A stretch of DNA of 64,000 nt, taken from assembly GCA_947629505.1 (NCBI GenBank), contig CANRDW010000002.1, forward strand, positions 150 through 64,149, in the 5' to 3' direction. Positions 1 through 64,000 of this stretch are shown here, piece after piece (the first letter of the stretch is position 1; each line of letters opens with the position of its first letter). The notes beneath the pieces are model-generated. The model saw only the letters and a program-made list of their open reading frames with translations. It did not search any database and was not told the origin of the DNA. The translations under genes and the position numbers were made by a program. This DNA comes from an uncultured Clostridia bacterium. Lineage in GTDB: Bacteria > Bacillota > Clostridia > Christensenellales > UBA1242.

Positions 1-666
1 CCTATATATACATTTTATGATGATAGCCAATTTGCACATGTGACGATAAATGGGGTTTCTAAGTGGTTTTCTGTGACGCCAATCCGCTGGCGTGTGAGTG
101 ACTATAACACACCACAGACAACTTATCCGCAATATTATGAACAATATGGCACGACATTGCAACATATTGATGCAGTTTCAGACAAAATACTTTTTGCAAG
201 CATCATGACGCCAGAAAAAATTGACGGCTCTGAAGAGAAAAACAGTTTTCAGTTCTGGCTAACGGACTATGTAAACAACACATTATACAGCAATTTAAAG
301 ATGCAATATACAGAAATGTCACAACAGATGTTTGATGTATTCCAACCAGATGGGACACAAGAGGTTGTGCAGGAAGAAAGAGAGGGATATAATATGCTTG
401 TTGGGAATTTAACAAGCAAGTTAAATCAATCCAAACTCACAGAATTTGCATCGTTTTTGATGTATGGCACAACAGCCTATGCGGGATCATTTGACAACTA
501 TTGGACAAGGGATTTAGGAATATATAATATGGAAACACAAGACTCATATGCCGAGTATGGCTGCGGCGTGGTCATCACAAGTGATGGGCGTCAAACACTT
601 CGCTGGCTCAACCAAATGTGCGGAGTGAGATTGACAGCCACATTCACGGGGATAAGCAGATATTAG
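1..666 (+). CDS. 3' part of a surface/secreted protein gene (5' end outside window), DUF6273-like C-terminal domain
   Basis: Frame 1 is open from nt 1, with no stop before the first Met at 40. Stop TAG at 664-666. Motifs IRWRV, NYWTRDLG and GVRLTATF resemble the DUF6273 pattern. Family call is by eye only. Confidence 0.6.
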   Translation, partial: PIYTFYDDSQFAHVTINGVSKWFSVTPIRWRVSDYNTPQTTYPQYYEQYGTTLQHIDAVSDKILFASIMTPEKIDGSEEKNSFQFWLTDYVNNTLYSNLKMQYTEMSQQMFDVFQPDGTQEVVQEEREGYNMLVGNLTSKLNQSKLTEFASFLMYGTTAYAGSFDNYWTRDLGIYNMETQDSYAEYGCGVVITSDGRQTLRWLNQMCGVRLTATFTGISRY

Positions 667-667
667 T

Positions 668-810
668 GAGATCCTTCGCGTTGCTCAGGATGACAAAAAG
701 GGTTTAGGATGACGAAAATAAACACTTAGGATGACGATGGCGTGGACTTTGAAGCCGTCATTCTGAACGCAGTGAAGAATCTCTGAGATCCTTAGCGTTG
801 CTCAGGATGA
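668..810. repeat. REP-like intergenic repeat cluster
   Basis: The 26-27-nt motif GAGATCCTT(C/A)GCGTTGCTCAGGATGA occurs at 668-694 and 785-810. TTAGGATGACG occurs at 704-714 and 726-736. A diverged third copy lies at 61750-61777. ORFs predicted across the region look like translation artefacts. Confidence 0.6.
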
Positions 811-842
811 ATAGGGTGAGGCTTGCGGGGGGGGCGGAGTGC

Positions 843-876
843 AAAAAAAAGGACGGTCGAAGGTCGTCCTTTTTTC
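843..876 (+). terminator. Rho-independent (probably bidirectional) terminator
   Basis: A-run, stem AAGGACG/CGTCCTT (849-855 / 865-871), then a T-run. Lies downstream of the 1-666 gene. Confidence 0.55.
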
Positions 877-1007
877 GTGCCAGAAATGGCACAGGCATCT
901 TTACTAAAAGATGCCGCACTCCGCCCGTTTTCAATGTGCAGTGGCAAAAACAATTCAAAATGCAGGTTTTGTCAAATTTCCGCCAAGATTTTTGCATTCC
1001 GTCACTA

Positions 1008-1014
1008 TTCGACA
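1008..1014 (-). promoter_or_regulatory. 0A-box-like heptamer (TGTCGAA) upstream of spo0A
   Basis: TTCGACA on the + strand is TGTCGAA on the - strand, ~105 nt upstream of the spo0A start. A single 7-mer could be chance. Confidence 0.3.
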
Positions 1015-1119
1015 TGATTGGTATTATCTTGACAAAAACAAATATTTTTCTTTTTCCACAATTTGCAACAATATGTTATATTATTCTTGTTTTGCAAAGC
1101 ACAAAAAAAGGAGAATAAA

Positions 1120-1863
1120 ATGGAAAAAGTAAAAGAAAACAAATTGCCAAAAATTTACATTGCAGACAACACAGAGGACAACACTTTGATTGAATATTTT
1201 AAAAATAGTGACAAATTTGACTTTGTTGGGGCAAGTTTTGACGGGGTAAAGGTTGTTGAAGACGTTGAAACTTTGCAGCCAGACATTCTTGTCAGCGAAG
1301 TTATGCTGTCAAATTTGGACGGATTTGCCGTTTTAGAGAAGATAAAAGGCGCAAACATGCCAAAGGTGTTTTTTGTGTCAAATCTTTCTCACAGCGGTTT
1401 TGTGACAAAGGCGATTCAACTTGGGGCGAGTTATTTTATGTTAAAACCCGTTTCAGCGGAAAATCTTGAAAGCCGCATCTTTGAAGTGATCAACAACGGG
1501 CGTGGAAACGGCGAAAGCAAGCAACTTGACGAGAAAATTTCAAATATTTTTATCAGCATTGGCATCCCGGCGCATATAAAAGGATATCAATTTCTTCGCG
1601 AGGCGGTTAAACTTGCCGTGGAAGAGCCTGAAATCATCGGCTCCATCACAAAAAAACTCTATCCAACCATTGCGGAGCGCTTTGAAACAAGTTCAAGCAA
1701 GGTTGAAAGAGGCATGCGTCACGCCATTGAAGTTGCTTGGAATCGCGGAAAAATTGAAAATATCAACAATATTTTTGGATTAAAGATATATAATAGAAAT
1801 GAAAAGCCTACAAATGGCGAACTTATTGCCTTAATCGCTGATAAAATGATTATGGATGGCTGA
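1120..1863 (+). CDS. spo0A: Sporulation master regulator Spo0A (receiver + Spo0A_C DNA-binding domain)
   Basis: RBS AAAGGAG then ATG at 1120. The C-terminal HIKGYQFLREAV...SITKKLYPTIAERFETSSSKVERGMRHAIEVAWNRG is near-identical to the B. subtilis Spo0A signature. The N-terminus is CheY-like with LGASYFMLKP. Confidence 0.92.
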   Translation: MEKVKENKLPKIYIADNTEDNTLIEYFKNSDKFDFVGASFDGVKVVEDVETLQPDILVSEVMLSNLDGFAVLEKIKGANMPKVFFVSNLSHSGFVTKAIQLGASYFMLKPVSAENLESRIFEVINNGRGNGESKQLDEKISNIFISIGIPAHIKGYQFLREAVKLAVEEPEIIGSITKKLYPTIAERFETSSSKVERGMRHAIEVAWNRGKIENINNIFGLKIYNRNEKPTNGELIALIADKMIMDG

Positions 1864-1973
1864 TATTGGCGGTTTTCAAAAAAATTTATTAAAAAAAGTA
1901 AAAAATTTTTGATTTAGGTATTGAATTACAAAAAATGATGTGATATAATAATGCCATCGATAGGAGGTATTTT

Positions 1974-3536
1974 ATGTCTAGAACATTATCAAAAATCTTA
2001 GTTATCTGCGCCATGGTCGTTGTTTTGCCTTTGATGGTGGTTGGAACGGTTTTCGCCGCATACCATTCAATTGACAGCACCGTTAAAGTTGGTGTGGCAT
2101 TTGTTAATGGCGAAAAAGTGACAGGTGAAGTTTCTGATATTTACGCCACTGTTAAATACGGCGATGAAAAATCAGAAGAAATCAAAATCGTAAAGGGGCA
2201 CACTCAAACCGCAACTGTTTCTGCAGTTTATTCAAAACAAGCCTACACATTTGAGGGCTGGTTTATGGGCGATGCTGACGCTTATGCCAAAGCAGTGGAA
2301 AATGGCACTGCAGATCTCAACAAAGAAACAGATTTGACTTTTAACATGTCAAACACAACAGACGTTGTTGCTGTTTACAGTGTTCACAAATTCACAATTT
2401 CTTACACAGGTGCTGAGGCTCCAGCGAGCGCTGCAACAGAAGTTAAATATGGTGACAAACTTGCTGACCCTAAATCTAAAGACTCAATGGATGAAGCAAA
2501 ATGTTACAGAGGCTGGGTTGTAAGCGGAGATAACACAGGTGCAAGATATAAATATGCAACATTCAACGCAGAAGGGCCTTTCACTCTTGAAAACCCACTC
2601 GACAACAGAAAAGGTTATGATTTAACATTAAAAAATGATGGAACTGAAAAAACTAAAAAAGTTTATGTGGAAGATCAAGAAGGAAATCCTACAGACGTTG
2701 ACTTGAATGAAGAACTCGACTTAGACACTCTTTTCCCGGGGGTTAAAGAAAACGGATACACATATTCATGGGAAGATGAAGCAGGGAATGTTGTTAATGG
2801 AAAAGTTCCTGTAACTGAAAACACAACTTATTCTCTCAAAAAGGTTGCAATTGAATACAATGCACATATCACTTTGGGCAACAACATTACAGACACAGTT
2901 GATTCAAACGTATCTTTCACAGTTGAAAAACATGAAGCAATTGACAAATTATTCACTCTTAAAAGCAAATATTCATTCTTCAAAATTAAACAAATCGTTG
3001 CTGATGGAGAAACATATCAAGATGCAAAATCTTTTGTAAATGCTTTTGTTGCTGAACATAAAGATGAATCCGCAACAGCTGAAATCACGGTTGACTCAGA
3101 AAGCAGATTTACAACAATCACTGTTTCTAATGGTGTCCAATTCAATTCTAAGAAAGAAGGTGAAGGGGCAAATGTTTTCACAGGCGGAGTATATAATTCA
3201 ACTGGATCTTCAAAGTCTGCAACAATAAACAAAGCAGAAATCAAAGAAGATACTTTGATTTGCAAACTCTTCAGCATTCTTGACAACAATGGAGAAATTG
3301 AAGATCTCTACAGTGATGCAGACCATACAAAACCAGTTTCCCTTGTTGGCATACAAGTATTCTTTAATTCAGATGTTAACCAAAGATTGAATATTACTCT
3401 TACAAGTGATTTGACAGTTTATGATTTTATGGAAGCAATAATCAATTTGTGGAAAACAATTGACAACAACGACAAAATTGAATTCCCAGGTGACACAGAT
3501 TTTGAAATTTCTCAAATCAAATTGCTTTTCGCTTAA
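1974..3536 (+). CDS. Membrane-anchored surface protein with Listeria-Bacteroides (Flg_new-like) repeats
   Basis: RBS TAGGAGG then ATG. N-terminal hydrophobic anchor ILVICAMVVVLPLMVVGTVFAA. Repeat signatures YTFEGWFMG, YRGWVVSG and GYTYSWEDEAGN. Confidence 0.75.
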   Translation: MSRTLSKILVICAMVVVLPLMVVGTVFAAYHSIDSTVKVGVAFVNGEKVTGEVSDIYATVKYGDEKSEEIKIVKGHTQTATVSAVYSKQAYTFEGWFMGDADAYAKAVENGTADLNKETDLTFNMSNTTDVVAVYSVHKFTISYTGAEAPASAATEVKYGDKLADPKSKDSMDEAKCYRGWVVSGDNTGARYKYATFNAEGPFTLENPLDNRKGYDLTLKNDGTEKTKKVYVEDQEGNPTDVDLNEELDLDTLFPGVKENGYTYSWEDEAGNVVNGKVPVTENTTYSLKKVAIEYNAHITLGNNITDTVDSNVSFTVEKHEAIDKLFTLKSKYSFFKIKQIVADGETYQDAKSFVNAFVAEHKDESATAEITVDSESRFTTITVSNGVQFNSKKEGEGANVFTGGVYNSTGSSKSATINKAEIKEDTLICKLFSILDNNGEIEDLYSDADHTKPVSLVGIQVFFNSDVNQRLNITLTSDLTVYDFMEAIINLWKTIDNNDKIEFPGDTDFEISQIKLLFA

Positions 3537-3564
3537 TAAAATTAAAAAAAGTTGTTAAAATTAT

Positions 3565-3594
3565 TTGACATTGCCTTTCTAAGTGTGTTAAACT
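3565..3594 (+). promoter_or_regulatory. Sigma-A-type promoter for tRNA-Val
   Basis: TTGACA at 3565-3570, 18-nt spacer with TGn, TAAACT at 3589-3594. The tRNA starts at 3606. Confidence 0.5.
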
Positions 3595-3605
3595 TAGAGG
3601 GCAAT

Positions 3606-3681
3606 GGGAGTTTAGCTCAGTTGGTAGAGTACCTGCCTTACAAGCAGAGGGTCATAGGTTCGAGCCCTATAACTCCCACCA
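3606..3681 (+). tRNA. tRNA-Val (anticodon UAC), CCA encoded
   Basis: Hand-folded cloverleaf. Acceptor GGGAGTT/AACTCCC, D stem GCTC/GAGT, anticodon loop CTTACAA, T arm ATAGG-TTCGAGC-CCTAT, 3' ACCA. Confidence 0.9.
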
Positions 3682-3682
3682 A
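3636..3682. repeat. attL core (3' part of the intact tRNA-Val)
   Basis: CCTTACAAGCAGAGGGTCATAGGTTCGAGCCCTATAACTCCCACCAA is identical to 23282-23328. Confidence 0.9.
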
Positions 3683-3749
3683 TAGTATTTTGAGAACACA
3701 ACATACACAACATGTTGTGTTCTTTTTTATTAAAATTTTAATTTGTGAC

Positions 3750-4907
3750 TCATTTTGTGCTGGAATTATCGTCAACTTTATCGTCAAAATCAAGGTATAA
3801 ATCGCCGTAAAGTTCGCGCAAAGCGGCCTTTGGTATGTTTTCCTTTATGTTCGTGTAAATGTCATTTGTGATCACAATTGAGGCATGTCCTAAGTAAAGT
3901 TGCCTGAATTTGTCCTTTGCTCCAAGAAAGTATAAGTTCGCCGAACAAGTGTGGCGCAGTTCATGAAGAGTTTTATCCACATTAATCTCGTTAAAAATAT
4001 CTTTTGTCTTTTTGGTGGCGGTGGTGGAATGCATTTTAAAACTGTCTTGCTTCATATTCGCTTTTAAAAATTCAATAAATCCTTTTGTCACAGGAATATG
4101 CCTATCAGCGTTTTGTGTTTTTGTTCCCCGGATATGTATTGTTTGTTTTTTCTCATTCAGATCTCTTGATAAAGAAAATCTTAAGGTTTCTTCTCTTCGA
4201 CTTCCGGCAATCAAGGAAAACACAAAAAATGCATACAATTTTGATTTTTTTGCTTCGGCCAAGAATGCTTTCTGTTCTTCAAGGGTCATAGGTGATCGCG
4301 ATTGTTTAAACTTCTGCTTTGGTTTCTCAAGGCCAACAGTCAAATCTTTTTTAATTTTCCCTGTCACAAACGCTTTTAAAAGAATTTTCTTTACTTTTTG
4401 AAAGACTTTGCCACGCGTTGTCTCTTTTTTAATGCCATTTATAAATTTCTGCCACTGCTCTATTGTGCTTTTCTCCAACTCTACACGAGCAAAGTGAGGT
4501 TTGATGTAATTATCAACCATTACTTTCCACTCATCTTTTGTGCCTTTCTTTAAGTCACTGTTTTCAATGTAAGTGTTGTAATAATACTCAAAATATGCAA
4601 TGACGGTCAATTTCCCGGACATTTTTATTCTTTTAACTTCATTCTTCTTTCTTGGAACAATCTTTGGGATTTTTTCGACAAGTTCTCTGTAAGTGTTCGC
4701 AATGGCATAATAAAGAAGTCCATTTTGCAATCGCGAATACTCCCAGCGACTGTCTTTTCGTTTATAGCAATATTTTTTCAATGTTTCTACTCCTTTATTT
4801 TCAATTTTTGGAGTAGAGTCTTTTTGACGTTTTTGAAAGTTTATCACTTTTGGCTGCAGGTCAAACGGGCCTTTGCTATCTTCTCGGGCCCATTCATAAA
4901 CTTTCAA
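3750..4907 (-). CDS. int: Tyrosine recombinase / phage integrase
   Basis: C-terminal catalytic motifs LHELRHT (HxxR) and LGHASIVITNDIYTN (H...Y). Adjacent to tRNA/attL. The annotated start is TTG at 4907, and a strong RBS+ATG lies at 4980 in another frame (see findings). Confidence 0.85.
   Translation of the reverse strand: MKVYEWAREDSKGPFDLQPKVINFQKRQKDSTPKIENKGVETLKKYCYKRKDSRWEYSRLQNGLLYYAIANTYRELVEKIPKIVPRKKNEVKRIKMSGKLTVIAYFEYYYNTYIENSDLKKGTKDEWKVMVDNYIKPHFARVELEKSTIEQWQKFINGIKKETTRGKVFQKVKKILLKAFVTGKIKKDLTVGLEKPKQKFKQSRSPMTLEEQKAFLAEAKKSKLYAFFVFSLIAGSRREETLRFSLSRDLNEKKQTIHIRGTKTQNADRHIPVTKGFIEFLKANMKQDSFKMHSTTATKKTKDIFNEINVDKTLHELRHTCSANLYFLGAKDKFRQLYLGHASIVITNDIYTNIKENIPKAALRELYGDLYLDFDDKVDDNSSTK
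3766..3787. promoter_or_regulatory. Putative integrase arm-type sites (2 x TTATCGTCAA, 12-nt period), left end
   Basis: TTATCGTCAA at 3766-3775 and 3778-3787. The same doublet, with the same spacing and orientation, is at 23209-23230. Confidence 0.5.
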
Positions 4908-5064
4908 CTTTTCTAAGATTTCACTGATTTGTTTGGCGTGAACCTCAATCTGTTCGATTTGTTTTTATATATTTTTCCATATTTATCCTCCTTTATGACA
5001 TAAAATATTTATTTTTTCGAACTTTTTGCATATAATTATATTGTCAAAAATTTTTTTAAAATTA

Positions 5065-5094
5065 TTGACAAATGCTAGTTAACTATGGTAAAAT
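5065..5094 (+). promoter_or_regulatory. Strong sigma-A-type promoter (extended -10)
   Basis: TTGACA at 5065-5070, 18-nt spacer ending in TGg, TAAAAT at 5089-5094. Confidence 0.55.
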
Positions 5095-5100
5095 TAGCAA

Positions 5101-5218
5101 TGTAAAGGGAATTTTTGCATTTCTAGTTGCGAAAATGCAACGATTCTCCAATTAGCTCATCTATCCTATTTTTGGTAGAAGGAGTTCTAAGAACGGTTAC
5201 CCTGTGGTAGCCGTTTTT
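5101..5218 (+). ncRNA. Candidate ~115-nt small RNA between the integrase and the DUF3800 operon
   Basis: Sits between the promoter above and an intrinsic terminator (stem AACGGTTA/TAGCCGTT 5192-5215, then a T-run). No ORF with an RBS. Contains the hairpin GTTGC-GAAAAT-GCAAC. Confidence 0.35.
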
Positions 5219-5714
5219 ATGTTTTTAAAGACTCTTCATATCTTTTTTGATAAACTTTAACATTTTGTTTGTTTACGATAAAGCAAGTTATAAATCTATA
5301 TCTTCTTGTCAAGCATTCCAAAACAATCATAATGTTTTTGCTTTTACACCAGACATATGTTTTTAATTTGTTTTTTTCTTTTCTATCAAAAGTAATGTAA
5401 TTTTCACAATCAAAACAATCTTGTAGCAAAACGGCTATGTAATGAACTGCTGCACATCTTTTCAAATTTGGATATGTTTTCTCATGAGTCCTATAGTCTG
5501 TATTTGAAATAATATGCCAAAATCGTTCTAACCTTCCATTTTCTTCTCTTAAATTTGAAACTTCTACCGGTTTGCTTTTAAAATAGACCGTATTTTTTAT
5601 AAATTTCTCTTCAAATAAGTCGCTTAAGTAATCAAAATAATTATCTACATTCCCATTAAAAGAATTCAAATCTCGTATTTCTTGTTCATGAATGCAAGAG
5701 GTCTCAGATTCCAT
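5217..5714 (-). CDS. Hypothetical protein, last gene of the XRE-DUF3800 operon
   Basis: RBS GGAGG 6 nt before the ATG at 5714 (MESETSC...). Overlaps the DUF3800 stop by 11 nt. No family recognised. Confidence 0.7.
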   Translation of the reverse strand: MESETSCIHEQEIRDLNSFNGNVDNYFDYLSDLFEEKFIKNTVYFKSKPVEVSNLREENGRLERFWHIISNTDYRTHEKTYPNLKRCAAVHYIAVLLQDCFDCENYITFDRKEKNKLKTYVWCKSKNIMIVLECLTRRYRFITCFIVNKQNVKVYQKRYEESLKT

Positions 5715-6420
5715 ATCTTTCCTCCGCACTTTCTAAAAACAATAAATTAAATTTTTCTTCTCTTAACAATGTTGTTTTGGTTAAATCATATCCGGACATT
5801 TTCTTTATAATTTCAATCAACTTTGTTTTTGCCTCAACTGCCGACAAATTTCTTAAACTGTATGAAATTGCTCCTAAAAGCAAATCAGTAATTTGAAGAA
5901 GTTGTATCTCGTGCGATTTAACTTGCTGCACTTTTTCAATGAAAGTTTTATTATATTCCCAATTCACAAGCTTATCTAAAACTTCTTTAAGATGTTCTAC
6001 TCTTTGTTGTGAATTTGTGTCCTTCATATCCAAATAAATATTATATTTTGAATTTGGCGATATAATTGCTTTTAACATTTCATAGTATGCAACATAATAG
6101 AACGACTTAAAATCGTGTTGCTTATATTTCTTAAAATTCAGTTTTGTTTTATCAACAATGATGGCGCGAAAGTGTAAATCCTCGTCATCAAAAAAAGTTA
6201 AGATCAAAGCCTTAGCCACTTCATAGTTAGATTTTGATATTTTTGTCCACTTTATTTCCTGCACTTTGGATCGCTTCCAAGTTTCTTTTATTCTTTTAAT
6301 TCTGTCGTTGATTTCTTTTATTTTGCTTTTTTTACAATACACACAACCAATCAACATGTATTGACAATTATCATTTTGTAAGTGACATGATTCGTCACAG
6401 TAAACATTGTATTCTTCCAT
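5704..6420 (-). CDS. DUF3800 domain protein
   Basis: RBS AAGGGGGGG then ATG at 6420. The N-terminal YCDES motif and overall pattern (IKWTKIS, RAIIVDK, QITDLLLGAI) are typical of DUF3800. The track ORF extension to 6603 overlaps XRE and is rejected. Confidence 0.75.
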   Translation of the reverse strand: MEEYNVYCDESCHLQNDNCQYMLIGCVYCKKSKIKEINDRIKRIKETWKRSKVQEIKWTKISKSNYEVAKALILTFFDDEDLHFRAIIVDKTKLNFKKYKQHDFKSFYYVAYYEMLKAIISPNSKYNIYLDMKDTNSQQRVEHLKEVLDKLVNWEYNKTFIEKVQQVKSHEIQLLQITDLLLGAISYSLRNLSAVEAKTKLIEIIKKMSGYDLTKTTLLREEKFNLLFLESAEERYGI

Positions 6421-6433
6421 ATTTATCCCCCCC

Positions 6434-6787
6434 TTATAAATACTTTTTTCGAATGATGTCACGTTCTTGTTGTGTTTCTTTAAGGCCGGCAATGTAGGCT
6501 TCAGCCTTGCCGCACAAATCTTCATCCAGATCTCTGATTGATTCAATGATACTTTGTTGCGCTGCATTGAAACTGTCAATGTGGATGATGCCTTTCGTTT
6601 CATGGCCTAAAAGATAATCGATTGAAACACCAAAATAATCCGCGAGTAATATTAGAGTATTTGAATCTGGCTGCCTTTTCCCTAACTCATAATTTTGATA
6701 TGTTTGCTTTTGTAATTTCAAATCCTGTGCCACTTCAGCCTGTGTTTTTTTTAGATTCTTGCGCAAAAATTGTAAGTTCTTCATCAT
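6434..6787 (-). CDS. XRE/CI-like helix-turn-helix repressor
   Basis: RBS AAGGAGG. HTH LKKTQAEVAQDLKLQKQTYQNYELGKRQP and LADYFGVSIDYLLG. Faces a divergent promoter/operator region. Confidence 0.85.
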   Translation of the reverse strand: MMKNLQFLRKNLKKTQAEVAQDLKLQKQTYQNYELGKRQPDSNTLILLADYFGVSIDYLLGHETKGIIHIDSFNAAQQSIIESIRDLDEDLCGKAEAYIAGLKETQQERDIIRKKYL

Positions 6788-6867
6788 TTAATCCTCCTTT
6801 TAAACTTAATTTACACTATAATTGTAAAAAAAAATATGCGATTTGTATATTTTTTTCTTAAAAACGC

Positions 6868-6917
6868 TTGACAAATATGCAAAATGTATTCTAAAATTGC
6901 ATTAGAATATACATTTT
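6868..6917 (+). promoter_or_regulatory. Rightward promoter overlapped by an inverted-repeat operator (genetic switch region)
   Basis: TTGACA at 6868-6873, 18-nt spacer, TAAAAT at 6892-6897. Imperfect inverted repeat AAAATGTATTCTAA (6881-6894) / TTAGAATATACATTTT (6902-6917). Confidence 0.55.
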
Positions 6918-6952
6918 GTATATTTAATTTAGGAGATGGCTATGGCAAGAAA

Positions 6953-6980
6953 ACAAAAAAATTGCCCCGGAGGGCAATTT
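6953..6980 (-). terminator. Intrinsic terminator of the 6991-7221 gene
   Basis: Stem AATTGCCC/GGGCAATT with a 4-nt loop, followed by a T-run on the minus strand. Near-identical to 7386-7413. Confidence 0.7.
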
Positions 6981-6990
6981 GATTGCAGAA

Positions 6991-7221
6991 TCAAAAATGA
7001 ATTTTTTGTAAGATTCCAAGTTTTTTGAACATCTCATAGTTCTCTAGAAGAAAATATTGGGTTTTTGCTTTCTTAATTAACTTTACCATTTTTCTTCTAT
7101 ATTTTCTAGTCATCATTTGTTCGCCATGCTCTTTCACAAAATTGGAGTTGAGTAATTCTTCTAATAATTGTTTGTATTCCTCAACTTCTTCCTTGCTTAA
7201 GTCATCTCTTATAGTTTCCAA
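6991..7221 (-). CDS. Small hypothetical protein (76 aa)
   Basis: TTG start preceded by AAGGAGAG. Own terminator. Confidence 0.6.
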   Translation of the reverse strand: METIRDDLSKEEVEEYKQLLEELLNSNFVKEHGEQMMTRKYRRKMVKLIKKAKTQYFLLENYEMFKKLGILQKIHF

Positions 7222-7228
7222 CGAGTCT

Positions 7229-7351
7229 CTCCTTTTGTTAAAAAATTATTAGTAAACAGTAATCGACATACTGCCTCCTAAATTTTACTAATAAACTATT
7301 ATAGCAAATTTTGGAGTGATATTAAATAAAAAACGGAGGATTTTTATGACA
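7229..7351. repeat. Copy 1 of a ~123-bp duplicated bidirectional control region
   Basis: ~85% identical to 7790-7913. Carries the minus-strand RBS at its left edge, a conserved mini-ORF (MSITVY, 7269-7249) and a plus-strand RBS+ATG at its right edge (MTKYG stop). Confidence 0.75.
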
Positions 7352-7385
7352 AAATACGGGTAAATCTACAAATTTAATATTTTGG

Positions 7386-7413
7386 AGAAAAAAAATTGCC
7401 CCAAAGGGCAATT
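7386..7413 (-). terminator. Intrinsic terminator of the 7424-7780 gene
   Basis: Stem AATTGCCC/GGGCAATT (7394-7413) plus a T-run on the minus strand. Confidence 0.7.
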
Positions 7414-7423
7414 TGATTGACGC

Positions 7424-7780
7424 TTAGGTTTTGCGTTTACTAGACTTCGCTTTACCTTTAGCGTTCAAGCGGTTGTTGTTGACACCTATATTTTTGGTAT
7501 TGCTTACAGACACGTTTGATTTAACCTGCACGTTTTTGCTAGAACAGTCAACTTTGGTGCTAGAGACTTTTGAAAGTTCAAGTTTTTGGTTGTATTCAAA
7601 ATTCTTCATTCTTTGTTCTAAAGCACCTTCGCGTTTCAAGAGATTAGATAGTCTTTTAGAATCACGCTTATCTAAAAATTCATCTTCTCTCTTCTGACGG
7701 CGCAAATCAGCAATTTCTTCTTTAACCTGATTTAATCTGCCAGCATCGCGTTCACTTCTGAAATTTTGCAAACGATTCAC
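7424..7780 (-). CDS. Small basic coiled-coil protein (118 aa)
   Basis: GTG start with an AAGGAG RBS. Charged helical sequence and a Lys-rich C-terminus. Confidence 0.6.
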   Translation of the reverse strand: MNRLQNFRSERDAGRLNQVKEEIADLRRQKREDEFLDKRDSKRLSNLLKREGALEQRMKNFEYNQKLELSKVSSTKVDCSSKNVQVKSNVSVSNTKNIGVNNNRLNAKGKAKSSKRKT

Positions 7781-7789
7781 TATGTATTA

Positions 7790-7913
7790 CTCCTTTTGTA
7801 AAAATTTCTAGTAAATGGCAATCGACATACTACCTCCTAAACTTTACTAACAAACTATTATAGCAAATTTTGGAGAGTCAACAAATAAAAAATGGAGGCT
7901 TTTTATGACAAAT
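7790..7913. repeat. Copy 2 of the duplicated bidirectional control region
   Basis: See 7229-7351. Mini-ORF MSIAIY (7828-7808). Its plus-strand ATG at 7905 opens the 111-aa ORF. Confidence 0.75.
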
Positions 7914-8240
7914 CAAGAAATTTCAAACTTAATAGATGAAAAATTTGAAAAAGTGAGACAAGAACTCAAAGCGCAGATATGTCCAAAGTGGGTATTCTCA
8001 GAAGTTGAAAAGGCAATCTTGCGAAATTTAGACGAAGAATACAAATACATCGCAAGAGATGAAAATGGAGCGATTTATGTTTATAAGTCTGCTCCATATA
8101 AAAAATTTGGGGATAACAATAATTTCTATTGGAATTGCAAAGAAGACAGTGATTTTGCATATTTTGATTTTTTTCCAAATCACTTTCAGCAAATCACAGG
8201 GGATGACGAAGAGCCTTGTGAATTTAGAAAATACTTGTAG
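7905..8240 (+). CDS. Hypothetical protein (111 aa), first rightward gene
   Basis: RBS GGAGG then ATG. Confidence 0.7.
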   Translation: MTNQEISNLIDEKFEKVRQELKAQICPKWVFSEVEKAILRNLDEEYKYIARDENGAIYVYKSAPYKKFGDNNNFYWNCKEDSDFAYFDFFPNHFQQITGDDEEPCEFRKYL

Positions 8241-8248
8241 GAGGAAAT

Positions 8249-8428
8249 ATGGAAGCTTGGCTGATTAAAAGAATTGACGGGAAATATTACGATGTAGTGT
8301 ATGGAAGTTGGAGTAAACATTGGGCATATTGGTATATTCATAAAGAAGATGCCATGTTTGATATTACCAATTGTAAATTAAATGACTGCAAACTTGTTAA
8401 AGTGCGAATTGAAGAAGTGGAGGAATAA
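8249..8428 (+). CDS. Hypothetical protein (59 aa), not in the ORF track
   Basis: RBS AGGAGG then ATG at 8249. Translates MEAWLIKRIDGKYYDVVYGSWSKHWAYWYIHKEDAMFDITNCKLNDCKLVKVRIEEVEE. Stop at 8426-8428. Tightly packed between its neighbours. Confidence 0.6.
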   Translation: MEAWLIKRIDGKYYDVVYGSWSKHWAYWYIHKEDAMFDITNCKLNDCKLVKVRIEEVEE

Positions 8429-8429
8429 A

Positions 8430-8711
8430 ATGAGAATCATCAACGAAAAATTTTTCGATCAATTATCAATCAATCCTGGCAACACAGATTTGCCTTACAT
8501 AGACATTTTTAAAGACAAAGTTTGCGGGCTTGATAGTTCTATGATGCATCTTGGCAATTACATCTGGTTTTTAAATTGTTCTTTCAAAGGCTATAAAATT
8601 GCCAAAAAATTGAGGCCAATCTTGTCTTTTGACGACTTTATGCGTGAGCGTTGGCTTGAGGATATCTCAACTAAATCAAATATGGAATTTTCCCCTGGCG
8701 GTGAAGAATGA
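8430..8711 (+). CDS. Hypothetical protein (93 aa)
   Basis: RBS GGAGGAA then ATG at 8430 (MRIINEKFF...). The track start at 8382 overlaps the previous gene. Confidence 0.65.
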   Translation: MRIINEKFFDQLSINPGNTDLPYIDIFKDKVCGLDSSMMHLGNYIWFLNCSFKGYKIAKKLRPILSFDDFMRERWLEDISTKSNMEFSPGGEE

Positions 8712-8893
8712 GTGCATCATTCTTGTATCGCGAGGGCTTTTTTATATCCTGGCCCACAAAACACGCCGGAAACTGCAGAATTTTTGTTAAAAGCAAAAGT
8801 GAAGCAGACACCTTATACGCCACATTAAAATCGAAAAATCCGAATGTAGAAAAATACGCTGTAAGTTTTGGAAATATGAAAAAACTTGCTTAA
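8708..8893 (+). CDS. Hypothetical protein (61 aa)
   Basis: ATGA start/stop overlap with the upstream gene. Confidence 0.5.
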   Translation: MSASFLYREGFFISWPTKHAGNCRIFVKSKSEADTLYATLKSKNPNVEKYAVSFGNMKKLA

Positions 8894-8904
8894 GAGGTGA
8901 ACAC

Positions 8905-9510
8905 ATGAAAGAAGAAAGAATTAACTTCTGGGCAAATCTGCCATATCCTGTGCGCGCATCAACAAACATTTCAAGCGATGAGAAACTGTTGTATGCTGAA
9001 GTTGTTGCACGATTAACTCCGGCCGGGTGCTGCAAAACATCAAATGAAACATTTGCACGGTTTTTTAACACTGACATAAGGACTATCTCTCGCAGAGTGA
9101 AAAATCTAGTAACATGGGGATATATGAGGATAACGCGAGATTATAAACGTCACATTCGAAAACTTTGGCCACTAGAAATTCAAATCCCGGATGTTGCAGA
9201 AGAGCCTGAGAAGTGGTCTGAAAAACAAAAGATGTTTGCAAAGGCATTTCCTGAAAGGCAAATTGACATGGCAGACATTCCGGACAGTGTGGACATGGAA
9301 CTTCTGATTCAGAAAATAAAAGAATCCAAATTCCTGTCAAAAGCAAAAAACATGAGTTTGCGATCATGCGTGTTGAAATATAAAGCCATTGTGGCTGACG
9401 GATATCATCAATTCAGTGAAGAGAAGAAAAAAAAGTCCGGCACAGAAAGAAGTTACACTGAAGAAGAGGCAAACGCTTTATTTCAAAGCGCAGATGAAGT
9501 TGAAATTTAA
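8905..9510 (+). CDS. Putative DNA-binding / replication-organiser-like protein (winged HTH N-terminus)
   Basis: RBS AGAGGTG. ETFARFFNTDIRTISRRVKNLVTWGYMRI looks like a wHTH. The functional call is weak. Confidence 0.45.
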   Translation: MKEERINFWANLPYPVRASTNISSDEKLLYAEVVARLTPAGCCKTSNETFARFFNTDIRTISRRVKNLVTWGYMRITRDYKRHIRKLWPLEIQIPDVAEEPEKWSEKQKMFAKAFPERQIDMADIPDSVDMELLIQKIKESKFLSKAKNMSLRSCVLKYKAIVADGYHQFSEEKKKKSGTERSYTEEEANALFQSADEVEI

Positions 9511-9524
9511 AAGGAGAAACGACA

Positions 9525-10721
9525 GTGCAAGAAACACACAAACTAAGTGGATGGTGGAAGTTTTTAATTGCAGTAGTGATCATTATTGGCTTGCCTTTAA
9601 ATGTTTGGCTTTGTTATTATCAAATTTTCCTAAAAGAGTCCACAATCGTAATTGACAGTTCCTTTGTTGACACCGCTGGGTATCGTGATGAGGACATCTA
9701 TTTCATGGAAGTGAATTACTATTCAAACGAAAAGAAAAACGGTGTTGAGTGCATGGAGTTTAAATTTAATTATTATGTGGATACTTCAATACCTGAGAAA
9801 AAAGAAGATGGGACTTATGATAATAAATACATGTTTTCAACAGGGGTGCAATTTCAAGACTTAAATGATTATTATGATCATTACAAAACAGGGAGCTTCT
9901 TCGGTTCTACACAAATTCATATTATCCCTAAAAATATGACTTTTTATGCCAAACCAGACGGACTTGATCAAGGATATCAAGTTTCTGATATAGATCTTGG
10001 CAACAGTTGGATTTTTGATATAGGTGGAAAACTTTGTTTAATTGAACCGATTGGCCCCGTTTATTTTACTAATTTTTTATGGGTTAAAGAGTATATTGAT
10101 TATGACATTCATTTTATGATTACGAAAACCATTATGTCTATTCAATCAATGAAAAATGGAACGACAATCACTGCGTTTAATTTCAGCGATTTTTTAAAAA
10201 TAACAAAAGTATACAATGAAGAAACCGGCAAATTTGAAGAAGAACTTGTAGACGACAATATCATAAAATACTTCACCTTTATGAATGTTTTAATTAACAA
10301 GACAGATAATGGCATGATTGAGGCTAAAAATTCAATATTCAATTCATATGATGGCGATCCTGAATGGTCTTTTAATAATGTTGGAGATAAAGTAACATAT
10401 TGGCGCGATGACACTATTTATGACATAGATTCCGATGACTTCAAATTTGTTTCCGTGGGTGATGGTTATGAGATTGAATTAAAAGATTCTTGTGCAGATT
10501 TTCTTTCTGAATTCTCAGATGTGCTCTTAAATGTTGAGATTAATCTTGACGATTTTAGTTCGATCCTCAATATTATTGGATTTACAACACAACCTTTCAA
10601 GGATTTAAATGTTAATTCAATTAAGATCACTTCATCTACACAAAAAGATTTTATTGTATATGGTTTTAACGATCTGGACATTCAAACTGAAAATGTAAAT
10701 ATTGTCCGTGGAGGTGCGTAA
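9525..10721 (+). CDS. N-terminally membrane-anchored protein (398 aa)
   Basis: RBS AAGGAG then GTG. TM WWKFLIAVVIIIGLPLNVWLCYY, then an acidic, beta-rich ectodomain. Confidence 0.75.
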   Translation: MQETHKLSGWWKFLIAVVIIIGLPLNVWLCYYQIFLKESTIVIDSSFVDTAGYRDEDIYFMEVNYYSNEKKNGVECMEFKFNYYVDTSIPEKKEDGTYDNKYMFSTGVQFQDLNDYYDHYKTGSFFGSTQIHIIPKNMTFYAKPDGLDQGYQVSDIDLGNSWIFDIGGKLCLIEPIGPVYFTNFLWVKEYIDYDIHFMITKTIMSIQSMKNGTTITAFNFSDFLKITKVYNEETGKFEEELVDDNIIKYFTFMNVLINKTDNGMIEAKNSIFNSYDGDPEWSFNNVGDKVTYWRDDTIYDIDSDDFKFVSVGDGYEIELKDSCADFLSEFSDVLLNVEINLDDFSSILNIIGFTTQPFKDLNVNSIKITSSTQKDFIVYGFNDLDIQTENVNIVRGGA

Positions 10722-11326
10722 TGGGGTTGCTTGAATGGATTTTAATTATTGTTGGCATTGTAGCGTTTGTTTTAATTTTGCTTGCCTCGATTAAATATCA
10801 AAATTATAAAGTGCTTGGCATAATCGTGTTGCTTGCTTGGTGTGGACTTTCTGTGTATAGTGGATTTACTTTGCTTAAATACGAAAACTCGCATTCAAAC
10901 CTCTTTGGCACACCGGAAGTGCATGATCCTTATGAAAATTTTAATTACTACGAATATGATCTTTCTGGGATATCCTGGTATTTCACTGAAGAAGATCCAA
11001 CACTTAGATATGAGACAGAGTATAAAACCTCAATCAAGTTTGATGGCAATAAAAACAAATATCATTTACTTGTCAACAATGCACCTTGCACAAAAACCGA
11101 ATCAACAAATGGTAGACTTAAAGGTTTTTTGAAAAAACAGTTTACCCAGATGGATGGAGAAACCAAGATTATTAACTTTGAAATCACATTCGAATTTTAT
11201 GTGTCCAGCATCAAAATTAAAATTGAAACAGATGCAACTTCAGAAGATATTGGATATGTAAACGAATATGTAGAAATTAACGGATTCAACTTGAGAATTA
11301 TCAATGCCGTTTATGGCTTGGGTTAA
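10721..11326 (+). CDS. Two-TM membrane protein (201 aa)
   Basis: RBS GGAGG with a TAATG overlap. Two N-terminal hydrophobic helices. Confidence 0.75.
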   Translation: MGLLEWILIIVGIVAFVLILLASIKYQNYKVLGIIVLLAWCGLSVYSGFTLLKYENSHSNLFGTPEVHDPYENFNYYEYDLSGISWYFTEEDPTLRYETEYKTSIKFDGNKNKYHLLVNNAPCTKTESTNGRLKGFLKKQFTQMDGETKIINFEITFEFYVSSIKIKIETDATSEDIGYVNEYVEINGFNLRIINAVYGLG

Positions 11327-11338
11327 AAGGAGAAATTT

Positions 11339-13312
11339 ATGGATTGGAAAAAAGCACTTAAAATCACAGGTATCATATTGCTGATCTTGGCTTTTGTGTT
11401 TATTGCAATCTGGGTTGCGTTTAATTGGAAAACAATTTTTTCAGGATCAAAGATTTACACTTCACAGCAAAGAGAAGAATATGGAGATCAAAGATACAAT
11501 GCAGCACTTGAACAAGCAGAGAAGTGGCGCGTGCAAGTGCAAGAATTACAAAATAAAGTTGTTGTATATGAAGAAAATCAAAACGATCTTAAAGTTCAAG
11601 TAAGCACGTTGATAAATGAAAAAGAAACACTGCAAAACCAAAAAACTACTCTAGAAGCAGAAGTGAGACAAAAAGATGAACAAATTGCTGAACTTGAGCA
11701 ATCACATACAAATGATCAACAAGAAATAAAAACCTTAAAAACCGAAAAAAACAGTTTAGAGGCTGAAATTCAACAAAAAAATGCTCAAATTTCAGAAAAA
11801 GAGCAAAAAATCACACAATTTCAAACACAAATTATAGAATTAAAGAACAGTGTGACAAGGCTCATCTCTGAACTTGAAGCATATAGAGAAAAAGACATCG
11901 GGCTTAACAAAATTGAATTTATAAATAAAGATATTGTTGAAAGAGTTGTTTATTTCAAGAAAGGAGAAACCATTCCATATGTTCCAACTCTTGAGCAAAA
12001 AGTAGACGAATGGTTTTATGGTTGGACAAAGGAAAAAGGGAGCGAAAATGTCTTTAACCTTACAACAGAGTATACTCCATCTGGAGATGAGACTTTTTAT
12101 GCAGTCACCGGGCCAACAGTTCCGGTTGCTGTTCCAGACTCTTTTTCAAAAAATTTTAATTCATACTCTGAATATGGATGGTATGGAGAGAATTTAACAC
12201 TAAATGACATTTTAAATTTTGATGAAGATATTGATTTTGACGATCCAAATTTAACTTTAACATTAGGAACAAGTTCTCGTAAAACACCAAAAATTACTTT
12301 AAATACCAAGATAAAAGATTTTGCAGATAATGTCCAAACAACTTATAATGGCGGGCTTCTTGGCGAACATGCCGATGGAGTTTATGACTATGCTTGTTCG
12401 TTTAATATTAATCTTAAATATAAAGTTAAGACTATAATGAAAGAAACATTTACAGAGTCCTATCAACGAGATCCATGGTTTACAGACGAAGATGAAAATC
12501 ATTTTTTTGATTTGGGTTTTGACTTTAAATTTAGTAAAATTTTGGGCTTTGATTACTGTATTAGAGAGTCTATTGAAGATAAAGCTGTATGGAAAAGATT
12601 TACGGGTGATTTTACTTATGTCAAAGAGGATAGTTCTGGTGGATCGCAGAGTTCGTCTCCGGTTTACAAATGCACACTTGATAATGGAGAAACTTGGAAA
12701 TTCAAACTTTGGCTACCATTTGATGGAGGCATTTCATGTAAATTATATGAAGTGAGCAATATGACAGCAAGCCGAATCATAAATTACAGAAACATCGTTT
12801 TAGAATTGGATCTTATTACAAGGAACAATGTTTATACTACAGAATGTGCCTGTGCTAAACATACAGATGAAGCTTATGAACAATATTTAAATAATACATA
12901 TGCACATTGCTTTACAGATAATGCTGCTTTATGGGTTACAAAAAAGATTGAGGATAATAGCTTTGATTATATTTTAGCAGGTAACAATAATGGAGATCGT
13001 TGCTATAAAACAATTGAAATTTTGGCAAATAATGCAACAAATTTAAAACTTGACCTTTTTGCTTTAGAGAAAGATGGAAACTATTTTGGAATTATTTATA
13101 CCGTGCAAGGTGAAGATGGTCAGGATTACTCTGCGATGTTACTTGTTTATAGGGTAAAAGATGGTTATGGTGATAGTTTTGAAAGCAAAACTTTAATTGA
13201 AGAAAAACAGTGCAGCATAACTAGGATGGACAAACAAATTACAGTAAATTCTAGTGAGGGCAGCAAAACATATACATTAAATGAAGATAGACTTACGCTA
13301 GATGCTGCCTAA
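11339..13312 (+). CDS. Membrane-anchored coiled-coil protein with a List-Bact-type repeat (657 aa)
   Basis: RBS AAGGAG. N-terminal TM, a ~150-aa heptad-rich Q/E/K segment, then EWFYGWTKEKGSENVFNLTTEYTPSGDETFYAV (Flg_new-like) and a Cys-containing C-terminal domain. Confidence 0.8.
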   Translation: MDWKKALKITGIILLILAFVFIAIWVAFNWKTIFSGSKIYTSQQREEYGDQRYNAALEQAEKWRVQVQELQNKVVVYEENQNDLKVQVSTLINEKETLQNQKTTLEAEVRQKDEQIAELEQSHTNDQQEIKTLKTEKNSLEAEIQQKNAQISEKEQKITQFQTQIIELKNSVTRLISELEAYREKDIGLNKIEFINKDIVERVVYFKKGETIPYVPTLEQKVDEWFYGWTKEKGSENVFNLTTEYTPSGDETFYAVTGPTVPVAVPDSFSKNFNSYSEYGWYGENLTLNDILNFDEDIDFDDPNLTLTLGTSSRKTPKITLNTKIKDFADNVQTTYNGGLLGEHADGVYDYACSFNINLKYKVKTIMKETFTESYQRDPWFTDEDENHFFDLGFDFKFSKILGFDYCIRESIEDKAVWKRFTGDFTYVKEDSSGGSQSSSPVYKCTLDNGETWKFKLWLPFDGGISCKLYEVSNMTASRIINYRNIVLELDLITRNNVYTTECACAKHTDEAYEQYLNNTYAHCFTDNAALWVTKKIEDNSFDYILAGNNNGDRCYKTIEILANNATNLKLDLFALEKDGNYFGIIYTVQGEDGQDYSAMLLVYRVKDGYGDSFESKTLIEEKQCSITRMDKQITVNSSEGSKTYTLNEDRLTLDAA

Positions 13313-13333
13313 AAGCAAAAAGGAGAAGAAAAA

Positions 13334-14812
13334 ATGAAAAAAACAACAAGAATTGGCATGACGGCACTTGGAATCACTGCAGCGCTTGCTGGCGGAACTG
13401 TGGCTGGAGTTTATCTGGAAAAGGAAGTTCTGCAAAGAAATGGATTGGACATGCCCTCACAAAGTCAAGATGCTGAACAACAAAAGAAGTTAGAGCAAGA
13501 ATTACGTGAGAAAATCGAAAAAGAGATGAATGCGCAGTTCGAAAAAGAGAAGCAAGATCTCGAAAATCAACATCAAACAGATCTCGAAGCAGCAAAACAA
13601 GAGGGGAAAACTGAGGCGGAGGCTGATGTAAAAACTTTAAAAGATGTAATTTCAACCGTATTTAACAGTGATACAGCAGGGGAATTCACTCTTGAAAATG
13701 GTGATTTAATCAAATATGCGCCAAAAGAAGATAAAAGTGGCATATATGTTTTAAACACAAAAACACTTGAATATAAAACAGCAAATATAGATACTTCTTG
13801 GAGTTTTAACGTTTTGAAAGCAGATATATATAACAAAAGGCAAAACAATTTCACTACTTATGATGAAAACACCATTTATTTTCAAGTTTCTACTGAGGGG
13901 TTGTTTGCCATAAAGGACAATCTTGATATTGTAAAGATGATCGATCTGCACAATCAGGCTTTTAATGCCACTTCATTGCAAAAGTATGGTGACAAATATT
14001 TCCTGTTTGGCGGATCAAACGAAACAACATCTTTATTTGAAATTGATGGCTTAACTTGTAAAAAAATAACAACTCCAGAAGAGTTGTCTGGACACTTGTC
14101 TCAAATGTGGACAGATATGAAATATTTTTCTATTGATGCCGATGATCTAATCCTATATACAAATTCATCTCAAACTTCCTGTGGTGGAATATATAGGATT
14201 AAAGATGGAAACCTAGAAATCCTTTATGGAGATGCAGAATTAGATGCGCAAAATTCTCATGCAATTTACACACTAAATGTGCAAGAAAATAGCAAGGGTG
14301 ACAAAATTGTATTGGCAAATTATGAAAACAATTCAAAAAAGCATATATGGACATGCAATCTGTCACAAGGAAAAGATAGCATACAAGATCATGAACTTGC
14401 TGAATCTGTTAGTTCTGGAATAGCCTCTCTTGCATTCTTAGATGACGACTTCACAAATATAGTTGTTGGTGGGAATGGATGGGGTGATATTAAAGTTTAC
14501 AAATTTCAAGATCAAAACTATGTAATGCAAAGCGAAATATCTTTTAGTGGCTATTACAGATTTATCAAGCAGTTTGGTCAAGATATTGTTATTGGAACTC
14601 AAGCAGGGGAAAATTATTATCTCTATGTTGTTCGTGAAGATCAAGAACAAGTTTCGTCACAACAGCTGTTGAGTGGCCATAATATTGAGACTGCAGAATG
14701 GTATAACGGATATATGCCAGATGACAGTGATTTCATTGTTACTGATTCTCAAGGCTCTAAAGAATACTACAAGTATAATCAAGATTTACATACAGTTGAA
14801 AAAATAAATTAA
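13334..14812 (+). CDS. Membrane-anchored protein, paralogue A (492 aa)
   Basis: RBS AAGGAG. The N-terminal MKKTTRIGMTALGITAALAGGTVAGVYLEKEVL is shared with the 15981 gene. Short coiled coil, then a beta-rich domain. Confidence 0.8.
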   Translation: MKKTTRIGMTALGITAALAGGTVAGVYLEKEVLQRNGLDMPSQSQDAEQQKKLEQELREKIEKEMNAQFEKEKQDLENQHQTDLEAAKQEGKTEAEADVKTLKDVISTVFNSDTAGEFTLENGDLIKYAPKEDKSGIYVLNTKTLEYKTANIDTSWSFNVLKADIYNKRQNNFTTYDENTIYFQVSTEGLFAIKDNLDIVKMIDLHNQAFNATSLQKYGDKYFLFGGSNETTSLFEIDGLTCKKITTPEELSGHLSQMWTDMKYFSIDADDLILYTNSSQTSCGGIYRIKDGNLEILYGDAELDAQNSHAIYTLNVQENSKGDKIVLANYENNSKKHIWTCNLSQGKDSIQDHELAESVSSGIASLAFLDDDFTNIVVGGNGWGDIKVYKFQDQNYVMQSEISFSGYYRFIKQFGQDIVIGTQAGENYYLYVVREDQEQVSSQQLLSGHNIETAEWYNGYMPDDSDFIVTDSQGSKEYYKYNQDLHTVEKIN

Positions 14813-15063
14813 ACTCATGGCGCTTTAGTGCGCCAATATGGAAGTGTAGCACAATGAGAAGTGCAAAAGCCCGGCCAGCGAATATGTAGGTGCAAGGCCT
14901 ACCACTTTCACCAAAGCAGAGAGAAAACATTTAATCCTCCTATCCATAAATGTTCTGGGCTCTCTGCTTACCAAAGACAAGAAGTTTGAAATCCTAAGCC
15001 AATTTTTCTTCTTGTCTTACAACTTGCAAAAGCAAGAAATTTAATTTAAAAGGAGAAAAGTCT
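14813..15063 (+). other. 250-nt highly structured non-coding spacer (at least four strong hairpins)
   Basis: Stems TGGCGC/GCGCCA, GTAGG/CCTAC, AAGCAGAGAG/CTCTCTGCTT (with inner AACATTTA/TAAATGTT) and AAGACAAGAAG/CTTCTTGTCTT. No ORF. Confidence 0.5.
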
Positions 15064-15273
15064 ATGGCAAAAGAACATAAAAAGATGAGTTGGGTTGGCA
15101 TAATTTGCTGGATCTTAGTGTTTTTAATTGTCGGTGGTGGTGCAGGTTATGGGACTTACGCGACAGTTAAATACTTTGAGGATAAAAATGCAGAACAATC
15201 CAAGGTAACTGACGAGGAAGTTGGCTCACAAGATGTTAAACTCACAGAAGATGGCGTTGTTTTGTATGTGTAA
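15064..15273 (+). CDS. Small single-TM protein (69 aa)
   Basis: RBS AAGGAG. Basic N-terminus, TM WVGIICWILVFLIVGGGAGYG, acidic C-terminus. Confidence 0.7.
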   Translation: MAKEHKKMSWVGIICWILVFLIVGGGAGYGTYATVKYFEDKNAEQSKVTDEEVGSQDVKLTEDGVVLYV

Positions 15274-15291
15274 AAAGATTGGAGATAAAAA

Positions 15292-15807
15292 ATGATAAAG
15301 AAAAATCATAGAAAGCCAACTAAAAACAGAACTAAAGCAACAAGTAAAGTTAAATCAATTAAAAAACACGAAACAAATACTAAGAAGAGATCTAAAGGTC
15401 AAGACAAGAAAATTCGTATTGGACAAACACTTGAAACAAACGATATTTATCTTCCTCATAAAAAGAACAGAGTCCCAAAATCTAAAAAAAGGCCTATTCT
15501 TGTTGTTGATAAAAATGAGTTTAACGAACTCGTTGTTGTTCCTGGCAGTAAAAAGAAAACAAACAATACAGTTCCATATAATCGATATGGTTTAAAGAAT
15601 TATAGGATTAGTATTGAAATTGAAGATAACGAGGGGAATCCTATCAAAGAGAATGAAAAATTTAGAAAAACCAAAAACTGTTCTGTTCTTCCTGAAAGTG
15701 AAACCTTAAAAATTAAAGACAACGTTATTAATCACTCTCGTTTTACAAGTGAAAATAGAAAGAAATATAATCTTTTTATTAACAGACATAAAAAAAGTAG
15801 GGATTAA
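15292..15807 (+). CDS. Extremely basic protein (171 aa)
   Basis: RBS GGAG. The first ~70 residues are almost all K/R/T/N. The RPILVVDKNEFNELVVVPGS segment is faintly PemK/SH3-like, which is not a confident call. Confidence 0.7.
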   Translation: MIKKNHRKPTKNRTKATSKVKSIKKHETNTKKRSKGQDKKIRIGQTLETNDIYLPHKKNRVPKSKKRPILVVDKNEFNELVVVPGSKKKTNNTVPYNRYGLKNYRISIEIEDNEGNPIKENEKFRKTKNCSVLPESETLKIKDNVINHSRFTSENRKKYNLFINRHKKSRD

Positions 15808-15906
15808 TCCACCCTACTCAATGCCCAGACTTTCAGGGCAGGCGCTCCCTAGCCTAAATCCTTTGGATTTACCTATGAGCCTGTTAAACAAGTTTTTATA
15901 AACTTG
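15796..15906. repeat. ~110-nt structured repeat, copy A (inverted partner at 23332-23440)
   Basis: Near-identical to the reverse complement of 23332-23440. An internal hairpin differs by compensatory changes (TGCCC...GGGCA versus GCCAAG...CTTGGC). Confidence 0.8.
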
Positions 15907-15980
15907 ATACAGACATTATATTACATCTTATTTAAAAAGTCAATACTTTTTGGCAAAAAATTTAAAAAAAAGGAGAGAAA

Positions 15981-17375
15981 ATGAAAAAATCAACAAAAAT
16001 TGGTATGACAGCTCTTGGAATCACTGCAGCGCTTGCTGGTGGAACTGTGGCCGGGGTTTATCTAGAAAAGGAAGTTCTGCATCCTCAAGTGCAACAGCAA
16101 ACAAATCAATCAGAAAGTAATGAAGATATTCTTGTTGGATATATTATATCTTCAAATGACTCTGAGATGGGACAATATATTCCTGCTAATGCAAATAAAA
16201 CATATTCTTATTTAGGAACTGATGGAGAATTAATTGACGATCCACAAATTATTGCTCAAAAAGAATGTTCTTCACTTGGTGGAAAAGGAATTTATGTTTT
16301 TAATATTAAAACAAAAACTTGTAAAAAGTTTTTTAAAGACACTTCTGTAGATGAAATCAATTTCACGTCATTGGCGAGTATCCAATATTCACCTTATTCT
16401 TCGAGAATTGTTTGTGTTGGACAAGATGTTTATTACTTTGATCCGGGCACTTTCGATTTTATTAAAACAGACATTCAGGGCGATGTAAAAAAAGTATATA
16501 ATGCGCAATATGGCAACATTCTGTTGTTGGCAGACAAAATTGCTTGTTTAGATGTTGATTCCAGGAAAACAAGCACCATGGAGTCACCTCAACTTATCAA
16601 AGAATTAGTGGATGATCAATCACTTCATTATGATGAAGAATTAGAAACATTCTACTTTACTTCTTCTCGAGCATTTGATGAATACAACAAAGGCCTGGCT
16701 GTATATAAAATCAGTCAAGATAGAACTGAGGTAAAGACAATTTTTGAGGGGACTTCAAACGATAGATATGCACAAGTCCAATCTTGCAAAGACAAACTCA
16801 TATTCCATAAATATGAAAATTCTAGTTGGCAATCACCTTGTGTAAGCGCTATCGTTTGTGATTTGGCCAAATATACATATAAAGAGATCACCTATCCAGA
16901 ACAACTTGCAAGCCAATTTAATGATTCAACTTCCTTGTTTTTGGAAGATAAGTATATGATCATGGTTGCTAACACGACAGAAGATTCAAACACACTTAAA
17001 TTTTACGCCTTTGATCTAGATGCCGGCACATATACGACAAAAGAAATCACTGACGAAAGTTTAAGTATAAGAACGGGATCTGGATGCATTCAGTTTTTGG
17101 GCTTATCTACACGCAATGACTATACACTTATTTTCCTAAGCAATTACGACTATTCTAATAGACTGTATTGGGGATATCTTGCTCACATTCAAGATGGTGA
17201 ACTAGAATTAAGTATCGTAAATGAAGATTTTAACAAAACAAAACATCAAGGCGTTGTTTACTTCGATTGGTTTAATAGCAATACCATCGAAACTAGAGAA
17301 GAGGATGGCACAACAAACAAATATCTCTTTGATGAAAAAACCTTAACCTTTACAAAAACAGTGGAGGAAGTGTAG
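15981..17375 (+). CDS. Membrane-anchored protein, paralogue B (464 aa)
   Basis: RBS AAGGAG. The first ~100 nt are ~90% identical to the 13334 gene, then the sequences diverge. Confidence 0.8.
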   Translation: MKKSTKIGMTALGITAALAGGTVAGVYLEKEVLHPQVQQQTNQSESNEDILVGYIISSNDSEMGQYIPANANKTYSYLGTDGELIDDPQIIAQKECSSLGGKGIYVFNIKTKTCKKFFKDTSVDEINFTSLASIQYSPYSSRIVCVGQDVYYFDPGTFDFIKTDIQGDVKKVYNAQYGNILLLADKIACLDVDSRKTSTMESPQLIKELVDDQSLHYDEELETFYFTSSRAFDEYNKGLAVYKISQDRTEVKTIFEGTSNDRYAQVQSCKDKLIFHKYENSSWQSPCVSAIVCDLAKYTYKEITYPEQLASQFNDSTSLFLEDKYMIMVANTTEDSNTLKFYAFDLDAGTYTTKEITDESLSIRTGSGCIQFLGLSTRNDYTLIFLSNYDYSNRLYWGYLAHIQDGELELSIVNEDFNKTKHQGVVYFDWFNSNTIETREEDGTTNKYLFDEKTLTFTKTVEEV

Positions 17376-17437
17376 GACTGTGATTTCGCTTTCGTAAGAA
17401 AGAAAATCAATAAAATTTAAAAAAAGGAGAAAAAAGT

Positions 17438-17605
17438 ATGCAAAAAGCAAAAAAAACAGCGAAAAAAGCGCTCAAAACTCAAAAAAGAGTTAAAAGTGCA
17501 TCGAAAAAACCTACTAAGGCTGCTTATGCTTCAAAAAGGACTGTAAATGGAAAAAGCACTCCAAAAAGCAAAAACCGCCGTGTAATTGTAATCAATGTTA
17601 AATAA
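17438..17605 (+). CDS. Very basic 55-aa protein, not in the ORF track
   Basis: RBS AAGGAGA then ATG at 17438. Translates MQKAKKTAKKALKTQKRVKSASKKPTKAAYASKRTVNGKSTPKSKNRRVIVINVK. The stop abuts the next gene's start. Confidence 0.6.
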   Translation: MQKAKKTAKKALKTQKRVKSASKKPTKAAYASKRTVNGKSTPKSKNRRVIVINVK

Positions 17606-18511
17606 TTGAAAGAATATTCTAAAATTGAAGATATTTTCGCAGATGGAATATTTACGCCTTATGAAACATTGGTTGTTTGGGCGAAGCGCGGCAAGGGCAA
17701 GTCCGCTTTTGCCGCCTTTCTCCAAACTGAATTTATGAAACCTGCTATGGCAAGCATTTCCTTAGACAAAGCCAAAGAAAAGTGTGAGAAATTAAAAAGA
17801 GCCGGGATTTATATTGAGCCTCCAAGAGATCATTTAGTTTTCAATGACACTTTTTGTGAAGATTACAGATATCCGGGAAGAATTGCCTATGAAATTAAAG
17901 CAACAGACATTGGCATTCCTAATAAAATTCATAGAGTAAAGCAACTCATCCCATTTTCACAAATCTTCTTAGAAGAGATTCAAGATTTATTTGACAGTCA
18001 CCTTGGTGCGCCACCAACTTTTGTCACTAAATCATTTGAACTTGGCCGACATAATGGACTTTTTATTTGTATGACTTTACAAAGGCCAATTCGTTTACAT
18101 AAAGATATCCGTGATCTTGCCACGTTTGTTGAAATTGTTCAGATGTCTGTTGTAACAAACAAGTATGGAAAGATTTTAAAGACTGTTTGGTTGTGTAATA
18201 TCATTTATGACAACGCAAACTTAGAGGCTTATCTTCAATCCAAAGACGATGCGTATGTTGATTTAAAAGTTAAGTTTGCCTTTAAAGGCAATATATTCAA
18301 CTGTTATGATCCTGAATTCTTTGCTCTTGCTTTCTATTCTGGGAATAACACTGAGGAATTAAAACTTACTAAATCACAACGTATTGATTTTACACCTGAG
18401 TCTATACAATCTTTTGAACAAAATCACTGTATTGATATTCCTGAAACTTATCGAGGGAAAATGCTAAAATCTACAAAATCGAAGAAAAAGGATGGTGATA
18501 ATGATGACTGA
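17606..18511 (+). CDS. Zot / inovirus pI-like P-loop NTPase (soluble, 301 aa)
   Basis: Walker A AKRGKGKS, Walker B IFLEEIQD, and ELGRHNGLFICMTLQRPIRLHKDIRDL matching the Zot-family RHxGxDIxLxTQ block. TTG start. No C-terminal TM seen. Confidence 0.55.
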   Translation: MKEYSKIEDIFADGIFTPYETLVVWAKRGKGKSAFAAFLQTEFMKPAMASISLDKAKEKCEKLKRAGIYIEPPRDHLVFNDTFCEDYRYPGRIAYEIKATDIGIPNKIHRVKQLIPFSQIFLEEIQDLFDSHLGAPPTFVTKSFELGRHNGLFICMTLQRPIRLHKDIRDLATFVEIVQMSVVTNKYGKILKTVWLCNIIYDNANLEAYLQSKDDAYVDLKVKFAFKGNIFNCYDPEFFALAFYSGNNTEELKLTKSQRIDFTPESIQSFEQNHCIDIPETYRGKMLKSTKSKKKDGDNDD

Positions 18512-18965
18512 TGAAGAACGCAAAGCACTTGAAGAGTATGTTCTTTCTGAAGATTATTTTAATGAGTTTAAACAACTCAGAGAAATCTCTGACATCATGC
18601 CCTCCAAAGATTTTAAAGAGTGTTTAAAATTAGTCTCTAAGGGATTACGTGAGAAATATTCATATAGATATAATATTTCCACTAAATACAACAAGAAAAC
18701 GCCATGGTGGCGCAGATGGAAAGAGAAGCGTGATGCCGCTCGTGAACGTAAGATAGAGCAGCATCTTTCTGAGGTGACGAATAAAGATGCTTCTCAAATA
18801 AATCAAAGGCTTGATTCAATTGAAGAAGCTATTAAGAATAATACTCCTTCATTGCCAACTTCAGTGACAACTGAAGTTTTACTTGGAACAAGTAAATCAA
18901 CCAAATTAATTGAAAATTCAAAAGAAACGAAATCAGACAAGGAAAGCGAAGCGCTTGCTGATTGA
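18501..18965 (+). CDS. Hypothetical charged helical protein (~154 aa)
   Basis: Overlaps the ATPase gene's end. The start could be 18492, 18501 or 18504. Confidence 0.65.
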   Translation: MMTDEERKALEEYVLSEDYFNEFKQLREISDIMPSKDFKECLKLVSKGLREKYSYRYNISTKYNKKTPWWRRWKEKRDAARERKIEQHLSEVTNKDASQINQRLDSIEEAIKNNTPSLPTSVTTEVLLGTSKSTKLIENSKETKSDKESEALAD

Positions 18966-19101
18966 GTTTTGAATTTTCAGTTGCGAAAATATGGTTAATT
19001 AAATCTTATTTTCCAAAGGTCGTATAGACCTTTGGCGGTTGCATAAATGCAACTTGGCCCAAAATTTACCAATTTTTTAAATTTTTTTTGGAGAAATTTT
19101 T

Positions 19102-19461
19102 ATGACGAAAAATGATTTTATTACTGAAAATTTAAGATTTTGCCGGATTTTAACTCAGCAAAAAATTTCTGCGGAAGATGATCGGGCTATAAAAAATTTT
19201 ATAGCACAAAATTCAGAGCATATTTTTACAGATCTTGTTGCGCATCAAATTAAAATTTCCAAGATCGATTATGTAAATGACACTATGCGTTTATGTTACC
19301 TTTTGCCACAGTGTGAATTTGGATCTCACGAGGATCTACAAATTAAGAAAGAAATTGCATCGAATTTATCTAAAATTTCTCAAATTGAAAAACAAGAGAG
19401 TGAAGTTCGGCGCAACAAAAAAGATAGAGATCTGATTTTAAAGATCACTTCATGTATGTAG
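19102..19461 (+). CDS. Hypothetical protein (119 aa)
   Basis: RBS GGAGAA then ATG. Confidence 0.65.
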   Translation: MTKNDFITENLRFCRILTQQKISAEDDRAIKNFIAQNSEHIFTDLVAHQIKISKIDYVNDTMRLCYLLPQCEFGSHEDLQIKKEIASNLSKISQIEKQESEVRRNKKDRDLILKITSCM

Positions 19462-19469
19462 GAGGGCCT

Positions 19470-20294
19470 ATGAAAACGATAAATCTAGAGAATTACAAAT
19501 TAAATGAAGATGAACACTTAGATGAAAATCATCTGCCTGTATGCAACAAATGTGGCATGAAAAGATATATTATCAATCCTTTCAATAATCAAATACAAAT
19601 TTGCTTGTGTAAATGTCAAAAAGCAAATTTTGATGAACAGCAAGCAAGATTCGAAAGCCAGCAGTTGTCCATAAAGATTGAAAAAACAAGATTTTTGAGT
19701 CTTTTAGGGAAGAGATATCAGAATGTAAACTTTGACAACAGTGAATTAGACTCACAAAACATTGAGATCTACAGCAAGGTTAAAGATTATGCAGAACATT
19801 ATGAGGAAATGTTAAATAAGGGCTTAGGATTTTACATCTATGGAAAAAACGGCGTAGGAAAAACACATCTCTTGGCTTGTTTATGCAATTATTTGATAGA
19901 ACACGCTCAGGCCTGCTGTTTTACGAATTTTTTAAACATATCTGAGAATTTGAAAGAAGCGTATATATCAAAGCAAGAAGAAAGTGGAGTGATTGAGAAG
20001 TATTCCCGTGTCAACTTCCTCATTATAGATGATTTAGGAAAGGAAAGTTTTAAAAAGATAAAAAGTGACACAGAGAACTTGTGGCTTGAAGAGAAAATCT
20101 TTGAAATTTTAAACAATCGCTACAACAACATGCTTCCTACAATATTTTCTAGCAATTACTCTCTGATCGAACTAAGCACTGTTTTTGGATTTGATAAAGG
20201 AATTGTTGACAGAATTTATGAATTTTCGAGCAGTATTTTTGAAATGAAAGGCAAAAATCGAAGATATTCCGTTTACAAACTAGAAAATCAATAA
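19470..20294 (+). CDS. DnaC/IstB-like AAA+ helicase-loader protein with an N-terminal Cys cluster
   Basis: RBS AGGAGGG then ATG at 19470. Walker A GKNGVGKTHL, Walker B LIIDDLGKE. N-terminal CNKCG...CLCKC. Confidence 0.8.
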   Translation: MKTINLENYKLNEDEHLDENHLPVCNKCGMKRYIINPFNNQIQICLCKCQKANFDEQQARFESQQLSIKIEKTRFLSLLGKRYQNVNFDNSELDSQNIEIYSKVKDYAEHYEEMLNKGLGFYIYGKNGVGKTHLLACLCNYLIEHAQACCFTNFLNISENLKEAYISKQEESGVIEKYSRVNFLIIDDLGKESFKKIKSDTENLWLEEKIFEILNNRYNNMLPTIFSSNYSLIELSTVFGFDKGIVDRIYEFSSSIFEMKGKNRRYSVYKLENQ

Positions 20295-20325
20295 TATAAA
20301 GTTTAACGCTACTAAGGAGGGCCTT

Positions 20326-20520
20326 ATGGAAAAGACACTTAAAGAAAAAATAGAAAAAATAATGGAATGGCATGATTGGGCACCATGGCAATTTGCAAAA
20401 TGGCTTGGTGTTTCTAAATCTCAAGTCACACGGTGGCGTGCTGGTCAACAGATTCCACGTGGTGAAACGTATATGAAAATTTGCAAGGAATACGAAGATA
20501 AATTTTCAGATGGAGGCTAA
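20326..20520 (+). CDS. Small HTH protein (Cro/XRE-like, 64 aa)
   Basis: RBS AAGGAGGG. QFAKWLGVSKSQVTRWRAGQQIP. Confidence 0.65.
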   Translation: MEKTLKEKIEKIMEWHDWAPWQFAKWLGVSKSQVTRWRAGQQIPRGETYMKICKEYEDKFSDGG

Positions 20521-20522
20521 AT

Positions 20523-20777
20523 ATGGAAAAGGGGTTGAGTGTATATTCACAAGTTGATCGAGAGCAATTCTTTTCAATTTCAACAATAGATCCAGAGCAG
20601 ATGAAAAAGCATGGATTAAATATGTCTATTACTCAGTTGAAAGAATTAGCGCGAAATCATCCGTGGGCGAAAGAAATCCGCACAGGGAGTCCCACAAATG
20701 AGAAAAGACAGTGTTGGACAAAGATTTACAGATATGACGACTTCAAAAACTTTAATTATAAAAATGTAGGAGGTTAA
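20523..20777 (+). CDS. Hypothetical protein (84 aa), possibly excisionase-like
   Basis: RBS GGAGG. MSITQLKELARNH...IYRYDDFKNF resembles MerR-type Xis only weakly. Confidence 0.5.
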   Translation: MEKGLSVYSQVDREQFFSISTIDPEQMKKHGLNMSITQLKELARNHPWAKEIRTGSPTNEKRQCWTKIYRYDDFKNFNYKNVGG

Positions 20778-20778
20778 T

Positions 20779-21003
20779 ATGGATATTTTGGCTCTTATAC
20801 TTTGGTTAATGATAATTTTCTCAGGGCTGCTTGTAATTGCAAATATAGTCATTTTGTTTAGAAGTTATTTTAAAGACAGAGATGTCTGTGACTTTTCCCA
20901 ACAAATAGATTATATGCGGAGACAGATTGCAAGTTTGCAGGCTGAAGTTGACGCTTTAAAATTAAAAATTCGAAAGAAAAAAGGAGATGATTCTGATGCT
21001 TAA
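20779..21003 (+). CDS. Small single-TM protein with a basic coiled C-terminus (74 aa)
   Basis: RBS AGGAGG. TM ILALILWLMIIFSGLLVIANIVILF. Confidence 0.65.
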   Translation: MDILALILWLMIIFSGLLVIANIVILFRSYFKDRDVCDFSQQIDYMRRQIASLQAEVDALKLKIRKKKGDDSDA

Positions 21004-21331
21004 ATTCTTTAAAAACATTTTAAAATTTGCTCTTGACGATATTGGATCGTTAATTTATTCAATTATTGCTGCTGTAGTAAGCGGATTTTTATTTCCACTA
21101 TTTGTTCATCTTGTAAAAACAGAGGGATCTATCGCCATTATTGCAGCCATATTTGCCGGGATATTTGCTGTCAGTTTTATAATTTCAAGCGCAACTTGTG
21201 CTCTGGTTGTCCTTGTTAAAGGTTGCTTTAAGGACAAGAAGTGGAAGAAAGTTGTATATATAACACTTTCTGCATTAACAGTGGTTGCAGATATATTAAT
21301 TGTCGCAATTTCATTCGCAATGGTGGTGTAA
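20987..21331 (+). CDS. Multi-TM small membrane protein (114 aa)
   Basis: RBS AAGGAG. Three or four hydrophobic helices. Confidence 0.65.
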   Translation: MILMLKFFKNILKFALDDIGSLIYSIIAAVVSGFLFPLFVHLVKTEGSIAIIAAIFAGIFAVSFIISSATCALVVLVKGCFKDKKWKKVVYITLSALTVVADILIVAISFAMVV

Positions 21332-21332
21332 T

Positions 21333-21806
21333 ATGGCCGAAGAATATTTAGTAAAAATAAAAAATTCCGATTTTGTCTTACTTTCAACTTTCTATAAGCC
21401 CGAGGCAGAAGAATTTGTTAAGTATTGTGAAGAAAACCAACAGGAAGTTGAAGTTGATGTTTTACAAGTAAAGGATAAAGAAGCAATCCATAAATTATCT
21501 ATGCAACAGAAAGAGTCAAGGGCGTTGATAAACTCTTTTGCACAATATGTAAATCGTGAAGATATTTTAAAACTTGTGGCCGATAAACATGATTTAGAGC
21601 ATGTAAGAAAAGCAAATAACGAAGAAATTGCTCTTCTTCACACTCATATTGACAAATTAAGGGAAATTTTGGCCGAAAGAGAGACGGTTTTAACAATGCC
21701 TGAACAGAAAGCAAGAAAAGAGTTGTTAGAGACAAAACACACTCTACAATGTGCCTTAAATCGAATAAAAGAGTTAAACCAGGAGATAAAAATTAAAAGA
21801 AGATAG
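21333..21806 (+). CDS. Coiled-coil hypothetical protein (157 aa)
   Basis: ATG at 21333 immediately after the upstream stop. The track start at 21300 overlaps the previous gene. Confidence 0.6.
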   Translation: MAEEYLVKIKNSDFVLLSTFYKPEAEEFVKYCEENQQEVEVDVLQVKDKEAIHKLSMQQKESRALINSFAQYVNREDILKLVADKHDLEHVRKANNEEIALLHTHIDKLREILAERETVLTMPEQKARKELLETKHTLQCALNRIKELNQEIKIKRR

Positions 21807-21978
21807 TTTAGGATTATCTTCTCACATGGTAGAATGAACTAAGGGAGTTCTTTAACAGGTCCAAATCCTGATTCTACCTATAATCCAAGGTGTAATTCCT
21901 TGCTAAAATAACCATTTTTAATGATTTTAACAAAAACGCGACACAAAGTGCCATGCGTTTTTTTTGTATATTAAAGTG

Positions 21979-22017
21979 ATAGACAAATTTTGACGGGGTT
22001 ATAGACAAATTTGTCTA
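21979..22017. promoter_or_regulatory. Iteron-like repeats (2 x ATAGACAAATT) plus the palindrome TAGACAAATTTGTCTA, next to an AT-rich tract
   Basis: Direct repeats at 21979-21989 and 22001-22011. Palindrome at 22002-22017. Followed by ~80 nt of >85% A+T. Confidence 0.4.
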
Positions 22018-22253
22018 CTACTCAAAAAAAGAATCAAAAAAATATACCAATTAAATTAATATAATATACTTTTATTTATTATATAAAGAGAGATATATGT
22101 CACAATTTTGCCAATTTATCTCCGCGCAAGCGCAAAAATAGGTGCTTTTTTATTCGCAAGATGGCAGTTTCCGTTTGCCCGTCAGCGAAAATGCTGGCAA
22201 AAGGCTAAAAAATAATAAACTGCATCGAAAAAAAATCTTTTAGACAAAAAGTA

Positions 22254-22282
22254 TTGACTTTTTTGTAAAAAATTGGCATAAT
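22254..22282 (+). promoter_or_regulatory. Sigma-A-type promoter of the TA operon
   Basis: TTGACT, 17-nt spacer, CATAAT. Confidence 0.55.
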
Positions 22283-22300
22283 TTTAATAAGGAGGCTTAA

Positions 22301-22900
22301 ATGACTAAGGAATATGAAGCAAAAGACATTGCACAATGGTTTATAAATCGCGCTGCAATGGATGCAGAAATGTTTTATGGGGAATACATGACAAATCTCA
22401 AGTTGCAAAAACTTCTTTACTTTGCACAAGGCTTTTCTTATGCAATAAACAACAAACCACTTTTCAAGGAAGAACTTCAGGCATGGCAACATGGTCCTGT
22501 TGTTCCATCTATATACATGACTTATAAAGTATGCAAAGCAGATCCAATTTCAGATGTAAATCCTGTTGAAATAGATGATGAAACTTCTGCACTGTTGGAA
22601 TTAGTGTATAAACATTTTGGAATCTATTCTGCAACACAATTAAGAAACATCTCTCACAGTCAAATGCCTTACATGAAAAATTATAAAGAGAATGTTCCAA
22701 ACATTAAAATCCCAAAAGCAGATATTAAGCAACAATTTCAACAAGAGCACGAGTCTTTATCAAAGGAATTTATCGAAAATAAGGAAGAATTACTGAATTA
22801 TGCTGAAACTTGTTACATCAACAGCGTTCCAAACTTAAAAGAGAAGATTCTTCAAGACAATAACGATCTGGTAGAGGTGGATTGGCGCAATGAGTTATAA
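22301..22900 (+). CDS. Panacea (DUF4065/SocA-like) domain antitoxin
   Basis: NLKLQKLLYFAQGFSYAINNKPLFKEELQAWQHGPVVPSIY is the Panacea-domain signature. Overlaps the toxin gene by 11 nt. Confidence 0.8.
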   Translation: MTKEYEAKDIAQWFINRAAMDAEMFYGEYMTNLKLQKLLYFAQGFSYAINNKPLFKEELQAWQHGPVVPSIYMTYKVCKADPISDVNPVEIDDETSALLELVYKHFGIYSATQLRNISHSQMPYMKNYKENVPNIKIPKADIKQQFQQEHESLSKEFIENKEELLNYAETCYINSVPNLKEKILQDNNDLVEVDWRNEL

Positions 22901-23150
22901 AATACAAATGACAAGAGACGCTTTGAAAGACTATGAAAAAGTTAAAAAATCAGTTTTTCATGGTGCTGTAAAAGAATTACTCAACATTTTAGCAGAAGAT
23001 CCACTTAAATTTCCACCACCGTTTGAACAACTTAGAGGGGATTTAAAAGGTTATTATTCCAGAAGAATAAATAAACAACATCGTCTTGTTTATACAATTC
23101 AAGGTGAAGTTGTAATTATAAAATCAATGTGGACACATTATGAAACATAA
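22890..23150 (+). CDS. YoeB/Txe-family (RelE-fold) toxin
   Basis: LKGYYSRRINKQHRLVYTIQGEVVIIKSMWTHYE matches YoeB (FWSRRITEEHRLVY...CRYHY). Confidence 0.85.
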   Translation: MSYKIQMTRDALKDYEKVKKSVFHGAVKELLNILAEDPLKFPPPFEQLRGDLKGYYSRRINKQHRLVYTIQGEVVIIKSMWTHYET

Positions 23151-23208
23151 AAATGAGCCAACAATGGCTCATTTTTTTAATTATTGTGTTACACTTCCTG
23201 GTAAAAAA

Positions 23209-23230
23209 TTATCGTCAAAATTATCGTCAA
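23209..23230. promoter_or_regulatory. Putative integrase arm-type sites, right end
   Basis: TTATCGTCAA at 23209-23218 and 23221-23230, ~50 nt inside attR. Mirrors 3766-3787. Confidence 0.5.
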
Positions 23231-23281
23231 AAAACTCTACTCATTCGTAATTTAGCAACGAGTGGCGATTGGCCACAAGTT

Positions 23282-23328
23282 CCTTACAAGCAGAGGGTCA
23301 TAGGTTCGAGCCCTATAACTCCCACCAA
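23282..23328. repeat. attR core (displaced 3' fragment of tRNA-Val)
   Basis: Identical 47-mer to 3636-3682 and lacks the tRNA 5' half. Confidence 0.9.
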
Positions 23329-23331
23329 AAG

Positions 23332-23440
23332 CAAGTTAAAAGCTTGTTTAACAGGCTCATAGGTAAATCCAAAGGATTTAGGCTAGGGAGCGCCCGCCAA
23401 GAATGACTTGGCATTGAGTAGGGTGGATTTAATTCCTACT
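23332..23440. repeat. ~110-nt structured repeat, copy B (host side of attR)
   Basis: Reverse complement of 15796-15906 with compensatory stem changes. Followed by a + strand terminator. Confidence 0.8.
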
Positions 23441-23448
23441 TTCTTAAG

Positions 23449-23476
23449 AAGGCTGTCATTTGACAGCCTTTTTTAT
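23449..23476 (+). terminator. Intrinsic terminator
   Basis: Stem GGCTGTC/GACAGCC, loop ATTT, T6. Confidence 0.75.
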
Positions 23477-23496
23477 ATACTATTAGAAATTTTTAT

Positions 23497-23525
23497 TTGC
23501 AAAAATGAAAGCGTTGTGATATATT
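23497..23525 (+). promoter_or_regulatory. Sigma-A-type promoter for tRNA-Pro
   Basis: TTGCAA, 17-nt spacer, TATATT. The tRNA starts 9 nt downstream. Confidence 0.6.
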
Positions 23526-23533
23526 ATTAAAAG

Positions 23534-23608
23534 CGGGGTGTAGCGCAGGGGTAGCGCGCATGGTTCGGGACCATGAGGCCATGAGTTCAAATCTCATCAC
23601 CCCGACCA
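23534..23608 (+). tRNA. tRNA-Pro (anticodon CGG), CCA encoded
   Basis: Acceptor CGGGGTG/CACCCCG, anticodon stem CATGG/CCATG with loop TTCGGGA, T arm ATGAG-TTCAAAT-CTCAT. Confidence 0.9.
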
Positions 23609-23620
23609 TAATGGGAGAGC

Positions 23621-24463
23621 ATGTTGAAAAAGTTGTCTTTCAGTGGAGAAGTGGAACGCAGTTTGTTTAAAAAGTTCAGAAAAACCATCTGGGCGAGATT
23701 TATTCTTGCGCTGAAAAGATATTCTCTTGTGGAGGACGGCGACAAAATTGCTGTTTGCATTTCTGGTGGAAAAGACAGCATGCTTTTGGCAAAACTTTTT
23801 CAAATGCTGCAAAAAGTGAGTGACACAAAGTTTGATGTGGTTTATTTAAGCATGGATCCCGGCTACAACGAAAAAAACAGACAAAAATTGGAAGAAAATG
23901 CCAAACTTTTGGAAATTCCTATTGAAATTTTTGAGAGTGACATCTTTGAAACTGTGGAAAATTTTTCGGGCAGTCCGTGTTATATGTGTGCAAGAATGCG
24001 CCGCGGCTGCCTTTACAACGCGGCAAAAGAGCGTGGCTGCAACAAAATTGCACTTGCACACCATTTTTCAGATGTGATTGAAACAACACTGATGGGAATG
24101 TTGTATGGGGCGCAAATTCAGGCGATGCCACCAAAACTTCGCTCCAAAAACTTTGAGGGCATGGAACTTATCAGGCCGCTTTACTGTGTCCATGAAAATG
24201 ACATAATTTCTTGGGCGAAATATCACAAACTTTCCTTTTTAAACTGTGCTTGCAAATTCACTGAAAAATGCGAGATTGATGAAAATGCTTCGGCGCGCAG
24301 AAAGGTGAAAAGGCTTATCAAAGAGTTGAAAAAGGACATTCCTGAGGTTGAGGACCACATCTTCAAAAGCATTCACAATGTTGAAGTTGACACGCTTGTT
24401 GGCTTTAAATATAAAGGCAAAACAATTGAGTTTAGCGATTTTTATAAAGAAAAAAAAGAGTGA
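23621..24463 (+). CDS. ttcA: PP-loop ATPase, TtcA-like tRNA 2-thiocytidine synthetase
   Basis: SGGKDS PP-loop, CxxC motifs (CYMCARMRRG and NCACKF), ALAHH block. Confidence 0.7.
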   Translation: MLKKLSFSGEVERSLFKKFRKTIWARFILALKRYSLVEDGDKIAVCISGGKDSMLLAKLFQMLQKVSDTKFDVVYLSMDPGYNEKNRQKLEENAKLLEIPIEIFESDIFETVENFSGSPCYMCARMRRGCLYNAAKERGCNKIALAHHFSDVIETTLMGMLYGAQIQAMPPKLRSKNFEGMELIRPLYCVHENDIISWAKYHKLSFLNCACKFTEKCEIDENASARRKVKRLIKELKKDIPEVEDHIFKSIHNVEVDTLVGFKYKGKTIEFSDFYKEKKE

Positions 24464-24481
24464 AATTTCACTCTTTTTTTT
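24451..24481. terminator. Bidirectional terminator between convergent genes
   Basis: A7, palindrome GAGTGAAATTTCACTC, T8. Confidence 0.7.
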
Positions 24482-24484
24482 GGA

Positions 24485-24658
24485 CTATTTATTTTTTTCT
24501 TTTTTCATGTCCATGACATAATAAGAGCCTTCGTGCTGTGTGGCAGGAAATCTTTGCCCTTTTTCAAGGTAGAGTTTTCCGCCGTCATTGCCATCGCGGT
24601 CATATGCTTTGTAGTTGCATGACATAGGCACTTGTTCACCAGGTCTGTATTTTTCCAT
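24485..24658 (-). CDS. YjzC-like small protein (57 aa), not in the ORF track frame
   Basis: RBS GGGAGGG then ATG at 24658. Translates MEKYRPGEQVPMSCNYKAYDRDGNDGGKLYLEKGQRFPATQHEGSYYVMDMKKEKNK, which fits the YjzC pattern. Confidence 0.65.
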   Translation of the reverse strand: MEKYRPGEQVPMSCNYKAYDRDGNDGGKLYLEKGQRFPATQHEGSYYVMDMKKEKNK

Positions 24659-24747
24659 TTTTCCCTCCCAAAATTATGATGTGCAAATTTGCTGAAAATA
24701 TTCAAAGTCGTTTGCAAAAAGGATTTGCTTCATGATATAATTTTCTC

Positions 24748-25104
24748 ATGAAAGAATTTGCAAAAACGGTCGAATTTATTGAGAAAAAGTCCAAATTTTT
24801 GGGTTATCTTTTGCCGTGTGAGAATGCGGAAGAGATAACGGAAGCGCTTTCACTTCTTAAAACACTTCATAAAAAAGCAACTCACATCTGCTATGCATAT
24901 TCGCTGAAAAGCCCGTTTGCAGAGAAGGCTGTTGATGACGGCGAGCCTAGTGGCACGGCGGGCAGGCCTATTTTGTCTGTCATTCAAAAGCAAAATAAAC
25001 AAAATGTGTGCATTTTTGTTGTGAGATATTTTGGCGGAGTGAAACTTGGCGCTGGCGGGCTTGTTCGGGCTTATTCAAAAGTTGCAAGTGAGGTTTTGAA
25101 ATGA
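24748..25104 (+). CDS. yigZ: YigZ/IMPACT-family N-terminal domain protein (118 aa)
   Basis: ATHICYAY, DDGEPSGTAGRPIL and VVRYFGGVKLGAGGLVRAYS. Confidence 0.8.
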   Translation: MKEFAKTVEFIEKKSKFLGYLLPCENAEEITEALSLLKTLHKKATHICYAYSLKSPFAEKAVDDGEPSGTAGRPILSVIQKQNKQNVCIFVVRYFGGVKLGAGGLVRAYSKVASEVLK

Positions 25105-25727
25105 CAATTACAAAGATTAAAAGAATTGGCTCAACAAACAGATATCATGTTTATGTTGACGACAAATGGGCGGGGATTTTTCTGGATGAAATTCTTGTCA
25201 GAGAAAACATTAAAACAAATGCCACTTTTGACGAGCATGATTTTCAAAAAATAAAGAAAGAAAACGATGAAAAGGTTGCTTTTGACATGGCGGCAACCTA
25301 TCTTGAAAAATATATTGTCAGCGAAAAGGGCGTGAAAGACTATTTGAAGAAAAAGGGTTTTGATGGAAAAGTGATTGCAAATGCGGTCGCCAAACTTCAT
25401 GATTATGGCTTTATTGACGATGAAAAATTTGCAAAAAGTTATATGGAAAGCCTTTCAAAATCAAAGGGTAGGCGTGCAATAGAGATGAAGTTGAAACAAA
25501 AGGGCGTTCGTCAAGAAATTATCGACAATCTTTTAGAAAATGTTGATGAGGACGAAGAAATTGAAAATGCAACACGCCTTGCAGAAAAATTCGTTAAAAA
25601 TCGCCAAAAAGATACAAATTTAAAGCAAAAATGCCTTGCACATCTTGTTTATAAGGGGTATGATTATAGTGTGGCTGTAAAGGTGGCAAACAGCGTTTGC
25701 AAAGGAGAAAACAATGATTGGAATTGA
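25101..25727 (+). CDS. recX: RecX regulatory protein
   Basis: Three-repeat helical pattern (YLEKYIVSEKGVKDYLKKKGF..., GFIDDEKFAKSYMES, KGRRAIEMKLKQKGV). ATGA overlap with yigZ. Confidence 0.7.
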   Translation: MTITKIKRIGSTNRYHVYVDDKWAGIFLDEILVRENIKTNATFDEHDFQKIKKENDEKVAFDMAATYLEKYIVSEKGVKDYLKKKGFDGKVIANAVAKLHDYGFIDDEKFAKSYMESLSKSKGRRAIEMKLKQKGVRQEIIDNLLENVDEDEEIENATRLAEKFVKNRQKDTNLKQKCLAHLVYKGYDYSVAVKVANSVCKGENNDWN

Positions 25728-26052
25728 TATACAACAAGTTAAAATCAAAGATGCAGCCAAACTTTTGGACAAAATTGCACTTGACTCTGAAAAAGACTAC
25801 ATACAAAAATTTAAGTGCGATTTTGAAATGCGAGTTGCCTCTCTTTGGGCGGTGAAAGAGGCAAGTTTCAAAGCCCTCGACGTGCAGCCAAACGCAATCT
25901 CATATTTGGACATTGAACTTTGTCATAAGGAAAGCGGAAAACCTTATCTCAAATTTCATGGCAAGGCAGCAAGGCTTGTGAAAGACAAAAAGGTTGACAT
26001 CTCGATTTCTCACCAAAAGGACATTGTTGTTGCAGTTGTGATTGTGCTGTGA
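25714..26052 (+). CDS. acpS: Holo-[acyl-carrier-protein] synthase
   Basis: MIGIDI, LWAVKEASFKAL, ESGKPYL and ISISHQKDIVVAVVIV. Confidence 0.85.
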   Translation: MIGIDIQQVKIKDAAKLLDKIALDSEKDYIQKFKCDFEMRVASLWAVKEASFKALDVQPNAISYLDIELCHKESGKPYLKFHGKAARLVKDKKVDISISHQKDIVVAVVIVL

Positions 26053-26121
26053 TACTGATGAATAAAATTTTAAATTCTTACGCAAAGTAGTTTTAAAATC
26101 TTGATAAACAGGGGATATTTC

Positions 26122-26367
26122 ATGGAAGAAAAGAATTTTCGCCAAATCTTGAAGAAAGTCCGAAAAATTGAAAGACAACAAAGTCTTGAAAGTTTTGTGC
26201 TTGCTTCAACAAATTTGTTGGGAGTTCATACACTGAAAATGAGAGAAGAATATTCTTCTTTCGCTCCACAAAGTGCAAAAGTTTATCAAGAACTTTCCGC
26301 TCTTGAATTTGCTGACCTTGTGGACTTAAAAAACAAGAATTGGGAAGTTTATGGAAATATCAATTAA
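26122..26367 (+). CDS. Putative MazE-position antitoxin (no family recognised)
   Basis: Sits immediately upstream of mazF and overlaps it by 17 nt. The sequence itself is not clearly RHH or AbrB. Confidence 0.4.
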
Positions 26368-26704
26368 AAGAGGAGATATATACTTTGCAGACCTTAGCCC
26401 CGTTGTTGGAAGCGAACAAGGGGGAACTCGGCCGGTGCTTGTCATTCAAAACGATGTGGGCAACAAATTTTCGCCGACAGTGATTGTTTCTGCCATAACA
26501 AGTCAACTTTCCAAAGCGAAACTGCCCACACACATTGAACTTTCATCTCAGCAGTATAATTTGCCAAAAAATTCAGTTGTTTTGTTGGAGCAAATCCGAA
26601 CGCTCGACAAACGCAGATTAAAAGAAAAAATCACCTGCATTGATGAAAGAAAAATGAAAGAAATAAACAGAGCACTTTTAATATCTCTTGGCTTCGTGCA
26701 ATAA
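26351..26704 (+). CDS. mazF: MazF/EndoA (PemK family) endoribonuclease toxin
   Basis: [48 protein letters not shown] is near-canonical EndoA. Confidence 0.92.
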
Positions 26705-26705
26705 A

Positions 26706-26731
26706 AACAGTCAAATTTTGGCTGTTTTTTG
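26706..26731 (+). terminator. Intrinsic terminator after mazF
   Basis: Stem AACAGTC/GGCTGTT then a T-run. Lies inside the track's 5' extension of the next ORF. Confidence 0.65.
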
Positions 26732-26774
26732 TTGTTTTTGTAATAAAAAACACACTTTTTCGCAAGATAGTTGT

Positions 26775-27494
26775 ATGTTAACAATCGTAATTCGCGCAAT
26801 TATCATCTATCTTGTGGTGCTGTTTTTGTATAGGCTTATGGGCAAAAGGCAGTTGGGACAAATGCAACCTTTTGAACTTGTTTTGACGCTTATTATTGCC
26901 GACCTTGCCACAATTCCAATGGCGGATGTTTCCATGCCTGTGCTGCACGGCATAATTCCACTTCTGACGCTTGTTGTTTTGCATTTCATTCTCACTTTCT
27001 TTTCAAAAATAAGTGGAAAATTTTCCGCATTTTTAAGCGGCAAGCCCGTGATTGTGATAAATCCGGAGGGCATTGATTACAAAGCCATCAAAAATCTTAA
27101 CATTTCCGTGGATGACATTTTTGAGGCGCTGCGTGGATGCGGCTATTTCAAAATTGAACAGGTGCAATATGCGATTATGGAAACAAACGGCAAAATGAGT
27201 GTGCTGCCAAAAAGCGAATTTGCTCCAACAACTGCGGGAGATTTGAAACTGAAAGTCGAGCCATCTACAATTCCAATCAACATTATAAACGAGGGCAAAA
27301 TTGTCAAAGAAAACTTGCAGGTTGCTGGGCTTGAAAAAAACGAAATTCAAAACATCTTAAAAAAAGCAAAAGTGAAAAATGTGAAAGAAGTTTTGCTTTT
27401 GACAGTTGATAAAGCGGGGGCTGTTTATCTTCAAAAATTTCACGACAAATACATGACAATGAACATCAAACCTCTGGGGCAGGTGGAAGAATGA
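26775..27494 (+). CDS. DUF421 (YetF/YdfS-like) membrane protein
   Basis: MLTIVIRAIIIYLVVLFLYRLMGKRQLGQMQPFELVLTLIIADLA is the typical DUF421 N-terminus. Confidence 0.85.
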   Translation: MLTIVIRAIIIYLVVLFLYRLMGKRQLGQMQPFELVLTLIIADLATIPMADVSMPVLHGIIPLLTLVVLHFILTFFSKISGKFSAFLSGKPVIVINPEGIDYKAIKNLNISVDDIFEALRGCGYFKIEQVQYAIMETNGKMSVLPKSEFAPTTAGDLKLKVEPSTIPINIINEGKIVKENLQVAGLEKNEIQNILKKAKVKNVKEVLLLTVDKAGAVYLQKFHDKYMTMNIKPLGQVEE

Positions 27495-27895
27495 CAAAAT
27501 ACACCATTTTTAAGATTGTGTCTGTTGCACTTATATTTGCCTTTTTGATAGGAATCTGTGTGGTTGAAGATAGGCTTGTGATAACCTCACTTGACCAAGT
27601 GAACAATTATTGCTATGAAATTGAAAATGTTGCATCAAAAAACAACGGCATTTTAAACGAAGAAGTGAGTTTGCTTGTGGACAATTTGGAAGATTCGTGG
27701 AAGAAAAATGAAAGCACACTCTGTTTTCTTGTAAATCACAAATCGATTGAGCCGCTTGGCGTGGAAATTGTCAAATTAAAAACCTATCTTGAAGCAAATG
27801 AGGATGTGGAATTTTTTGTTTCGCTTGAAACAATCAAAAATTATGTTGAAACTTTTCAGCATTTTATGGGCGCAAATTTTCACAACATCTTATAA
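27491..27895 (+). CDS. DUF4363-like small membrane-anchored protein
   Basis: ATGA overlap with the DUF421 gene, a common pairing. N-terminal TM. Confidence 0.6.
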   Translation: MTKYTIFKIVSVALIFAFLIGICVVEDRLVITSLDQVNNYCYEIENVASKNNGILNEEVSLLVDNLEDSWKKNESTLCFLVNHKSIEPLGVEIVKLKTYLEANEDVEFFVSLETIKNYVETFQHFMGANFHNIL

Positions 27896-27921
27896 AATGG
27901 CTTATAACGGGTGCTGGGCGG

Positions 27922-28025
27922 CGTTTACTGTAAAGCGCCGCAAGACAGTCATTTAGCCGCTTTACTCCTGCCTTGTGTCACTTTCCGAGCCTTGCCCAGC
28001 ACCCATTCTAAGCCGTTTTATTATT
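27922..28025. repeat. Unit 1 of a tandem ~104-nt structured repeat
   Basis: CGTTTACTGTAAAGCGCCGCAAGACAGTCATTTAG...CTCCTGCCTTGTGTCACTTTCCGAGCCTTGCCCAGCACCCATTCTAAGCCGTTTTATTATT. The closing stem GGGTGCTGGGC (27909-27919) / GCCCAGCACCC (27994-28004) encloses most of it. Confidence 0.8.
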
Positions 28026-28065
28026 TTTTTGAAATAGGGATTTTGATAAAAAAGATAGGGCTTCT

Positions 28066-28170
28066 CGTTTACTGTAAAGCGCCGCAAGACAGTCATTTAG
28101 ATGACTAAACTCCTGCCTTGTGTCACTTTCCGAGCCTTGCCCAGCGCCCATTCTAAGCCGTTTTATTATT
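28066..28170. repeat. Unit 2 of the tandem structured repeat
   Basis: Same sequence apart from a ~9-nt substituted block (ATGACTAAA versus CCGCTTTA) and one A/G change. 144-nt period. Confidence 0.8.
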
Positions 28171-28213
28171 TGTTTTGAATATTTTTTCTCAAAAAACAAA
28201 AAAGTTTGGTTAA

Positions 28214-29368
28214 TCACCAAACTTTTTCTTGTGTTCTGTTTCTTAAAATGATTATCAAAACTGAAACCAAGGCAATCAGCAAAAGAAGCCCAATTACGAT
28301 ATACACAATCCATATATAAGATGGCTTTGCAACTTTAACCGTGGACAGGTTTTCTTCTTGCACAAGCAAAATTTTTGAATTTGTTGTTGGATTTATCAAA
28401 TAACAATAAACAGACCAATATCCCTCAATTCCATTTGTTTGCAACAAAAATGTTTTGCCGTGATAGTTGTTGTAAACAGGGATTATCACTTTGTAAGGGG
28501 CATACAAATCCAGATTGTCATTTTTCATTTTTTCATCTCTGCAATATTGTGCATTCATCGTGTCTTTGCCGGTCACTTCCCATTCAAGATATGCTGGGTT
28601 GATGTAGTCAAAGGCGTCTGTGCTTGTGATGAGTGAAAAGTTGAATTCATTTAAAAGTTCGCTTCCTGGAATGATTGTTGTGGAAAGGGATACTTTGCTG
28701 TAAACAATGGAATTCACATCATCTGGCAAAATTGCAATGTAAATTGGATTTTTCATTTCCGTCCACTGCGCTTCAGAAAGGTGTTGCATTGTGTCTGGAT
28801 TGTAATATTTATATTTAAAATCAAATCTGTAAAGCCCAAAGTCATGCCCGCTGTGAGAGTTTGTTGAATCAACACCAGCGTCACTGTCTATATAATAGAA
28901 ATAACTGAAAGGCTCAAAACGATTTTGGAAAATCACATTGCTTGCAAGAGGCTCACTTTCTGGACCTTTGCCGCCACCGATAGGTGTTGTCAAATCTTCT
29001 GACTGAAAATAGGTGACTTCAAAGGCATATTCTGAAATTTCACAATCGGTTGGAACTCTCACTCCGGCAAAGTTGAAGGTCAATCTTTCAACATCTCGCC
29101 AAGCAAAGCAGTTGTAGCTGACGCTTTCACCGGCAGATGTTGTGACAGTCCTGACATCTTGTTGTGGAGCAGAGGAAGAGCTTCTTCTGGTGTTGATTGT
29201 CATTTGAATTGAAAAATAATCGTCTTGTGTGGTGATTGAAGTGAAATATGCGGCGTTTGCTGTTTTTGGCAAAGAAAGAAGATTCACGCCAAAGACAAAC
29301 GCAAAAATTGCCATTATGCACACAAGTGTTTTAAGTGCAATTTTCTTCATTCGAAAATATTTTAGCAT
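28214..29368 (-). CDS. Secreted protein with signal peptide and C-terminal TM anchor
   Basis: Signal KKIALKTLVCIMAIFAFVFGVNLLSLPKTANA. C-terminal IWIVYIVIGLLLLIALVSVLIIIL. The start could be 29368 or 29350, and neither has a good SD. Confidence 0.7.
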   Translation of the reverse strand: MLKYFRMKKIALKTLVCIMAIFAFVFGVNLLSLPKTANAAYFTSITTQDDYFSIQMTINTRRSSSSAPQQDVRTVTTSAGESVSYNCFAWRDVERLTFNFAGVRVPTDCEISEYAFEVTYFQSEDLTTPIGGGKGPESEPLASNVIFQNRFEPFSYFYYIDSDAGVDSTNSHSGHDFGLYRFDFKYKYYNPDTMQHLSEAQWTEMKNPIYIAILPDDVNSIVYSKVSLSTTIIPGSELLNEFNFSLITSTDAFDYINPAYLEWEVTGKDTMNAQYCRDEKMKNDNLDLYAPYKVIIPVYNNYHGKTFLLQTNGIEGYWSVYCYLINPTTNSKILLVQEENLSTVKVAKPSYIWIVYIVIGLLLLIALVSVLIIILRNRTQEKVW

Positions 29369-29450
29369 ATATTTTCTTTTTTTAAAAATAAATTAAACAA
29401 AAATATTTTGAAAATAAAACTTTTTGTTATATAATAGGAGTATGGAAACG

Positions 29451-30275
29451 ATGGAAGATATTGATGTTAAGGTTGAGGAAAATCAAATCAGTTTTGATTT
29501 TCTCTCTCCGATTGAGCCAGACAAATTGACTCAAACTGAAAATTATGAATGGACAAAGAATGAAACTTTGGTTGTGATTGTTCGTGCAAAGGGCGAATTT
29601 TCAGCCAATTTTGACATTTGCGGCAAAAGTATGGCTGAATGGGTTGCAATGGCAACTTCTGGCTGCACACAAAAGGTGATTGACCAGCCTGATGAAGACG
29701 ATTTTCTGCCTAAAATCAAAGAACTTGCGGGGGACTACAAATTTGTGGTTGTGGTTTACAGTGACACGCCACTTTTGAAAAAATCCACCTTTTTGGAAAT
29801 CATGGATTATTTTTCAAAGCACAGGATGAATGTGTTAAAACTTTTGCGTGGATATGTTTTTAAGGGCGAATATCTCAAAAACACACGCATGCTTTTATCT
29901 ACAACCATTGAAGAGTTTGACAAAGAAGATTTTTGCATTGTGGACAGTGCAGAAAAAATTTCTCACGCCTTCAATGTTTTGCGCAAGAGAATTTTGGACT
30001 ATCACAAACAAAACGGCGTTGTTTTGTTTGGCGAAAACACAATTTTTATCGATGCAGATGTTGAGATTGAAGAGGGCGTGATAATTTATCCAAACAATGT
30101 TTTAAGTGGCAAAACTTATATTGGCAAAGATGTCATTTTGCAAAGTGGCAATTATATTGTTGACACAGTTGTGTGTGATGAGGCGTTTGTGCAAGTAAGT
30201 TATCTTGACAAGTGCAAAGTTGAAAAAGGCAAGATTGTTGGCCCATTTTCAAAATTTATAGATAAGCAGGTGTGA
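29451..30275 (+). CDS. GlmU-like protein (degenerate nucleotidyltransferase fold plus a short left-handed beta-helix)
   Basis: Occupies the glmU position upstream of pth. Has hexapeptide-like repeats (IFIDADVEIEEGVIIYPNNVLSGKTYIGKDVILQSGNYIV). Lacks the LAAGKGTRM signature. ~275 aa versus ~455. Confidence 0.55.
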   Translation: MEDIDVKVEENQISFDFLSPIEPDKLTQTENYEWTKNETLVVIVRAKGEFSANFDICGKSMAEWVAMATSGCTQKVIDQPDEDDFLPKIKELAGDYKFVVVVYSDTPLLKKSTFLEIMDYFSKHRMNVLKLLRGYVFKGEYLKNTRMLLSTTIEEFDKEDFCIVDSAEKISHAFNVLRKRILDYHKQNGVVLFGENTIFIDADVEIEEGVIIYPNNVLSGKTYIGKDVILQSGNYIVDTVVCDEAFVQVSYLDKCKVEKGKIVGPFSKFIDKQV

Positions 30276-30276
30276 T

Positions 30277-30777
30277 ATGACAATTGTTGTTGGGCTTGGA
30301 AATCCAGATAAAAAATATGAAAAAACCTATCACAATGTTGGATTTTGCGTTGTTGACCTTGTTGCCGAAAAACTTGGCATAAAAATCAACAAAGCAAAGT
30401 TTAAAGCGCTTGTTGGCGAGGGCGTGAAAGACGGCGAAAAAGTTTTGCTTGTAAAACCGCAAACTTACATGAATTTAAGCGGCGAATGTGTTGTTTTATT
30501 GAAAGAAAAATACAAAGATGCGCGCATTTTGGTTGTCGTTGACGACATTGATTTGCCAAAAGGCAACATAAGATATCGTGAGCATGGCTCTGCGGGCACG
30601 CACAATGGGCTTAGAAGCATTGTTTCATATATAGGAGAGGATTTTGAACGCATAAAAGTTGGCATTGGGCGAGATATCTCTTTGGACCTTGCCGATTATG
30701 TGCTTTCAAAATTTGACGAAAAAGAATTTTTGCCGATCTTAGAAAAAGCGGCTGATGAGGTGACCAAAAGGATTTGA
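30277..30777 (+). CDS. pth: Peptidyl-tRNA hydrolase
   Basis: GLGNPDKKYEKTYHNVGF, KPQTYMNLSG, DDIDLPKG, GSAGTHNGLRSI. Confidence 0.92.
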   Translation: MTIVVGLGNPDKKYEKTYHNVGFCVVDLVAEKLGIKINKAKFKALVGEGVKDGEKVLLVKPQTYMNLSGECVVLLKEKYKDARILVVVDDIDLPKGNIRYREHGSAGTHNGLRSIVSYIGEDFERIKVGIGRDISLDLADYVLSKFDEKEFLPILEKAADEVTKRI

Positions 30778-33700
30778 ATACAAACTTTCTTGAAATTATA
30801 AAAAATGCACTCCCACAAAAAAAACATTTTGGCGGCTTTTTTATTGGCGAAAAGGTGCTTTTTTGTGCGTGTTTAGATAAACTAGTGTATGTCTGCGGTG
30901 ATTTTGTGACTGCAAGCAAACTTAAAAAGGGGCTTTCTGAGTGTGGCAAAAGGGTGCAAATAATTTCTTGTGGGCGCGAAAATGAAGATGAATTTGATGT
31001 CAATCTTTCGCCTTTTGCAAGCGCCATTTCAAACTTTTTGAAAGGGCAACTTGATGTCTTGATTTTTTTGCCGTCATCTCTTTCAACAAAGTTTGATTTA
31101 AACTTTTTAAAGCAAAGTTTTTCAGTTGAAGTGGGCAAAGAACTGCCTATTGAAACACTTTCACAAAATCTTCAAGAATATGGCTTTGAAAGGGTGGACT
31201 ATGTGACAGCGCCGGGACAATATGCTGTGCGGGGCGACATTGTTGACATCTTCATTGACGGCGACTATCCAACGCGTGTTGAGTTTTTTGATGATGAGAT
31301 TGAAAAGATATTAAATTTTGATTTTTCCACCATGAAAACCATGAAAATGTGTGAAAAAATTGAAATTTTGCCTATTTTTTTGAAAATTGGCAAGAATTCC
31401 GTGTTTGACATCTGTGAAAATTGTGTGATTGACGAGCCTGTCAAAGTTGAAAATGAGTGCAAAATTCTTGAAAAGGCGCGTGAACAACTTTCATGGACAA
31501 AAGACGATTTGTTTGTTGATTTTTCTAAAATTGACCTTAAAAAATTTATCACTTTTTCCAACACAAGCGAAAGCGAATTTGAAAATCAGACTATTGGCGC
31601 AAAAAGTTATCTCACGGACTTTATGTCCTTAAAAGCCGACCTTGCAATGTATAAAAAAAGTGGCAAAGATGTCTTTTTGTTTGCAGGAGAATTCTTTGAC
31701 ATTTTGCAAGAATTTTTGATGACAAACAACATTTCTTACAAGATTTTTGATGGCAAACTTTTAGACAAAACAAACATCTATCTTTGCAGAGATTATTTCC
31801 CTTATTCTTTCAGTTTTTTAAATTTGGACATCATTGGAATTGGCACTGACGATTTATACAAAAACAAAAAAATGCAGGTGACTTCTGCAAAGGCGTTTTC
31901 ATATCTTCCAAAAGTTGGGGATTTTGTTGTCCATGCTTTCTATGGGATTGGGCGCTGCAAAGAGATTGTGAGAATGAAACTTTCTCACTTTGAAAAAGAC
32001 TATTTTGTTTTGGAATACAAAAATGGCGCACTTTTATATCTTCCAACCGAGCAGGCAAATCTTCTTTCTGCATACATAGGCGCTCAAGATCCAAAATTGA
32101 ACGCACTTGGCTCAAATGAGTGGACAAGGCTGAAAGAAAAAGTCAAGGCAGATTTGAAAGAGATTGCCATTGAACTTGCCAAAATTTACAAACAGCGTGA
32201 AACTAAAAAGGGCTTTGTTTTCGAGCGTGATGAAGAACTTGAACGCCAATTTGCACAGGCGTTTGAATATGAACTCACGCCCGACCAAATCACGGCGATT
32301 GAGGACATCGACCGCGACATGCAAAGCAGCAAAATCATGGACAGGCTCATCTGCGGTGATGTGGGCTTTGGCAAAACAGAAGTGGCTTTTCATGCGATTT
32401 TTAAGGCGTGTTACAACTCAAAACAAGTGGCATTTTTGTGTCCAACAACCATTCTTTCGCAGCAACATTATCGCTCTTGTCTTGCACGCTTTAAGGATTT
32501 TGGGCTTAGAGTTGAAGTTTTAAATCGTTTTAAAACGCAAAAGCAGACGGAAGATATTTACAAGCGTCTTGCAGAGGGCAAGATTGATATTTTAGTTGGC
32601 ACACACAAAATCTTGAATGAAAAAATCAAATTCAAAGATTTGGGGCTTTTAGTTTTGGACGAAGAACAGCGTTTTGGCGTGAAAGACAAAGAAAAAATCA
32701 AAAAAATGAAGACGGACATAGATGTTTTGACTCTCTCCGCAACGCCAATTCCACGTACACTGCATATGTCGCTTTCTGGCATAAGGGACATAAGCGTAAT
32801 TGCAACTCCGCCACGTGACAGACTGCCAATTCAGACATATGTTTCCTCTTACAGTGACGAACTTTTAGAGGATGTCGTTTCTCGTGAACTTGCCCGTCGC
32901 GGCAAAGCACTTATTTTGTTTAATAGAGTTGCACAAATCTATCAATTTCGCTCGCATGTCGAAAGTCTGCTGCCAAAGGCAAAGATAGGCTTAGCACATG
33001 GGCAAATGGAAGAAAAAGAACTTGCAAGTGTGATTGACAGGCTTTACAACAACGAATACAACGTGTTTATTTCCACAACGCTCATCGAAAACGGCATTGA
33101 TTTGCCGTCACTCAACACACTTTTTGTGGTTGACTGTGATATGCTTGGCCTCAGTCAATTGTATCAAATTCGTGGCAGAATTGGGCGTGCGGACAAACTT
33201 GCATATGCATATCTGACATACAATGGCAACAAAATTCTCACCGAAGAGGCTTACAAACGCTTGGAGGCAATAAAAGAATTTAGAGAACTTGGAAGCGGCT
33301 TTAAAATTGCCATTCGTGACCTTGAAATTCGTGGGGCAGGCAACATCTTGGGGCGCGAGCAACACGGTCATATGCAAAAAGTGGGCTATGACATGTATGT
33401 TAGGCTTTTGGACGAAGTGACAAAAGAATTCAACGGACAAAAACTTGGGCAGGAAAAGGAGATTAAACTTGAACTCACGCTTGACGCGTTTATTAGTGAG
33501 GATTACATCTCTTCGCAAGACGAACGCATCATCTATTACAGCCGCATAAGCAGAATAAACTCCGTGGACGAACTCAAAGCAATCGAAACGCAACTTTCTG
33601 AAAGTTATGGGCAAGTGCCGCAGGAAGTTGAAAATCTTTGCAAGATTGCGCTTTTAAAAAATCTTGCCAGCGACTTTAATGTCAAGAGAATCACGATAAA

Positions 33701-33908
33701 TTCAAACGATTGCCTTGTCTATTTCTATAAAAGTGAAGAGATTATTGATAAAAACTTGTCGAAAGTTAGCAGTTTTTATGATACGTGTTTAAAATTTGAA
33801 GACTTACCTATCTTAAAAGTAAATGCAAAAGGAAAAGTGTCCGAAAAACTTGATTTACTTTTGGAAATGTTTGTCAGGGCAAAAAAAGAATTGAGAAAAT
33901 GCTGTTAA
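30774..33908 (+). CDS. mfd: Transcription-repair coupling factor Mfd (short N-terminal region)
   Basis: RID motif GDFVVHAFYGIGRC, helicase motifs GDVGFGKTEVA, DEEQRFGV, TLSATPIPRT, QLYQIRGRIGR. TTG start overlapping the pth stop. 1,044 aa. Confidence 0.9.
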   Translation: MNTNFLEIIKNALPQKKHFGGFFIGEKVLFCACLDKLVYVCGDFVTASKLKKGLSECGKRVQIISCGRENEDEFDVNLSPFASAISNFLKGQLDVLIFLPSSLSTKFDLNFLKQSFSVEVGKELPIETLSQNLQEYGFERVDYVTAPGQYAVRGDIVDIFIDGDYPTRVEFFDDEIEKILNFDFSTMKTMKMCEKIEILPIFLKIGKNSVFDICENCVIDEPVKVENECKILEKAREQLSWTKDDLFVDFSKIDLKKFITFSNTSESEFENQTIGAKSYLTDFMSLKADLAMYKKSGKDVFLFAGEFFDILQEFLMTNNISYKIFDGKLLDKTNIYLCRDYFPYSFSFLNLDIIGIGTDDLYKNKKMQVTSAKAFSYLPKVGDFVVHAFYGIGRCKEIVRMKLSHFEKDYFVLEYKNGALLYLPTEQANLLSAYIGAQDPKLNALGSNEWTRLKEKVKADLKEIAIELAKIYKQRETKKGFVFERDEELERQFAQAFEYELTPDQITAIEDIDRDMQSSKIMDRLICGDVGFGKTEVAFHAIFKACYNSKQVAFLCPTTILSQQHYRSCLARFKDFGLRVEVLNRFKTQKQTEDIYKRLAEGKIDILVGTHKILNEKIKFKDLGLLVLDEEQRFGVKDKEKIKKMKTDIDVLTLSATPIPRTLHMSLSGIRDISVIATPPRDRLPIQTYVSSYSDELLEDVVSRELARRGKALILFNRVAQIYQFRSHVESLLPKAKIGLAHGQMEEKELASVIDRLYNNEYNVFISTTLIENGIDLPSLNTLFVVDCDMLGLSQLYQIRGRIGRADKLAYAYLTYNGNKILTEEAYKRLEAIKEFRELGSGFKIAIRDLEIRGAGNILGREQHGHMQKVGYDMYVRLLDEVTKEFNGQKLGQEKEIKLELTLDAFISEDYISSQDERIIYYSRISRINSVDELKAIETQLSESYGQVPQEVENLCKIALLKNLASDFNVKRITINSNDCLVYFYKSEEIIDKNLSKVSSFYDTCLKFEDLPILKVNAKGKVSEKLDLLLEMFVRAKKELRKCC

Positions 33909-33970
33909 TTACTTGAATTATTGTGAAGATTGTGTTAAAATATAATGACTAATTTATTTCGAGGAAGAAA

Positions 33971-35824
33971 ATGAAGAAAAAAATCTTAGCGCTACTTTTA
34001 ATGTGTTTGATGTGTGTGTCAGTCGTCACAGGCTGTAATTTATTCAAGCCAAATTTACAACAATACTATGAATCCGTTGTTGCAACAATCTCTTATGTTG
34101 ACGGCACTTATGATGAAATCACAAAAAGAGATTTGCTTTTAGTTTATTCAAACTATGGGGCAACCTATGTTCAAAATTATGGCTATTCTTATCAACAAGC
34201 CGTTGAAACATGTTTAAACACAGCCATAAACAACAAAATTAAATCCAAACAAGTGAAGAATTATTATTTGGGTGGACAAGAACTCTTGGAGAATGAATAC
34301 ACTTATCTTTGGGAAACAACATGGTCGGCACTTTATGACCAACTTGCAGAAAAATATTTTGATGTAAACAAAATCACTGCACCAACTGCACTTGAAGAAG
34401 AGGATGAAAGCGACCTTGTTTACAAAGAATACACTCCACAGGCAGAAGTGAAGATTGAAAATGGAAAATATGTGATTAAAATCAATCAAGACAATGTTTC
34501 AAAATCTGTGAGAGAGGGTTACAAGCCAAACTACAAGCGAAATTATGAAGCAATCTCAAATGGCAATCAACTTGACAAAGAAGCAATGTATGAAAAGTTT
34601 ACTGCACTTTTTGGCAAAAGACAGACAGAAAGCGAAAAATTGTGGGGCAATGCTTTTGATGAATACATCAGAACAATCAAAGACAACTATTCTTACAAAA
34701 CCTTTAAAGACGATGAAGAATGCTTTAAATTTGAGATGGACAGAGTTTATAAGATTTTGAAAGAAAATTATTATGTAGAAAAATACAACGACATCTACAA
34801 CAAACAAACAGGCTATGCAACATTGTCCGTTCAAGAACTTGTGGATGCATATGCCGACAAAGTTGTCACAGATTACACAACTTACAAGACAATGAACGGC
34901 TCGGATTATGAAAGCAAAATGCTTTCAAGCGTTTTGGATATGGATTACATTTTGCCAGACGGCGCACAATTTTTCAATGTTGCATATATCAAAATGGAAT
35001 TTGGCGAAGAACTCACCGCAAAATACAACTCTCTTAAAGAGCAATATGAAGCCGGCACAATAGATGACCTTGAAAATCAACTAAAACTTCAAGTTTATGA
35101 CAAAGTTTATGCTTCACATCGCGATGAAACAACGGGCGAAAAACAAACTTATGTCAACGAAAACGGACAAACTGTCACAGCACTTTCTGACAGAGTGAAT
35201 GCAACGACACTCAGAGAGCAAATCCTTGCAGCAGTTGGCACAAGAGCAGATTATGTTGATGAAACAACGGCAGTAAACGATGACCAACGTGATTACATGA
35301 AAGATCAAAACGAAAAAATTGCCTATGCAAAAGCACAAAACTTTATAAAATATCTTTATTATTACAACGATGATGACACACTCAAAAATGCCGATGCAAA
35401 CACAGTTTTTGGCTTTAAAGATGGCGAAGTTTTGGCAAATGACACATTTAAAGATATGGACGATGTCAAAAAAGCAATCGAAGAATTGTATGACAATGGA
35501 AACGCAAAAATTGGAGATATTTCAAGGCTTGCAAAAGCAGATGACGGCTATTATTTGTTCTTCTTTGCTGGCAATATTTCAAATGTTTTCAGCACAGTTA
35601 CAGACACATTCAATTTGAAAGAAGAAGATGTTGTAAGACTTATGGAAACACGCCTCAACATTTTCAGCACAAAAACACTTTTTGACAAACTGTATGAAGA
35701 ACTTTCCTCATCAAGCAATTCCGCTTTCCAAACTATGCATATGGAAAAATTGAAAGCAGAAATTGTGACAGGGGGCGGAAAAGGAATTGTTTGTTATCCA
35801 GACAATTATAAAGACCTTTATTAA
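33971..35824 (+). CDS. Lipoprotein (617 aa), possibly a SurA/PrsA-N-terminal-like chaperone without a recognisable PPIase domain
   Basis: Lipobox VVTGC. Sits after mfd, as PrsA-like genes do in Clostridia. The family call is weak. Confidence 0.7.
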   Translation: MKKKILALLLMCLMCVSVVTGCNLFKPNLQQYYESVVATISYVDGTYDEITKRDLLLVYSNYGATYVQNYGYSYQQAVETCLNTAINNKIKSKQVKNYYLGGQELLENEYTYLWETTWSALYDQLAEKYFDVNKITAPTALEEEDESDLVYKEYTPQAEVKIENGKYVIKINQDNVSKSVREGYKPNYKRNYEAISNGNQLDKEAMYEKFTALFGKRQTESEKLWGNAFDEYIRTIKDNYSYKTFKDDEECFKFEMDRVYKILKENYYVEKYNDIYNKQTGYATLSVQELVDAYADKVVTDYTTYKTMNGSDYESKMLSSVLDMDYILPDGAQFFNVAYIKMEFGEELTAKYNSLKEQYEAGTIDDLENQLKLQVYDKVYASHRDETTGEKQTYVNENGQTVTALSDRVNATTLREQILAAVGTRADYVDETTAVNDDQRDYMKDQNEKIAYAKAQNFIKYLYYYNDDDTLKNADANTVFGFKDGEVLANDTFKDMDDVKKAIEELYDNGNAKIGDISRLAKADDGYYLFFFAGNISNVFSTVTDTFNLKEEDVVRLMETRLNIFSTKTLFDKLYEELSSSSNSAFQTMHMEKLKAEIVTGGGKGIVCYPDNYKDLY

Positions 35825-35831
35825 AATAATG

Positions 35832-35863
35832 ACAACCTTTGTTTGACAAAGGTTGTTTTTTTT
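35832..35863 (+). terminator. Intrinsic terminator of the lipoprotein gene
   Basis: Stem ACAACCTTT/AAAGGTTGT, 7-nt loop, T8. Confidence 0.75.
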
Positions 35864-35871
35864 GCTAGAAT
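35843..35871 (+). promoter_or_regulatory. Promoter embedded in the terminator, possibly giving a leaderless mRNA
   Basis: TTGACA (35843-35848), 17-nt spacer, TAGAAT (35866-35871). The ATG at 35879 lies 8 nt after the -10 with no SD. Confidence 0.4.
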
Positions 35872-35878
35872 ATTTCCT

Positions 35879-37234
35879 ATGAGCGAAGAAATCAAAAAAG
35901 AAAATACAGAGATTGCTGAAGAAACTTCCACATCAAAAGGTGGCGGGATTTTTTCGCGTTTGACAAACAAAATAAAAACCAGAAAAAAAGAAAAACTCAA
36001 ACAGATTGAAAACGAGAAGTTGTCTGCTGAAGAAAGCAAAAGAGTTGAAGAGAAAATTGAAGAGGCAACAAGAGAAGTTGCGGGTTCTTCCAGCAAAAAG
36101 AAAAAGATTAAAAACATAATTTTTTTCGTGTTCAACTTGATTCTTGTTGCGGCAATTTTGATTTGGAACATCTACACAACAGATGATTTCACGCCACTTG
36201 GCCTTTTCAAAATAAATTACAGTTACATTTTGGCGGCACTTGCCATGCTTGCTGTCATCGTGTTTGTCGATGTTGTGTCAGTGCACAGAATGATCTATCG
36301 AAAAACCATGCGAAGCCGCTGGCATCTGTCATATAAATCACTTGGAATTATGCGATATTATGACGCAGTGACGCCACTTGCATCCGGCGGGCAGGCGTTT
36401 ATGGTCACCTATCTTACATCTCGCGATGTGCCGGCTTCCACTTCACTTTCAATCCCTATTGCAAAACTTTTATTTCAAAACATCTCTTGGCTTATCATAA
36501 CATTTATTTGCCTTGTTATTTCTCAAACAAACGGCATGGGCGCATTTATTTCAACCACAAGCATCATAGGTTTTATTTTGTGCTTTGCAATGGTTGTGGT
36601 GCTTCTTTTCCTGTCACTTTCCAAAAAACTTGGCATGAAATTGGTTGCGTGGCTCATAAAACTTTTGTGCAAGATGCGAATTTTAAAAGACTATGATAAA
36701 TATTATGAAAAAGTTCACAATGTTGTTGAAGACTATCAAAACATTATGAAAGAATACAGCAAAGCAAAATTTGACATAATCTATCAACTTGTGCTTAATA
36801 TTTTAAGATTTGTCTGCCTTTACACCATTCCTTTTTTCATTTACTGCGCATTCATGGGCTTTGACGGCTCTAAATTCAGCGAATTTTTCATATTCTCAGC
36901 GCTGATTGAACTTGCTTCAAGTTTCATCCCTCTGCCGGGTGGAACGGGCATGAACGAAATCACTTTCACCTATTTGTTTAAAACTTATCTTGGCGGGGCT
37001 ACATTCTGGGCGCTTATTATGTGGAGATTCTGCTCTTATTATTTCTATCTGTTGCAAGGAATTGGCATTTTAAGTTATGACACCATCTATGGCAACAGAA
37101 AATATCGCTGGATACAGGTGCGCAGAGGCCTTCAAGCGGAAAGTTTGGATTTCAAACGCACACAAATAGAAAATTTCCGTCAAGAACGCGACAAAAGACG
37201 TAAAAAACAGAAAAAAATTGCTGAAAAAGTATAA
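35879..37234 (+). CDS. Flippase-like / lysylphosphatidylglycerol-synthase TM-region family (UPF0104) membrane protein
   Basis: Charged N-terminus, then ~8 TM helices. YYDAVTPLASGGQAFMVTYL and PLPGGTGMNEITF motifs. Confidence 0.7.
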   Translation: MSEEIKKENTEIAEETSTSKGGGIFSRLTNKIKTRKKEKLKQIENEKLSAEESKRVEEKIEEATREVAGSSSKKKKIKNIIFFVFNLILVAAILIWNIYTTDDFTPLGLFKINYSYILAALAMLAVIVFVDVVSVHRMIYRKTMRSRWHLSYKSLGIMRYYDAVTPLASGGQAFMVTYLTSRDVPASTSLSIPIAKLLFQNISWLIITFICLVISQTNGMGAFISTTSIIGFILCFAMVVVLLFLSLSKKLGMKLVAWLIKLLCKMRILKDYDKYYEKVHNVVEDYQNIMKEYSKAKFDIIYQLVLNILRFVCLYTIPFFIYCAFMGFDGSKFSEFFIFSALIELASSFIPLPGGTGMNEITFTYLFKTYLGGATFWALIMWRFCSYYFYLLQGIGILSYDTIYGNRKYRWIQVRRGLQAESLDFKRTQIENFRQERDKRRKKQKKIAEKV

Positions 37235-37264
37235 TAAATGCTTTAAAAACAAAAACTAACCTAT

Positions 37265-37789
37265 ATGAAAAAATCTTCAATAGGTTGGCTTTTTGCCGTG
37301 ATAACTTTGGCTGTTTTGCTTGCAGTGTCTGTGATTTTGGGTGTAACAGGCTATTTTTCATCCGTCACATATCTTGCAAGTCCAAGTGATTTGGTGGTGG
37401 GGGACAATGTGAGCATTGCCGTCAAAGAAAACGAGTCAAGTGTCGCATCTTTCACTTTTGATGGTGGCTATTTGCCAAATGAAACAATCCCACATGTCAT
37501 CCAGATAAATGGCGGACTTTTAAACAAAGATGTGAAAGTGCGTGTAAAAGCAGAGATTTTTGGGCTAAATGAAAAGACTGCCTTTGATTTTGTGACAACA
37601 TCCCATTTTGAAAAGGCGGAGGACGGATATTATTATTACGATGAAACGCTGCCAATAGGAAGCAAAATAACATTTTCAAACTATTGCATAATCCCTGAAA
37701 ACAACTTTCAAAGCGGAGAGAAATATATATTGACAGTGGTTGTTGAAACAATTGATGCTGAAAAAAGTGGTGAAATTTGGCAAAATTAA
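37265..37789 (+). CDS. Secreted protein with a SipW/TasA-type signal peptide (camelysin-like?)
   Basis: The N-terminal ...LAVSVILGVTGYFSSVT resembles the SipW-dependent signal motif (G-T-x-A-Y-F-S-D). Weak call. Confidence 0.6.
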   Translation: MKKSSIGWLFAVITLAVLLAVSVILGVTGYFSSVTYLASPSDLVVGDNVSIAVKENESSVASFTFDGGYLPNETIPHVIQINGGLLNKDVKVRVKAEIFGLNEKTAFDFVTTSHFEKAEDGYYYYDETLPIGSKITFSNYCIIPENNFQSGEKYILTVVVETIDAEKSGEIWQN

Positions 37790-37848
37790 CATCAATTTAT
37801 TGGACTTTTTGTTTTGTTTGCTTTAAAATGATATAAAAGGAAGAAAAA

Positions 37849-38088
37849 ATGGAAGAGAAAAAACCTTTTATGCCACCTCCACCACAGGGGTTGAAAAGAG
37901 AAGAATTGCCACCAAAAGAACAGGATGCTTTGGCAGAACAGCCACAGCAAGTTGTTGAGCCTGAACAAGTTGAAGCACAAGAGCCAATCAAAAAAACAAA
38001 AGCGGATAAAATCACGATAATAAATTGGTGCGGGCTTGCTGGCTCATTTGTTTTGTTTGGTGTTTTTGTGTTTTTAATGTTTATCTAA
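37849..38088 (+). CDS. Pro/Glu-rich tail-anchored small protein (79 aa)
   Basis: RBS AAGGAAG. C-terminal TM WCGLAGSFVLFGVFVFLMFI. Confidence 0.55.
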   Translation: MEEKKPFMPPPPQGLKREELPPKEQDALAEQPQQVVEPEQVEAQEPIKKTKADKITIINWCGLAGSFVLFGVFVFLMFI

Positions 38089-38258
38089 ATTGTGAAAAAT
38101 TTGAATTATATGTAGATGATAAAACATCTGCATATTTTTTTAAAATTGATAAATTTTCATGGATTTCCTTTGATTTTAAGCCGTTTTTTATTAAAAAAGT
38201 GAAAAAATATGTTTAAAATCAAAAATTACTGTCAAATATCTTTGCGTGGAGGTAATTT

Positions 38259-38816
38259 ATGGAAATCAAAAAAGACTCAAAACTTAAAGGGCTTATCAAA
38301 AGATTTGGAGCGATTGGGCTTGTGTGCGTGTTCAGCCTTGCAATTGCGCTCACCATTGCATTCAACGTTCCAAGGGGACAACAAGTGTCAAACAGCATGG
38401 CGGAATTTGTTTTGCCTATGCACAATGCAACCATTGTGAAAGATTATGCTGATGACAGACTCCAAGACAATCCAACACTCAGCCGCTGGGAGATTCACCT
38501 TGCAATTGATTTGCAATCAGAAGACATGAATGTGTTTTCAATCTATGACGGCGTGGTGAAATCTATTCGAAGCAATGGGCTTGAGGGCAAGGTTGTTGAA
38601 ATAGATCACGGCAACGGCTTCACAAGCGTCTATTCATCTCTCGAGGACGATGTAAATGTGCAGCAAGACGGCAAAGTAAACAAAGGTCAACAGATTGGGA
38701 GAGCATCCAACGCTGCTGGAAATGAAAAGTTGTCTGGCGGACATTTGCACTTCATGTTGTATAAAGATGGCAAGGCGGTTGATCCAAATATTTATCTTGA
38801 TTTACAAAATAAATAG
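38259..38816 (+). CDS. Membrane-anchored M23/LytM peptidase, SpoIIQ candidate
   Basis: N-terminal TM. HLAIDL (HxxxD), IDHGNGFTSVYSSL, HLHFML (HxH). Lies close to spoIIID, as spoIIQ does in some Clostridia. Confidence 0.8.
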   Translation: MEIKKDSKLKGLIKRFGAIGLVCVFSLAIALTIAFNVPRGQQVSNSMAEFVLPMHNATIVKDYADDRLQDNPTLSRWEIHLAIDLQSEDMNVFSIYDGVVKSIRSNGLEGKVVEIDHGNGFTSVYSSLEDDVNVQQDGKVNKGQQIGRASNAAGNEKLSGGHLHFMLYKDGKAVDPNIYLDLQNK

Positions 38817-38873
38817 TGTATTTAGTTGCAATTTTTTAAATTTTATGATATTATATAGCCATGGAGGTTGACA

Positions 38874-39119
38874 ATGGCTATTGACAATGTAATTTTTGGA
38901 AAAGTGCAAGAAGTTGTTGCAGAACAACTTGGAATTGCAAAAGACACAATCACAATCGAATCAGGTATCATTGAAGATTTGGGGGCAGATTCTTTGGATG
39001 TTATTGAAATGCTTATGACTTTGGAAGATGAATATGGCATCACAATTCCAGACGAAGAAATCAGCACTGTTAAAACTATTGGGCAAATTTGCGATGTTAT
39101 TCAAAAATGTAAAAAATAA
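38874..39119 (+). CDS. acpP: Acyl carrier protein (orphan copy, not in a fab cluster)
   Basis: RBS GGAGG. LGADSLDVIEMLMTLEDEYG with the DSL phosphopantetheine site. Confidence 0.9.
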   Translation: MAIDNVIFGKVQEVVAEQLGIAKDTITIESGIIEDLGADSLDVIEMLMTLEDEYGITIPDEEISTVKTIGQICDVIQKCKK

Positions 39120-39146
39120 AGCAATTTAGTTTGCTTTATTTTTTTC
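39117..39146 (+). terminator. Intrinsic terminator after acpP
   Basis: Stem AAGCAA/TTGCTT then a T-run. Confidence 0.65.
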
Positions 39147-39157
39147 GACATTTTAAG

Positions 39158-39186
39158 TCATATTTTGACAAAATCCTTCATAGATA
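39158..39186 (+). promoter_or_regulatory. Candidate sigma-E-type promoter of spoIIID
   Basis: TCATATT (39158-39164), 14-nt spacer, CATAGATA (39179-39186), compared with the B. subtilis sigma-E consensus kmATATT-N14-CATACAhT. Confidence 0.45.
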
Positions 39187-39212
39187 AGTTTAAGACCTAT
39201 GGAGGATTTTTT

Positions 39213-39476
39213 ATGAAAAGTTATATAAAACAGCGCACGCTTGAAGTTGCACAATACATTGCCACTTCACACGAAACAATCAGAAAAACTGCCAAAGTTT
39301 TTCACTTAAGCAAAAGCACAGTGCACAACGATTTGCAAAAAAGATTGAAGAAAATTGACAGCAAAATGTATGAAGAAGTGCAAAAAATTTTAGATCAACA
39401 CTTTGAAGAGAAGCATATCAAAGGCGGGCAATCAACAAAAAATAAATATAAAAATTTTGTTGCAAAAGAAAAATAA
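39213..39476 (+). CDS. spoIIID: Sporulation transcription regulator SpoIIID
   Basis: RBS GGAGG. MKSYIKQRTLEVAQYIATSHETIRKTAKVFHLSKSTVHNDLQKRL...HIKGGQSTKNKY is canonical SpoIIID. Confidence 0.92.
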   Translation: MKSYIKQRTLEVAQYIATSHETIRKTAKVFHLSKSTVHNDLQKRLKKIDSKMYEEVQKILDQHFEEKHIKGGQSTKNKYKNFVAKEK

Positions 39477-39501
39477 AAATTAAAAAATAATTAAAAAATT
39501 C

Positions 39502-39531
39502 AAAAAAATGCGTTTTTTTCGCATTTTTTTA
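39502..39531 (+). terminator. Intrinsic terminator after spoIIID
   Basis: AAAAATGCG-T7-CGCATTTTT. Confidence 0.7.
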
Positions 39532-39758
39532 TTAATTTTTGCCTATTTTTTATTATTTTTTAATTTTTTGCTATATTCAGCATAACAGCGGAGGGAAAAT
39601 ATTTTTTTCAAATTATTTTTCTCTATTTTTTTGTGCATAAAAAATATTTTTAATTTTATTAAAAAATATTTCCACAAATTTGACTTTACACGCGCGAATA
39701 TTTATAATATATATATATAAAACTCGCATTATTGCAAACGCTATTGTGGAGGGGACAC

Positions 39759-42700
39759 ATGAAAAAAATTTTTTTAGCAATGTTTAGTGTGTTTATGCTG
39801 ATGTCAGGGATTTTTATCACTGCATGCTGTGAAAAGTCGGTGACACTTTCAATTGACACTGAAAATGTGACAATTTACACAAACAGTCAAAACCAAGACA
39901 ATGTTTTGTCAAAGGATGTGACTGTTTCTGTCAGCAACTCTTCTGCGGGGATTGGAAAGATTGTTGAGTCGGGCGGAGAAAACACAATTCACCTTTCCGC
40001 AACAAGACGCCACAATGACAATACATACTCTTTCACAATCTATGGCGACAAGAGTGGCTCTGCAAGAGTTCGCGTTTGGGCAATTGACAACATAAACGAA
40101 TACAAAGTCATAAATGTCAAAGTAAACACCGTGCTTGAAAAAATTGAAACTTCACAAAGTGACTCCACACAAGGTCGCACCAACAGATTTATTGTCAAAG
40201 GTGACGGCAACGAAATAAATTTAAATGCTGAAGAATTTTTTGATTTAAAACCTCTCACTGCAAATGTTAAAGATATTGAATGGACTTTCACAAATGGAGA
40301 ACTTGATGAAAATGGACAACCTGTTATGTATGAGGACAGTGTTGAGGTTGCAAGAATCTCCAACGGAAAACTTTGGGTTTCTGAAAATGCGCAAATGGAA
40401 AAAATAAATTTAAGGGCATCTTTTGTTGACAACAAAGACATCACCAACACAGTTGAACTTGATGTGCTTGAAAATTCCACAATCAATTCTCTTGAAATTG
40501 GCGACAACACCCACACTGTTTTGTTCTATTCCGACAACGCAGTTCAAGACATTAAAGACGATGACGCCGTTTTCAATCTTAAACGCAATGATGCAAATCG
40601 CGCTGTCGCAAGTGGAACAATTGTCATCAACACACAATACAATGTTCAGCTTTCTCCAATCTTCTATGCTTCCACATCAAATGGCATGGAAAGGATTGAG
40701 GATTATTTGGATTATTTCACTTTCAATGTCACATCTCGTGAAACACAGGCAAAAATGGTGACTTACACTTTTGAAGTGAATGCAACTGACTATTTCAACA
40801 ACAACACAAGCGGAAGCTTTATGTTGCAACTCAATATTGGCTATGCCGACTATGCATATGACATCACCACATCTTCGATTAGGCCGATTATCACCACTTC
40901 TTATGCCGTTGAGGGAGTGAATCTCTTTGACGCTCAACAAGACTTTATCAACAACGATTCAATTGACATCTTTTCAAACTACAACGCTGGGGGCTACACG
41001 ATTAGGACAATTCTTCTTCCAGATGATGGCGTTACGCTTGACAACAACTTATTCAACATCAAAATCAACATTGAGCAATCCACGTCACTTTTGAATCATT
41101 TTATGAAAAATGACCAAAAGATAAGTTCAATTGTAAAATTCACACGTCGTGGCGAAGAAATTAAATTTACAAACTCCAGCGAAATGGAATACACATCGAC
41201 AACGCTTCTTCAAAGTGGCGATGTTATCACATTGATTGCAAGTGACAATATTGAGGGCTCGCTTGAAAATGTTGTTTTTGAATTTGTGCCGCAAAGTGAC
41301 CCATACAAAAAAACTCAAATCGGTTTAAATCTATATCGCATCACCTCGGGGCAAGACCTTGAAATTGTCACAGACAACGATATGCCTGTTGAAACGCAAT
41401 ATATTGCTTCAAATGAAGGCAGCACAAAAGTTGTTGATTACACACTTAAAATCCTTGGACTCACTTCTGCATCAGGGCTTGTTTTGAAAAACGACAACAA
41501 TCCACGCTTTATCTTCCCAGAAGAGGACTATTTCACAAAAACTCCAGAGGCTGTTGAAACTCACATCTCTGATGGCGAAAATGATCCAGATTACATAATT
41601 GTGCAATTCAGCGTCAGACTCAATGGAACAAACATTGACAGCAAAGCAAACTTCTGGTTTGAACATATCACTCAAAAAACTTCTCAAAATTTTAGTGTTG
41701 AAGCCTTTATGCCAATTGACGATGTTTCAATTTTAAATGCCGACCCACTTTCCACAAATGTGTATTATTCAAAAAATTTAAGACAGGGATTTTCGCTTGT
41801 AGGTGACGAAATTCAATCTTCAGATTTAACAAGTGTTTCTCTTGCAAAAATCATGCTGGAAGCGGGCTCTATCTTGACACTTTCCACAACTTTCCAATCT
41901 TTGGCAAATGATGTTGAATATGGCTTTATCACGCTTGACCAAGTTATAGAAAAACTTGGTGAAAATGATGCAGAAAACATCTTTAGATATGCGGGTGAAG
42001 ACGATGCACTTTTTGGCGACCAAACCGCACTTGATTATTTGGCGACACAATTTTCGAAAGATGAAATTTGGACGGGATTTACCAATTATTTCGGCATCAC
42101 AACAAACAGATTGACCCTTTCAGACAACGAATTTAAGGGCTTTGTTTTTGCAAAGTTCAATGGATTTGATTCCGCCCACAGAGAAGTTGTTGCAGTCAGA
42201 ATTTTTGCACTAGAGAGTTTCTATGCTGTGAAATCTCTTTCAAGCAATGTCAGAGACACCATTCTTTACACAACTGAAACTTTAAGTCAGGCAGATATGG
42301 CTCGCGCTTCTGTGAATGTTACTCTCAGTTTCAGAAATGACGGCAAAACTCCAACTTACACACACGATCAAAGCATGTTTACTTTTGAATCCAGCAGTGG
42401 AGATTGGGAAGAAAATGACAGTCAAGCAATAAAACAAAATCGCTTTTACACGATAAGCAACATTGACACGCCATTAGATGGCAGATATTTCACATTCACA
42501 ATCACCGCAAATTCAACCAAACACCAAACAAGAGTGTATGACATTTTGACAATTACATATCGAGATGAATTTGGCTTTGAAAGAAAGATTGACATTTCTC
42601 TTGAAATAAGAAATGTAAACCGTGTCGAACAAGTTGAATGGGTGAATAAAACCCTTTCAGGTGATGTTTATCTCAATCTCACTTCTTCACAAGAAAATGC

Positions 42701-45700
42701 CCGCAAGTTTATGATTAAAACTGCCGTTTTGCCAAGTGGCCCAGACGGCGCAAATGACAAGACTTTAAGAGCCAGATATGCATCTTCTGGTGATGGCGTG
42801 AACCTTTCAGTCACGGAAGTTGAAACTATTGACGGCGGACAAAATTTCAACCTTTCAATCACAGGCACAGACAGAGGCGGAGTTGGAAACTTGTATATTT
42901 TGCCAAATGACATGATAAAGCGTGTTGACGGCATTGACCAAGTTTTGATTTACAAATATGAATATGACGAAAATGGACAGTTGAAAGAAGAGAAAATTTC
43001 ATATATTCGCCTTGATAGATTTGAAAATTATTATGACGAAATCATTGCAGGCAGTGACAATTATTCAAATTATTTCTACAACAACGACAATGAAAGAATT
43101 TATTACAGCGATGTAATTTTAAATATTCCAATCATCATGGCAGATGGGCAAGAGATTGAAACTGCCGTTCGCGTTTACAGTGAAGAAGATCTTAAAAAGA
43201 TTGACAAAGCGCTTAAATATCGCGTCATGAACAACATCACCTTAAGCGGCTGGCAGGCTTATGACCAAATCACAGAAAATGGTGCAATTTTTGGCGACAA
43301 CGACAGCATTGTTTTGAATTTCACAAACGACAGCCAAAACTTTGTGGACACCTTGCGCGGACAAATCTTTGACCTTGTGCTCACGGGAGATGTCACAGTC
43401 GCAAATGGCGCTTATGCCGGCTTTATCGCAAGGGAAAATTATGGGACAATCTCAAATGTTCGTGTGGATGTAAACTACAACTCTAAAGACAGCAAATATG
43501 TTCCAAGCAGTTTGACATATAATGCCATAGGGGACTATGCCGGTGGACTTGTCGGAAATAACATGGGGACAATCACAAATTCTTATACCTATGGAATGAG
43601 CATCGTTGCAACAAACTCCACTTTTGTTGGTGGGCTTGTTGGAAGCAACTCGGGGCGCTTGGCAAACTGCGGCGTGGAATTTTACACCTTTGCAGCAAAC
43701 ACCTACAACACAATTGCTGTCGGAAACAATTGTAACTTTGGTGGACTTGTTGGACAGGTCGCATCCGCAGACAGCGTGATTTACAGAGATTATATCTATG
43801 CATATCCTTTCACAGAATCTAATGGTGGCACATATTCACAACTTGTTTTAAACAACACAGACAATGTGTCTATGTTTGTCGGCGCAACAGGGGAAAATGT
43901 TTCCAACACAATTGAAGAATGTTTTGGCTTTATGGGCGATTTGAACAAAATCGTGTCGGGCACTGCAACCTTTGTGAATTCTTATTATGTTAAAAACAAA
44001 AATTCAGAAGGATCAAGCAAGGACAAAACAATGATTTTCCTCACTGATGGAGAAGATATTAACGGCACAGAATATAATTCAAACAACTTGGAGGGCACTT
44101 ACAAAGAAACATTAGATCGCGACATTTGGGAACTTGACAATATTGACAATAGTGTCAACTTTGACATGATTTATCTTAAAAATAATGTTCAAAGCGCCGT
44201 GCTTGATATAAACAAGGTTAATTTCAAATCACAAAGTGACAAAATTGTCAGTGTTGATGGCAACAATGCATTTTTGTTCTATTATCAGCCACAAGCCACA
44301 ATTTCAGACCCAGCTGAAAGGTCAGAACTTACAACTCTCAACACAGTTTCGTTGACAGACATTTTTGATATTAAAGCATCTGAGCAAAAGAGTTTGATTA
44401 TTTCTTCAGTTTCTCAAAGTTTGGTTGTCAATGCAACATCTCTTAGAATTACAAACATTGAAAACAGTGTTGTGAAAATCAAAGCACACTCCAAAATGGA
44501 TTTGACACAAACAAAAGAGTTTAATGTTGTCATCACTTATGCACTTCCAACACTTACAACTCTTCTTGGGGGCTATGAACTTAGCGACAACGAAGTTGTA
44601 AGATTGCAGACAAGCAAATCAGCCACAGATGAAAAGATTTCAACGATTGTTCATGAATTGGATCACACAATTATGCTCAATGGAAATGCATATGCTTCTG
44701 TTGCACAAAATTCTTTATATCAAATTGCTTATGTAATATATGATGTTGAGACAGGGAATAAGTTATATAAATGCGACAATATTGGCTTTGCAAAAAGTGA
44801 ACTTTCTTTGATTATGACAGGAAAGAAAGTGACACAGACCCCTGTTTCAGTGCAAACCTTTGTTGAACTTAAAAATATTGCAAAAGATATGGATGCCGAC
44901 ACAACTGAAAAATACAACAATGCCATTCGAGAAAAACTTACAAGAAAGTTTCAAGTTTCAGTTTTCAATGGGGCGACAAATCTTTTGATTACAAACGCCA
45001 AGAAACTCAATTTCAGCCCTGTTGACCATGCAACTTTTGATGTTGACATCACAACGGACAACGAAGATGACAATCTTGTGTTTACACTTGAAATAGGCGG
45101 ACACACTTTCCAAAGTGACCACCTGTCAGAAGCACGCAGTTTTGATTTTGTCATCGACAGCACAAACGATCTTCATTTGTCTGTCATTTGGACGCCAAAC
45201 ACAGAAAAAACAAAATATTCTGTTTCAGTTTTTGTGCCTTATGTGGAAAGATATAAGGTTGTCCAAGAATATGACTTCTCTTTGTCAGTCAACGCACTCA
45301 GCCAGATTGACAACGACATGTATGTAAACACTGTTGATTTAAAACTTGTGCCAGAATATGTAAATTCAATCAATATTGACATTTACAACATTCAAACAAG
45401 AAGAAGTGTAAACAACACAATGTATTACACACAATCTTCAAACAAAACAAACTCAATCATTCCGTCAAGCGATGCAATTTTGACTGTTCACATGACTCCA
45501 GAATTTGCACTTGCAACACATTTCACTTTGACATATACTGTTGAGAACAGTTCTCAGCCAAACGCAGCAGTTCAAATTATGAAACTCACCGAAAATCAAA
45601 ACTTTGGCTTGTATTTAAACAGTGCCGGCACATCTTCTTTGGGCAATGGACTTAGAGTGAACATAAGCGATGCTGATAGACAAGGAAAAGGTTATTATTA

Positions 45701-48700
45701 TTTCAGAGTTTATGCTTCAAATATATTCAAAGACAACTCAACAATTGTGTTCACAACAACTTTCTACAATGGCGAAGATGAGCTTTACACTGCCTCGGAA
45801 AAACTTGGAATAGACTTTATGCAAGATGCTCAAATCACGATAGACGGGCAGGCTGTGTCATCTTATCTCATTGCAAAAAGCACATCAACGGAGATTGAAG
45901 TCACTGTTGGGAAAAATCAGACTGTGATGCTTTCTCTTCAAAACAATGGCGCAGGAATTTCACTTGTGCTTGGAGATGACAGAGAAGAGGGCAATTTCCG
46001 CATCTACAAAGCGACTGTTGTTGCAAGAGCGAATGCAAAAGTCATGGGGGATAATGGACAGCAACAAAGCACGGGCGTGTTCTATGTGCGCGCTGGTGTA
46101 AGTCGCGTCATCGATGGCGTGCCTGACATTAAATACACTTCAGTCAAAATGAATCTTTTGGATTTCACAATTGACCCACAAGGAATTTCTGTCAGAGGCT
46201 CTCACAACACCACAACCTACAATCAAAGCACATATGACGCTTTCTATGTTTACAGAGGGGCGCCAAACCCACTTGAATTTGATTACACACTTCTTCCACA
46301 GACATATGATATAGATGAATCAAATCCAGAAGAAGTTGATGCTATCAAAGAGATAGAGGCTGAAAAAGAAAAATTCTTGTTAAACAATTATTATGAAAAA
46401 GAAGGATCTAGTTATCATATAAACTACACTTATGATGTTACAACAAACAAATATACAGAACTTACTTTAAAAGAACAACTTGCATATGCAAGAAACGAAT
46501 ATGACACCGAAAGTATTTACAATCCTGTGACAGACGGGATCAATCGCAACGATTTGTTTACAATTGAAAGAAAAAATATAACCAAAGATGGCAAACAAAT
46601 CGAACAACTTGTGTTCACAGGGCTCAACACAGGCAAACAACTTATGCGTCTTGAAACACTCGTTTGGTATGATGACCAGTTGATTGCAAGAATTCCATAT
46701 TTCTTTGTTGTTGTGGTTGACACTTACTATGATGAAGAAAACCCTGTTGCAATCACATCTCAAGAAGATTTAGAAAGGTTCGCAGATCCAAATAGAACAG
46801 ATGCAAAGGCAGAGGACTACATCTTGATGAACGATATTGTGCTTGAAAATTACACTCCACTTTCAACAGCGATGTTCAACAGTTTGGATGGCAATGGCTA
46901 TGTGATTCACTTAAACAGTTTTGCAAAGCCAAGCGTTGAAGATGGAAGTTTCAGTCTGGCGATGTTTAGTGAAGTCACCGCAAACACCACATTGAAAAAC
47001 ATTTGCGTCAACATCTATCAGGGTGGGCAACTTAAAGTAAATGTTTCAAGAAACACGGGCTATTCAACAGTCAATGTTGCGGGCTTTGCGCTTGTCAACA
47101 ACGGCATAATTTACAACTGCGAAGTTGTGGCTTACAAGAGTGATTATCAGACAGTAACTGTCGCAAATCCTGGGCTTAATGTTGTTTATACAAACGGCGA
47201 AAATGACACAGAAATACAACTCAACGAGAACATGGGCATTGAAGAGAGTTTTGTTGCGGGCTTTGTCATTGAAAACAACCTTTCAATCGTAAATTCGCGC
47301 GTTGGCGGAGAGAATTTCGAACATATTGTCAACATTGCCGGAGTGGATTATATCGAGACCTTAGATCTTGACTATTTCAACATCAGGGGGCAAGTTAATG
47401 TTGCAGGCTTTATTGCAAACAACTATGGAAAAATAAGTGCATCCTATGCTGACAATGTTGCAATTTACAACATGATGGACTCAAACGCAGCGGAAACAGC
47501 GGGATTTGCTCTTTACAACACTTCAAGCATTGAAGAAAGTTATGTTGAAGGGGCAGGCGGCGGCCGTGATGGAGATGAAATTGTCATCACCCACAGCCTC
47601 ACAAAAATCAACGTTAAGGGCGGCTTTGTTGCAGGATTTATCTATGACAACTCTGGCGTTGTTAAAAACAGTTATGCAAACATCGCAATTGAAAACACAT
47701 CTTACAAGCCATCTTATCTTGCGGGCTTTGTTTACAGAAACAACCCAGGCGCACTTGTCACATTGTGCTTTACAGCATGCGAAATTCAAAATATAGACGC
47801 TCAACAACGCCCATTCTCAGGCGTGAGCGGAGATGACTCTCTCAACGAGGGCACAATTTCATACAGTTATTATTACAGCAGATCAAGCGATTCTGTGACA
47901 GACGAAAGCAGATACACTACGGGCATCACCCCTGTTTCAGACCTTACAGTTGATCCAGAAAACTTGTTGTATGGCTTCAGTTTCACATCTGGAAACGGCC
48001 AAAGCAATGGTATTTGGGAGAAAACTGACTTTGGTATTGTGCTTGTAAATCCAAACAAAATTGCAATTTCAAACAGATATATGGTTGTTGTGAATGACAC
48101 AGAACAGTTTATTTACAACACTGCTGTCAGAGATGTTTCAACCTTGCTTCCAGTTGATTTGTCATATGGCAGTGAAAAGAATCCAATTATAATAAGATCG
48201 GCATCAGACTTTGTTTTGGCAATGGGCAAGGCTCAGTCCAGAGAAATATCTTCTTATCTTCAATATTATTCTTCAACAGAAGTTTGGGGGAATTATAGAT
48301 TTGTCAATGACGTTGTGTTTGATGACACAATCGAACAAAACCCTCAAACAATCGAACAAACAGAGGGAAGATACAATCTCACTACAACTTCCAAAACCTT
48401 TAGAGGAAACTTGACCGGAAACGGTTTCACACTTTCTGGGCTGCGTTTGTCAAGTTCTCAACAGGCTGAAAATTATGGCTTGTTTGCAAAGTTAGATTCA
48501 GCAGATATCATCAATCTTAATCTTGAAGTTGAATATGTCAACTCCGATGCTTCTGTTGTGGGCATTTTGGCAGGCACAGCAATTGATTCAAACATCATTT
48601 CAGTTTCAGTTGTTCCATATGGAATTCAGGATGAAATAAGAGTCAACGGTGAAAATGTCGTTGGCGGACTTGTGGGAATGTTGTTTGGGGAAAGCAAAGT

Positions 48701-51700
48701 GCAAGATGTCAGCATCTCCAACATATATGTAGAATCCGCAGATTATGAAGTTAAAAATATCACATCAAACAAAGAAAACATAGGCAGACTCCGTGATTTG
48801 ATAAAAAACAGACAGTCTATTGCAAATCAAACGACACGCCTTTCATACACAGGGGCTGTGATTGGCTTTGTGGACACATATTCAATCATGAACAACAGCA
48901 CTGTCAAATTTGAAACATCAATTCGCGTAAAAGATTTTGACGTTTTGAATGTTCATGTAACTGGCTTTGTAAATATTTATGGTGAAGTTGCCGGAGGCTT
49001 GTTTGGTTATGTTGGTGATTCCACAAAAGTGTATGACGCAAGTTTGAAAATCGATGCAGACGCCGCAAGAAGCACCAATCCATCTTATATCATTGCAAAA
49101 AATCTGTATGCTGGTGGGCTTGTTGGGGAAAACTATGGCGGCCTGTTTGCAGTTTATGCACAATATTCAGATGACATTCAAAATGCAATTGAGGCGGGCG
49201 AAAATAGTTATTATATGAATGGCGCAAATGTAGAGCGCGGGCAAGATTCCATTTTCTCTTACACAGAAGCCGACAGAGAGTTTGCCGATATCGAAACTAA
49301 ATATGATGACCCATTGGCAATTGGCGGACTTGTTGGCTATATGGGCGCTGGATATATATATGTTGGTTACAGCAAACTCAATGTAATCACACGCTCAGAC
49401 AAAACAATGGCAATTGGCGGCATTGTGGGAATGCTCTCTTCAAGTGGCATAGTCACAAAAGTTGAGTCTGTTCAAGGCACTCCAAATGTAAATGTTGTTT
49501 TGAATGACGTTTATGCATCTGGCGATGTTCACTTTGACACATCAAACAATGCAGGAAAGAACTCAGCCGGGATTGTGGGCGCAATAACTGATGCATCTTC
49601 TTCAACAATGCCTACAATTGTGCTTAGAAATGTTATGGCGATGAATTATCTTGGCGTTGCAAACAATCAATTGATTGGTGACACAGCCGGTTTTACAGAC
49701 GCAGAAACATCTATTAACAGCACAAACCATTTCATGTTGATTGGGAATCTGTTTAAATATTCAAATGGTTTACTTTCAAATGTTGACATGCTCAACACAG
49801 ATATTTACATCGTTCGAGATGATGCATCTTATGTAAATTTAAACAGATATCCAGATGATGGAGTTAGTGATGGCATTCACAACACAGTCGGCGGCTACAA
49901 CAATCTCTCACTTGGACAGGGCGACCAAGCAAGACACATACAAATTAAGCCATTCGCATTCAATTTCAATGTCTCTGGAGATCCAAATACAGTTGTTATG
50001 CGAGATTTGGTTGTGGCAGTGCATATTGGCGAAAGTGATATGCAAAGTGCAACACCAGGGGATTTATCTACGCCATCAATTTACTTTAAGAGTTATTTCC
50101 TTGAAAGAGGATGGGAATCTCAATATTGGATTCATGACGGCAACAAACTCTTCCCAGAAATTGAACTTTTGCCAAGATCAAATGTTGTGACATGGGATGT
50201 TTACAACACAGAAGAGGTTATTGACAAAGTTAGCAAAAACAAAGAAATAACTATTGTGCTTAGAGGAAAACTTTACAATCAAGAAAACTCAAATGATTAT
50301 ACAGATATTGATATAAGAAAGGGCGCAACACAGGGGAATGTTCCAATGGCAGATCTTTATGATGATTTGCAGGAAGCGTTCCGAAATTTTAAAGGCACTT
50401 TGATTTCTTATTATCAAATGGAACACAGAGATGACTGCGCATTAAATAAAGAAGCAAATGAGTTTGGTGGAAAGCCAGACCCAGAAAAAAGGGTTGATCC
50501 GGGGCTTATTGTGGATGCGCCGCTCATTACAGCAACTGAACCTCTCACAGGGTTGAATATCAATGGAATAAATTTCTATTTCTGTAAATCTGACAATCAA
50601 GAAACAATCAATTATGCGCTTTTAGGAAATGCTCCAGTGTCAAATAATTCAGTTCTTCGAAATGTTTCTTTGATTTACAATGACCCTGTTGCAATAGAGG
50701 CAAGCGAAAATGGTAATGTTGGGCTTGTCACAACAAGCACAATCACAAGCACATCTGTTATCAACACAACAATTGTTGTCAGAGAAAAAGCCAATTCAAC
50801 TGGACCAAATATCACTCTTGGAAGTGGTGATTCATACGCTAAGTTTGTGGGACTTATTGCAGGGAAAATTATCATGGACTCACAGAACGACAGTGCCTCT
50901 GTTTCTGGCCTTAGCATCACAAAAGAAACTGCTAATAACACAACAGGCAGCAGTGAAGACGATGATGCTAAAAAAGTTAAAGTGGAAATTAAAACTAATC
51001 CAACGGCTGATTCAACGGCTGAGCAAAATCTTGATGTGTTTGTTGGGCTTTTCGCCGGACAAATATATAAAACCCAAGGGGCAAGCAAAACTCTCAACCT
51101 TGGTTTCAATCAATTAAACGATCTTAAGGTGACCATAACAGCCGCTGGTGAAACAAAAGGCTTTGAAGGAAACTTATATGTCGGTGGCTTTGTAGGGCAA
51201 TTGTCAGATGCCGACAGAATTGTCTTTGAAGGCGCATCTTCTGGCGAAACAAATGGATTCACCATGGTGATCGATTCTTCCGTTAGCAAGAATTTATATG
51301 CCGGAGGTGTGTTTGGACAAGTTGCAAGCGGAAGCGATGTGCATATAAGTGTTGACGGGAATTCAAATCTTGTTTACACAAACAATTTATACTTAAATTC
51401 TGAAAAAACAATCTCGGGTGAGGCAAATATAGGTGGAATTATTGGTGAAACAGGGATAAATGTTTTTATCTCAAATTTAAAAACACGATTTGGGCTTGGC
51501 ACTTCCACTAAAAAATCTGTTGATAGATCTGCGTTTGAAACATTTAAATATGACGATTATCTGCCTAAAAATGATAACAATGATGTCAATCTCTTAAATC
51601 CATTTGTGGTTAAAAATGCAAATATTGGCGGCATGATTGGAAAAGTTTCTGGTGGAATAACTCAAATTTTAAGAACCAGCACAGTTGATGGATCGATTGA

Positions 51701-54700
51701 TGTTGCTATAAACGGAGAAGGCACAGTCAATGTTGGCGGATATATTGGTGATGCATACGGCGATGTTATTGTCAACGCACCTAACGCTAAAAACTCTTTA
51801 AATATTTCAGTTTATCAAAAAGATAATAATCAAGACATGGCAAATATTGGCGGAATTGTTGGGAGATTCAATCAAGGCAGTGGCTCTCCACTCAACAATA
51901 TCACAATAAATGATGGGGCTTCTGACGGCCAATGGACCAACTACACAGGCATTGTTTTAGCGGCTGTTAAAACCATCAATTTTGGTGGTGCAGTTGGCTT
52001 TATGAACAAGCAAGATTTCAGCACTGCAAGCACTTTCAACAATGTTGCATTTGGTGGGGCTCTTGAAGTTTGGGACAACGGCACAATTGCTGGTGGCACT
52101 GTTCAAGTTGGTGGCGTGATTGGGGCATATGATCAACAAACAAATTCTGAACCTGATGAAACCCCTTCAACAGGTCATGATACAATCACAAATGCGCGCA
52201 CTTATGGCGATGTGTTTGTAAACTATAAGATGTATGACAACGGAACATATCTCAACAACAAACTCGCCACTTACTATTTTGGCGGAATTGTTGGCTATGC
52301 AGTAAATGTAAGTGTTGAAAACTGCTCAACAATCATGACTTCTTTCAACAGCAGATTGTCAACGGGCAACACTGCAGGCTCTAATATTGGTGTCTATGGA
52401 GTCAATGCAATTGTTGGTGCAGATAATGGGCAAGTCACATACAAAAACAACAAATATTCTTCTGGCGTTATGATGACATATCAAGTTGAAGAGAACAATA
52501 AAGATTGCTATTATGGGGATCAAGATGATTCCTCATATGAATATTATGGCTACACAAATAAGACAACAGAATCAGTGTCAACTGATAATAATGATAAGAT
52601 TTTAAAAGATTTTCAATCATTTGTATCTGGGTGTCAAAAATTGAATCCTGTAAAATTAAGTGCAATAACGATAAAAGTTGAAGACAATGAAGGAGATGAC
52701 TTACAAACAAAAGGAGATTTCATAAAAACCTATACATCCACATCATCTTCAAATTCAACTGAATTAAATTCTTATCACAACATCTCTTGGCTTTATGTGG
52801 GTGGTGATTTGTCGCTCTCTTCTTTGGGCAGCAACATCACAGATATTGTGATTGTCGGGAATGGACACACAGTCACTGTCACAGACAATGGAGCATATAC
52901 GGATGAATTGTTTAAGGGCGCATTGGTTGACACAATGGGTGCATTTGCTAGCACAAATGATGTTGATGAAGGGGAAAATGGATTTGAGGCAAAAATTCCA
53001 AACTTCACAGCAATCACAGGCATGAAGTTAAATCTTAAAGTTGAAAAAGCAGATGTAAATATAACAGAAGGCAACACAAACAATCCATCATATGGCGGCG
53101 TGACCGGTGTGACAAACGGCAATTCCTTTATCTATGGCGTTGGCGTGACCGGGCAACTCTCTGTTGGTGGCGCTAATGTTGAGGGATATAGTCTTAGACT
53201 TGGCGGGATTGTCGGCACAATGAAATTTGGCATGATCGATGAATGCTATATGGATGCAACTGTTTCTTATCGTGGAAATGTGGGCGGATTTTTGAGTGGC
53301 ATTGCAAACACAGATCAATACAACACAACAATCAAAAACACCTATTCTTCAGGTTTGCTTGAAACATTTGCGGATGTTAATATTTACACACTTGCATATT
53401 CGGAACAAGATAGCAGCGCAGCAACATCAAACGACATTATGGATGTATATTCAATTTCTCAAATAAAAGTGACAAACTTGCTTGAAAACAACACATCTTC
53501 ATCGACAGAGATATATTTTGTGAACACAGATGCCTTTTCTCAATTTGGACAACACTTAAATGGCACAGCGGCAGTGACAACGAATTATACAGCAATTGGG
53601 CAAATGGCTTTGGCATATAGCGAGGCAAATAAGACAGCGCAAAGTTATAGCATCAAAACTCCTAAATATGATGGAAATGGTTCAAAACTAGAAGTTGATG
53701 ATGGCGACAAAACTCCAACTCCATGGTATTTCTCGCCATATGTAAACTATGGCTATGCTTCACACGGCTTTGGCTACCTTAAAAATGTGACAACATACAC
53801 AGAAACAGACGGCGTCTATTCACAAGTGTCATATGATGTTTTGACGACAACAAATTATCAAGATGGCTGGTACCTTGGCGTGCCAAATGTTGGCAAGTTT
53901 GAACAGATGGTTGACACGGTGAAAGAAGAGTATGAGTCAAACTATAAGTTCCTTTTGAAATATAATATTGACATGTCAAAGAAAGCCGACAGCCTCACAT
54001 TCGGGCAGAACATTGGCGCAAAAGACAAAGGCTTTGTTTTTGATGGAGATGGACATACTTTGGACTTTGCAATGGCTGGAACATTAAACGCACCACTGTT
54101 TGGCGATGTGACCGGCGAAATCAAAAATCTCAGATTGGCGGACATCTCAACATCGGGCAATGATGGCGTTGCAACTTTGGCAAAAACCATGAATGGCAGC
54201 CTTAACAACATCACAGCAATAGGAAGTGTGACTTCTGGCGCAAGTGTTGTTGGTGGCGTGGTTGCCACCCTTAATAGCAGTGCGGACAAGATTCAGTCAC
54301 TTGTCAACATCACCAAAACTGGCGGCGGAATTGTCGGCGGAATTGCCGGTGTGCTGAACAATGCAACAATCTCCAATTCTTCAAACAGCGGACAAATTGT
54401 AAGCACGGGAAGTGGCACAACAGGTTTGACGTTTAAAACTATGGACACTGAAACAAAAACAACAACAGTTGAAGGTGAGGAAACAGTTGTTAAAAGAGAA
54501 GGAACTGCAAACTCTCAAAAAAATGGAGAAGATAAATCACTTGGCAATATTGCCGGCGGGGTTGTCGGCTATGCAAATGGTGGCACAGTTAAAAATTCTT
54601 ACAACGCAAACGCTGTTTTAAGCGGCTTTACAGACTCAACCACAGGAAATTATCTTGCTGGCGGGGTTGTCGGCTATGCAAGTGGCACAACAATCAACAG

Positions 54701-57700
54701 TTCTTACAACACAGGGCTTGTTGGCGCGGGGAATTACGGCGACACGGAAACATATGCGCTTGCCGGTGGAATTTTCGGCTATGGCGTTAATATAACGCTT
54801 GGCAAGGCTGACGGAAATGATGTTGGCTGCATCAATGACGGCGCCGTTCAAGCAATAAATCAAGTTAATGAAAATAATTATTCAATTAAATTCGAACTAA
54901 ATGAAAAAAATCAAGGAAAAGAAACTTATCTTGACACTGATGGTTTTGATCAAAGACCTTCTCCTTTAGTCTATAATGTGACTATGACATACAATGCTGG
55001 CAGTGACAGAAAAGTGTATGCCTTTGGTCTTGGCTACTCATATGGCGGAAGCATCAGTGATTCTCAATCTTCAATTGACAATATCAAAAATGATGGCAAT
55101 ATTGGACAATATATAGATGACACAAAAACCATGACTTTTGACCGCGAAACTTGGATGGACGACAATACTGAATATGAAGCAAAATTTGCAGTTCAAAATG
55201 GCAGCAATATTGGTGAAGATGGAAATGGGCAAAGTTATTCCATTGGTGATGTAGTTGGTGATGTAGGAGGCAAATTTTATGTTAATGGGCGTGATAACTA
55301 TGGATTCCCAGCCCGCATTTATCTCACCGATACTATGACAAGAAGATTGAATTATGAAGCAACTAAAAGATTTTATAACATGGTGAAAGTGCAAATGGAA
55401 TATACCCGTCAAAAGAAAAAACAGATTTTTGGTTTTACATTCACTAAATCTAGTATTTGGGATTATGATAGTGAATCGGGAAAGTGGGCGTGGACTGGCG
55501 CTAAATGGGGAGAAGTTAGAGAAGGCAGAGGTTTGGGTGATGTAAAAGATATATTTGATTATATTCGCGACAGCGGTTATAACTATTTTGGAGTAGCTTC
55601 TAAGGATGATAAGAACTACTACAGTTTTAATTCGGATACTACAATTGGTTATTACACAGATCAATTATATCGAAATTATAACAACGATGTACCAAAGACT
55701 ATGCAAGGTTATTTTGAAGGACAGAGCAAATACTATTATAGCCCACAAAACAACAATTTTGAATCTGATAAGAGTCTTGTTCTTGATGACAATGGAAACC
55801 CGGATCTTGATGAAAGGGGAAACCCGCAGGTTAAACTGAATTATGATGCAATTCACGAAAGTGAGATATATAATTTCCAATCTGACACAACCTTCTATGC
55901 AAGCACAGAATTCTCTGAATATAATGAGATTTTGAGAAAAATAGATTTGATAAGTAATGAAACAAATATTACTAATGAAGCAAACAAATATCCAATTAAA
56001 CAAGAATCAAGCGAAGACTCAGGCTCAATAGTAAATATTGAAGCAGAAATACAAAAGATTGATCAAAAACTGCAAAAAACTGAAGAACAAAGCGTAAAAG
56101 AGATGACTGTCAATGGCAAGAAAGTTGCAATCATTGAAAACAATTTCAATATGAAGGCTGTATATACTCCTTATTATGCAACTTTTGAACAAAAAGTAAA
56201 AATACCTGAAGATCCCGATACCGTACTTACTGCTCCTGCACTTACAAAGAATAACTTTGAAATTACAGTTGAAGGATGTGCAGATGGAGTTGGCCTTTCA
56301 TATTATGTAATACAAGATCCTATTAAGAACGAGGACGGAACTTACACAATAAAAGGAACATTATATTTCAATGATGATCCAGGAAATAACTGTAAATGCG
56401 TAATAAATGTCACTTATGACACTCCAATCACAAGCGTGCAATTGCGTAAAAACGATGTCCAATATTTGGACAATGAATTAAAGATAAATCTTGACCGTTA
56501 TATGGAAGATTTTGAAAATAGAGGTTTTGATAAACAAAATATCAGCGAAGTAGCACTTTTTGATGGTGAGCAATGTGTATATATAAAATCTATAGAAGAT
56601 AATGATAAACAACAGGGGAAAAGATTGAATCCTAATTGGGAAGGCAACAATACTCTTGTTATAGATGATTTTTCTGGATCCTTAGGAGATGCAACAGATT
56701 TGAGAATAAGTTTTATCGTAACAACAAGTATAGAGGTCTCCGTCTATAGATTGGATTTAAAGATCAACAATATATCTTCATCTGATGAAATAAAAGTGTC
56801 ATTGGTTGATTTACCACAGAAACCAACCGACCTTACTTTTATTGAAGAGGGTGAAGAATTGACAAAAGAGCAAATTAATGACTTAATCAAATTAACAGAA
56901 AATAGAGAGGGTGAAGCCCTTGTTGGGCTTTCATATGATTTGTCTAACCTTGTTTTGCAGGCAAATGGCAAATTAGCGTTTGGTGATGAAAATTATAATT
57001 TCAACTACACTACTAAAGATAGTTGGAAAAACACCTTACAACCTGAGGATGACAATTTGACCCTTAACTTTGAAGGCAACACATTGAAAGTGTCTGGAAG
57101 TGAAGAAGATTTAAATAAATTTAAGGAGACTTTCCAAGCATTCACGAGTTACAGAAGAACAGAGGGGCCTATCAAACCTAATGATTTTACAGGAAACAGC
57201 GATCCAAACAGTTCTAGCAGTGATCAAGGCGTTGATCTTGGAGATTTTGCTTCACTTAGAGAACATTTTAAACTGGCAGGAGATGAGGCATGGAATAGGG
57301 CTTCAATGGATTGGAATGATTTCGATAATCAACTGGCAAGCACTCAGGTTTCTAGAAAACCATATGCTAGTTACTTCGGCTTAGATTTCTACGAAGTAGA
57401 TGCCAAGTTCACTTATGAACTTACATCTTTGCAACTCACGTTTAATTCAAGTCAACTTTACAAAGGATTTACTCTTAAAGTTGGGGACAAATATGTTCGT
57501 CAAGGGACAACAAGCGACTATATAAGTGAACCTATCAATTTGTTTGACCATGTTGACCGTGCAAACTTGGGGAGCAATGAAGTTTCTTTGACAGTGAATG
57601 ATGTTGAGTTTGCTCAAACAGAATTTTCAATTGGATCATATCTTGCTTTGTCTGGGAATGGTTATCAATATAGTGTAACAAAAAACACAACGGAAACATG

Positions 57701-59786
57701 TCCTGTTTGTGGTAAAGATGAAAGTGTTATTACAACTTATTGTTATAAAACTGATGATAGCAATGAAAATGTGGAATATTCATATACATATAGACTTTTT
57801 GCCTGTGGAGATATCTGTGTTTATTATACTAGAAATGTTGAAGATGGAGACGATAATGTAGTTGAAAGTGGTTTAGAAAGTGTTTTGTTCACATACAATC
57901 ATGATAATGGAGAAATCAAAAGAATAGATGGTGAATGGATATGGTATGTTGAACCCTCTGAGAACGACAAAGGTGAAGGAGATTTTGAATATAACAAAGA
58001 AGGGGTATCGCAAGACAAAAGTTTTGATAAATATTTTAGTGGCTACACATTTGAAAATGGTGGATCTATTAGTGTTGATTTGGTTGTAAGTGATTTTGGG
58101 GACAAGACAGTTAATGTTGATGGGTCATTTGCGTATAACGGTTTCATTTCTGTGGCATATTCTTCAAAAAATGTAGAATATACGTTTTCTGGTTATGAGA
58201 AAGGATCAAAACCACAGGATGAGATTTTTAATGCTGACGTTGTTTATTATGGATACCAAGAAAAAGCCACTATAACTGTTGCTGAAGGCGAAACATTAAA
58301 TTGGAAAGATGCTGCAAGTGATGGCGAATTTGAAAAAGCAATCCCTGAAGATGGGAAATATGTATTTGAAGCAGATTCATATGACTTGAAACAAATTACA
58401 TATTATAAGCATGTTGAGATAAGCAGTACAGGATCAAATTATTTGGAAATTCAAGCAACAGTAAGCAACAACAATTCAACTAATGGCATTATGCTTTTGG
58501 GAGAAGACAAAAACATCACTTTTCCTATTGTTTTACTTAATTCAGATATCGTGCTTAGTGAAGGACTTGGGTCAAACAAACGCACAATTGTTGGGAATAA
58601 TTTTAATATCAAGTTTAATGGACTAAATGCTGAGTTGATTGAAACGAATGAAGAAGATATTAGGGATGTGAACTTTGTTGGACAGGCTTCACTTTCGGAG
58701 CAGACAAAAGAACGTAATCTGTTAATACAAAAAAACTACACAGCAGACATTACAAGTGTGAAACTTTATGGAAATATGAGAAATATTTATGCAGAAAATT
58801 CAAACACTGTAAGTTCATCTATTGAGTATAATGAAACAGCACTTGTTGCAACATATGTTGCAATGACAGGCTTGGATGCGGGACTAAACAAGGATGTGGC
58901 AGTAACGCTTGTAGAAAAGAGCAGTCAAGCTGGCGGCGGAATTGTTGTTGCAGGCAGTGCAATTAAGTCAGAAGATGGAGCCAATGGGAGTTCATATTCA
59001 TCTTCTAAAACTGGGGAAGGTCGCAACGGAGGAGAAGGAAATCCTGGAAAACAAGGCGGAAGCGTTGCTGTTTCCAACACAAAATTCGCGAGAGTTGGCG
59101 CCGGCAGTATGAGTGGCTATGGTGGCAATGGAGCAAATGGATCTTTTTACATAATTCAATATTCAACAGGCGGAGGCGGCGGTGGTATGACCCATAATGT
59201 AGGCAACTCCGGGGCTTCGGAGGGTGATAATATAAATAATGCTTCAAATCTTTCTACAGCCGCACAATATGGAGGCAATGGTGGTGTTGGTGGACTTGGA
59301 AGAGTATTTGTGGAAGAACGTTATCTTGGAGTAGGCAGAACATTGAAATCAGGGATGTGTTTTGCAGGTAAACCAGGTGCAGCTGGAGGGTTAGATACTC
59401 CAGGTAATGCAGGTGAAACCTTGGAAACTTGTTGGTTTGAATCAACAACAGAAGGATACCGAGTTTGTGATTTATTTAACATAGGAGAGTGTATAAGTCT
59501 CCCAGAAGGGGATAATCCAGATGGAATTAAGAACTATAAAGAAGCGCTCAATTATGCATTTGAGCGCCGAAATGAATGGTATGAGAAAACTTTAACTACA
59601 CCTAGCAAACATAATGACATGAAATTATATTGTTCATGTGAAGTTCACTTTGAAGTGAAACAGAATAACACAAGGCCTAAAATTACACCTACAACAGCTC
59701 AGACTTGGGGAAAAGTGAGTGTTTGGTGCTCGGGAGAATATATCAACAGTGGTGGAAGTTTTAATGATTGGTCAATAAAAAGTTAA
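39759..59786 (+). CDS. Giant surface lipoprotein (6,675 aa) with Ig-like domains and many GLUG-type beta-helix modules
   Basis: RBS GGAGG 6 nt before the ATG at 39759. Lipobox FITAC-C. A single uninterrupted 20,028-nt frame. More than 25 GG[LIVFM][IVF]G (GLUG-like) motifs by eye, e.g. YAGGLVGNNMGTITNSY and LAGGVVGYASGTTINSSYNTG. No C-terminal sortase or TM anchor. Confidence 0.9.
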   Translation: MKKIFLAMFSVFMLMSGIFITACCEKSVTLSIDTENVTIYTNSQNQDNVLSKDVTVSVSNSSAGIGKIVESGGENTIHLSATRRHNDNTYSFTIYGDKSGSARVRVWAIDNINEYKVINVKVNTVLEKIETSQSDSTQGRTNRFIVKGDGNEINLNAEEFFDLKPLTANVKDIEWTFTNGELDENGQPVMYEDSVEVARISNGKLWVSENAQMEKINLRASFVDNKDITNTVELDVLENSTINSLEIGDNTHTVLFYSDNAVQDIKDDDAVFNLKRNDANRAVASGTIVINTQYNVQLSPIFYASTSNGMERIEDYLDYFTFNVTSRETQAKMVTYTFEVNATDYFNNNTSGSFMLQLNIGYADYAYDITTSSIRPIITTSYAVEGVNLFDAQQDFINNDSIDIFSNYNAGGYTIRTILLPDDGVTLDNNLFNIKINIEQSTSLLNHFMKNDQKISSIVKFTRRGEEIKFTNSSEMEYTSTTLLQSGDVITLIASDNIEGSLENVVFEFVPQSDPYKKTQIGLNLYRITSGQDLEIVTDNDMPVETQYIASNEGSTKVVDYTLKILGLTSASGLVLKNDNNPRFIFPEEDYFTKTPEAVETHISDGENDPDYIIVQFSVRLNGTNIDSKANFWFEHITQKTSQNFSVEAFMPIDDVSILNADPLSTNVYYSKNLRQGFSLVGDEIQSSDLTSVSLAKIMLEAGSILTLSTTFQSLANDVEYGFITLDQVIEKLGENDAENIFRYAGEDDALFGDQTALDYLATQFSKDEIWTGFTNYFGITTNRLTLSDNEFKGFVFAKFNGFDSAHREVVAVRIFALESFYAVKSLSSNVRDTILYTTETLSQADMARASVNVTLSFRNDGKTPTYTHDQSMFTFESSSGDWEENDSQAIKQNRFYTISNIDTPLDGRYFTFTITANSTKHQTRVYDILTITYRDEFGFERKIDISLEIRNVNRVEQVEWVNKTLSGDVYLNLTSSQENARKFMIKTAVLPSGPDGANDKTLRARYASSGDGVNLSVTEVETIDGGQNFNLSITGTDRGGVGNLYILPNDMIKRVDGIDQVLIYKYEYDENGQLKEEKISYIRLDRFENYYDEIIAGSDNYSNYFYNNDNERIYYSDVILNIPIIMADGQEIETAVRVYSEEDLKKIDKALKYRVMNNITLSGWQAYDQITENGAIFGDNDSIVLNFTNDSQNFVDTLRGQIFDLVLTGDVTVANGAYAGFIARENYGTISNVRVDVNYNSKDSKYVPSSLTYNAIGDYAGGLVGNNMGTITNSYTYGMSIVATNSTFVGGLVGSNSGRLANCGVEFYTFAANTYNTIAVGNNCNFGGLVGQVASADSVIYRDYIYAYPFTESNGGTYSQLVLNNTDNVSMFVGATGENVSNTIEECFGFMGDLNKIVSGTATFVNSYYVKNKNSEGSSKDKTMIFLTDGEDINGTEYNSNNLEGTYKETLDRDIWELDNIDNSVNFDMIYLKNNVQSAVLDINKVNFKSQSDKIVSVDGNNAFLFYYQPQATISDPAERSELTTLNTVSLTDIFDIKASEQKSLIISSVSQSLVVNATSLRITNIENSVVKIKAHSKMDLTQTKEFNVVITYALPTLTTLLGGYELSDNEVVRLQTSKSATDEKISTIVHELDHTIMLNGNAYASVAQNSLYQIAYVIYDVETGNKLYKCDNIGFAKSELSLIMTGKKVTQTPVSVQTFVELKNIAKDMDADTTEKYNNAIREKLTRKFQVSVFNGATNLLITNAKKLNFSPVDHATFDVDITTDNEDDNLVFTLEIGGHTFQSDHLSEARSFDFVIDSTNDLHLSVIWTPNTEKTKYSVSVFVPYVERYKVVQEYDFSLSVNALSQIDNDMYVNTVDLKLVPEYVNSINIDIYNIQTRRSVNNTMYYTQSSNKTNSIIPSSDAILTVHMTPEFALATHFTLTYTVENSSQPNAAVQIMKLTENQNFGLYLNSAGTSSLGNGLRVNISDADRQGKGYYYFRVYASNIFKDNSTIVFTTTFYNGEDELYTASEKLGIDFMQDAQITIDGQAVSSYLIAKSTSTEIEVTVGKNQTVMLSLQNNGAGISLVLGDDREEGNFRIYKATVVARANAKVMGDNGQQQSTGVFYVRAGVSRVIDGVPDIKYTSVKMNLLDFTIDPQGISVRGSHNTTTYNQSTYDAFYVYRGAPNPLEFDYTLLPQTYDIDESNPEEVDAIKEIEAEKEKFLLNNYYEKEGSSYHINYTYDVTTNKYTELTLKEQLAYARNEYDTESIYNPVTDGINRNDLFTIERKNITKDGKQIEQLVFTGLNTGKQLMRLETLVWYDDQLIARIPYFFVVVVDTYYDEENPVAITSQEDLERFADPNRTDAKAEDYILMNDIVLENYTPLSTAMFNSLDGNGYVIHLNSFAKPSVEDGSFSLAMFSEVTANTTLKNICVNIYQGGQLKVNVSRNTGYSTVNVAGFALVNNGIIYNCEVVAYKSDYQTVTVANPGLNVVYTNGENDTEIQLNENMGIEESFVAGFVIENNLSIVNSRVGGENFEHIVNIAGVDYIETLDLDYFNIRGQVNVAGFIANNYGKISASYADNVAIYNMMDSNAAETAGFALYNTSSIEESYVEGAGGGRDGDEIVITHSLTKINVKGGFVAGFIYDNSGVVKNSYANIAIENTSYKPSYLAGFVYRNNPGALVTLCFTACEIQNIDAQQRPFSGVSGDDSLNEGTISYSYYYSRSSDSVTDESRYTTGITPVSDLTVDPENLLYGFSFTSGNGQSNGIWEKTDFGIVLVNPNKIAISNRYMVVVNDTEQFIYNTAVRDVSTLLPVDLSYGSEKNPIIIRSASDFVLAMGKAQSREISSYLQYYSSTEVWGNYRFVNDVVFDDTIEQNPQTIEQTEGRYNLTTTSKTFRGNLTGNGFTLSGLRLSSSQQAENYGLFAKLDSADIINLNLEVEYVNSDASVVGILAGTAIDSNIISVSVVPYGIQDEIRVNGENVVGGLVGMLFGESKVQDVSISNIYVESADYEVKNITSNKENIGRLRDLIKNRQSIANQTTRLSYTGAVIGFVDTYSIMNNSTVKFETSIRVKDFDVLNVHVTGFVNIYGEVAGGLFGYVGDSTKVYDASLKIDADAARSTNPSYIIAKNLYAGGLVGENYGGLFAVYAQYSDDIQNAIEAGENSYYMNGANVERGQDSIFSYTEADREFADIETKYDDPLAIGGLVGYMGAGYIYVGYSKLNVITRSDKTMAIGGIVGMLSSSGIVTKVESVQGTPNVNVVLNDVYASGDVHFDTSNNAGKNSAGIVGAITDASSSTMPTIVLRNVMAMNYLGVANNQLIGDTAGFTDAETSINSTNHFMLIGNLFKYSNGLLSNVDMLNTDIYIVRDDASYVNLNRYPDDGVSDGIHNTVGGYNNLSLGQGDQARHIQIKPFAFNFNVSGDPNTVVMRDLVVAVHIGESDMQSATPGDLSTPSIYFKSYFLERGWESQYWIHDGNKLFPEIELLPRSNVVTWDVYNTEEVIDKVSKNKEITIVLRGKLYNQENSNDYTDIDIRKGATQGNVPMADLYDDLQEAFRNFKGTLISYYQMEHRDDCALNKEANEFGGKPDPEKRVDPGLIVDAPLITATEPLTGLNINGINFYFCKSDNQETINYALLGNAPVSNNSVLRNVSLIYNDPVAIEASENGNVGLVTTSTITSTSVINTTIVVREKANSTGPNITLGSGDSYAKFVGLIAGKIIMDSQNDSASVSGLSITKETANNTTGSSEDDDAKKVKVEIKTNPTADSTAEQNLDVFVGLFAGQIYKTQGASKTLNLGFNQLNDLKVTITAAGETKGFEGNLYVGGFVGQLSDADRIVFEGASSGETNGFTMVIDSSVSKNLYAGGVFGQVASGSDVHISVDGNSNLVYTNNLYLNSEKTISGEANIGGIIGETGINVFISNLKTRFGLGTSTKKSVDRSAFETFKYDDYLPKNDNNDVNLLNPFVVKNANIGGMIGKVSGGITQILRTSTVDGSIDVAINGEGTVNVGGYIGDAYGDVIVNAPNAKNSLNISVYQKDNNQDMANIGGIVGRFNQGSGSPLNNITINDGASDGQWTNYTGIVLAAVKTINFGGAVGFMNKQDFSTASTFNNVAFGGALEVWDNGTIAGGTVQVGGVIGAYDQQTNSEPDETPSTGHDTITNARTYGDVFVNYKMYDNGTYLNNKLATYYFGGIVGYAVNVSVENCSTIMTSFNSRLSTGNTAGSNIGVYGVNAIVGADNGQVTYKNNKYSSGVMMTYQVEENNKDCYYGDQDDSSYEYYGYTNKTTESVSTDNNDKILKDFQSFVSGCQKLNPVKLSAITIKVEDNEGDDLQTKGDFIKTYTSTSSSNSTELNSYHNISWLYVGGDLSLSSLGSNITDIVIVGNGHTVTVTDNGAYTDELFKGALVDTMGAFASTNDVDEGENGFEAKIPNFTAITGMKLNLKVEKADVNITEGNTNNPSYGGVTGVTNGNSFIYGVGVTGQLSVGGANVEGYSLRLGGIVGTMKFGMIDECYMDATVSYRGNVGGFLSGIANTDQYNTTIKNTYSSGLLETFADVNIYTLAYSEQDSSAATSNDIMDVYSISQIKVTNLLENNTSSSTEIYFVNTDAFSQFGQHLNGTAAVTTNYTAIGQMALAYSEANKTAQSYSIKTPKYDGNGSKLEVDDGDKTPTPWYFSPYVNYGYASHGFGYLKNVTTYTETDGVYSQVSYDVLTTTNYQDGWYLGVPNVGKFEQMVDTVKEEYESNYKFLLKYNIDMSKKADSLTFGQNIGAKDKGFVFDGDGHTLDFAMAGTLNAPLFGDVTGEIKNLRLADISTSGNDGVATLAKTMNGSLNNITAIGSVTSGASVVGGVVATLNSSADKIQSLVNITKTGGGIVGGIAGVLNNATISNSSNSGQIVSTGSGTTGLTFKTMDTETKTTTVEGEETVVKREGTANSQKNGEDKSLGNIAGGVVGYANGGTVKNSYNANAVLSGFTDSTTGNYLAGGVVGYASGTTINSSYNTGLVGAGNYGDTETYALAGGIFGYGVNITLGKADGNDVGCINDGAVQAINQVNENNYSIKFELNEKNQGKETYLDTDGFDQRPSPLVYNVTMTYNAGSDRKVYAFGLGYSYGGSISDSQSSIDNIKNDGNIGQYIDDTKTMTFDRETWMDDNTEYEAKFAVQNGSNIGEDGNGQSYSIGDVVGDVGGKFYVNGRDNYGFPARIYLTDTMTRRLNYEATKRFYNMVKVQMEYTRQKKKQIFGFTFTKSSIWDYDSESGKWAWTGAKWGEVREGRGLGDVKDIFDYIRDSGYNYFGVASKDDKNYYSFNSDTTIGYYTDQLYRNYNNDVPKTMQGYFEGQSKYYYSPQNNNFESDKSLVLDDNGNPDLDERGNPQVKLNYDAIHESEIYNFQSDTTFYASTEFSEYNEILRKIDLISNETNITNEANKYPIKQESSEDSGSIVNIEAEIQKIDQKLQKTEEQSVKEMTVNGKKVAIIENNFNMKAVYTPYYATFEQKVKIPEDPDTVLTAPALTKNNFEITVEGCADGVGLSYYVIQDPIKNEDGTYTIKGTLYFNDDPGNNCKCVINVTYDTPITSVQLRKNDVQYLDNELKINLDRYMEDFENRGFDKQNISEVALFDGEQCVYIKSIEDNDKQQGKRLNPNWEGNNTLVIDDFSGSLGDATDLRISFIVTTSIEVSVYRLDLKINNISSSDEIKVSLVDLPQKPTDLTFIEEGEELTKEQINDLIKLTENREGEALVGLSYDLSNLVLQANGKLAFGDENYNFNYTTKDSWKNTLQPEDDNLTLNFEGNTLKVSGSEEDLNKFKETFQAFTSYRRTEGPIKPNDFTGNSDPNSSSSDQGVDLGDFASLREHFKLAGDEAWNRASMDWNDFDNQLASTQVSRKPYASYFGLDFYEVDAKFTYELTSLQLTFNSSQLYKGFTLKVGDKYVRQGTTSDYISEPINLFDHVDRANLGSNEVSLTVNDVEFAQTEFSIGSYLALSGNGYQYSVTKNTTETCPVCGKDESVITTYCYKTDDSNENVEYSYTYRLFACGDICVYYTRNVEDGDDNVVESGLESVLFTYNHDNGEIKRIDGEWIWYVEPSENDKGEGDFEYNKEGVSQDKSFDKYFSGYTFENGGSISVDLVVSDFGDKTVNVDGSFAYNGFISVAYSSKNVEYTFSGYEKGSKPQDEIFNADVVYYGYQEKATITVAEGETLNWKDAASDGEFEKAIPEDGKYVFEADSYDLKQITYYKHVEISSTGSNYLEIQATVSNNNSTNGIMLLGEDKNITFPIVLLNSDIVLSEGLGSNKRTIVGNNFNIKFNGLNAELIETNEEDIRDVNFVGQASLSEQTKERNLLIQKNYTADITSVKLYGNMRNIYAENSNTVSSSIEYNETALVATYVAMTGLDAGLNKDVAVTLVEKSSQAGGGIVVAGSAIKSEDGANGSSYSSSKTGEGRNGGEGNPGKQGGSVAVSNTKFARVGAGSMSGYGGNGANGSFYIIQYSTGGGGGGMTHNVGNSGASEGDNINNASNLSTAAQYGGNGGVGGLGRVFVEERYLGVGRTLKSGMCFAGKPGAAGGLDTPGNAGETLETCWFESTTEGYRVCDLFNIGECISLPEGDNPDGIKNYKEALNYAFERRNEWYEKTLTTPSKHNDMKLYCSCEVHFEVKQNNTRPKITPTTAQTWGKVSVWCSGEYINSGGSFNDWSIKS
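39840..43150 (+). other. N-terminal ~1,100-aa region of tandem Ig-like (Big_2-like) beta-sandwich domains in the giant protein
   Basis: Repeated ~90-100-aa segments with a V-x-V-x...A-x-V pattern (e.g. VTLSIDTENVTIYT...GSARVRVWAI). Domain family judged by eye. Confidence 0.4.
43160..54800 (+). other. Region of at least four adhesin-type modules: [E/S-x-D-L ... N-D-I-x-L ... G-N-G-x-x-I] heads followed by GLUG repeats
   Basis: Module heads start near 43160 (VRVYSEEDLKKI), 46740 (VAITSQEDLERF...LMNDIVLENY...LDGNGYVIHL), 48180 (IIIRSASDFVLA...GNLTGNGFTLSGL) and 53940 (LLKYNIDMS...FDGDGHTLDF). GLUG motifs are dense at 43540-43760, 49110-49580, 51170-52300 and 54240-54790. Confidence 0.6.
58930..59420 (+). 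other. Glycine-rich C-terminal segment of the giant protein
   Basis: GRNGGEGNPGKQGGS, GYGGNGANG, STGGGGGGM, YGGNGGVGGLG, GKPGAAGGLDTPGNAGE. Confidence 0.7.
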
Positions 59787-59871
59787 AACACTGCAACAAC
59801 AAATTAAATCTTTGCTTTATTAAGCAAAAATGGTGGAGATTATTTATAATTTTGTAAAAAAGGAGAAAGTT

Positions 59872-60627
59872 ATGGAAGAGAAAAAGGTTAAAAAGGAAAA
59901 GTGCATTCATGAGGGGCACAGGGCAAGGCTTGTGGAAATGGCAAAAAATGTTGGGCTTGACAATTTGAGCGCCTATCAAGTTATGGAATTCTTTTTAACC
60001 TACATCTTCCCGCGCGGGGACATGAACCCTCTCGCTCACAGGCTTTTAAACGAGTTTGAAACTTTCACAAATGTTATGGATGCGTCTGAGCGCGACCTTA
60101 TGCGTGTGAAGGGCATCAATCAACGTTCCGCAAGAATGATTTCAATGTTTAGCGAATTTTTCTTCTATTACACAACCTCGCGCATGGGCAGAAAGTTTGT
60201 TGTAAGCAGCCGTGCAGAACTTTTGGACATTATTGAGGACCACCTCCGCTTTCGTAACACCGAAAACCTTTTGCTTCTGGCGCTCAGCCCGGTGAACATA
60301 ATCACTCACAAGCGCAGAATCGACAAACACAGTTCGTTGGAAGTTGGCACGTCAATCATGGATATCACTGATTTCCTATCCTCTTCAAAACCCGCTTCGC
60401 TTGTTGTGGCGCATTGCCATCCGTTTGGAAAGTCCGAGCCATCGGATGCCGATGCGGAATCTTTTAAGCGAATCGACGAGTTGTGCAATCAGTGTGGCGT
60501 AAATTTGATGGACTCATTTATTTTGGGCGAGGACGGAGTTTACAGCCAAAGAGATGACAAACTTGTGAGAACTTATTATGATATTGACGAACTTAAAGAA
60601 GCACTTGTTGTGAACGCGGGCAGATAG
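59872..60627 (+). CDS. radC: RadC-family JAB-domain protein
   Basis: RBS AAGGAGA then ATG at 59872. HEGHRARL N-terminus, HhH-like LMRVKGINQRSA, JAB motif VVAHCHPFGKSEPSDAD. Confidence 0.85.
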   Translation: MEEKKVKKEKCIHEGHRARLVEMAKNVGLDNLSAYQVMEFFLTYIFPRGDMNPLAHRLLNEFETFTNVMDASERDLMRVKGINQRSARMISMFSEFFFYYTTSRMGRKFVVSSRAELLDIIEDHLRFRNTENLLLLALSPVNIITHKRRIDKHSSLEVGTSIMDITDFLSSSKPASLVVAHCHPFGKSEPSDADAESFKRIDELCNQCGVNLMDSFILGEDGVYSQRDDKLVRTYYDIDELKEALVVNAGR

Positions 60628-60637
60628 GCATGTTGCT

Positions 60638-60668
60638 AAAAAAGACGACTGTTCAGCCGTCTTTTTTG
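60638..60668 (+). terminator. Intrinsic terminator after radC
   Basis: AAGACG...CGTCTT stem then T6. Confidence 0.65.
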
Positions 60669-60720
60669 TGCCAAGTGTGTTGGCACGGCATCTTTTTCAA
60701 AGATGCAGCAACATGCCCGC

Positions 60721-61101
60721 CTAGAACAACCTGATAATAAAATAACAAATCACAATGCCAAGCGTTGTTCCAAACAGAGCGGCAAGGAAGCAGAGAAAAA
60801 TGTTTAACAGATTGAAATTTTTGGTTTGTTTTTCTTTTTTATTTGGATTTTCTTCCAAAACTTCCAGCCCATATGGCAGCACCGCCAAACAGAACACGTC
60901 ATCATCGTCATATTTAATTGAAATCATGCCTTGACGCTCAAGATAGGTTAAGATATGTTTGACATTTTCGCTGTCGGCACGCAGATATTTTGGCATAGCC
61001 ATGATAATGTCTGCCACTTCCACAATTTTGTAACTTCCGCCCGAACATTCCTTAGCCAAGATTTTTAAAACAAGTTTAGATTTTGAATCAATCATATACA
61101 T
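60721..61101 (-). CDS. Winged-helix-like protein with a C-terminal TM anchor (126 aa)
   Basis: LVLKILAKE...VKHILTYLERQGMISIKY, then C-terminal LLNIFLCFLAALFGTTLGIVICYFIIRLF. Confidence 0.65.
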   Translation of the reverse strand: MYMIDSKSKLVLKILAKECSGGSYKIVEVADIIMAMPKYLRADSENVKHILTYLERQGMISIKYDDDDVFCLAVLPYGLEVLEENPNKKEKQTKNFNLLNIFLCFLAALFGTTLGIVICYFIIRLF

Positions 61102-61178
61102 ATTTTTTCACATTCGTCAGCGTTTATACTTTAAGAATATTTGTTGCGGTTTTTGGCAAAATTATTGTTAGGTAATTT

Positions 61179-61535
61179 ATGACAAAAAAAGAAAGGCTTG
61201 TTATGAACTATCTTTGCAACAAATGTCAGCAAAGGCGGACATATCTTATTTCGCCGCAAGAAATCACACTTGCACTTTCAAAAAAATATGTGCTTTCAAT
61301 TGAGGAAATCGATGAAATCATGGTGTCACTTTCAAATGCAAATTATATAGATTTTGTCGTTTCAGAAAGCAAAAAAGGTTATTTTTACTGCGTAAATTTG
61401 AAAAAAAGTGGTCAAACCTTTGTTGCCGACACTAAAAGGAACCGCCGCAACTTTGGGCTTTTGGTGCTGCGCTCTATGTTTTTGGCAATGGTGAGTTTTG
61501 TGTTTGGAATAATTTTGAGAGCAATATTCAAATAA
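61179..61535 (+). CDS. Winged-helix-like protein with a C-terminal TM anchor (118 aa), divergent paralogue-like partner
   Basis: Same architecture as the 60721-61101 gene (N-terminal ~70-aa wHTH-like part, basic linker, one TM). Divergently transcribed 77 nt away. Confidence 0.65.
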   Translation: MTKKERLVMNYLCNKCQQRRTYLISPQEITLALSKKYVLSIEEIDEIMVSLSNANYIDFVVSESKKGYFYCVNLKKSGQTFVADTKRNRRNFGLLVLRSMFLAMVSFVFGIILRAIFK

Positions 61536-61559
61536 TTACGGTCGACAACTAGAATTTTG

Positions 61560-61800
61560 ACGCGGACACGATGCGAAGCATCTAACCGCTAAAATTCGTT
61601 TTCCCCGTGTGCCCCTTTTAGCCTTGCAAAATTCCGCCGGACATTTTGCGGGCGGCGGGAGTGCGATTTCAATTTGTGCTTGCCGAACGCAGTTCTACGC
61701 TCGCAAAATTGAAACTCGAGTTTTGGATGTGCCGGCGGGGATTCTAAGAGAGATGTTTCGCTTCGCTCAACATGACGAAAATGTTGGAATCTCAAAAATT
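61560..61800. repeat. REP-like GC-rich palindromic intergenic repeats (same family as 668-1015)
   Basis: GAGATGTTTCGCTTCGCTCAACATGACG (61750-61777) matches 20/28 with 668-694. AAAATTCCGCCGGACATTTTGC and CGGGCGGCGGGAGTGCG...TTCAATTTGTGC resemble 975-996 and 914-945. Confidence 0.5.
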
Positions 61801-61857
61801 TTTGAAAAATTTGTTTATTTATTTTGTAATTTTGCTTTTATGTGATAGAATAATGAT

Positions 61858-62043
61858 ATGAAAAAGTTCTTCGAAAAGCTGAAAAACGTTTTCAAAAACA
61901 AAAAGTTATGCACACTGATTTTATTATCAGTGTTTGTTTTATCTGCCTTTGGAACAGGGCTTGGCATAATTATCCACACCGCAATTTCTGCGGGGGGGGT
62001 GCTTCTGAGCTTACAGACAATAAAACTTGGCAAGATTATATGA
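61858..62043 (+). pseudogene. Signal-peptide/anchor exon of a surface-protein gene, separated from its body by a frameshift at a G8 tract
   Basis: MKKFFEKLKNVFKNKKLCTLILLSVFVLSAFGTGLG... is a typical signal sequence. Its frame stops at 62041-62043, while the downstream ORF frame is already open from 61953. Confidence 0.6.
61992..61999. repeat. Homopolymeric G8 tract at the frame junction
   Basis: CGGGGGGGGT. One extra G (G9) would fuse the 61858 frame to the 62040 frame. Confidence 0.9.
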
Positions 62044-64000
62044 TGCAACCATCAGGCAAAGGGACTTCTAGTTCAGACCCATATTGCATTACACGTCCTG
62101 AAGAATTGGCGTATATTCAAAGGGCGGTCTCTAGAAAACCAACATATTACGTTTTAGAGACAAATATTGATTTGTCTGATAATGAATGGATGCCAATTCA
62201 AATTGATGTAAGAGACACCAGCTTAGGGGCGATTTATTTTAATGGAAATGGTTTTGTAATAAGCGGAATGAATTGCCACCAAAGAACAAGTTTAGGGGTT
62301 GGTTTGTTTGCCGGGCTTCCAGCAGGCTCTCAGATTTCAAATGTGTTTATTTCATCTTCTGAAATTGATGTGAGACAAAGTGGTGAATTTAATTGTGGCT
62401 TTATTGCTGGGACGGTTGGCAATTCTTGTCAGTTTTTAAACTGTGGGGTTGTAGATTCCACTTTGACATTGTTAAGCAATACAAATAATGAGGGAGTTGG
62501 CGGCTTAATTGGAAGCACAGGGACCGAAACATATATGGATCAGTGCTTTACTCATAATGTGACTTTTAGTTTTGTTGTAAATAATAGTTGCAATATTGGA
62601 GGGATTGCGGGACTTTTTGAAGGGCGCATGTACAACTGTTATTCCAGGTTGAGATTTGCTACAACTCCCTTAACGTGTAGTGCGTTTGGAGGTCTTGTTG
62701 GAGCAACAGCAAGTGGTGGAGTGATGATAATCAACAGCTATGCCTTTTTTGATATAGGAGATGCTTATGAAACAAGTAATGGGATAAACTATAGAATAAA
62801 AAACCTTGGCTTTTCAGGTGGATTAATTGGGGATATAACAACAGCAATGACTGCAACCTCTTGTGATGTTATTTTTTGGCAAAGCAGTTTATATACAAAT
62901 ATTTTTGCACCAAGTGGATTTGCAGGTAATAATGGGTCTTTTATGGAATGCAGAATATGTTATGTTAATGGAACAACAGAACAAGATATTATTAGTTCTC
63001 GTGGTTATACTCCACCTTCTAATTGGGATTTAAATAACAAACCCCAGGGGGATTATAATTCTGTTTGGGGTTTTGGTTCAAACGCCTTTGGATTGCCTAG
63101 GCTTTGCAAGAGTTTAATGAATAGAGGAAATGGTACATCTTCAAATGTATCCAATGTTGTATTGCGTAAAAAAAAATATGATGGTTGTTATGATTCAGTT
63201 ATGGGATATATTAGAGGACAGAATGTCGAGGTGTGTTTTGAGCCTTCTCAATCTAATGCAAAATTTAAGTCTTTAACAGTTGAAACGCTAGACTTATTGA
63301 GTGATTATGATCCATATTATAGAAAAGTTTATGACACGTGTCAAACAGATTCATCAGGGTTTTATGTTGAATCTGTGATGATTCCTGGATCATATATATA
63401 TTCTTCATATAAAAATGATATACCTGAACCAAATTATGTCTATACAATTAATATTGAAGTGGAAATTCCAATAACAACATTGAGATGTGTTTGGGAAGAC
63501 AGACGCGCACCATCTTATACATCTACAAGCCTCAGTTTGTCAGTTGGCACAGAATCTAGGACACTCACAGCGGTTAGAGATTCATATTCTTTCTCTTCAA
63601 CAAGTTTTTCAACATCAACAGTTGCATGCACGGCAACTTTTAGCAGTACAAACCAGCAGGTCGCTGTTTACATTGGCACTTCAAATAGCCTTGATGCAGC
63701 AGGGGCATCTGCAACTATAGGCAACAAAGCAACATACACATGGGACAAGACAAGTAATGTGACACTTTATATATTTGTTTTTCAAACTTATACAGTTACT
63801 TTCCGCGCAGGTAATGGAGTGGGGGCAACTTTCTCACAAAGAAAACTTTGTGATGTGACTTTGTATCTACCAGACAGCACATTTACAAGAGAGGGTTACA
63901 CTCAAAACGGGTGGAATACAAACACGGCAGGAACAGGCACGCACTATGATGTTTGGGGCCGTTACACAACAAATGCGGCAACAACTTTTTATGCTGAATG
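62040..64000 (+). CDS. GLUG-motif / List-Bact-repeat surface protein (3' end outside window), not in the ORF track
   Basis: I translated the frame by hand and it is open from 61953 to the window end. MMQPSGKGTSSSDPYCITRPEELAYIQ...TNIDLSDNEW...FNGNGFVISG head. GLUG motifs VGGLIGSTG, IGGIAGLFEG, FGGLVGATA, SGGLIGDIT. The terminal YTVTFRAGNGV...FTREGYTQNGWNT is Flg_new-like. Confidence 0.8.
   Translation, partial: MMQPSGKGTSSSDPYCITRPEELAYIQRAVSRKPTYYVLETNIDLSDNEWMPIQIDVRDTSLGAIYFNGNGFVISGMNCHQRTSLGVGLFAGLPAGSQISNVFISSSEIDVRQSGEFNCGFIAGTVGNSCQFLNCGVVDSTLTLLSNTNNEGVGGLIGSTGTETYMDQCFTHNVTFSFVVNNSCNIGGIAGLFEGRMYNCYSRLRFATTPLTCSAFGGLVGATASGGVMIINSYAFFDIGDAYETSNGINYRIKNLGFSGGLIGDITTAMTATSCDVIFWQSSLYTNIFAPSGFAGNNGSFMECRICYVNGTTEQDIISSRGYTPPSNWDLNNKPQGDYNSVWGFGSNAFGLPRLCKSLMNRGNGTSSNVSNVVLRKKKYDGCYDSVMGYIRGQNVEVCFEPSQSNAKFKSLTVETLDLLSDYDPYYRKVYDTCQTDSSGFYVESVMIPGSYIYSSYKNDIPEPNYVYTINIEVEIPITTLRCVWEDRRAPSYTSTSLSLSVGTESRTLTAVRDSYSFSSTSFSTSTVACTATFSSTNQQVAVYIGTSNSLDAAGASATIGNKATYTWDKTSNVTLYIFVFQTYTVTFRAGNGVGATFSQRKLCDVTLYLPDSTFTREGYTQNGWNTNTAGTGTHYDVWGRYTTNAATTFYAE

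What the first reader, a model, noticed from the sequence alone, without database searches (positions are those of the whole stretch)
39759..59786. Single 20-kb gene for a 6,675-aa lipoprotein of Ig-like plus GLUG beta-helix modules
One uninterrupted frame occupies 31% of the window. It starts with a good RBS and a lipoprotein signal (MKKIFLAMFSVFMLMSGIFITAC). About 1,100 aa of Ig-like repeats follow. Next come at least four or five modules, each opening with an x-x-(E/S)-(E/D)-(D/F)-L...(N/M)-(N/D)-(I/V)-x-L...G-N-G-(F/Y/H)-x-(I/L) head and followed by runs of GG(L/I/V)(V/I)G GLUG motifs (more than 25 by eye). I found no sortase signal, SLH or C-terminal TM, so the N-terminal lipid would be the only anchor for a ~700-kDa fibre. 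The ~280-nt upstream region is extremely AT-rich with multiple T-runs. Proteins of this size are rare and are usually adhesins or host/partner-interaction fibres. The modules are divergent rather than recent tandem copies, which argues against assembly artefacts.
Basis: partly seen in the sequence, partly recalled or inferred. Interest (0 to 1): 0.7.

Follow-up and report, generated by a model that had tools for sequence, protein, structure and literature searches.

The report
Conserved giant surface lipoprotein of gut Clostridia
A real 20-kb gene encodes a 733-kDa membrane-tethered surface fibre that is conserved, unnamed and unstudied across an uncultured gut lineage with tiny genomes, where it is the best candidate for how these dependent cells hold on to a partner or host.

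Summary
ATG 39759 to stop 59786 is one uninterrupted 6,675-aa frame with an RBS, a canonical lipobox (Cys23), no other hydrophobic segment and no LPXTG.

It is not an assembly artefact. The same single ORF (5,403-6,783 aa, median 6,539) lies at the same locus (SpoIIQ-like M23, ACP, SpoIIID, giant, RadC) in dozens of independently assembled gut MAGs. These include Ca. Caccovivens and Onthoplasma of family UBA1242 (Christensenellales), whose genomes are about 0.7-1.6 Mb. In MAG KY236-132 the gene is 2.6% of the genome.

The lipobox and a near-consensus sigma-A promoter are conserved, and dN/dS is below 1 along the whole gene.

Profile comparison finds seven mutually homologous GLUG-type modules. 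An AlphaFold model of two of them matches the beta-helix domain of Gram-positive IgA1 proteases. Pfam and NCBIfam name nothing above threshold. The "Ig-like" N-terminus could not be verified.

The C-terminal ~1,500 aa are the fastest-evolving part and look mosaic.

Best reading: an N-terminally lipid-anchored, segmented beta-helix fibre with a variable distal tip, used for contact with a partner cell or host surface. It is a new variant of a known kind.

The parts
39502..39530 (+). Intrinsic-terminator-like hairpin that ends the upstream spoIIID gene. It separates the giant gene into its own transcription unit.
39680..39708 (+). Sigma-A-type promoter, TTGACT-17 nt-TATAAT (11 of 12 consensus positions), about 50 nt upstream of the ATG.
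   Evidence: The same TTGAC(T/A)-17/18-TATAAT (at least 11 of 12) is found upstream in 28 of the 32 orthologous loci scanned, and at about -48 to -51 in the closest ones.
39732..39744 (+). Leader motif TTGCAAACGCTAT. The orthologue consensus is TTGCAAATATTA(A/T). It lies between the -10 box and the RBS. Its function is unknown.
   Evidence: Alignment of upstream regions.
39748..39754 (+). Ribosome-binding site GGAGGGG, 4 nt before the ATG.
   Evidence: GGAGG is conserved in the orthologues.
39759..59786 (+). Giant ORF: 6,675 aa plus stop, 733 kDa, pI 4.5.
39759..39827 (+). Lipoprotein signal peptide (aa 1-22) and the lipidated Cys23 (lipobox F-I-T-A-C).
   Evidence: The MKK...LLSAC lipobox is conserved across orthologues, and Cys23 is at least 90% conserved.
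39828..42980 (+). Membrane-proximal non-GLUG region (aa 24-1074). It is probably beta-rich and the fold is unverified. Segments aa 24-300 and 304-513 are weakly homologous to aa ~1500-1700 and ~2100-2250.
42981..44108 (+). GLUG-type beta-helix module 1 (aa ~1075-1450; boundaries +/- ~70 aa).
   Evidence: Window-HMM cross-hits; 4 GLUG-like motifs.
44109..46625 (+). Non-GLUG spacer region (aa 1451-2289).
46626..48008 (+). GLUG-type beta-helix module 2 (aa ~2290-2750), with the variant motif AGF(V/A/I). Modules 2 and 3 together form the most conserved part of the protein.
   Evidence: In the AF2 model most of residues 50-430 have 10-residue block pLDDT means of 70-95, with triplets of short strands. 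Foldseek results.
48216..49748 (+). GLUG-type beta-helix module 3 (aa ~2820-3330).
50316..52628 (+). GLUG-type beta-helix module 4 (aa ~3520-4290).
52836..53678 (+). GLUG-type beta-helix module 5 (aa ~4360-4640).
53886..55148 (+). GLUG-type beta-helix module 6 (aa ~4710-5130).
55149..58295 (+). Fast-evolving distal region (aa 5131-6179). It matches no known family. Alignment occupancy among orthologues is about 0.3-0.7, and identity to the closest species is 20-44%.
58296..58958 (+). Seventh, terminal module (aa ~6180-6400). Its head, ...IVGNNFNIKF..., is homologous to the heads of modules 1 and 6.
58926..59414 (+). Glycine-rich segment (aa 6390-6552, 28% Gly) with the motifs GYGGNGxNG and GNGGxGGxGR, which recur in the majority consensus of the orthologue alignment.
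59415..59783 (+). Cys-containing C-terminal end (aa 6553-6675). The last ~30 aa carry a W...K..W.SGE..NS.G motif seen in at least half of the orthologues.
   Evidence: a 93-aa fragment, P0013, matches aa 6585-6669.
38259..39476 (+). Conserved upstream neighbours: an M23 peptidase with an N-terminal TM segment (SpoIIQ-like, 38259-38816), an acyl carrier protein (38868-39119) and SpoIIID (39165-39476).
   Evidence: Pfam. Synteny in 46-47 loci.
59830..60627 (+). Conserved downstream neighbour RadC/JAB. No terminator-like site lies in the 43-nt gap; the next one is at 60666-60688.
   Evidence: Synteny in 28 loci.

Best explanation
The gene encodes a giant cell-surface fibre of a genome-reduced, uncultured gut Clostridia lineage. 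The lineage is most likely family UBA1242 (Christensenellales) or a close relative.

Shown:
- The gene has its own conserved, near-consensus sigma-A promoter and an RBS.
- The product has a conserved type-II (lipoprotein) signal.
- It has no other membrane or wall anchor.
- It contains seven mutually homologous GLUG-type modules. The two that were modelled fold as right-handed beta-helices of the IgA1-protease N-domain type.
- The whole frame is under purifying selection.
- Constraint is strongest in modules 2-3 and weakest in the C-terminal ~1,500 aa, where synonymous divergence also jumps. That is a mosaic, recombination-like pattern.

Inferred:
- The protein is exported by Sec and diacylglyceryl-modified at Cys23, so its N-terminus is tethered to the outer face of the cytoplasmic membrane.
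- The N-terminal ~1,050 aa act as a wall-spanning stalk.
- The beta-helix modules, separated by beta-rich spacers, make a segmented semi-rigid rod. About 3,040 aa are in beta-helix. At roughly 25-30 aa and 0.48 nm per rung that is about 50-60 nm for the helices alone, so the whole rod is on the order of 100 nm.
- The fast-evolving distal third, ending in a beta-helix module and a glycine-rich, Cys-containing end, is the contact surface. It would bind a partner bacterium or a host or mucus surface.
- The host lineage is reported to lack biosynthetic pathways and standard transporters. In such a lineage this fibre is the prime candidate for the attachment device that a partner-dependent lifestyle needs.
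For: A real, conserved gene:
- 154 tblastn-confirmed relatives were found in GTDB species-representative genomes.
- In nearly every locus with enough flank the match lies in one ORF of about 6,000-6,900 aa.
- 35 complete orthologues measure 5,403-6,783 aa, median 6,539.
- Synteny M23-ACP-SpoIIID-giant-RadC is conserved.
- dN/dS is 0.04-0.56 in all 400-codon windows of six orthologue pairs.

Export and anchoring:
- The lipobox is conserved and Cys23 is at least 90% conserved.
- There is no other hydrophobic segment and no LPXTG.

Expression signal:
- TTGAC(T/A)-17/18-TATAAT is conserved at a fixed distance upstream.

Fold:
- In the AF2 model of aa 2280-3479 most of the two modules have 10-residue block pLDDT means of 70-95.
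- Foldseek finds 3n6z at E 4.5e-4 and 6xja/6xjb/7uvk at prob 0.99-1.0. Pectate lyases, tailspikes and the adhesins SRRP 5nxk and PfbA 4mr0 follow.
- Pfam Glug matches 7 of 36 orthologous cores and Peptidase_M26_N matches 2 of 36.
- Seven modules cross-hit each other at the profile level.

No enzyme signature:
- The single HExxH is not conserved.
- Invariant residues in modules 2-3 are almost all G, N or hydrophobic.

Variable tip:
- Identity to the closest species is 58-80% over aa 1-3200 but 20-44% over aa 5200-6675, while the neighbouring genes are 86-95% identical.
- The C-terminal 1,200 aa finds only one strong hit among 1.84 billion representative proteins.

Lineage context:
- L081 is MAG KY236-132 (Onthoplasma, UBA1242; 791,354 bp). 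Its giant ORF is 6,783 aa, or 2.6% of the genome.
- UBA1242 is described as lacking amino-acid, nucleotide and lipid biosynthesis, complete glycolysis, ATP synthase and standard transporters, and as probably partner-dependent (PMC12306168).
- Ca. Caccovivens is GTDB genus UBA11517, family UBA1242, with a 1.1-Mb type genome (PMC8035907).
Against: - No binding domain, ligand or partner is identified.
- There is no transcript or peptide evidence.
- The partner-dependent lifestyle of UBA1242 is itself only a genomic prediction.
- Assignment of this window to UBA1242 rests on orthology and synteny with labelled MAGs, not on a phylogenomic placement.
- The best-conserved part is the middle (modules 2-3), not the tip, so the key function could lie there.
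- No window shows dN/dS above 1, so relaxed constraint explains the variable C-terminus as well as diversifying selection does.
- The folds of about 54% of the protein (N-terminus, spacers, distal region) are unknown.
- A single lipid anchor for 733 kDa is unusual and may need unseen wall interactions.
Confidence: 0.55

Rival explanations
1. Envelope coat or spacer. The protein would be a structural, S-layer-like or glycocalyx-like surface layer. It would protect the cell or set a fixed distance around it, rather than act as a specific adhesin.
For: - Length and module order are strongly conserved (5,403-6,783 aa).
- A near-consensus housekeeping promoter is conserved, which suggests constitutive and probably high expression.
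- The pI is acidic (4.5).
- The whole length is under purifying selection.
Against: - No SLH, CWB2 or other self-assembly or wall-binding domain was found.
- A rod tethered at one end, with the fastest-evolving part at the free end, fits an interaction surface better than a lattice.
- The closest structural relatives are a substrate-gating domain of IgA1 proteases, enzymes and adhesins, not S-layer proteins.
Confidence: 0.2
2. Surface-displayed degradative enzyme array. One or more beta-helix modules would be polysaccharide lyases, glycosidases or proteases that attack host glycans or a partner's cell wall.
For: - Foldseek lists pectate, alginate and fucoidan lyases, GH28/GH55 enzymes and phage tailspike depolymerases among the beta-helix matches.
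- Giant proteins of predatory Omnitrophota have been linked to cell-wall degradation (bioRxiv 10.1101/2023.11.21.568195).
Against: - Those matches have low probability (0.04-0.7), against 0.99-1.0 for the non-catalytic IgA1-protease beta-helix.
- No enzyme family appears in Pfam or NCBIfam for any segment or orthologue.
- The only HExxH is not conserved.
- Invariant residues are G, N and hydrophobic, typical of a structural beta-helix.
Confidence: 0.08
3. Contact-dependent toxin delivery (CdiA, Rhs or LXG-like). A conserved stalk would present a polymorphic C-terminal toxin.
For: - The stalk is conserved and the C-terminus is highly divergent.
- Synonymous divergence jumps in a way that suggests recombination.
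Against: - The variable part is about 1,500 aa, not a short terminal cassette.
- The extreme C-terminal motif and the glycine-rich motifs are shared by most orthologues.
- The downstream gene is the conserved radC, not a variable immunity gene.
- No toxin, Rhs, LXG or pre-toxin domain was detected.
Confidence: 0.05
4. Sporulation-linked surface structure, such as a spore appendage or exosporium fibre, suggested by the position next to spoIIQ-like and spoIIID genes.
For: - The adjacency to the SpoIIQ-like M23 peptidase and SpoIIID is conserved in 46-47 loci.
- The lineage retains sporulation genes, with Spo0A in this window (PMC12306168).
Against: - The conserved promoter matches the sigma-A consensus rather than the sigma-E, -K, -F or -G consensus as I recall them.
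- A terminator separates the gene from spoIIID.
- A lipoprotein signal points to export across the cell membrane.
Confidence: 0.05
5. Assembly or annotation artefact: a chimeric or collapsed contig, or a pseudogene.
For: - The window comes from a source I cannot inspect.
- A few orthologous loci are split into 2-3 ORFs (L043, L058, L063, L002).
Against: - Dozens of independent assemblies from different hosts give the same uninterrupted ORF, the same length and the same neighbours.
- There are no internal DNA repeats that could collapse.
- dN/dS is below 1 along the whole gene.
Confidence: 0.01

Closest known systems
GLUG / beta-helix N-terminal domain of Gram-positive M26 IgA1 metalloproteases (S. 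pneumoniae IgA1P 6XJA/6XJB, G. haemolysans 7UVK) and the 'putative IgA1 protease' BACOVA_03286 (3N6Z)
   Same: - The fold is the same compact right-handed beta-helix. These are the best Foldseek hits, with prob 0.99-1.0.
- The same sequence signature is present: GLUG motifs and an N-terminal cap of the form 'x-S-x-E-D/E-L ... Y-x-L-x-N-D-I ... G-N-G'.
- Pfam Glug and Peptidase_M26_N are hit by some orthologues.
- Both are surface proteins of Firmicutes.
   Different: - There is no M26 catalytic middle or C-terminal domain and no conserved HExxH.
- There are seven beta-helix modules in series instead of one.
- The anchor is a lipid rather than LPXTG.
- In IgA1P the beta-helix gates the active site (PMC7695701). 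Here there is no active site to gate.
Beta-solenoid surface adhesins of Firmicutes: serine-rich repeat proteins (L. reuteri SRRP 5NXK), PfbA (4MR0), and the Giant1-4 proteins of Apilactobacillus kunkeei (3,000-8,000 aa; five consecutive giant genes, Giant1-5, make up 6% of a 1.5-Mb genome)
   Same: - Very large, elongated extracellular proteins with right-handed beta-solenoid domains.
- They take a large share of a small genome.
- They diversify by intragenic recombination (PMC12863079; compare).
   Different: - There is no detectable sequence relationship.
- Those proteins carry one beta-solenoid binding region at the distal N-terminus. SRRPs and PfbA are wall-anchored at the C-terminus (from memory).
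- Here the polarity is reversed: an N-terminal lipid anchor and a distal C-terminus. There are also seven helices and no serine-rich or short tandem repeats.
Giant surface proteins of genome-reduced episymbionts and predators: SPEARE proteins of Nanohaloarchaeota (up to 8,553 aa; 4% of the genome) and the giant proteins of Omnitrophota
   Same: - A multi-thousand-residue, mostly extracellular protein anchored at one end.
- It takes up several percent of a roughly 1-Mb genome in a lineage predicted or shown to depend on a partner.
- The extracellular part is more variable (PMC6642349; bioRxiv 10.1101/2023.11.21.568195).
   Different: - The domains and phyla are unrelated.
- SPEARE proteins have a transmembrane anchor plus a cytoplasmic restriction-enzyme-like domain, and protease and toxin-like domains.
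- Omnitrophota giants have many TM segments and SecA-like domains.
- None of these is present here. The resemblance is functional analogy only.
Polymorphic toxin / contact-dependent inhibition stalks (CdiA / FHA-type beta-helix)
   Same: A long beta-helical stalk with a divergent C-terminal end.
   Different: - There is no two-partner secretion signal, FHA repeats, pre-toxin motif or downstream immunity gene.
- The extreme C-terminus is shared among orthologues.

Membership tests
Bacterial lipoproteins (type-II signal peptide, Lgt/LspA pathway) | An N-terminal signal with a basic n-region and a hydrophobic core, ending in a lipobox [LVI][ASTVI][GAS]C with the Cys at about position 15-35. | tested here: met
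   MKKIFLAMFSVFMLMSGIFITAC, with Cys23. The same architecture is seen in essentially all orthologues, and Cys23 is at least 90% conserved.
Bacterial lipoproteins (type-II signal peptide, Lgt/LspA pathway) | Actual diacylglyceryl modification and signal peptidase II cleavage, and presence of lgt and lspA in the genome. | not testable with these tools
   Only a 64-kb window is available and no lgt or lspA is in it. A second predicted lipoprotein (33971-35824...VVTGC) suggests the pathway is in use.
Pfam PF07581 Glug (GLUG motif) | A score at or above the Pfam gathering threshold (20.5 bits). | tested here: not met
   The window protein scores 17.1, 16.9 and 13.6 bits in three 700-aa pieces, and nothing at E<=0.01 on the two halves. 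Among orthologous cores, 7 of 36 match at E<=0.1, the best at 3.3e-6. The family as a whole is related, but this member is sub-threshold.
GLUG-type right-handed beta-helix (IgA1-protease N-domain fold) | A compact right-handed parallel beta-helix built of GLUG-containing rungs. | tested here: met
   In the AF2 model (9-sequence MSA) most of the two modules have 10-residue block pLDDT means of 70-95. Foldseek finds 3n6z at E 4.5e-4 and 6xja, 6xjb and 7uvk at prob 0.99-1.0. This was tested on modules 2-3 only. The other five modules are linked to these by profile cross-hits.
M26 IgA1-specific metalloendopeptidases (ZmpA/B/C, IgA1P) | A catalytic HExxH...E zinc site within the M26 middle and C-terminal domains. 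| tested here: not met
   There is no Peptidase_M26_C hit. The only HExxH (aa 1632) is not conserved in orthologues.
Bacterial Ig-like domain arrays (Big_1/Big_2/Big_3, invasin/intimin-like) | Recognisable Ig-like beta-sandwich domains, by HMM or by fold. | tested here: inconclusive
   There is no hit in the window protein. Among 36 orthologous N-termini only 2 match Big_2 (best 0.006), 2 match Ig_NUP210 and 1 matches Big_1. The PDB profile search is empty. The single-sequence AF2 model has mean pLDDT 33.
Sortase-anchored surface proteins (LPXTG) | A C-terminal LPXTG motif followed by a hydrophobic stretch and a basic tail. | tested here: not met
   The only LPXTG-like string is LPRSN at aa 3471. 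The C-terminus is hydrophilic.
S-layer / wall-bound proteins (SLH, CWB2) | SLH or CWB2 wall-binding repeats. | tested here: not met
   No such Pfam hit in the window protein, or in orthologues for the three regions scanned (aa 24-1130, 2291-3480 and 5561-6675).
Polymorphic toxins / CDI | A variable C-terminal toxin cassette after a conserved pre-toxin motif, with a cognate immunity gene immediately downstream. | tested here: not met
   The downstream gene is the conserved radC in 28 loci. The terminal motif is shared among orthologues. No toxin domain was found.
The orthologous family itself (UBA1242-type giant GLUG lipoprotein; unnamed) | - A lipobox N-terminus.
- About 5,400-6,800 aa in a single ORF.
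- A collinear series of GLUG-type modules (seven in the window protein).
- The locus spoIIQ-like/ACP/spoIIID-giant-radC.
- A conserved sigma-A promoter. | tested here: met
   The window protein is 61% identical to the closest orthologue (L003) and 21-41% identical to the others.

The most novel reading that the evidence does not exclude
The giant lipoprotein is the host-attachment organelle of a Patescibacteria-like, obligately partner-dependent lifestyle that arose inside spore-forming Clostridia (family UBA1242). Its conserved stalk would hold the tiny cell at a fixed distance from a partner cell or host surface. Its recombining, fast-evolving distal third would set partner specificity. If so, the protein could serve as bait to identify, and then co-culture, the still-unknown partners of this widespread gut lineage.
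Probability: 0.3. Interest if true: 0.85.

Novelty: new variant of a known kind. Interest (0 to 1): 0.62.

Why it matters
UBA1242 and its relatives are widespread in animal and human guts and have never been cultured. Their reported genomes are 0.67-1.6 Mb and are predicted to be unable to make amino acids, nucleotides or lipids. How they obtain these compounds, and from whom, is unknown (PMC12306168, PMC13155120).

A gene that takes 2-3% of such a genome must matter to the cell. In lineages with a tandem second copy the share is larger. The gene is kept intact at one locus in many species, carries a conserved strong promoter, and encodes the only obviously long-reach surface structure found here.

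The family is unnamed in Pfam and NCBIfam. The sources that name its fragments call them 'hypothetical protein'. It is usually broken up in short-read MAGs. The paper describing the lineage does not mention it.

Recognising the family provides four things:
- a marker for the clade;
- a test of assembly quality for its MAGs;
- a concrete molecular handle (antibody, recombinant tip, FISH plus cryo-ET) on the lineage's proposed symbiotic or parasitic lifestyle;
- an example of a 733-kDa protein whose only detected anchor is one N-terminal lipid.

Tried and rejected
1. Pfam and NCBIfam on halves and on 700-aa pieces gave nothing above threshold.
2. phmmer of both halves against PDB sequences, and profile searches with the N-terminal, core and C-terminal orthologue alignments, gave nothing significant.
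3. Self-BLAST and TRF found no recent internal repeats, so repeat collapse or expansion is excluded.
4. The search for homologous proteins:
   - The whole protein was too long.
   - 5,000 aa timed out.
   - The N-terminal 1,130 aa, alone and as a 36-sequence alignment, found nothing. This is probably a limit of the word prefilter, because tblastn and genome scans do find N-terminal homologues.
5. A genome-contig scan with the single sequence found nothing. The 9-sequence alignment was too divergent to seed a scan. A 5-sequence alignment worked.
6. A metagenome-contig scan with the C-terminal 1,475 aa found no close relative.
The single-sequence run on the N-terminus is unusable, with pLDDT 33. 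I did not search folds with it.
8. The HExxH at aa 1632 was rejected as a protease site because it is not conserved.
9. A sporulation-specific role inferred from synteny was rejected as the leading idea, because the conserved promoter is sigma-A-like and a terminator precedes it.
10. Positive selection on the tip is not demonstrated. dN/dS is at most 0.56 at 400-codon resolution.
11. An exact look-up found the protein in the public collection as a singleton: unnamed, from NCBI, on a 65,092-bp contig. No positional record could be fetched.


Full report
**1. The observation**

The + strand carries one open frame from 39732 to 39786+20,000, that is 39732..59786. Read from the ATG at 39759 it gives 6,675 codons and a stop, with no internal stop. 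This is 20,028 nt, or 31% of the window.

GGAGGGG lies at 39748-39754, 4 nt before the ATG. The product starts MKKIFLAMFSVFMLMSGIFITAC. It has two lysines, a hydrophobic core and I-T-A-C23, which fits the lipobox rule as I recall it.

A 19-residue Kyte-Doolittle scan finds no other membrane-like segment. The signal scores 2.27 and the next peak 1.65. There is no LPXTG, the mass is 733 kDa and the pI is 4.5.

Strict GG[LIVF][VILAF]G motifs number 19 against 0.3 expected. Relaxed motifs number 31 against 4.4 expected.

The 282-nt upstream spacer is 79% A+T. It holds the terminator of the preceding gene and a TTGACT-17-TATAAT site.

So the description is accurate. Only the module count (seven, not four or five) and the label 'Ig-like' need revision.

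**2. It is not an artefact, and it is a family**

There are no recent internal repeats at the protein or DNA level.

A word-indexed search with aa 2280-3479 found ten partial 'hypothetical proteins' from Clostridia MAGs. One of them sits on a contig with the same gene order as the window and is collinear with aa 1-4040 of the giant.

A pattern scan of GTDB species-representative genomes with a 5-sequence alignment found 154 tblastn-confirmed relatives. All of the 79 loci kept (the best 80 matches) come from metagenome-derived genomes of uncultured bacteria, nearly all labelled Clostridia. The hosts include rabbit, deer, sheep, buffalo, mouse and human.

In nearly every locus with enough flank the match lies in a single ORF of about 6,000-6,900 aa. 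The 35 complete orthologues with a recognisable start measure 5,403-6,783 aa, median 6,539. Three or four loci are split into two or three ORFs (L002, L043, L058, L063), as expected from occasional sequencing errors or decay.

The upstream genes are found in 46-47 loci: an M23 peptidase with an N-terminal TM segment (SpoIIQ-like), an acyl carrier protein and SpoIIID. The downstream RadC is found in 28 loci.

Sliding-window dN/dS between six pairs of orthologues is 0.04-0.56 everywhere. The whole 20 kb is therefore maintained as coding sequence.

The exact protein exists in the public collection as an unnamed singleton from NCBI on a 65-kb contig.

**3. Who carries it**

Some loci are labelled Ca. 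Caccovivens (L007, L010) or Ca. Onthoplasma (L077). L081 is contig JBKSNA010000014.1 of MAG KY236-132.

Ca. Caccovivens is GTDB genus UBA11517, family UBA1242, order Christensenellales. Its type genome is 1.1 Mb with 34% GC (PMC8035907).

KY236-132 is an Onthoplasma (UBA1242) MAG of 791,354 bp with 782 genes (PMC12306168). Its giant ORF is 6,783 aa, or 2.6% of that genome.

That paper makes the following statements about UBA1242:
- Genome sizes in the analysed set, which spans UBA1242 and two other lineages, ranged from 0.67 to 1.6 Mb, and most UBA1242 members are below 1 Mb.
- It lacks amino-acid, nucleotide and lipid biosynthesis, complete glycolysis, ATP synthase and standard transporters.
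- It has retained sporulation genes.
- It is probably an obligate symbiont or parasite.
- The giant protein is not mentioned.

The window fits this picture. Its GC is 36%, and it carries Spo0A, a SpoIIQ-like gene and SpoIIID. Its closest relative is a rabbit-gut MAG (L003), with neighbouring genes 86-95% identical. Placement of the window in UBA1242 is an inference from orthology, not a phylogenomic result.

In the more distant lineages (L053, L055, L056, L060, L064, L069) a second large gene follows at once, starting with its own lipoprotein-type signal. In five of the six (not L060) it is detectably paralogous to the giant.

**4. Anatomy**

HMMs were built from 140-aa windows of the orthologue alignment and searched against all orthologues. 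They show seven mutually homologous regions, at aa ~1075-1450, 2290-2750, 2820-3330, 3520-4290, 4360-4640, 4710-5130 and 6180-6400. All 31 GLUG-like motifs fall inside these regions.

Each region opens with a cap such as ITSQEDLERF...YILMNDIVLENYTP...SLDGNGYVIHL. Rungs carrying GG(L/I/V)(V/I)G follow; in module 2 the rung motif is AGF(V/A/I).

An AlphaFold2 model of aa 2280-3479 (9-sequence MSA) has mean pLDDT 62. Within the two modules most 10-residue blocks average 70-95, and the strands form triplets of 3-4 residues.

Foldseek against the PDB ranks a putative IgA1 protease of Bacteroides ovatus first (3n6z, E 4.5e-4, prob 1.0). The S. pneumoniae and G. haemolysans IgA1 proteases follow (prob 0.99-1.0). 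Pectate, alginate and fucoidan lyases, tailspikes, SRRP and PfbA come next. In IgA1P the matching part is the compact N-terminal beta-helix (PMC7695701).

At the sequence level the window protein stays below the Pfam Glug threshold. Seven of 36 orthologous cores match Glug and two match Peptidase_M26_N.

The non-GLUG parts, about 54% of the protein, match nothing:
- The N-terminal alignment gives only sporadic sub-threshold beta-sandwich hits: Big_2 in 2 of 36, Ig_NUP210 in 2 of 36, and Big_1, Fn3-like and MG4 in one each.
- PDB profile searches are empty.
- The only AF2 run that was permitted, a single-sequence one, failed with pLDDT 33.

Segments aa 24-300 and 304-513 are weakly homologous to aa ~1500-1700 and ~2100-2250. 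The spacers therefore reuse some of the N-terminal domain types.

The C-terminus has a 163-aa segment with 28% Gly. It carries GYGGNGxNG and GNGGxGGxGR motifs, which recur in the majority consensus of the orthologue alignment. A Cys-containing end follows.

**5. Evolutionary pattern**

The giant evolves much faster than its neighbours. Against L003 it is 61% identical, while the neighbours are 86-95% identical. Against L004-L006 it is about 39-41% identical, against roughly 57-75% for the neighbours.

Conservation peaks in modules 2-3 (aa 2300-3300), where dN/dS is 0.04-0.13. It collapses after aa ~5200. Identity to L003 is 58-80% over aa 1-3200 but 20-44% over aa 5200-6675, and dN/dS reaches 0.56.

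An exhaustive HMMER search with the last 1,200 aa against 1.84 billion representative proteins found one strong hit. That hit is the L003 orthologue.

Synonymous divergence is uneven along the gene. It rises five-fold at the C-terminus of L023/L046 and dips at aa 3600-4400 of L009/L010. This points to intragenic recombination.

No window reaches dN/dS above 1. Diversifying selection is therefore plausible but not shown.

**6. Expression signals**

A TTGAC(T/A)-17/18-TATAAT promoter matching at least 11 of 12 consensus positions is found upstream in 28 of 32 orthologous loci, and about 48-51 nt before the ATG in the closest ones. A conserved leader motif, TTGCAAATATTA(A/T), and a GGAGG RBS follow.

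A terminator-like hairpin separates the gene from spoIIID. No terminator-like site precedes radC.

This argues for autonomous, housekeeping-type transcription rather than sporulation-specific control. That conclusion is an inference from consensus sequences.

**7. Mechanism**

Established lipoprotein biogenesis implies Sec export, lipidation of Cys23 and tethering of the N-terminus to the outer leaflet of the membrane.

The C-terminus is therefore the free, distal end. It is also the most variable end.

Seven beta-helix modules, about 3,040 aa, would alone span about 50-60 nm at 0.48 nm per rung and roughly 25-30 aa per rung. With the spacers, the fibre is plausibly on the order of 100 nm. This is an inference.

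No conserved catalytic motif exists.

The best-supported reading is a segmented surface fibre whose distal third contacts a partner cell or host surface. In a lineage with no biosynthesis and no standard transporters, this is the obvious candidate for the attachment device.

The rivals are set out separately: an S-layer-like coat, an enzyme array, toxin delivery, a spore appendage and an artefact. The coat model is the only serious competitor.

**8. Comparison with the known, and novelty**

The modules belong structurally with the GLUG/IgA1-protease beta-helix. The protein is not an M26 protease, not an LPXTG adhesin, not an S-layer protein and not a polymorphic toxin, because the defining features of each were tested and not met.

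Functionally it resembles two groups:
- the beta-solenoid adhesins and the Giant proteins of Apilactobacillus kunkeei (PMC12863079);
- by analogy only, the SPEARE proteins of Nanohaloarchaeota (PMC6642349) and the Omnitrophota giants.

Four things are new:
- the family itself, which is unnamed and undetected by curated libraries;
- its fixed-length, non-repetitive seven-module architecture on an N-terminal lipid anchor;
- its conservation at one locus in many species;
- its association with a genome-reduced Clostridia lineage.

I rate it a new variant of a known kind, with interest 0.62.

Noticed in passing
window 61857-64000 (+), runs off the 3' end: A second surface-protein gene 2 kb downstream of the giant. 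It is an ORF of at least 714 aa that ends, at the window edge, in a Listeria-Bacteroides repeat (Pfam Flg_new, E 4.4e-7).
   Followed up: partly
window 3606-23608: A probable integrated element. A tyrosine integrase (3750-4907, - strand) lies directly beside tRNA-Val (3606-3681). The region also holds a DUF3800 protein, a DnaC/IstB-like ATPase (19452-20294), a SocA/Panacea antitoxin-like gene (22301-22900) and many ORFs with no Pfam match. It ends near tRNA-Pro (23534-23608). This is notable if the genome is as small as those of its relatives.
   Followed up: partly
window 38868-39119 (+); same position in 46 related loci: An acyl carrier protein gene is conserved between the SpoIIQ-like M23 peptidase and spoIIID. 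The lineage (UBA1242) is reported to lack lipid biosynthesis, so what this ACP serves is unclear.
   Followed up: no
window 39732-39744; aligned position in most orthologous loci: A conserved 5'-leader motif, TTGCAAATATTA(A/T) (window: TTGCAAACGCTAT), lies between the -10 box and the RBS of the giant gene. A conserved ACAC spacer lies between GGAGG and the ATG in the closer species. This could be an operator or an RNA element.
   Followed up: no
window 1063-1863, 38259-38816, 39165-39476: Spo0A, a SpoIIQ-like M23 peptidase with an N-terminal TM segment, and SpoIIID are all present. This agrees with the reported unexpected retention of sporulation genes in this reduced-genome family.
   Followed up: partly
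L053, L055, L056, L060, L064, L069 (second ORF directly after the giant); L001: In the more distant lineages a second large gene follows the first directly, starting with its own lipoprotein-type signal. In five of the six (not L060) profile hits show N-terminal domains and/or GLUG modules homologous to the giant. The two genes would then take at least 4-5% of a genome under 1 Mb. L001 carries four large related genes on one 42-kb contig.
   Followed up: partly
L009/L010 aa ~3600-4400; L023/L046 aa >5200: Synonymous divergence is far from uniform along the gene. It dips to 0.06 in one pair and rises from 0.24 to 1.34 in another. This suggests recombination tracts inside the giant gene between related species.
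   Followed up: partly
window 33971-35824 (+) and 28214-29368 (-): Two further envelope proteins have no Pfam match. One is a 617-aa predicted lipoprotein (MKKKILALLLMCLMCVSVVTGC...). The other is a 384-aa protein with an N-terminal signal and a C-terminal TM segment.
   Followed up: no

What the first reader, a model, noticed from the sequence alone, without database searches (positions are those of the whole stretch)
61858..64000. G8 tract separates a signal peptide from a second GLUG/List-Bact surface protein: phase-variation switch or homopolymer error
ORF 61858-62043 encodes only a signal/anchor peptide. The downstream frame is open from 61953 to beyond the window end (more than 680 codons, absent from the ORF track because it has no stop in the window). 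It encodes a GLUG-type adhesin head with GLUG repeats and a terminal Flg_new repeat. Both frames are open across CGGGGGGGGT (61992-61999). Inserting one G (G9) or deleting two (G6) yields one continuous protein, ...HTAISAGGG-ASELTDNKTWQDYMMQPSGKG.... Slipped-strand mispairing at poly-G tracts is the classic ON/OFF mechanism for surface proteins, and here the sequenced state would be OFF. Alternatively, internal initiation at the ATGATG at 62040 would give a protein without an export signal.
Basis: seen in the sequence. Interest (0 to 1): 0.6.

Follow-up and report, generated by a model that had tools for sequence, protein, structure and literature searches.

The report
Poly-G on/off switch, surface-protein family
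A run of eight G's just after the export signal puts a large surface-protein gene of an uncultured gut Clostridia bacterium out of frame; it is one of about 27 such runs in this 1-Mb genome and very probably a classical slippage on/off switch, a known mechanism seen here in a little-studied lineage.

Summary
G8 lies at 61992-61999. A 61-codon signal/anchor ORF (61858-62043) and a body ORF of more than 1,000 codons overlap across it, and a tract length divisible by 3 would fuse them.

- Five paralogues in the genome carry the same 5' cassette (promoter, signal peptide, poly-G) with G9 or G10.
- All six genes are out of frame as assembled, yet every body ORF is intact, and the signal peptide shows only synonymous change.
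- G/C runs are bimodal genome-wide. Lengths 6-7 are almost absent (5 seen, 73 expected), while 27 runs of 8-10 exist (2.7 expected).
- Fourteen runs sit in -35/-10 promoter spacers. The others sit in surface or glycan genes.
- A close relative has an isochorismatase-family gene intact with 9 where this genome has 10 and is split.
- Another species of the genus has a lipoprotein family of the same design, with G10 copies in frame and G9/G12 copies out of frame.

The head domain is a GLUG-type beta-helix by fold. The design matches the Bifidobacterium breve pilin G-tract switch and the Campylobacter poly-G phasome. This scan has met it before in other gut Clostridia. It is a new member of a known kind. 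The exact G8 count remains unverified.

The parts
61824..61851 (+). Promoter-like site: -35 TTGTAA, 16-nt spacer, TG-extended -10 TAGAAT. The -10 ends 6 nt before the ATG and no Shine-Dalgarno lies between, so the mRNA may be leaderless.
   Evidence: promoter scan, 9/12 matches with TG; this stretch (TTTGTTWATTTATTTTGTAA...TGTGATARAATAA) is invariant or nearly so in all six paralogues, while the sequence further upstream is unrelated.
61858..61991 (+). Coding sequence of the N-terminal signal/anchor peptide: MKKFFEKLKNVFKNKK (basic), LCTLILLSVFVLSAFGTGLGIII (hydrophobic), HTAISA. As assembled the frame runs on to a stop at 62041-62043.
   Evidence: the 5 substitutions against the C38 paralogue are all third-position and synonymous in this frame, and all non-synonymous in the other two frames.
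61992..61999 (+). G8 homopolymer, the proposed slippage tract. It encodes the Gly run directly after the signal peptide. In-frame lengths are 0 mod 3.
   Evidence: Paralogues carry G10, G10, G10, G9 and G9 at the same position.
62001..64000 (+). Body of the surface protein (ASELTDNKTWQDYMMQPSG...), open to the window end and on to the contig end. It has a GLUG-type beta-helix head followed by Flg_new / Listeria-Bacteroides repeats.
   Evidence: open frame. (Flg_new E=4e-7). (AF2 model, best fold match PDB 3N6Z E=1.1e-8, then IgA1-protease N-domains). (paralogues on C38, C34, C15, C7, C40).

Best explanation
The G8 tract is a slipped-strand (simple-sequence-repeat) contingency switch that gates translation of a large, exported GLUG beta-helix / Listeria-Bacteroides-repeat surface protein.

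How it would work:
- Transcription starts at a conserved promoter that ends 6 nt before the ATG.
- Ribosomes translate the signal/anchor peptide and enter the G tract.
- With a length of 0 mod 3 they continue into the body of more than 1,000 codons, and the protein is exported (ON).
- With G8, as assembled, they stop 14 codons after the tract (OFF).
- Gain or loss of a G by replication slippage switches a lineage between states.

The gene is one of a six-member family in this genome that shares the promoter, signal peptide and poly-G cassette but has divergent bodies, so the cell population can display different combinations of surface proteins. It is also one of about 27 poly-G/C tracts in the genome. 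The others sit in -35/-10 promoter spacers or in surface and glycan-modification genes.

Shown here: the anatomy, the frames, the paralogue lengths, the genome-wide excess, and length and frame differences at other tracts between relatives. Inferred: actual switching at this locus, export, and surface location.
For: 1; there are two frames across G8, and the body frame is open for more than 1,000 codons in a 36% GC contig.
2; five further paralogues (C38 G10, C34 G10, C15 G10, C40 G9, C7 G9) have the tract at the same place behind the same cassette. C2 and C38 are 96% identical over 300 nt, and the only indel between them is the tract. Each body ORF is intact, at 461 or more up to 1,250 codons.
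3; substitutions in the signal peptide are synonymous in the signal frame only.
4. G/C run lengths are bimodal. Lengths 6-7 give 5 observed against 73 expected; lengths of 8 or more give 27 observed against 2.7 expected, with a modal length of 9, as in Campylobacter (9G 53%, 10G 26%).
5; 14 tracts lie between a perfect TTGACA and a -10 box.
6; the other coding tracts lie in GT2, GT8, a nucleotidyltransferase-aminotransferase, a peptidase C39-like gene, an isochorismatase-family gene and an unnamed ORF. Three are in frame and three are split.
7; the isochorismatase-family gene is split with 10 here and is one intact 157-aa ORF with 9 in the nearest relative (flanks 93.5% identical, the tract being the only gap). 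Another orthologous tract is 10 against 8.
8; in another species of the genus a lipoprotein family has the same layout (promoter, lipoprotein signal, poly-G, body) with lengths 9, 9, 10, 10 and 12. The G10 copies are in frame.
9; 92 of 101 sampled genomes of the genus have G8+ runs.
10; at most 9 of about 494 A/T runs of 7 or more inside open frames coincide with a frame split, so the assembly is not generally prone to homopolymer errors.
11; the same signal-ORF | G-tract | body-ORF layout was shown by experiment to be a replication-slippage ON/OFF switch in Bifidobacterium breve (PMC9187656).
Against: - No read-level or strain-level length variation could be shown at this locus. No orthologue was found in the nearest relative, in 100 genomes of the genus or 40 relatives, in 5.8 billion proteins or in JGI metagenome contigs.
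- All six family members are out of frame as assembled. The chance of this is about 9% if phases were random. Strong selection for OFF could explain it, but so could a systematic miscount or a recoding step.
- Illumina data are known to be unreliable at G tracts, and deposited lengths can differ from the population majority (PMC9187656).
- MutS and MutL are intact, so slippage is not helped by loss of mismatch repair as it is in Campylobacter.
- One of the orthologous length differences (C8:36314, 9 against 8) arose by substitution, not by an indel.
Confidence: 0.8

Rival explanations
1. Miscounted homopolymer: the real majority length is G9, the gene is in frame in most cells, and the split is an assembly or sequencing artefact.
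For: Reads could not be checked. G tracts are hard for Illumina chemistry, and reference lengths can differ from the population majority (PMC9187656). All six family members are exactly one base away from an in-frame length.
Against: With lengths of 8-10, every length is within one base of an in-frame one, so that point carries no information. The errors would have to run in both directions (G8 one too few; G10 one too many in three paralogues). A/T homopolymers in the same assembly rarely split genes. Three other coding G9 tracts are assembled in frame. Even if the count is wrong, a G9 tract kept at the same position in six paralogues within a genome that otherwise avoids G6-G7 is still a slippage-prone tract, not an ordinary gene.
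Confidence: 0.15
2. Recoding rather than mutation: RNA polymerase slippage on the G run makes a share of in-frame mRNA from an out-of-frame gene, so the family is expressed at a low level whatever the DNA length. This is how the split dnaX of this genome is thought to be expressed at an A9 run. Ribosomal frameshifting would be a less likely route.
For: All six family members are out of frame, which is what a slippage-dependent default would look like.
Against: Three members would need a +1 change and three a -1 change, so no single programmed ribosomal shift fits. In the sister design of another species the G10 copies are simply in frame. The B. breve work found that DNA-level slippage accounts for expression. 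I know of no evidence that slippage on G runs of 8-10 is efficient (own knowledge, not tested here).
Confidence: 0.1
3. Decaying pseudogene: the frameshift is a fixed lesion in a dying gene family.
For: All six members are out of frame as assembled, and no orthologue was found elsewhere.
Against: In each of the six genes the only lesion is at the tract, and body frames of 461 or more up to 1,250 codons carry no stop in an AT-rich genome. Substitutions in the signal peptide are purely synonymous between C2 and C38. The promoter cassette is conserved.
Confidence: 0.03
4. Internal initiation at the ATG ATG at 62040 gives a cytoplasmic protein without an export signal, and the upstream ORF is a separate small membrane peptide.
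For: A gene caller started the paralogue's product at the equivalent MMQPSG (P0001).
Against: There is no Shine-Dalgarno before 62040. A beta-helix plus Listeria-Bacteroides-repeat architecture is typical of extracellular proteins. Other paralogues (C34, C15, C7, C40) have no equivalent ATG pair at that position. The signal frame and the body frame are joined by a tract whose position is conserved.
Confidence: 0.03

Closest known systems
Bifidobacterium breve UCC2003 sortase-dependent pilin genes bbr_0113 and bbr_1889 (Penno et al. 2022, Sci Rep 12:9576, PMC9187656)
   Same: A Gram-positive gut commensal. The Sec signal peptide and the protein body are encoded by two ORFs separated by an intragenic G tract. 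The reference sequence is in the OFF state. There is no Shine-Dalgarno or signal at the annotated start of the second ORF. The population is heterogeneous in tract length, and in-frame lengths are enriched in vivo.
   Different: In B. breve the tracts are G10-G12, sit in the first gene of pilus operons, and the products are LPXTG pilins. Here the tracts are G8-G10 in a six-gene family of GLUG beta-helix / Flg_new proteins without LPXTG in the complete paralogues, in a Clostridia lineage with a 1-Mb genome. Switching has not been measured here.
Poly-G/C phasome of Campylobacter jejuni and relatives (PhasomeIt, Microb Genom 2018, PMC6321876)
   Same: Dozens of poly-G/C tracts per small, AT-rich genome, with lengths peaking at 9 then 10, G on the coding strand, and targets enriched for surface structures and glycosyltransferases.
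   Different: Campylobacter tracts are mostly intragenic (77%) and the organism lacks MutS/MutL-type mismatch repair (own knowledge). Here about half the tracts are in promoter spacers, and MutS and MutL are intact.
Neisseria meningitidis porA / opc / fetA promoter-spacer tracts and phasome (PMC5953494)
   Same: Homopolymeric G/C tracts between -35 and -10 set the spacer length. In this genome, 14 promoters have C8-10 or G9-10 directly after a perfect TTGACA.
   Different: That is the transcriptional class. The tract examined here belongs to the translational class.

Membership tests
Simple-sequence-repeat contingency locus (translational phase variation) | Homopolymer at or above the length known to slip (7-8 or more G) inside the 5' coding region | tested here: met
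   G8 at 61992-61999, 45 codons after the ATG
Simple-sequence-repeat contingency locus (translational phase variation) | A one-unit change in tract length toggles between a full-length ORF and early termination, and the gene is otherwise intact | tested here: met
   The signal frame stops 14 codons after the tract. The body frame is open for more than 1,000 codons. A length of 0 mod 3 fuses them.
Simple-sequence-repeat contingency locus (translational phase variation) | Such tracts occur more often than chance and at functionally meaningful sites | tested here: met
   27 observed against 2.7 expected, with runs of 6-7 depleted. The tracts lie in promoter spacers or in the 5' parts of surface and glycan genes.
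Simple-sequence-repeat contingency locus (translational phase variation) | Tract length is polymorphic between copies, strains or relatives while the flanks are conserved | tested here: inconclusive
   Paralogues differ: 8, 9, 9, 10, 10, 10, with the only indel between C2 and C38 in the tract. Other tracts differ between this genome and its nearest relative: 10 against 9 with a frame change, and 10 against 8. No orthologue of this particular gene was found in any other assembly.
Simple-sequence-repeat contingency locus (translational phase variation) | High-frequency, reversible length heterogeneity within one population, with a matching ON/OFF phenotype | not testable with these tools
GLUG / Peptidase_M26_N-type beta-helix surface proteins | Match to the Pfam GLUG motif model (PF07581) | tested here: not met
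   No hit for this protein at E up to 5. Paralogue P0002 gives only E=0.34.
GLUG / Peptidase_M26_N-type beta-helix surface proteins | Right-handed beta-helix fold like PDB 3N6Z and the N-terminal domain of IgA1 proteases | tested here: met
   AF2 model with pLDDT 75-90 over residues 25-250. Foldseek best hit is 3N6Z (E=1.1e-8, TM 0.63 on target), followed by 7UVK, 6XJA and 6XJB. GG[LI][IAV]G motifs recur in the sequence.
Listeria-Bacteroides repeat (Flg_new, PF09479) proteins | Match above the curated cut-off | tested here: met
   30.5 bits against a cut-off of 27, E=4e-7, residues 597-665 of the in-window body. The model was not reported when the longer 981-aa piece was scanned.
B. breve-type G-tract-gated sortase pilins | LPXTG sorting signal and a pilus/sortase operon | tested here: not met
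   The complete paralogues P0001 and P0002 end in a conserved Cys-rich domain with no C-terminal LPXTG and no hydrophobic tail. The C-terminus of this gene lies beyond the contig.

The most novel reading that the evidence does not exclude
In this reduced-genome genus of gut Clostridia, poly-G/C slippage may be a principal regulatory layer and not merely an occasional device. The genome carries about 27 tracts per Mb, a higher density than C. jejuni. Half of them abut a perfect -35 box and half follow export signals on what look like leaderless mRNAs, and all this sits in a background with intact mismatch repair. The six-gene family would then be held OFF by default and displayed one or a few at a time as an antigenic or adhesive variation system, possibly with RNA-polymerase slippage adding leaky expression.
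Probability: 0.2. Interest if true: 0.7.

Novelty: new member of a known kind. Interest (0 to 1): 0.45.

Why it matters
Phase variation in gut commensals is known mainly from invertible promoters and methylation switches. Homopolymer contingency loci are textbook for Campylobacter, Helicobacter, Neisseria and Haemophilus, and for Gram-positive commensals they have been shown by experiment essentially only in Bifidobacterium pili.

Here an uncultured Clostridia lineage with a tiny genome turns out to have a complete poly-G phasome covering a surface-protein family, glycosyltransferases and many promoters. This has three consequences.
- Automated annotation of these MAGs systematically mis-calls such genes as fragments without a signal peptide (see P0001 and P0002).
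- Consensus assemblies hide population heterogeneity in surface display.
- These organisms probably vary their surface towards host, phage or partner cells.

The mechanism itself is not new, and this scan has already met the same design in other gut Clostridia genomes and a promoter tract in this genome.

Tried and rejected
- **Read-level check.** This is the main gap.
- **Orthologues in other samples.** All of the following came back empty or gave only this genome's own paralogues, so no strain comparison at this locus was possible:
  - a pattern scan of JGI metagenome contigs for the cassette (0 hits);
  - a promoter pattern in GTDB genome contigs (0 hits);
  - a DNA search for the 5' cassette in 100 genomes of the genus, where only the AT-rich promoter part matched weakly;
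  - a profile of the signal peptide in 100 genomes of the genus and 40 relatives;
  - a DNA search in the nearest relative, G117;
  - the fused protein against 5.8 billion proteins (only paralogues P0001 and P0002 plus two weak hits).
- **Domain and structure searches.** The Pfam GLUG model was not significant. A profile search of PDB sequences gave no hit.
- **Upstream RNA element.** No Rfam family was found, so a riboswitch upstream was rejected.
- **Loss of mismatch repair as the cause.** Rejected, because MutS and MutL are intact in this genome and in 60 of 61 genomes of the genus.
- **A single programmed ribosomal frameshift.** Rejected, because family members need shifts in opposite directions.
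- **A generally error-prone assembly.** Rejected on the A/T-run control.
- **Read-through searches.** For the Pfam and homology searches I read through the tract in this gene and in three other split genes (isochorismatase family, GT8, peptidase C39-like). None is a toxin or effector.
Full report
**1. The observation**

The sequence at 61980-62009 reads cgcaatttct gcGGGGGGGGtgcttctgag, so the G8 run occupies 61992-61999. ORF 61858-62043 encodes MKKFFEKLKNVFKNKKLCTLILLSVFVLSAFGTGLGIIIHTAISAGGVLLSLQTIKLGKII*. A second frame is open from 61908 to the window end.

The window is G000:C2:150-64149. On the contig this second frame stays open to the last base: 1,012 codons from the ATG at 61908, and the gene runs off the contig. 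The signal frame reads GCG GGG GGG GTG and the body frame reads GGG GGG GGT GCT TCT GAG.

**2. The protein**

The N-terminal piece has a basic stretch of 16 residues, a hydrophobic stretch of about 23 residues and an A-I-S-A motif. It is either a Sec signal peptide or an N-terminal membrane anchor, and I could not tell which.

- Pfam finds a Listeria-Bacteroides repeat (Flg_new, E=4e-7, above the cut-off) at the end of the in-window body.
- The GLUG model is not significant, and the PDB sequence search is empty.
- An AlphaFold2 model built from the alignment with two paralogues has pLDDT 75-90 over residues 25-250 and is all-beta.
- Its best structural match is PDB 3N6Z, the GLUG beta-helix of Bacteroides ovatus BACOVA_03286 (E=1.1e-8), followed by the N-terminal beta-helix of streptococcal and Gemella IgA1 proteases.

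The complete paralogues end in a conserved Cys-rich domain and have no LPXTG.

**3. A gene family with the same switch**

BLAST within the genome finds five paralogues, on C38, C34, C15, C7 and C40. All six genes share a 5' cassette:

- a promoter-like site: -35 TTGTAA, 16 nt, TG-extended -10 TAGAAT or TAAAAT;
- only 6 nt between the -10 and the ATG, with no Shine-Dalgarno;
- the signal peptide;
- a poly-G run at the same codon position.

Upstream of the cassette and downstream of the tract the sequences are unrelated or much more divergent. C2 and C38 are 96% identical over 300 nt of cassette, yet their bodies share only 51% of amino acids.

The tract lengths are 8 (this gene), 10, 10, 10, 9 and 9. 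Four members need a length of 0 mod 3 and two (C40, C7) need 1 mod 3. All six are therefore out of frame as assembled. In each the tract is the only lesion: the bodies are open for 918, 1,085 and 1,250 codons, or to the contig end.

Between C2 and C38 the signal-peptide region has five substitutions. All are third-position and synonymous in the signal frame, and all would be non-synonymous in either other frame. The small ORF is thus a real coding region under purifying selection, and it makes sense only as the N-terminus of the body. This argues against decay.

Three members would need a +1 correction and three a -1 correction. This argues against a single programmed ribosomal frameshift.

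**4. The genome-wide picture**

The genome has 991 kb in 43 contigs at 38% GC. The length distribution of G/C runs is bimodal:

| Run length | 5 | 6 | 7 | 8 | 9 | 10 |
|---|---|---|---|---|---|---|
| Number of G/C runs | 232 | 4 | 1 | 6 | 15 | 6 |

From base composition one expects 73 runs of 6-7 (5 seen) and 2.7 runs of 8 or more (27 seen; Poisson P about 4e-18). A/T runs decay smoothly.

The 28 runs of 7 or more fall into clear classes:

- Fourteen lie between a perfect TTGACA and a -10 box, giving spacers of about 15-20 nt. An earlier follow-up of this scan had already flagged one of these (e1-2338691).
- Six are the family described above.
- Six lie in other genes:
  - in frame: a GT2 glycosyltransferase, a nucleotidyltransferase-aminotransferase fusion and an unnamed ORF;
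  - split at the tract: a GT8 glycosyltransferase, an isochorismatase-family gene and a peptidase C39-like gene.
- Two are odd cases, described under 'noticed in passing'.

All twelve coding tracts have G on the coding strand. The modal length of 9, then 10, and the choice of targets (surface proteins, glycosyltransferases) match the Campylobacter phasome (PMC6321876).

As a control on assembly quality, about 494 A/T runs of 7 or more lie inside open frames. The assembly is not generally error-prone at homopolymers.

**5. Relatives**

The Mfd protein encoded in the window is 95-96% identical to that of a rabbit-gut MAG, 'Lapin-027__bin73'. It is 70-75% identical to MAGs that submitters labelled Clostridiales, Catabacter, Christensenella or Candidatus Caccovivens. 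Caccovivens is GTDB genus UBA11517, family UBA1242, order Christensenellales (PMC8035907).

In 101 sampled genomes of the genus, 92 have G8+ runs, often dozens.

The close relative (handle G117) has 27 tracts of 7-11. At the orthologous tracts that could be aligned:

- two have equal lengths;
- one is 9 against 8 through a substitution;
- one is 10 against 8;
- one, in the isochorismatase-family gene, is 10 here (gene split) against 9 there (one intact 157-aa ORF). The flanks are 93.5% identical and the tract is the only gap.

The last case is a direct example of a one-base tract change flipping a gene between close relatives.

In a third species (G067), five lipoprotein genes share a promoter cassette, again with the -10 ending 6 nt before the ATG. 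They share the lipoprotein signal MKKLLNSFILIICGIFLTLGCGILLSAC and then carry a poly-G run of 9, 9, 10, 10 or 12. The two G10 copies are in frame and the others are not. The layout 'export signal | poly-G | variable body' thus recurs in the genus with unrelated signal peptides, and in-frame states do get assembled.

**6. What could not be shown**

The family was not found in the nearest relative, in 100 genomes of the genus or 40 relatives, among 5.8 billion proteins or in JGI metagenome contigs. I therefore have no length polymorphism for this locus itself beyond the paralogue comparison, and the exact count of eight is unverified. The B. breve study warns that Illumina reads misbehave at G tracts and that deposited lengths can differ from the population majority (PMC9187656).

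That all six members are out of frame has a probability of about 9% under random phase. It may reflect selection for OFF in the sampled population, miscounts, or leaky expression through RNA-polymerase slippage.

Mismatch repair is not lost. MutS and MutL are intact here and in 60 of 61 genomes of the genus. No Rfam element lies upstream.

**7. Comparison with known systems**

The closest experimentally studied case is the pair of pilin genes of Bifidobacterium breve UCC2003. There the Sec signal and the LPXTG body lie in two ORFs separated by a G tract, the reference genome is OFF, and in-frame lengths are enriched in the mouse gut. The genome-wide pattern is closest to the poly-G phasomes of Campylobacter and, for the promoter class, to Neisseria porA/opc/fetA.

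The differences here are:

- the lineage: uncultured Clostridia with 1-Mb genomes;
- the protein family: GLUG beta-helix / Flg_new, with no LPXTG;
- the even split between promoter and coding tracts;
- the leaderless-looking cassette;
- retained mismatch repair.

The mechanism is not new, and this scan has already reported the same design in several other gut Clostridia genomes.

**8. Verdict**

It is a new member of a known kind, of moderate interest.

Noticed in passing
window 827-834 (G000:C2:976-983): A second G8 run in this window lies in the intergenic stretch between the C-terminal fragment of a family member (ends at 666) and the Spo0A-like gene. It follows a REP-like inverted repeat (gtcattctgaacg...cgttgctcaggatgaa) and precedes a terminator-like hairpin. 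It fits neither the promoter-spacer class nor the coding class.
   Followed up: no
window 6427-6433 (minus strand G7): The only 7-long G/C run in the genome reads AAGGGGGGGATAAATATG on the minus strand. It forms a Shine-Dalgarno-like site 8 nt before an ATG (MEEYNVYCDESCH...), inside the integrated element that other notes describe.
   Followed up: no
window 1-666 and the end of contig C2 (beyond the window): The last 44 nt of contig C2 repeat its first 44 nt with one mismatch. Window 1-666 encodes the conserved Cys-rich C-terminal domain of another family member (…YWYFEDGVFPQREV…). The shared C-terminal domain of the family is what breaks the assembly, so more members may be unassembled. Pfam finds nothing in this domain.
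   Followed up: partly
window 61824-61860; also L202, L205-L208 (G067): In both surface-protein families the -10 box ends 6 nt before the ATG and there is no Shine-Dalgarno, which suggests leaderless mRNAs. That would be unusual for Clostridia, where strong GGAGG sites are the rule; the promoter-tract genes have them.
   Followed up: partly
G000 contigs C1, C6, C8, C10, C16, C17, C21, C23, C24, C30: Fourteen promoters read TTGACA, then 2-4 nt, then C8-10 (two have G9-10), then a -10 box, giving spacers of 15-20 nt. Downstream genes include two paralogous ABC ATPases, putative lipoproteins, WG-repeat and DUF898 proteins, and several proteins with no Pfam match.
   Followed up: partly
G000:C11:10168, C11:14816, C21:15018, C24:12852, C3:896, C14:5168: Poly-G tracts lie inside a GT2 and a GT8 glycosyltransferase, a nucleotidyltransferase-aminotransferase fusion (LicC-like N-terminus), a peptidase C39-like gene, an isochorismatase-family gene and an unnamed ORF. 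Three are in frame and three are split. The glycan genes are the classical targets of contingency loci.
   Followed up: partly
whole genome G000: G/C runs of 6-7 are almost absent (5 seen, 73 expected from composition), as if accidental, half-mutable tracts were selected against while tracts of 8-10 are kept.
   Followed up: partly
window 61560-61780: A GC-rich stretch upstream of the gene contains short repeat elements that recur elsewhere in the genome, for example just after the stops of the C38 and C34 paralogues and on C25, C3, C16, C9 and C5. There is no Rfam match.
   Followed up: no
proteins P0001 and P0002 (paralogues on C38 and C34): Public gene calls for the paralogues start at an internal Met (MMQPSG...) or in the shifted frame (MRQCYFYVCLEQ...). 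The OFF state therefore yields products that lack a signal peptide or are wrongly started in protein databases.
   Followed up: yes
G000:C9:17175-21583: MutS (880-aa frame) and MutL (657-aa frame) are intact and adjacent, and are present in 60 of 61 sampled genomes of the genus. The poly-G system therefore works in a background with intact mismatch repair.
   Followed up: yes
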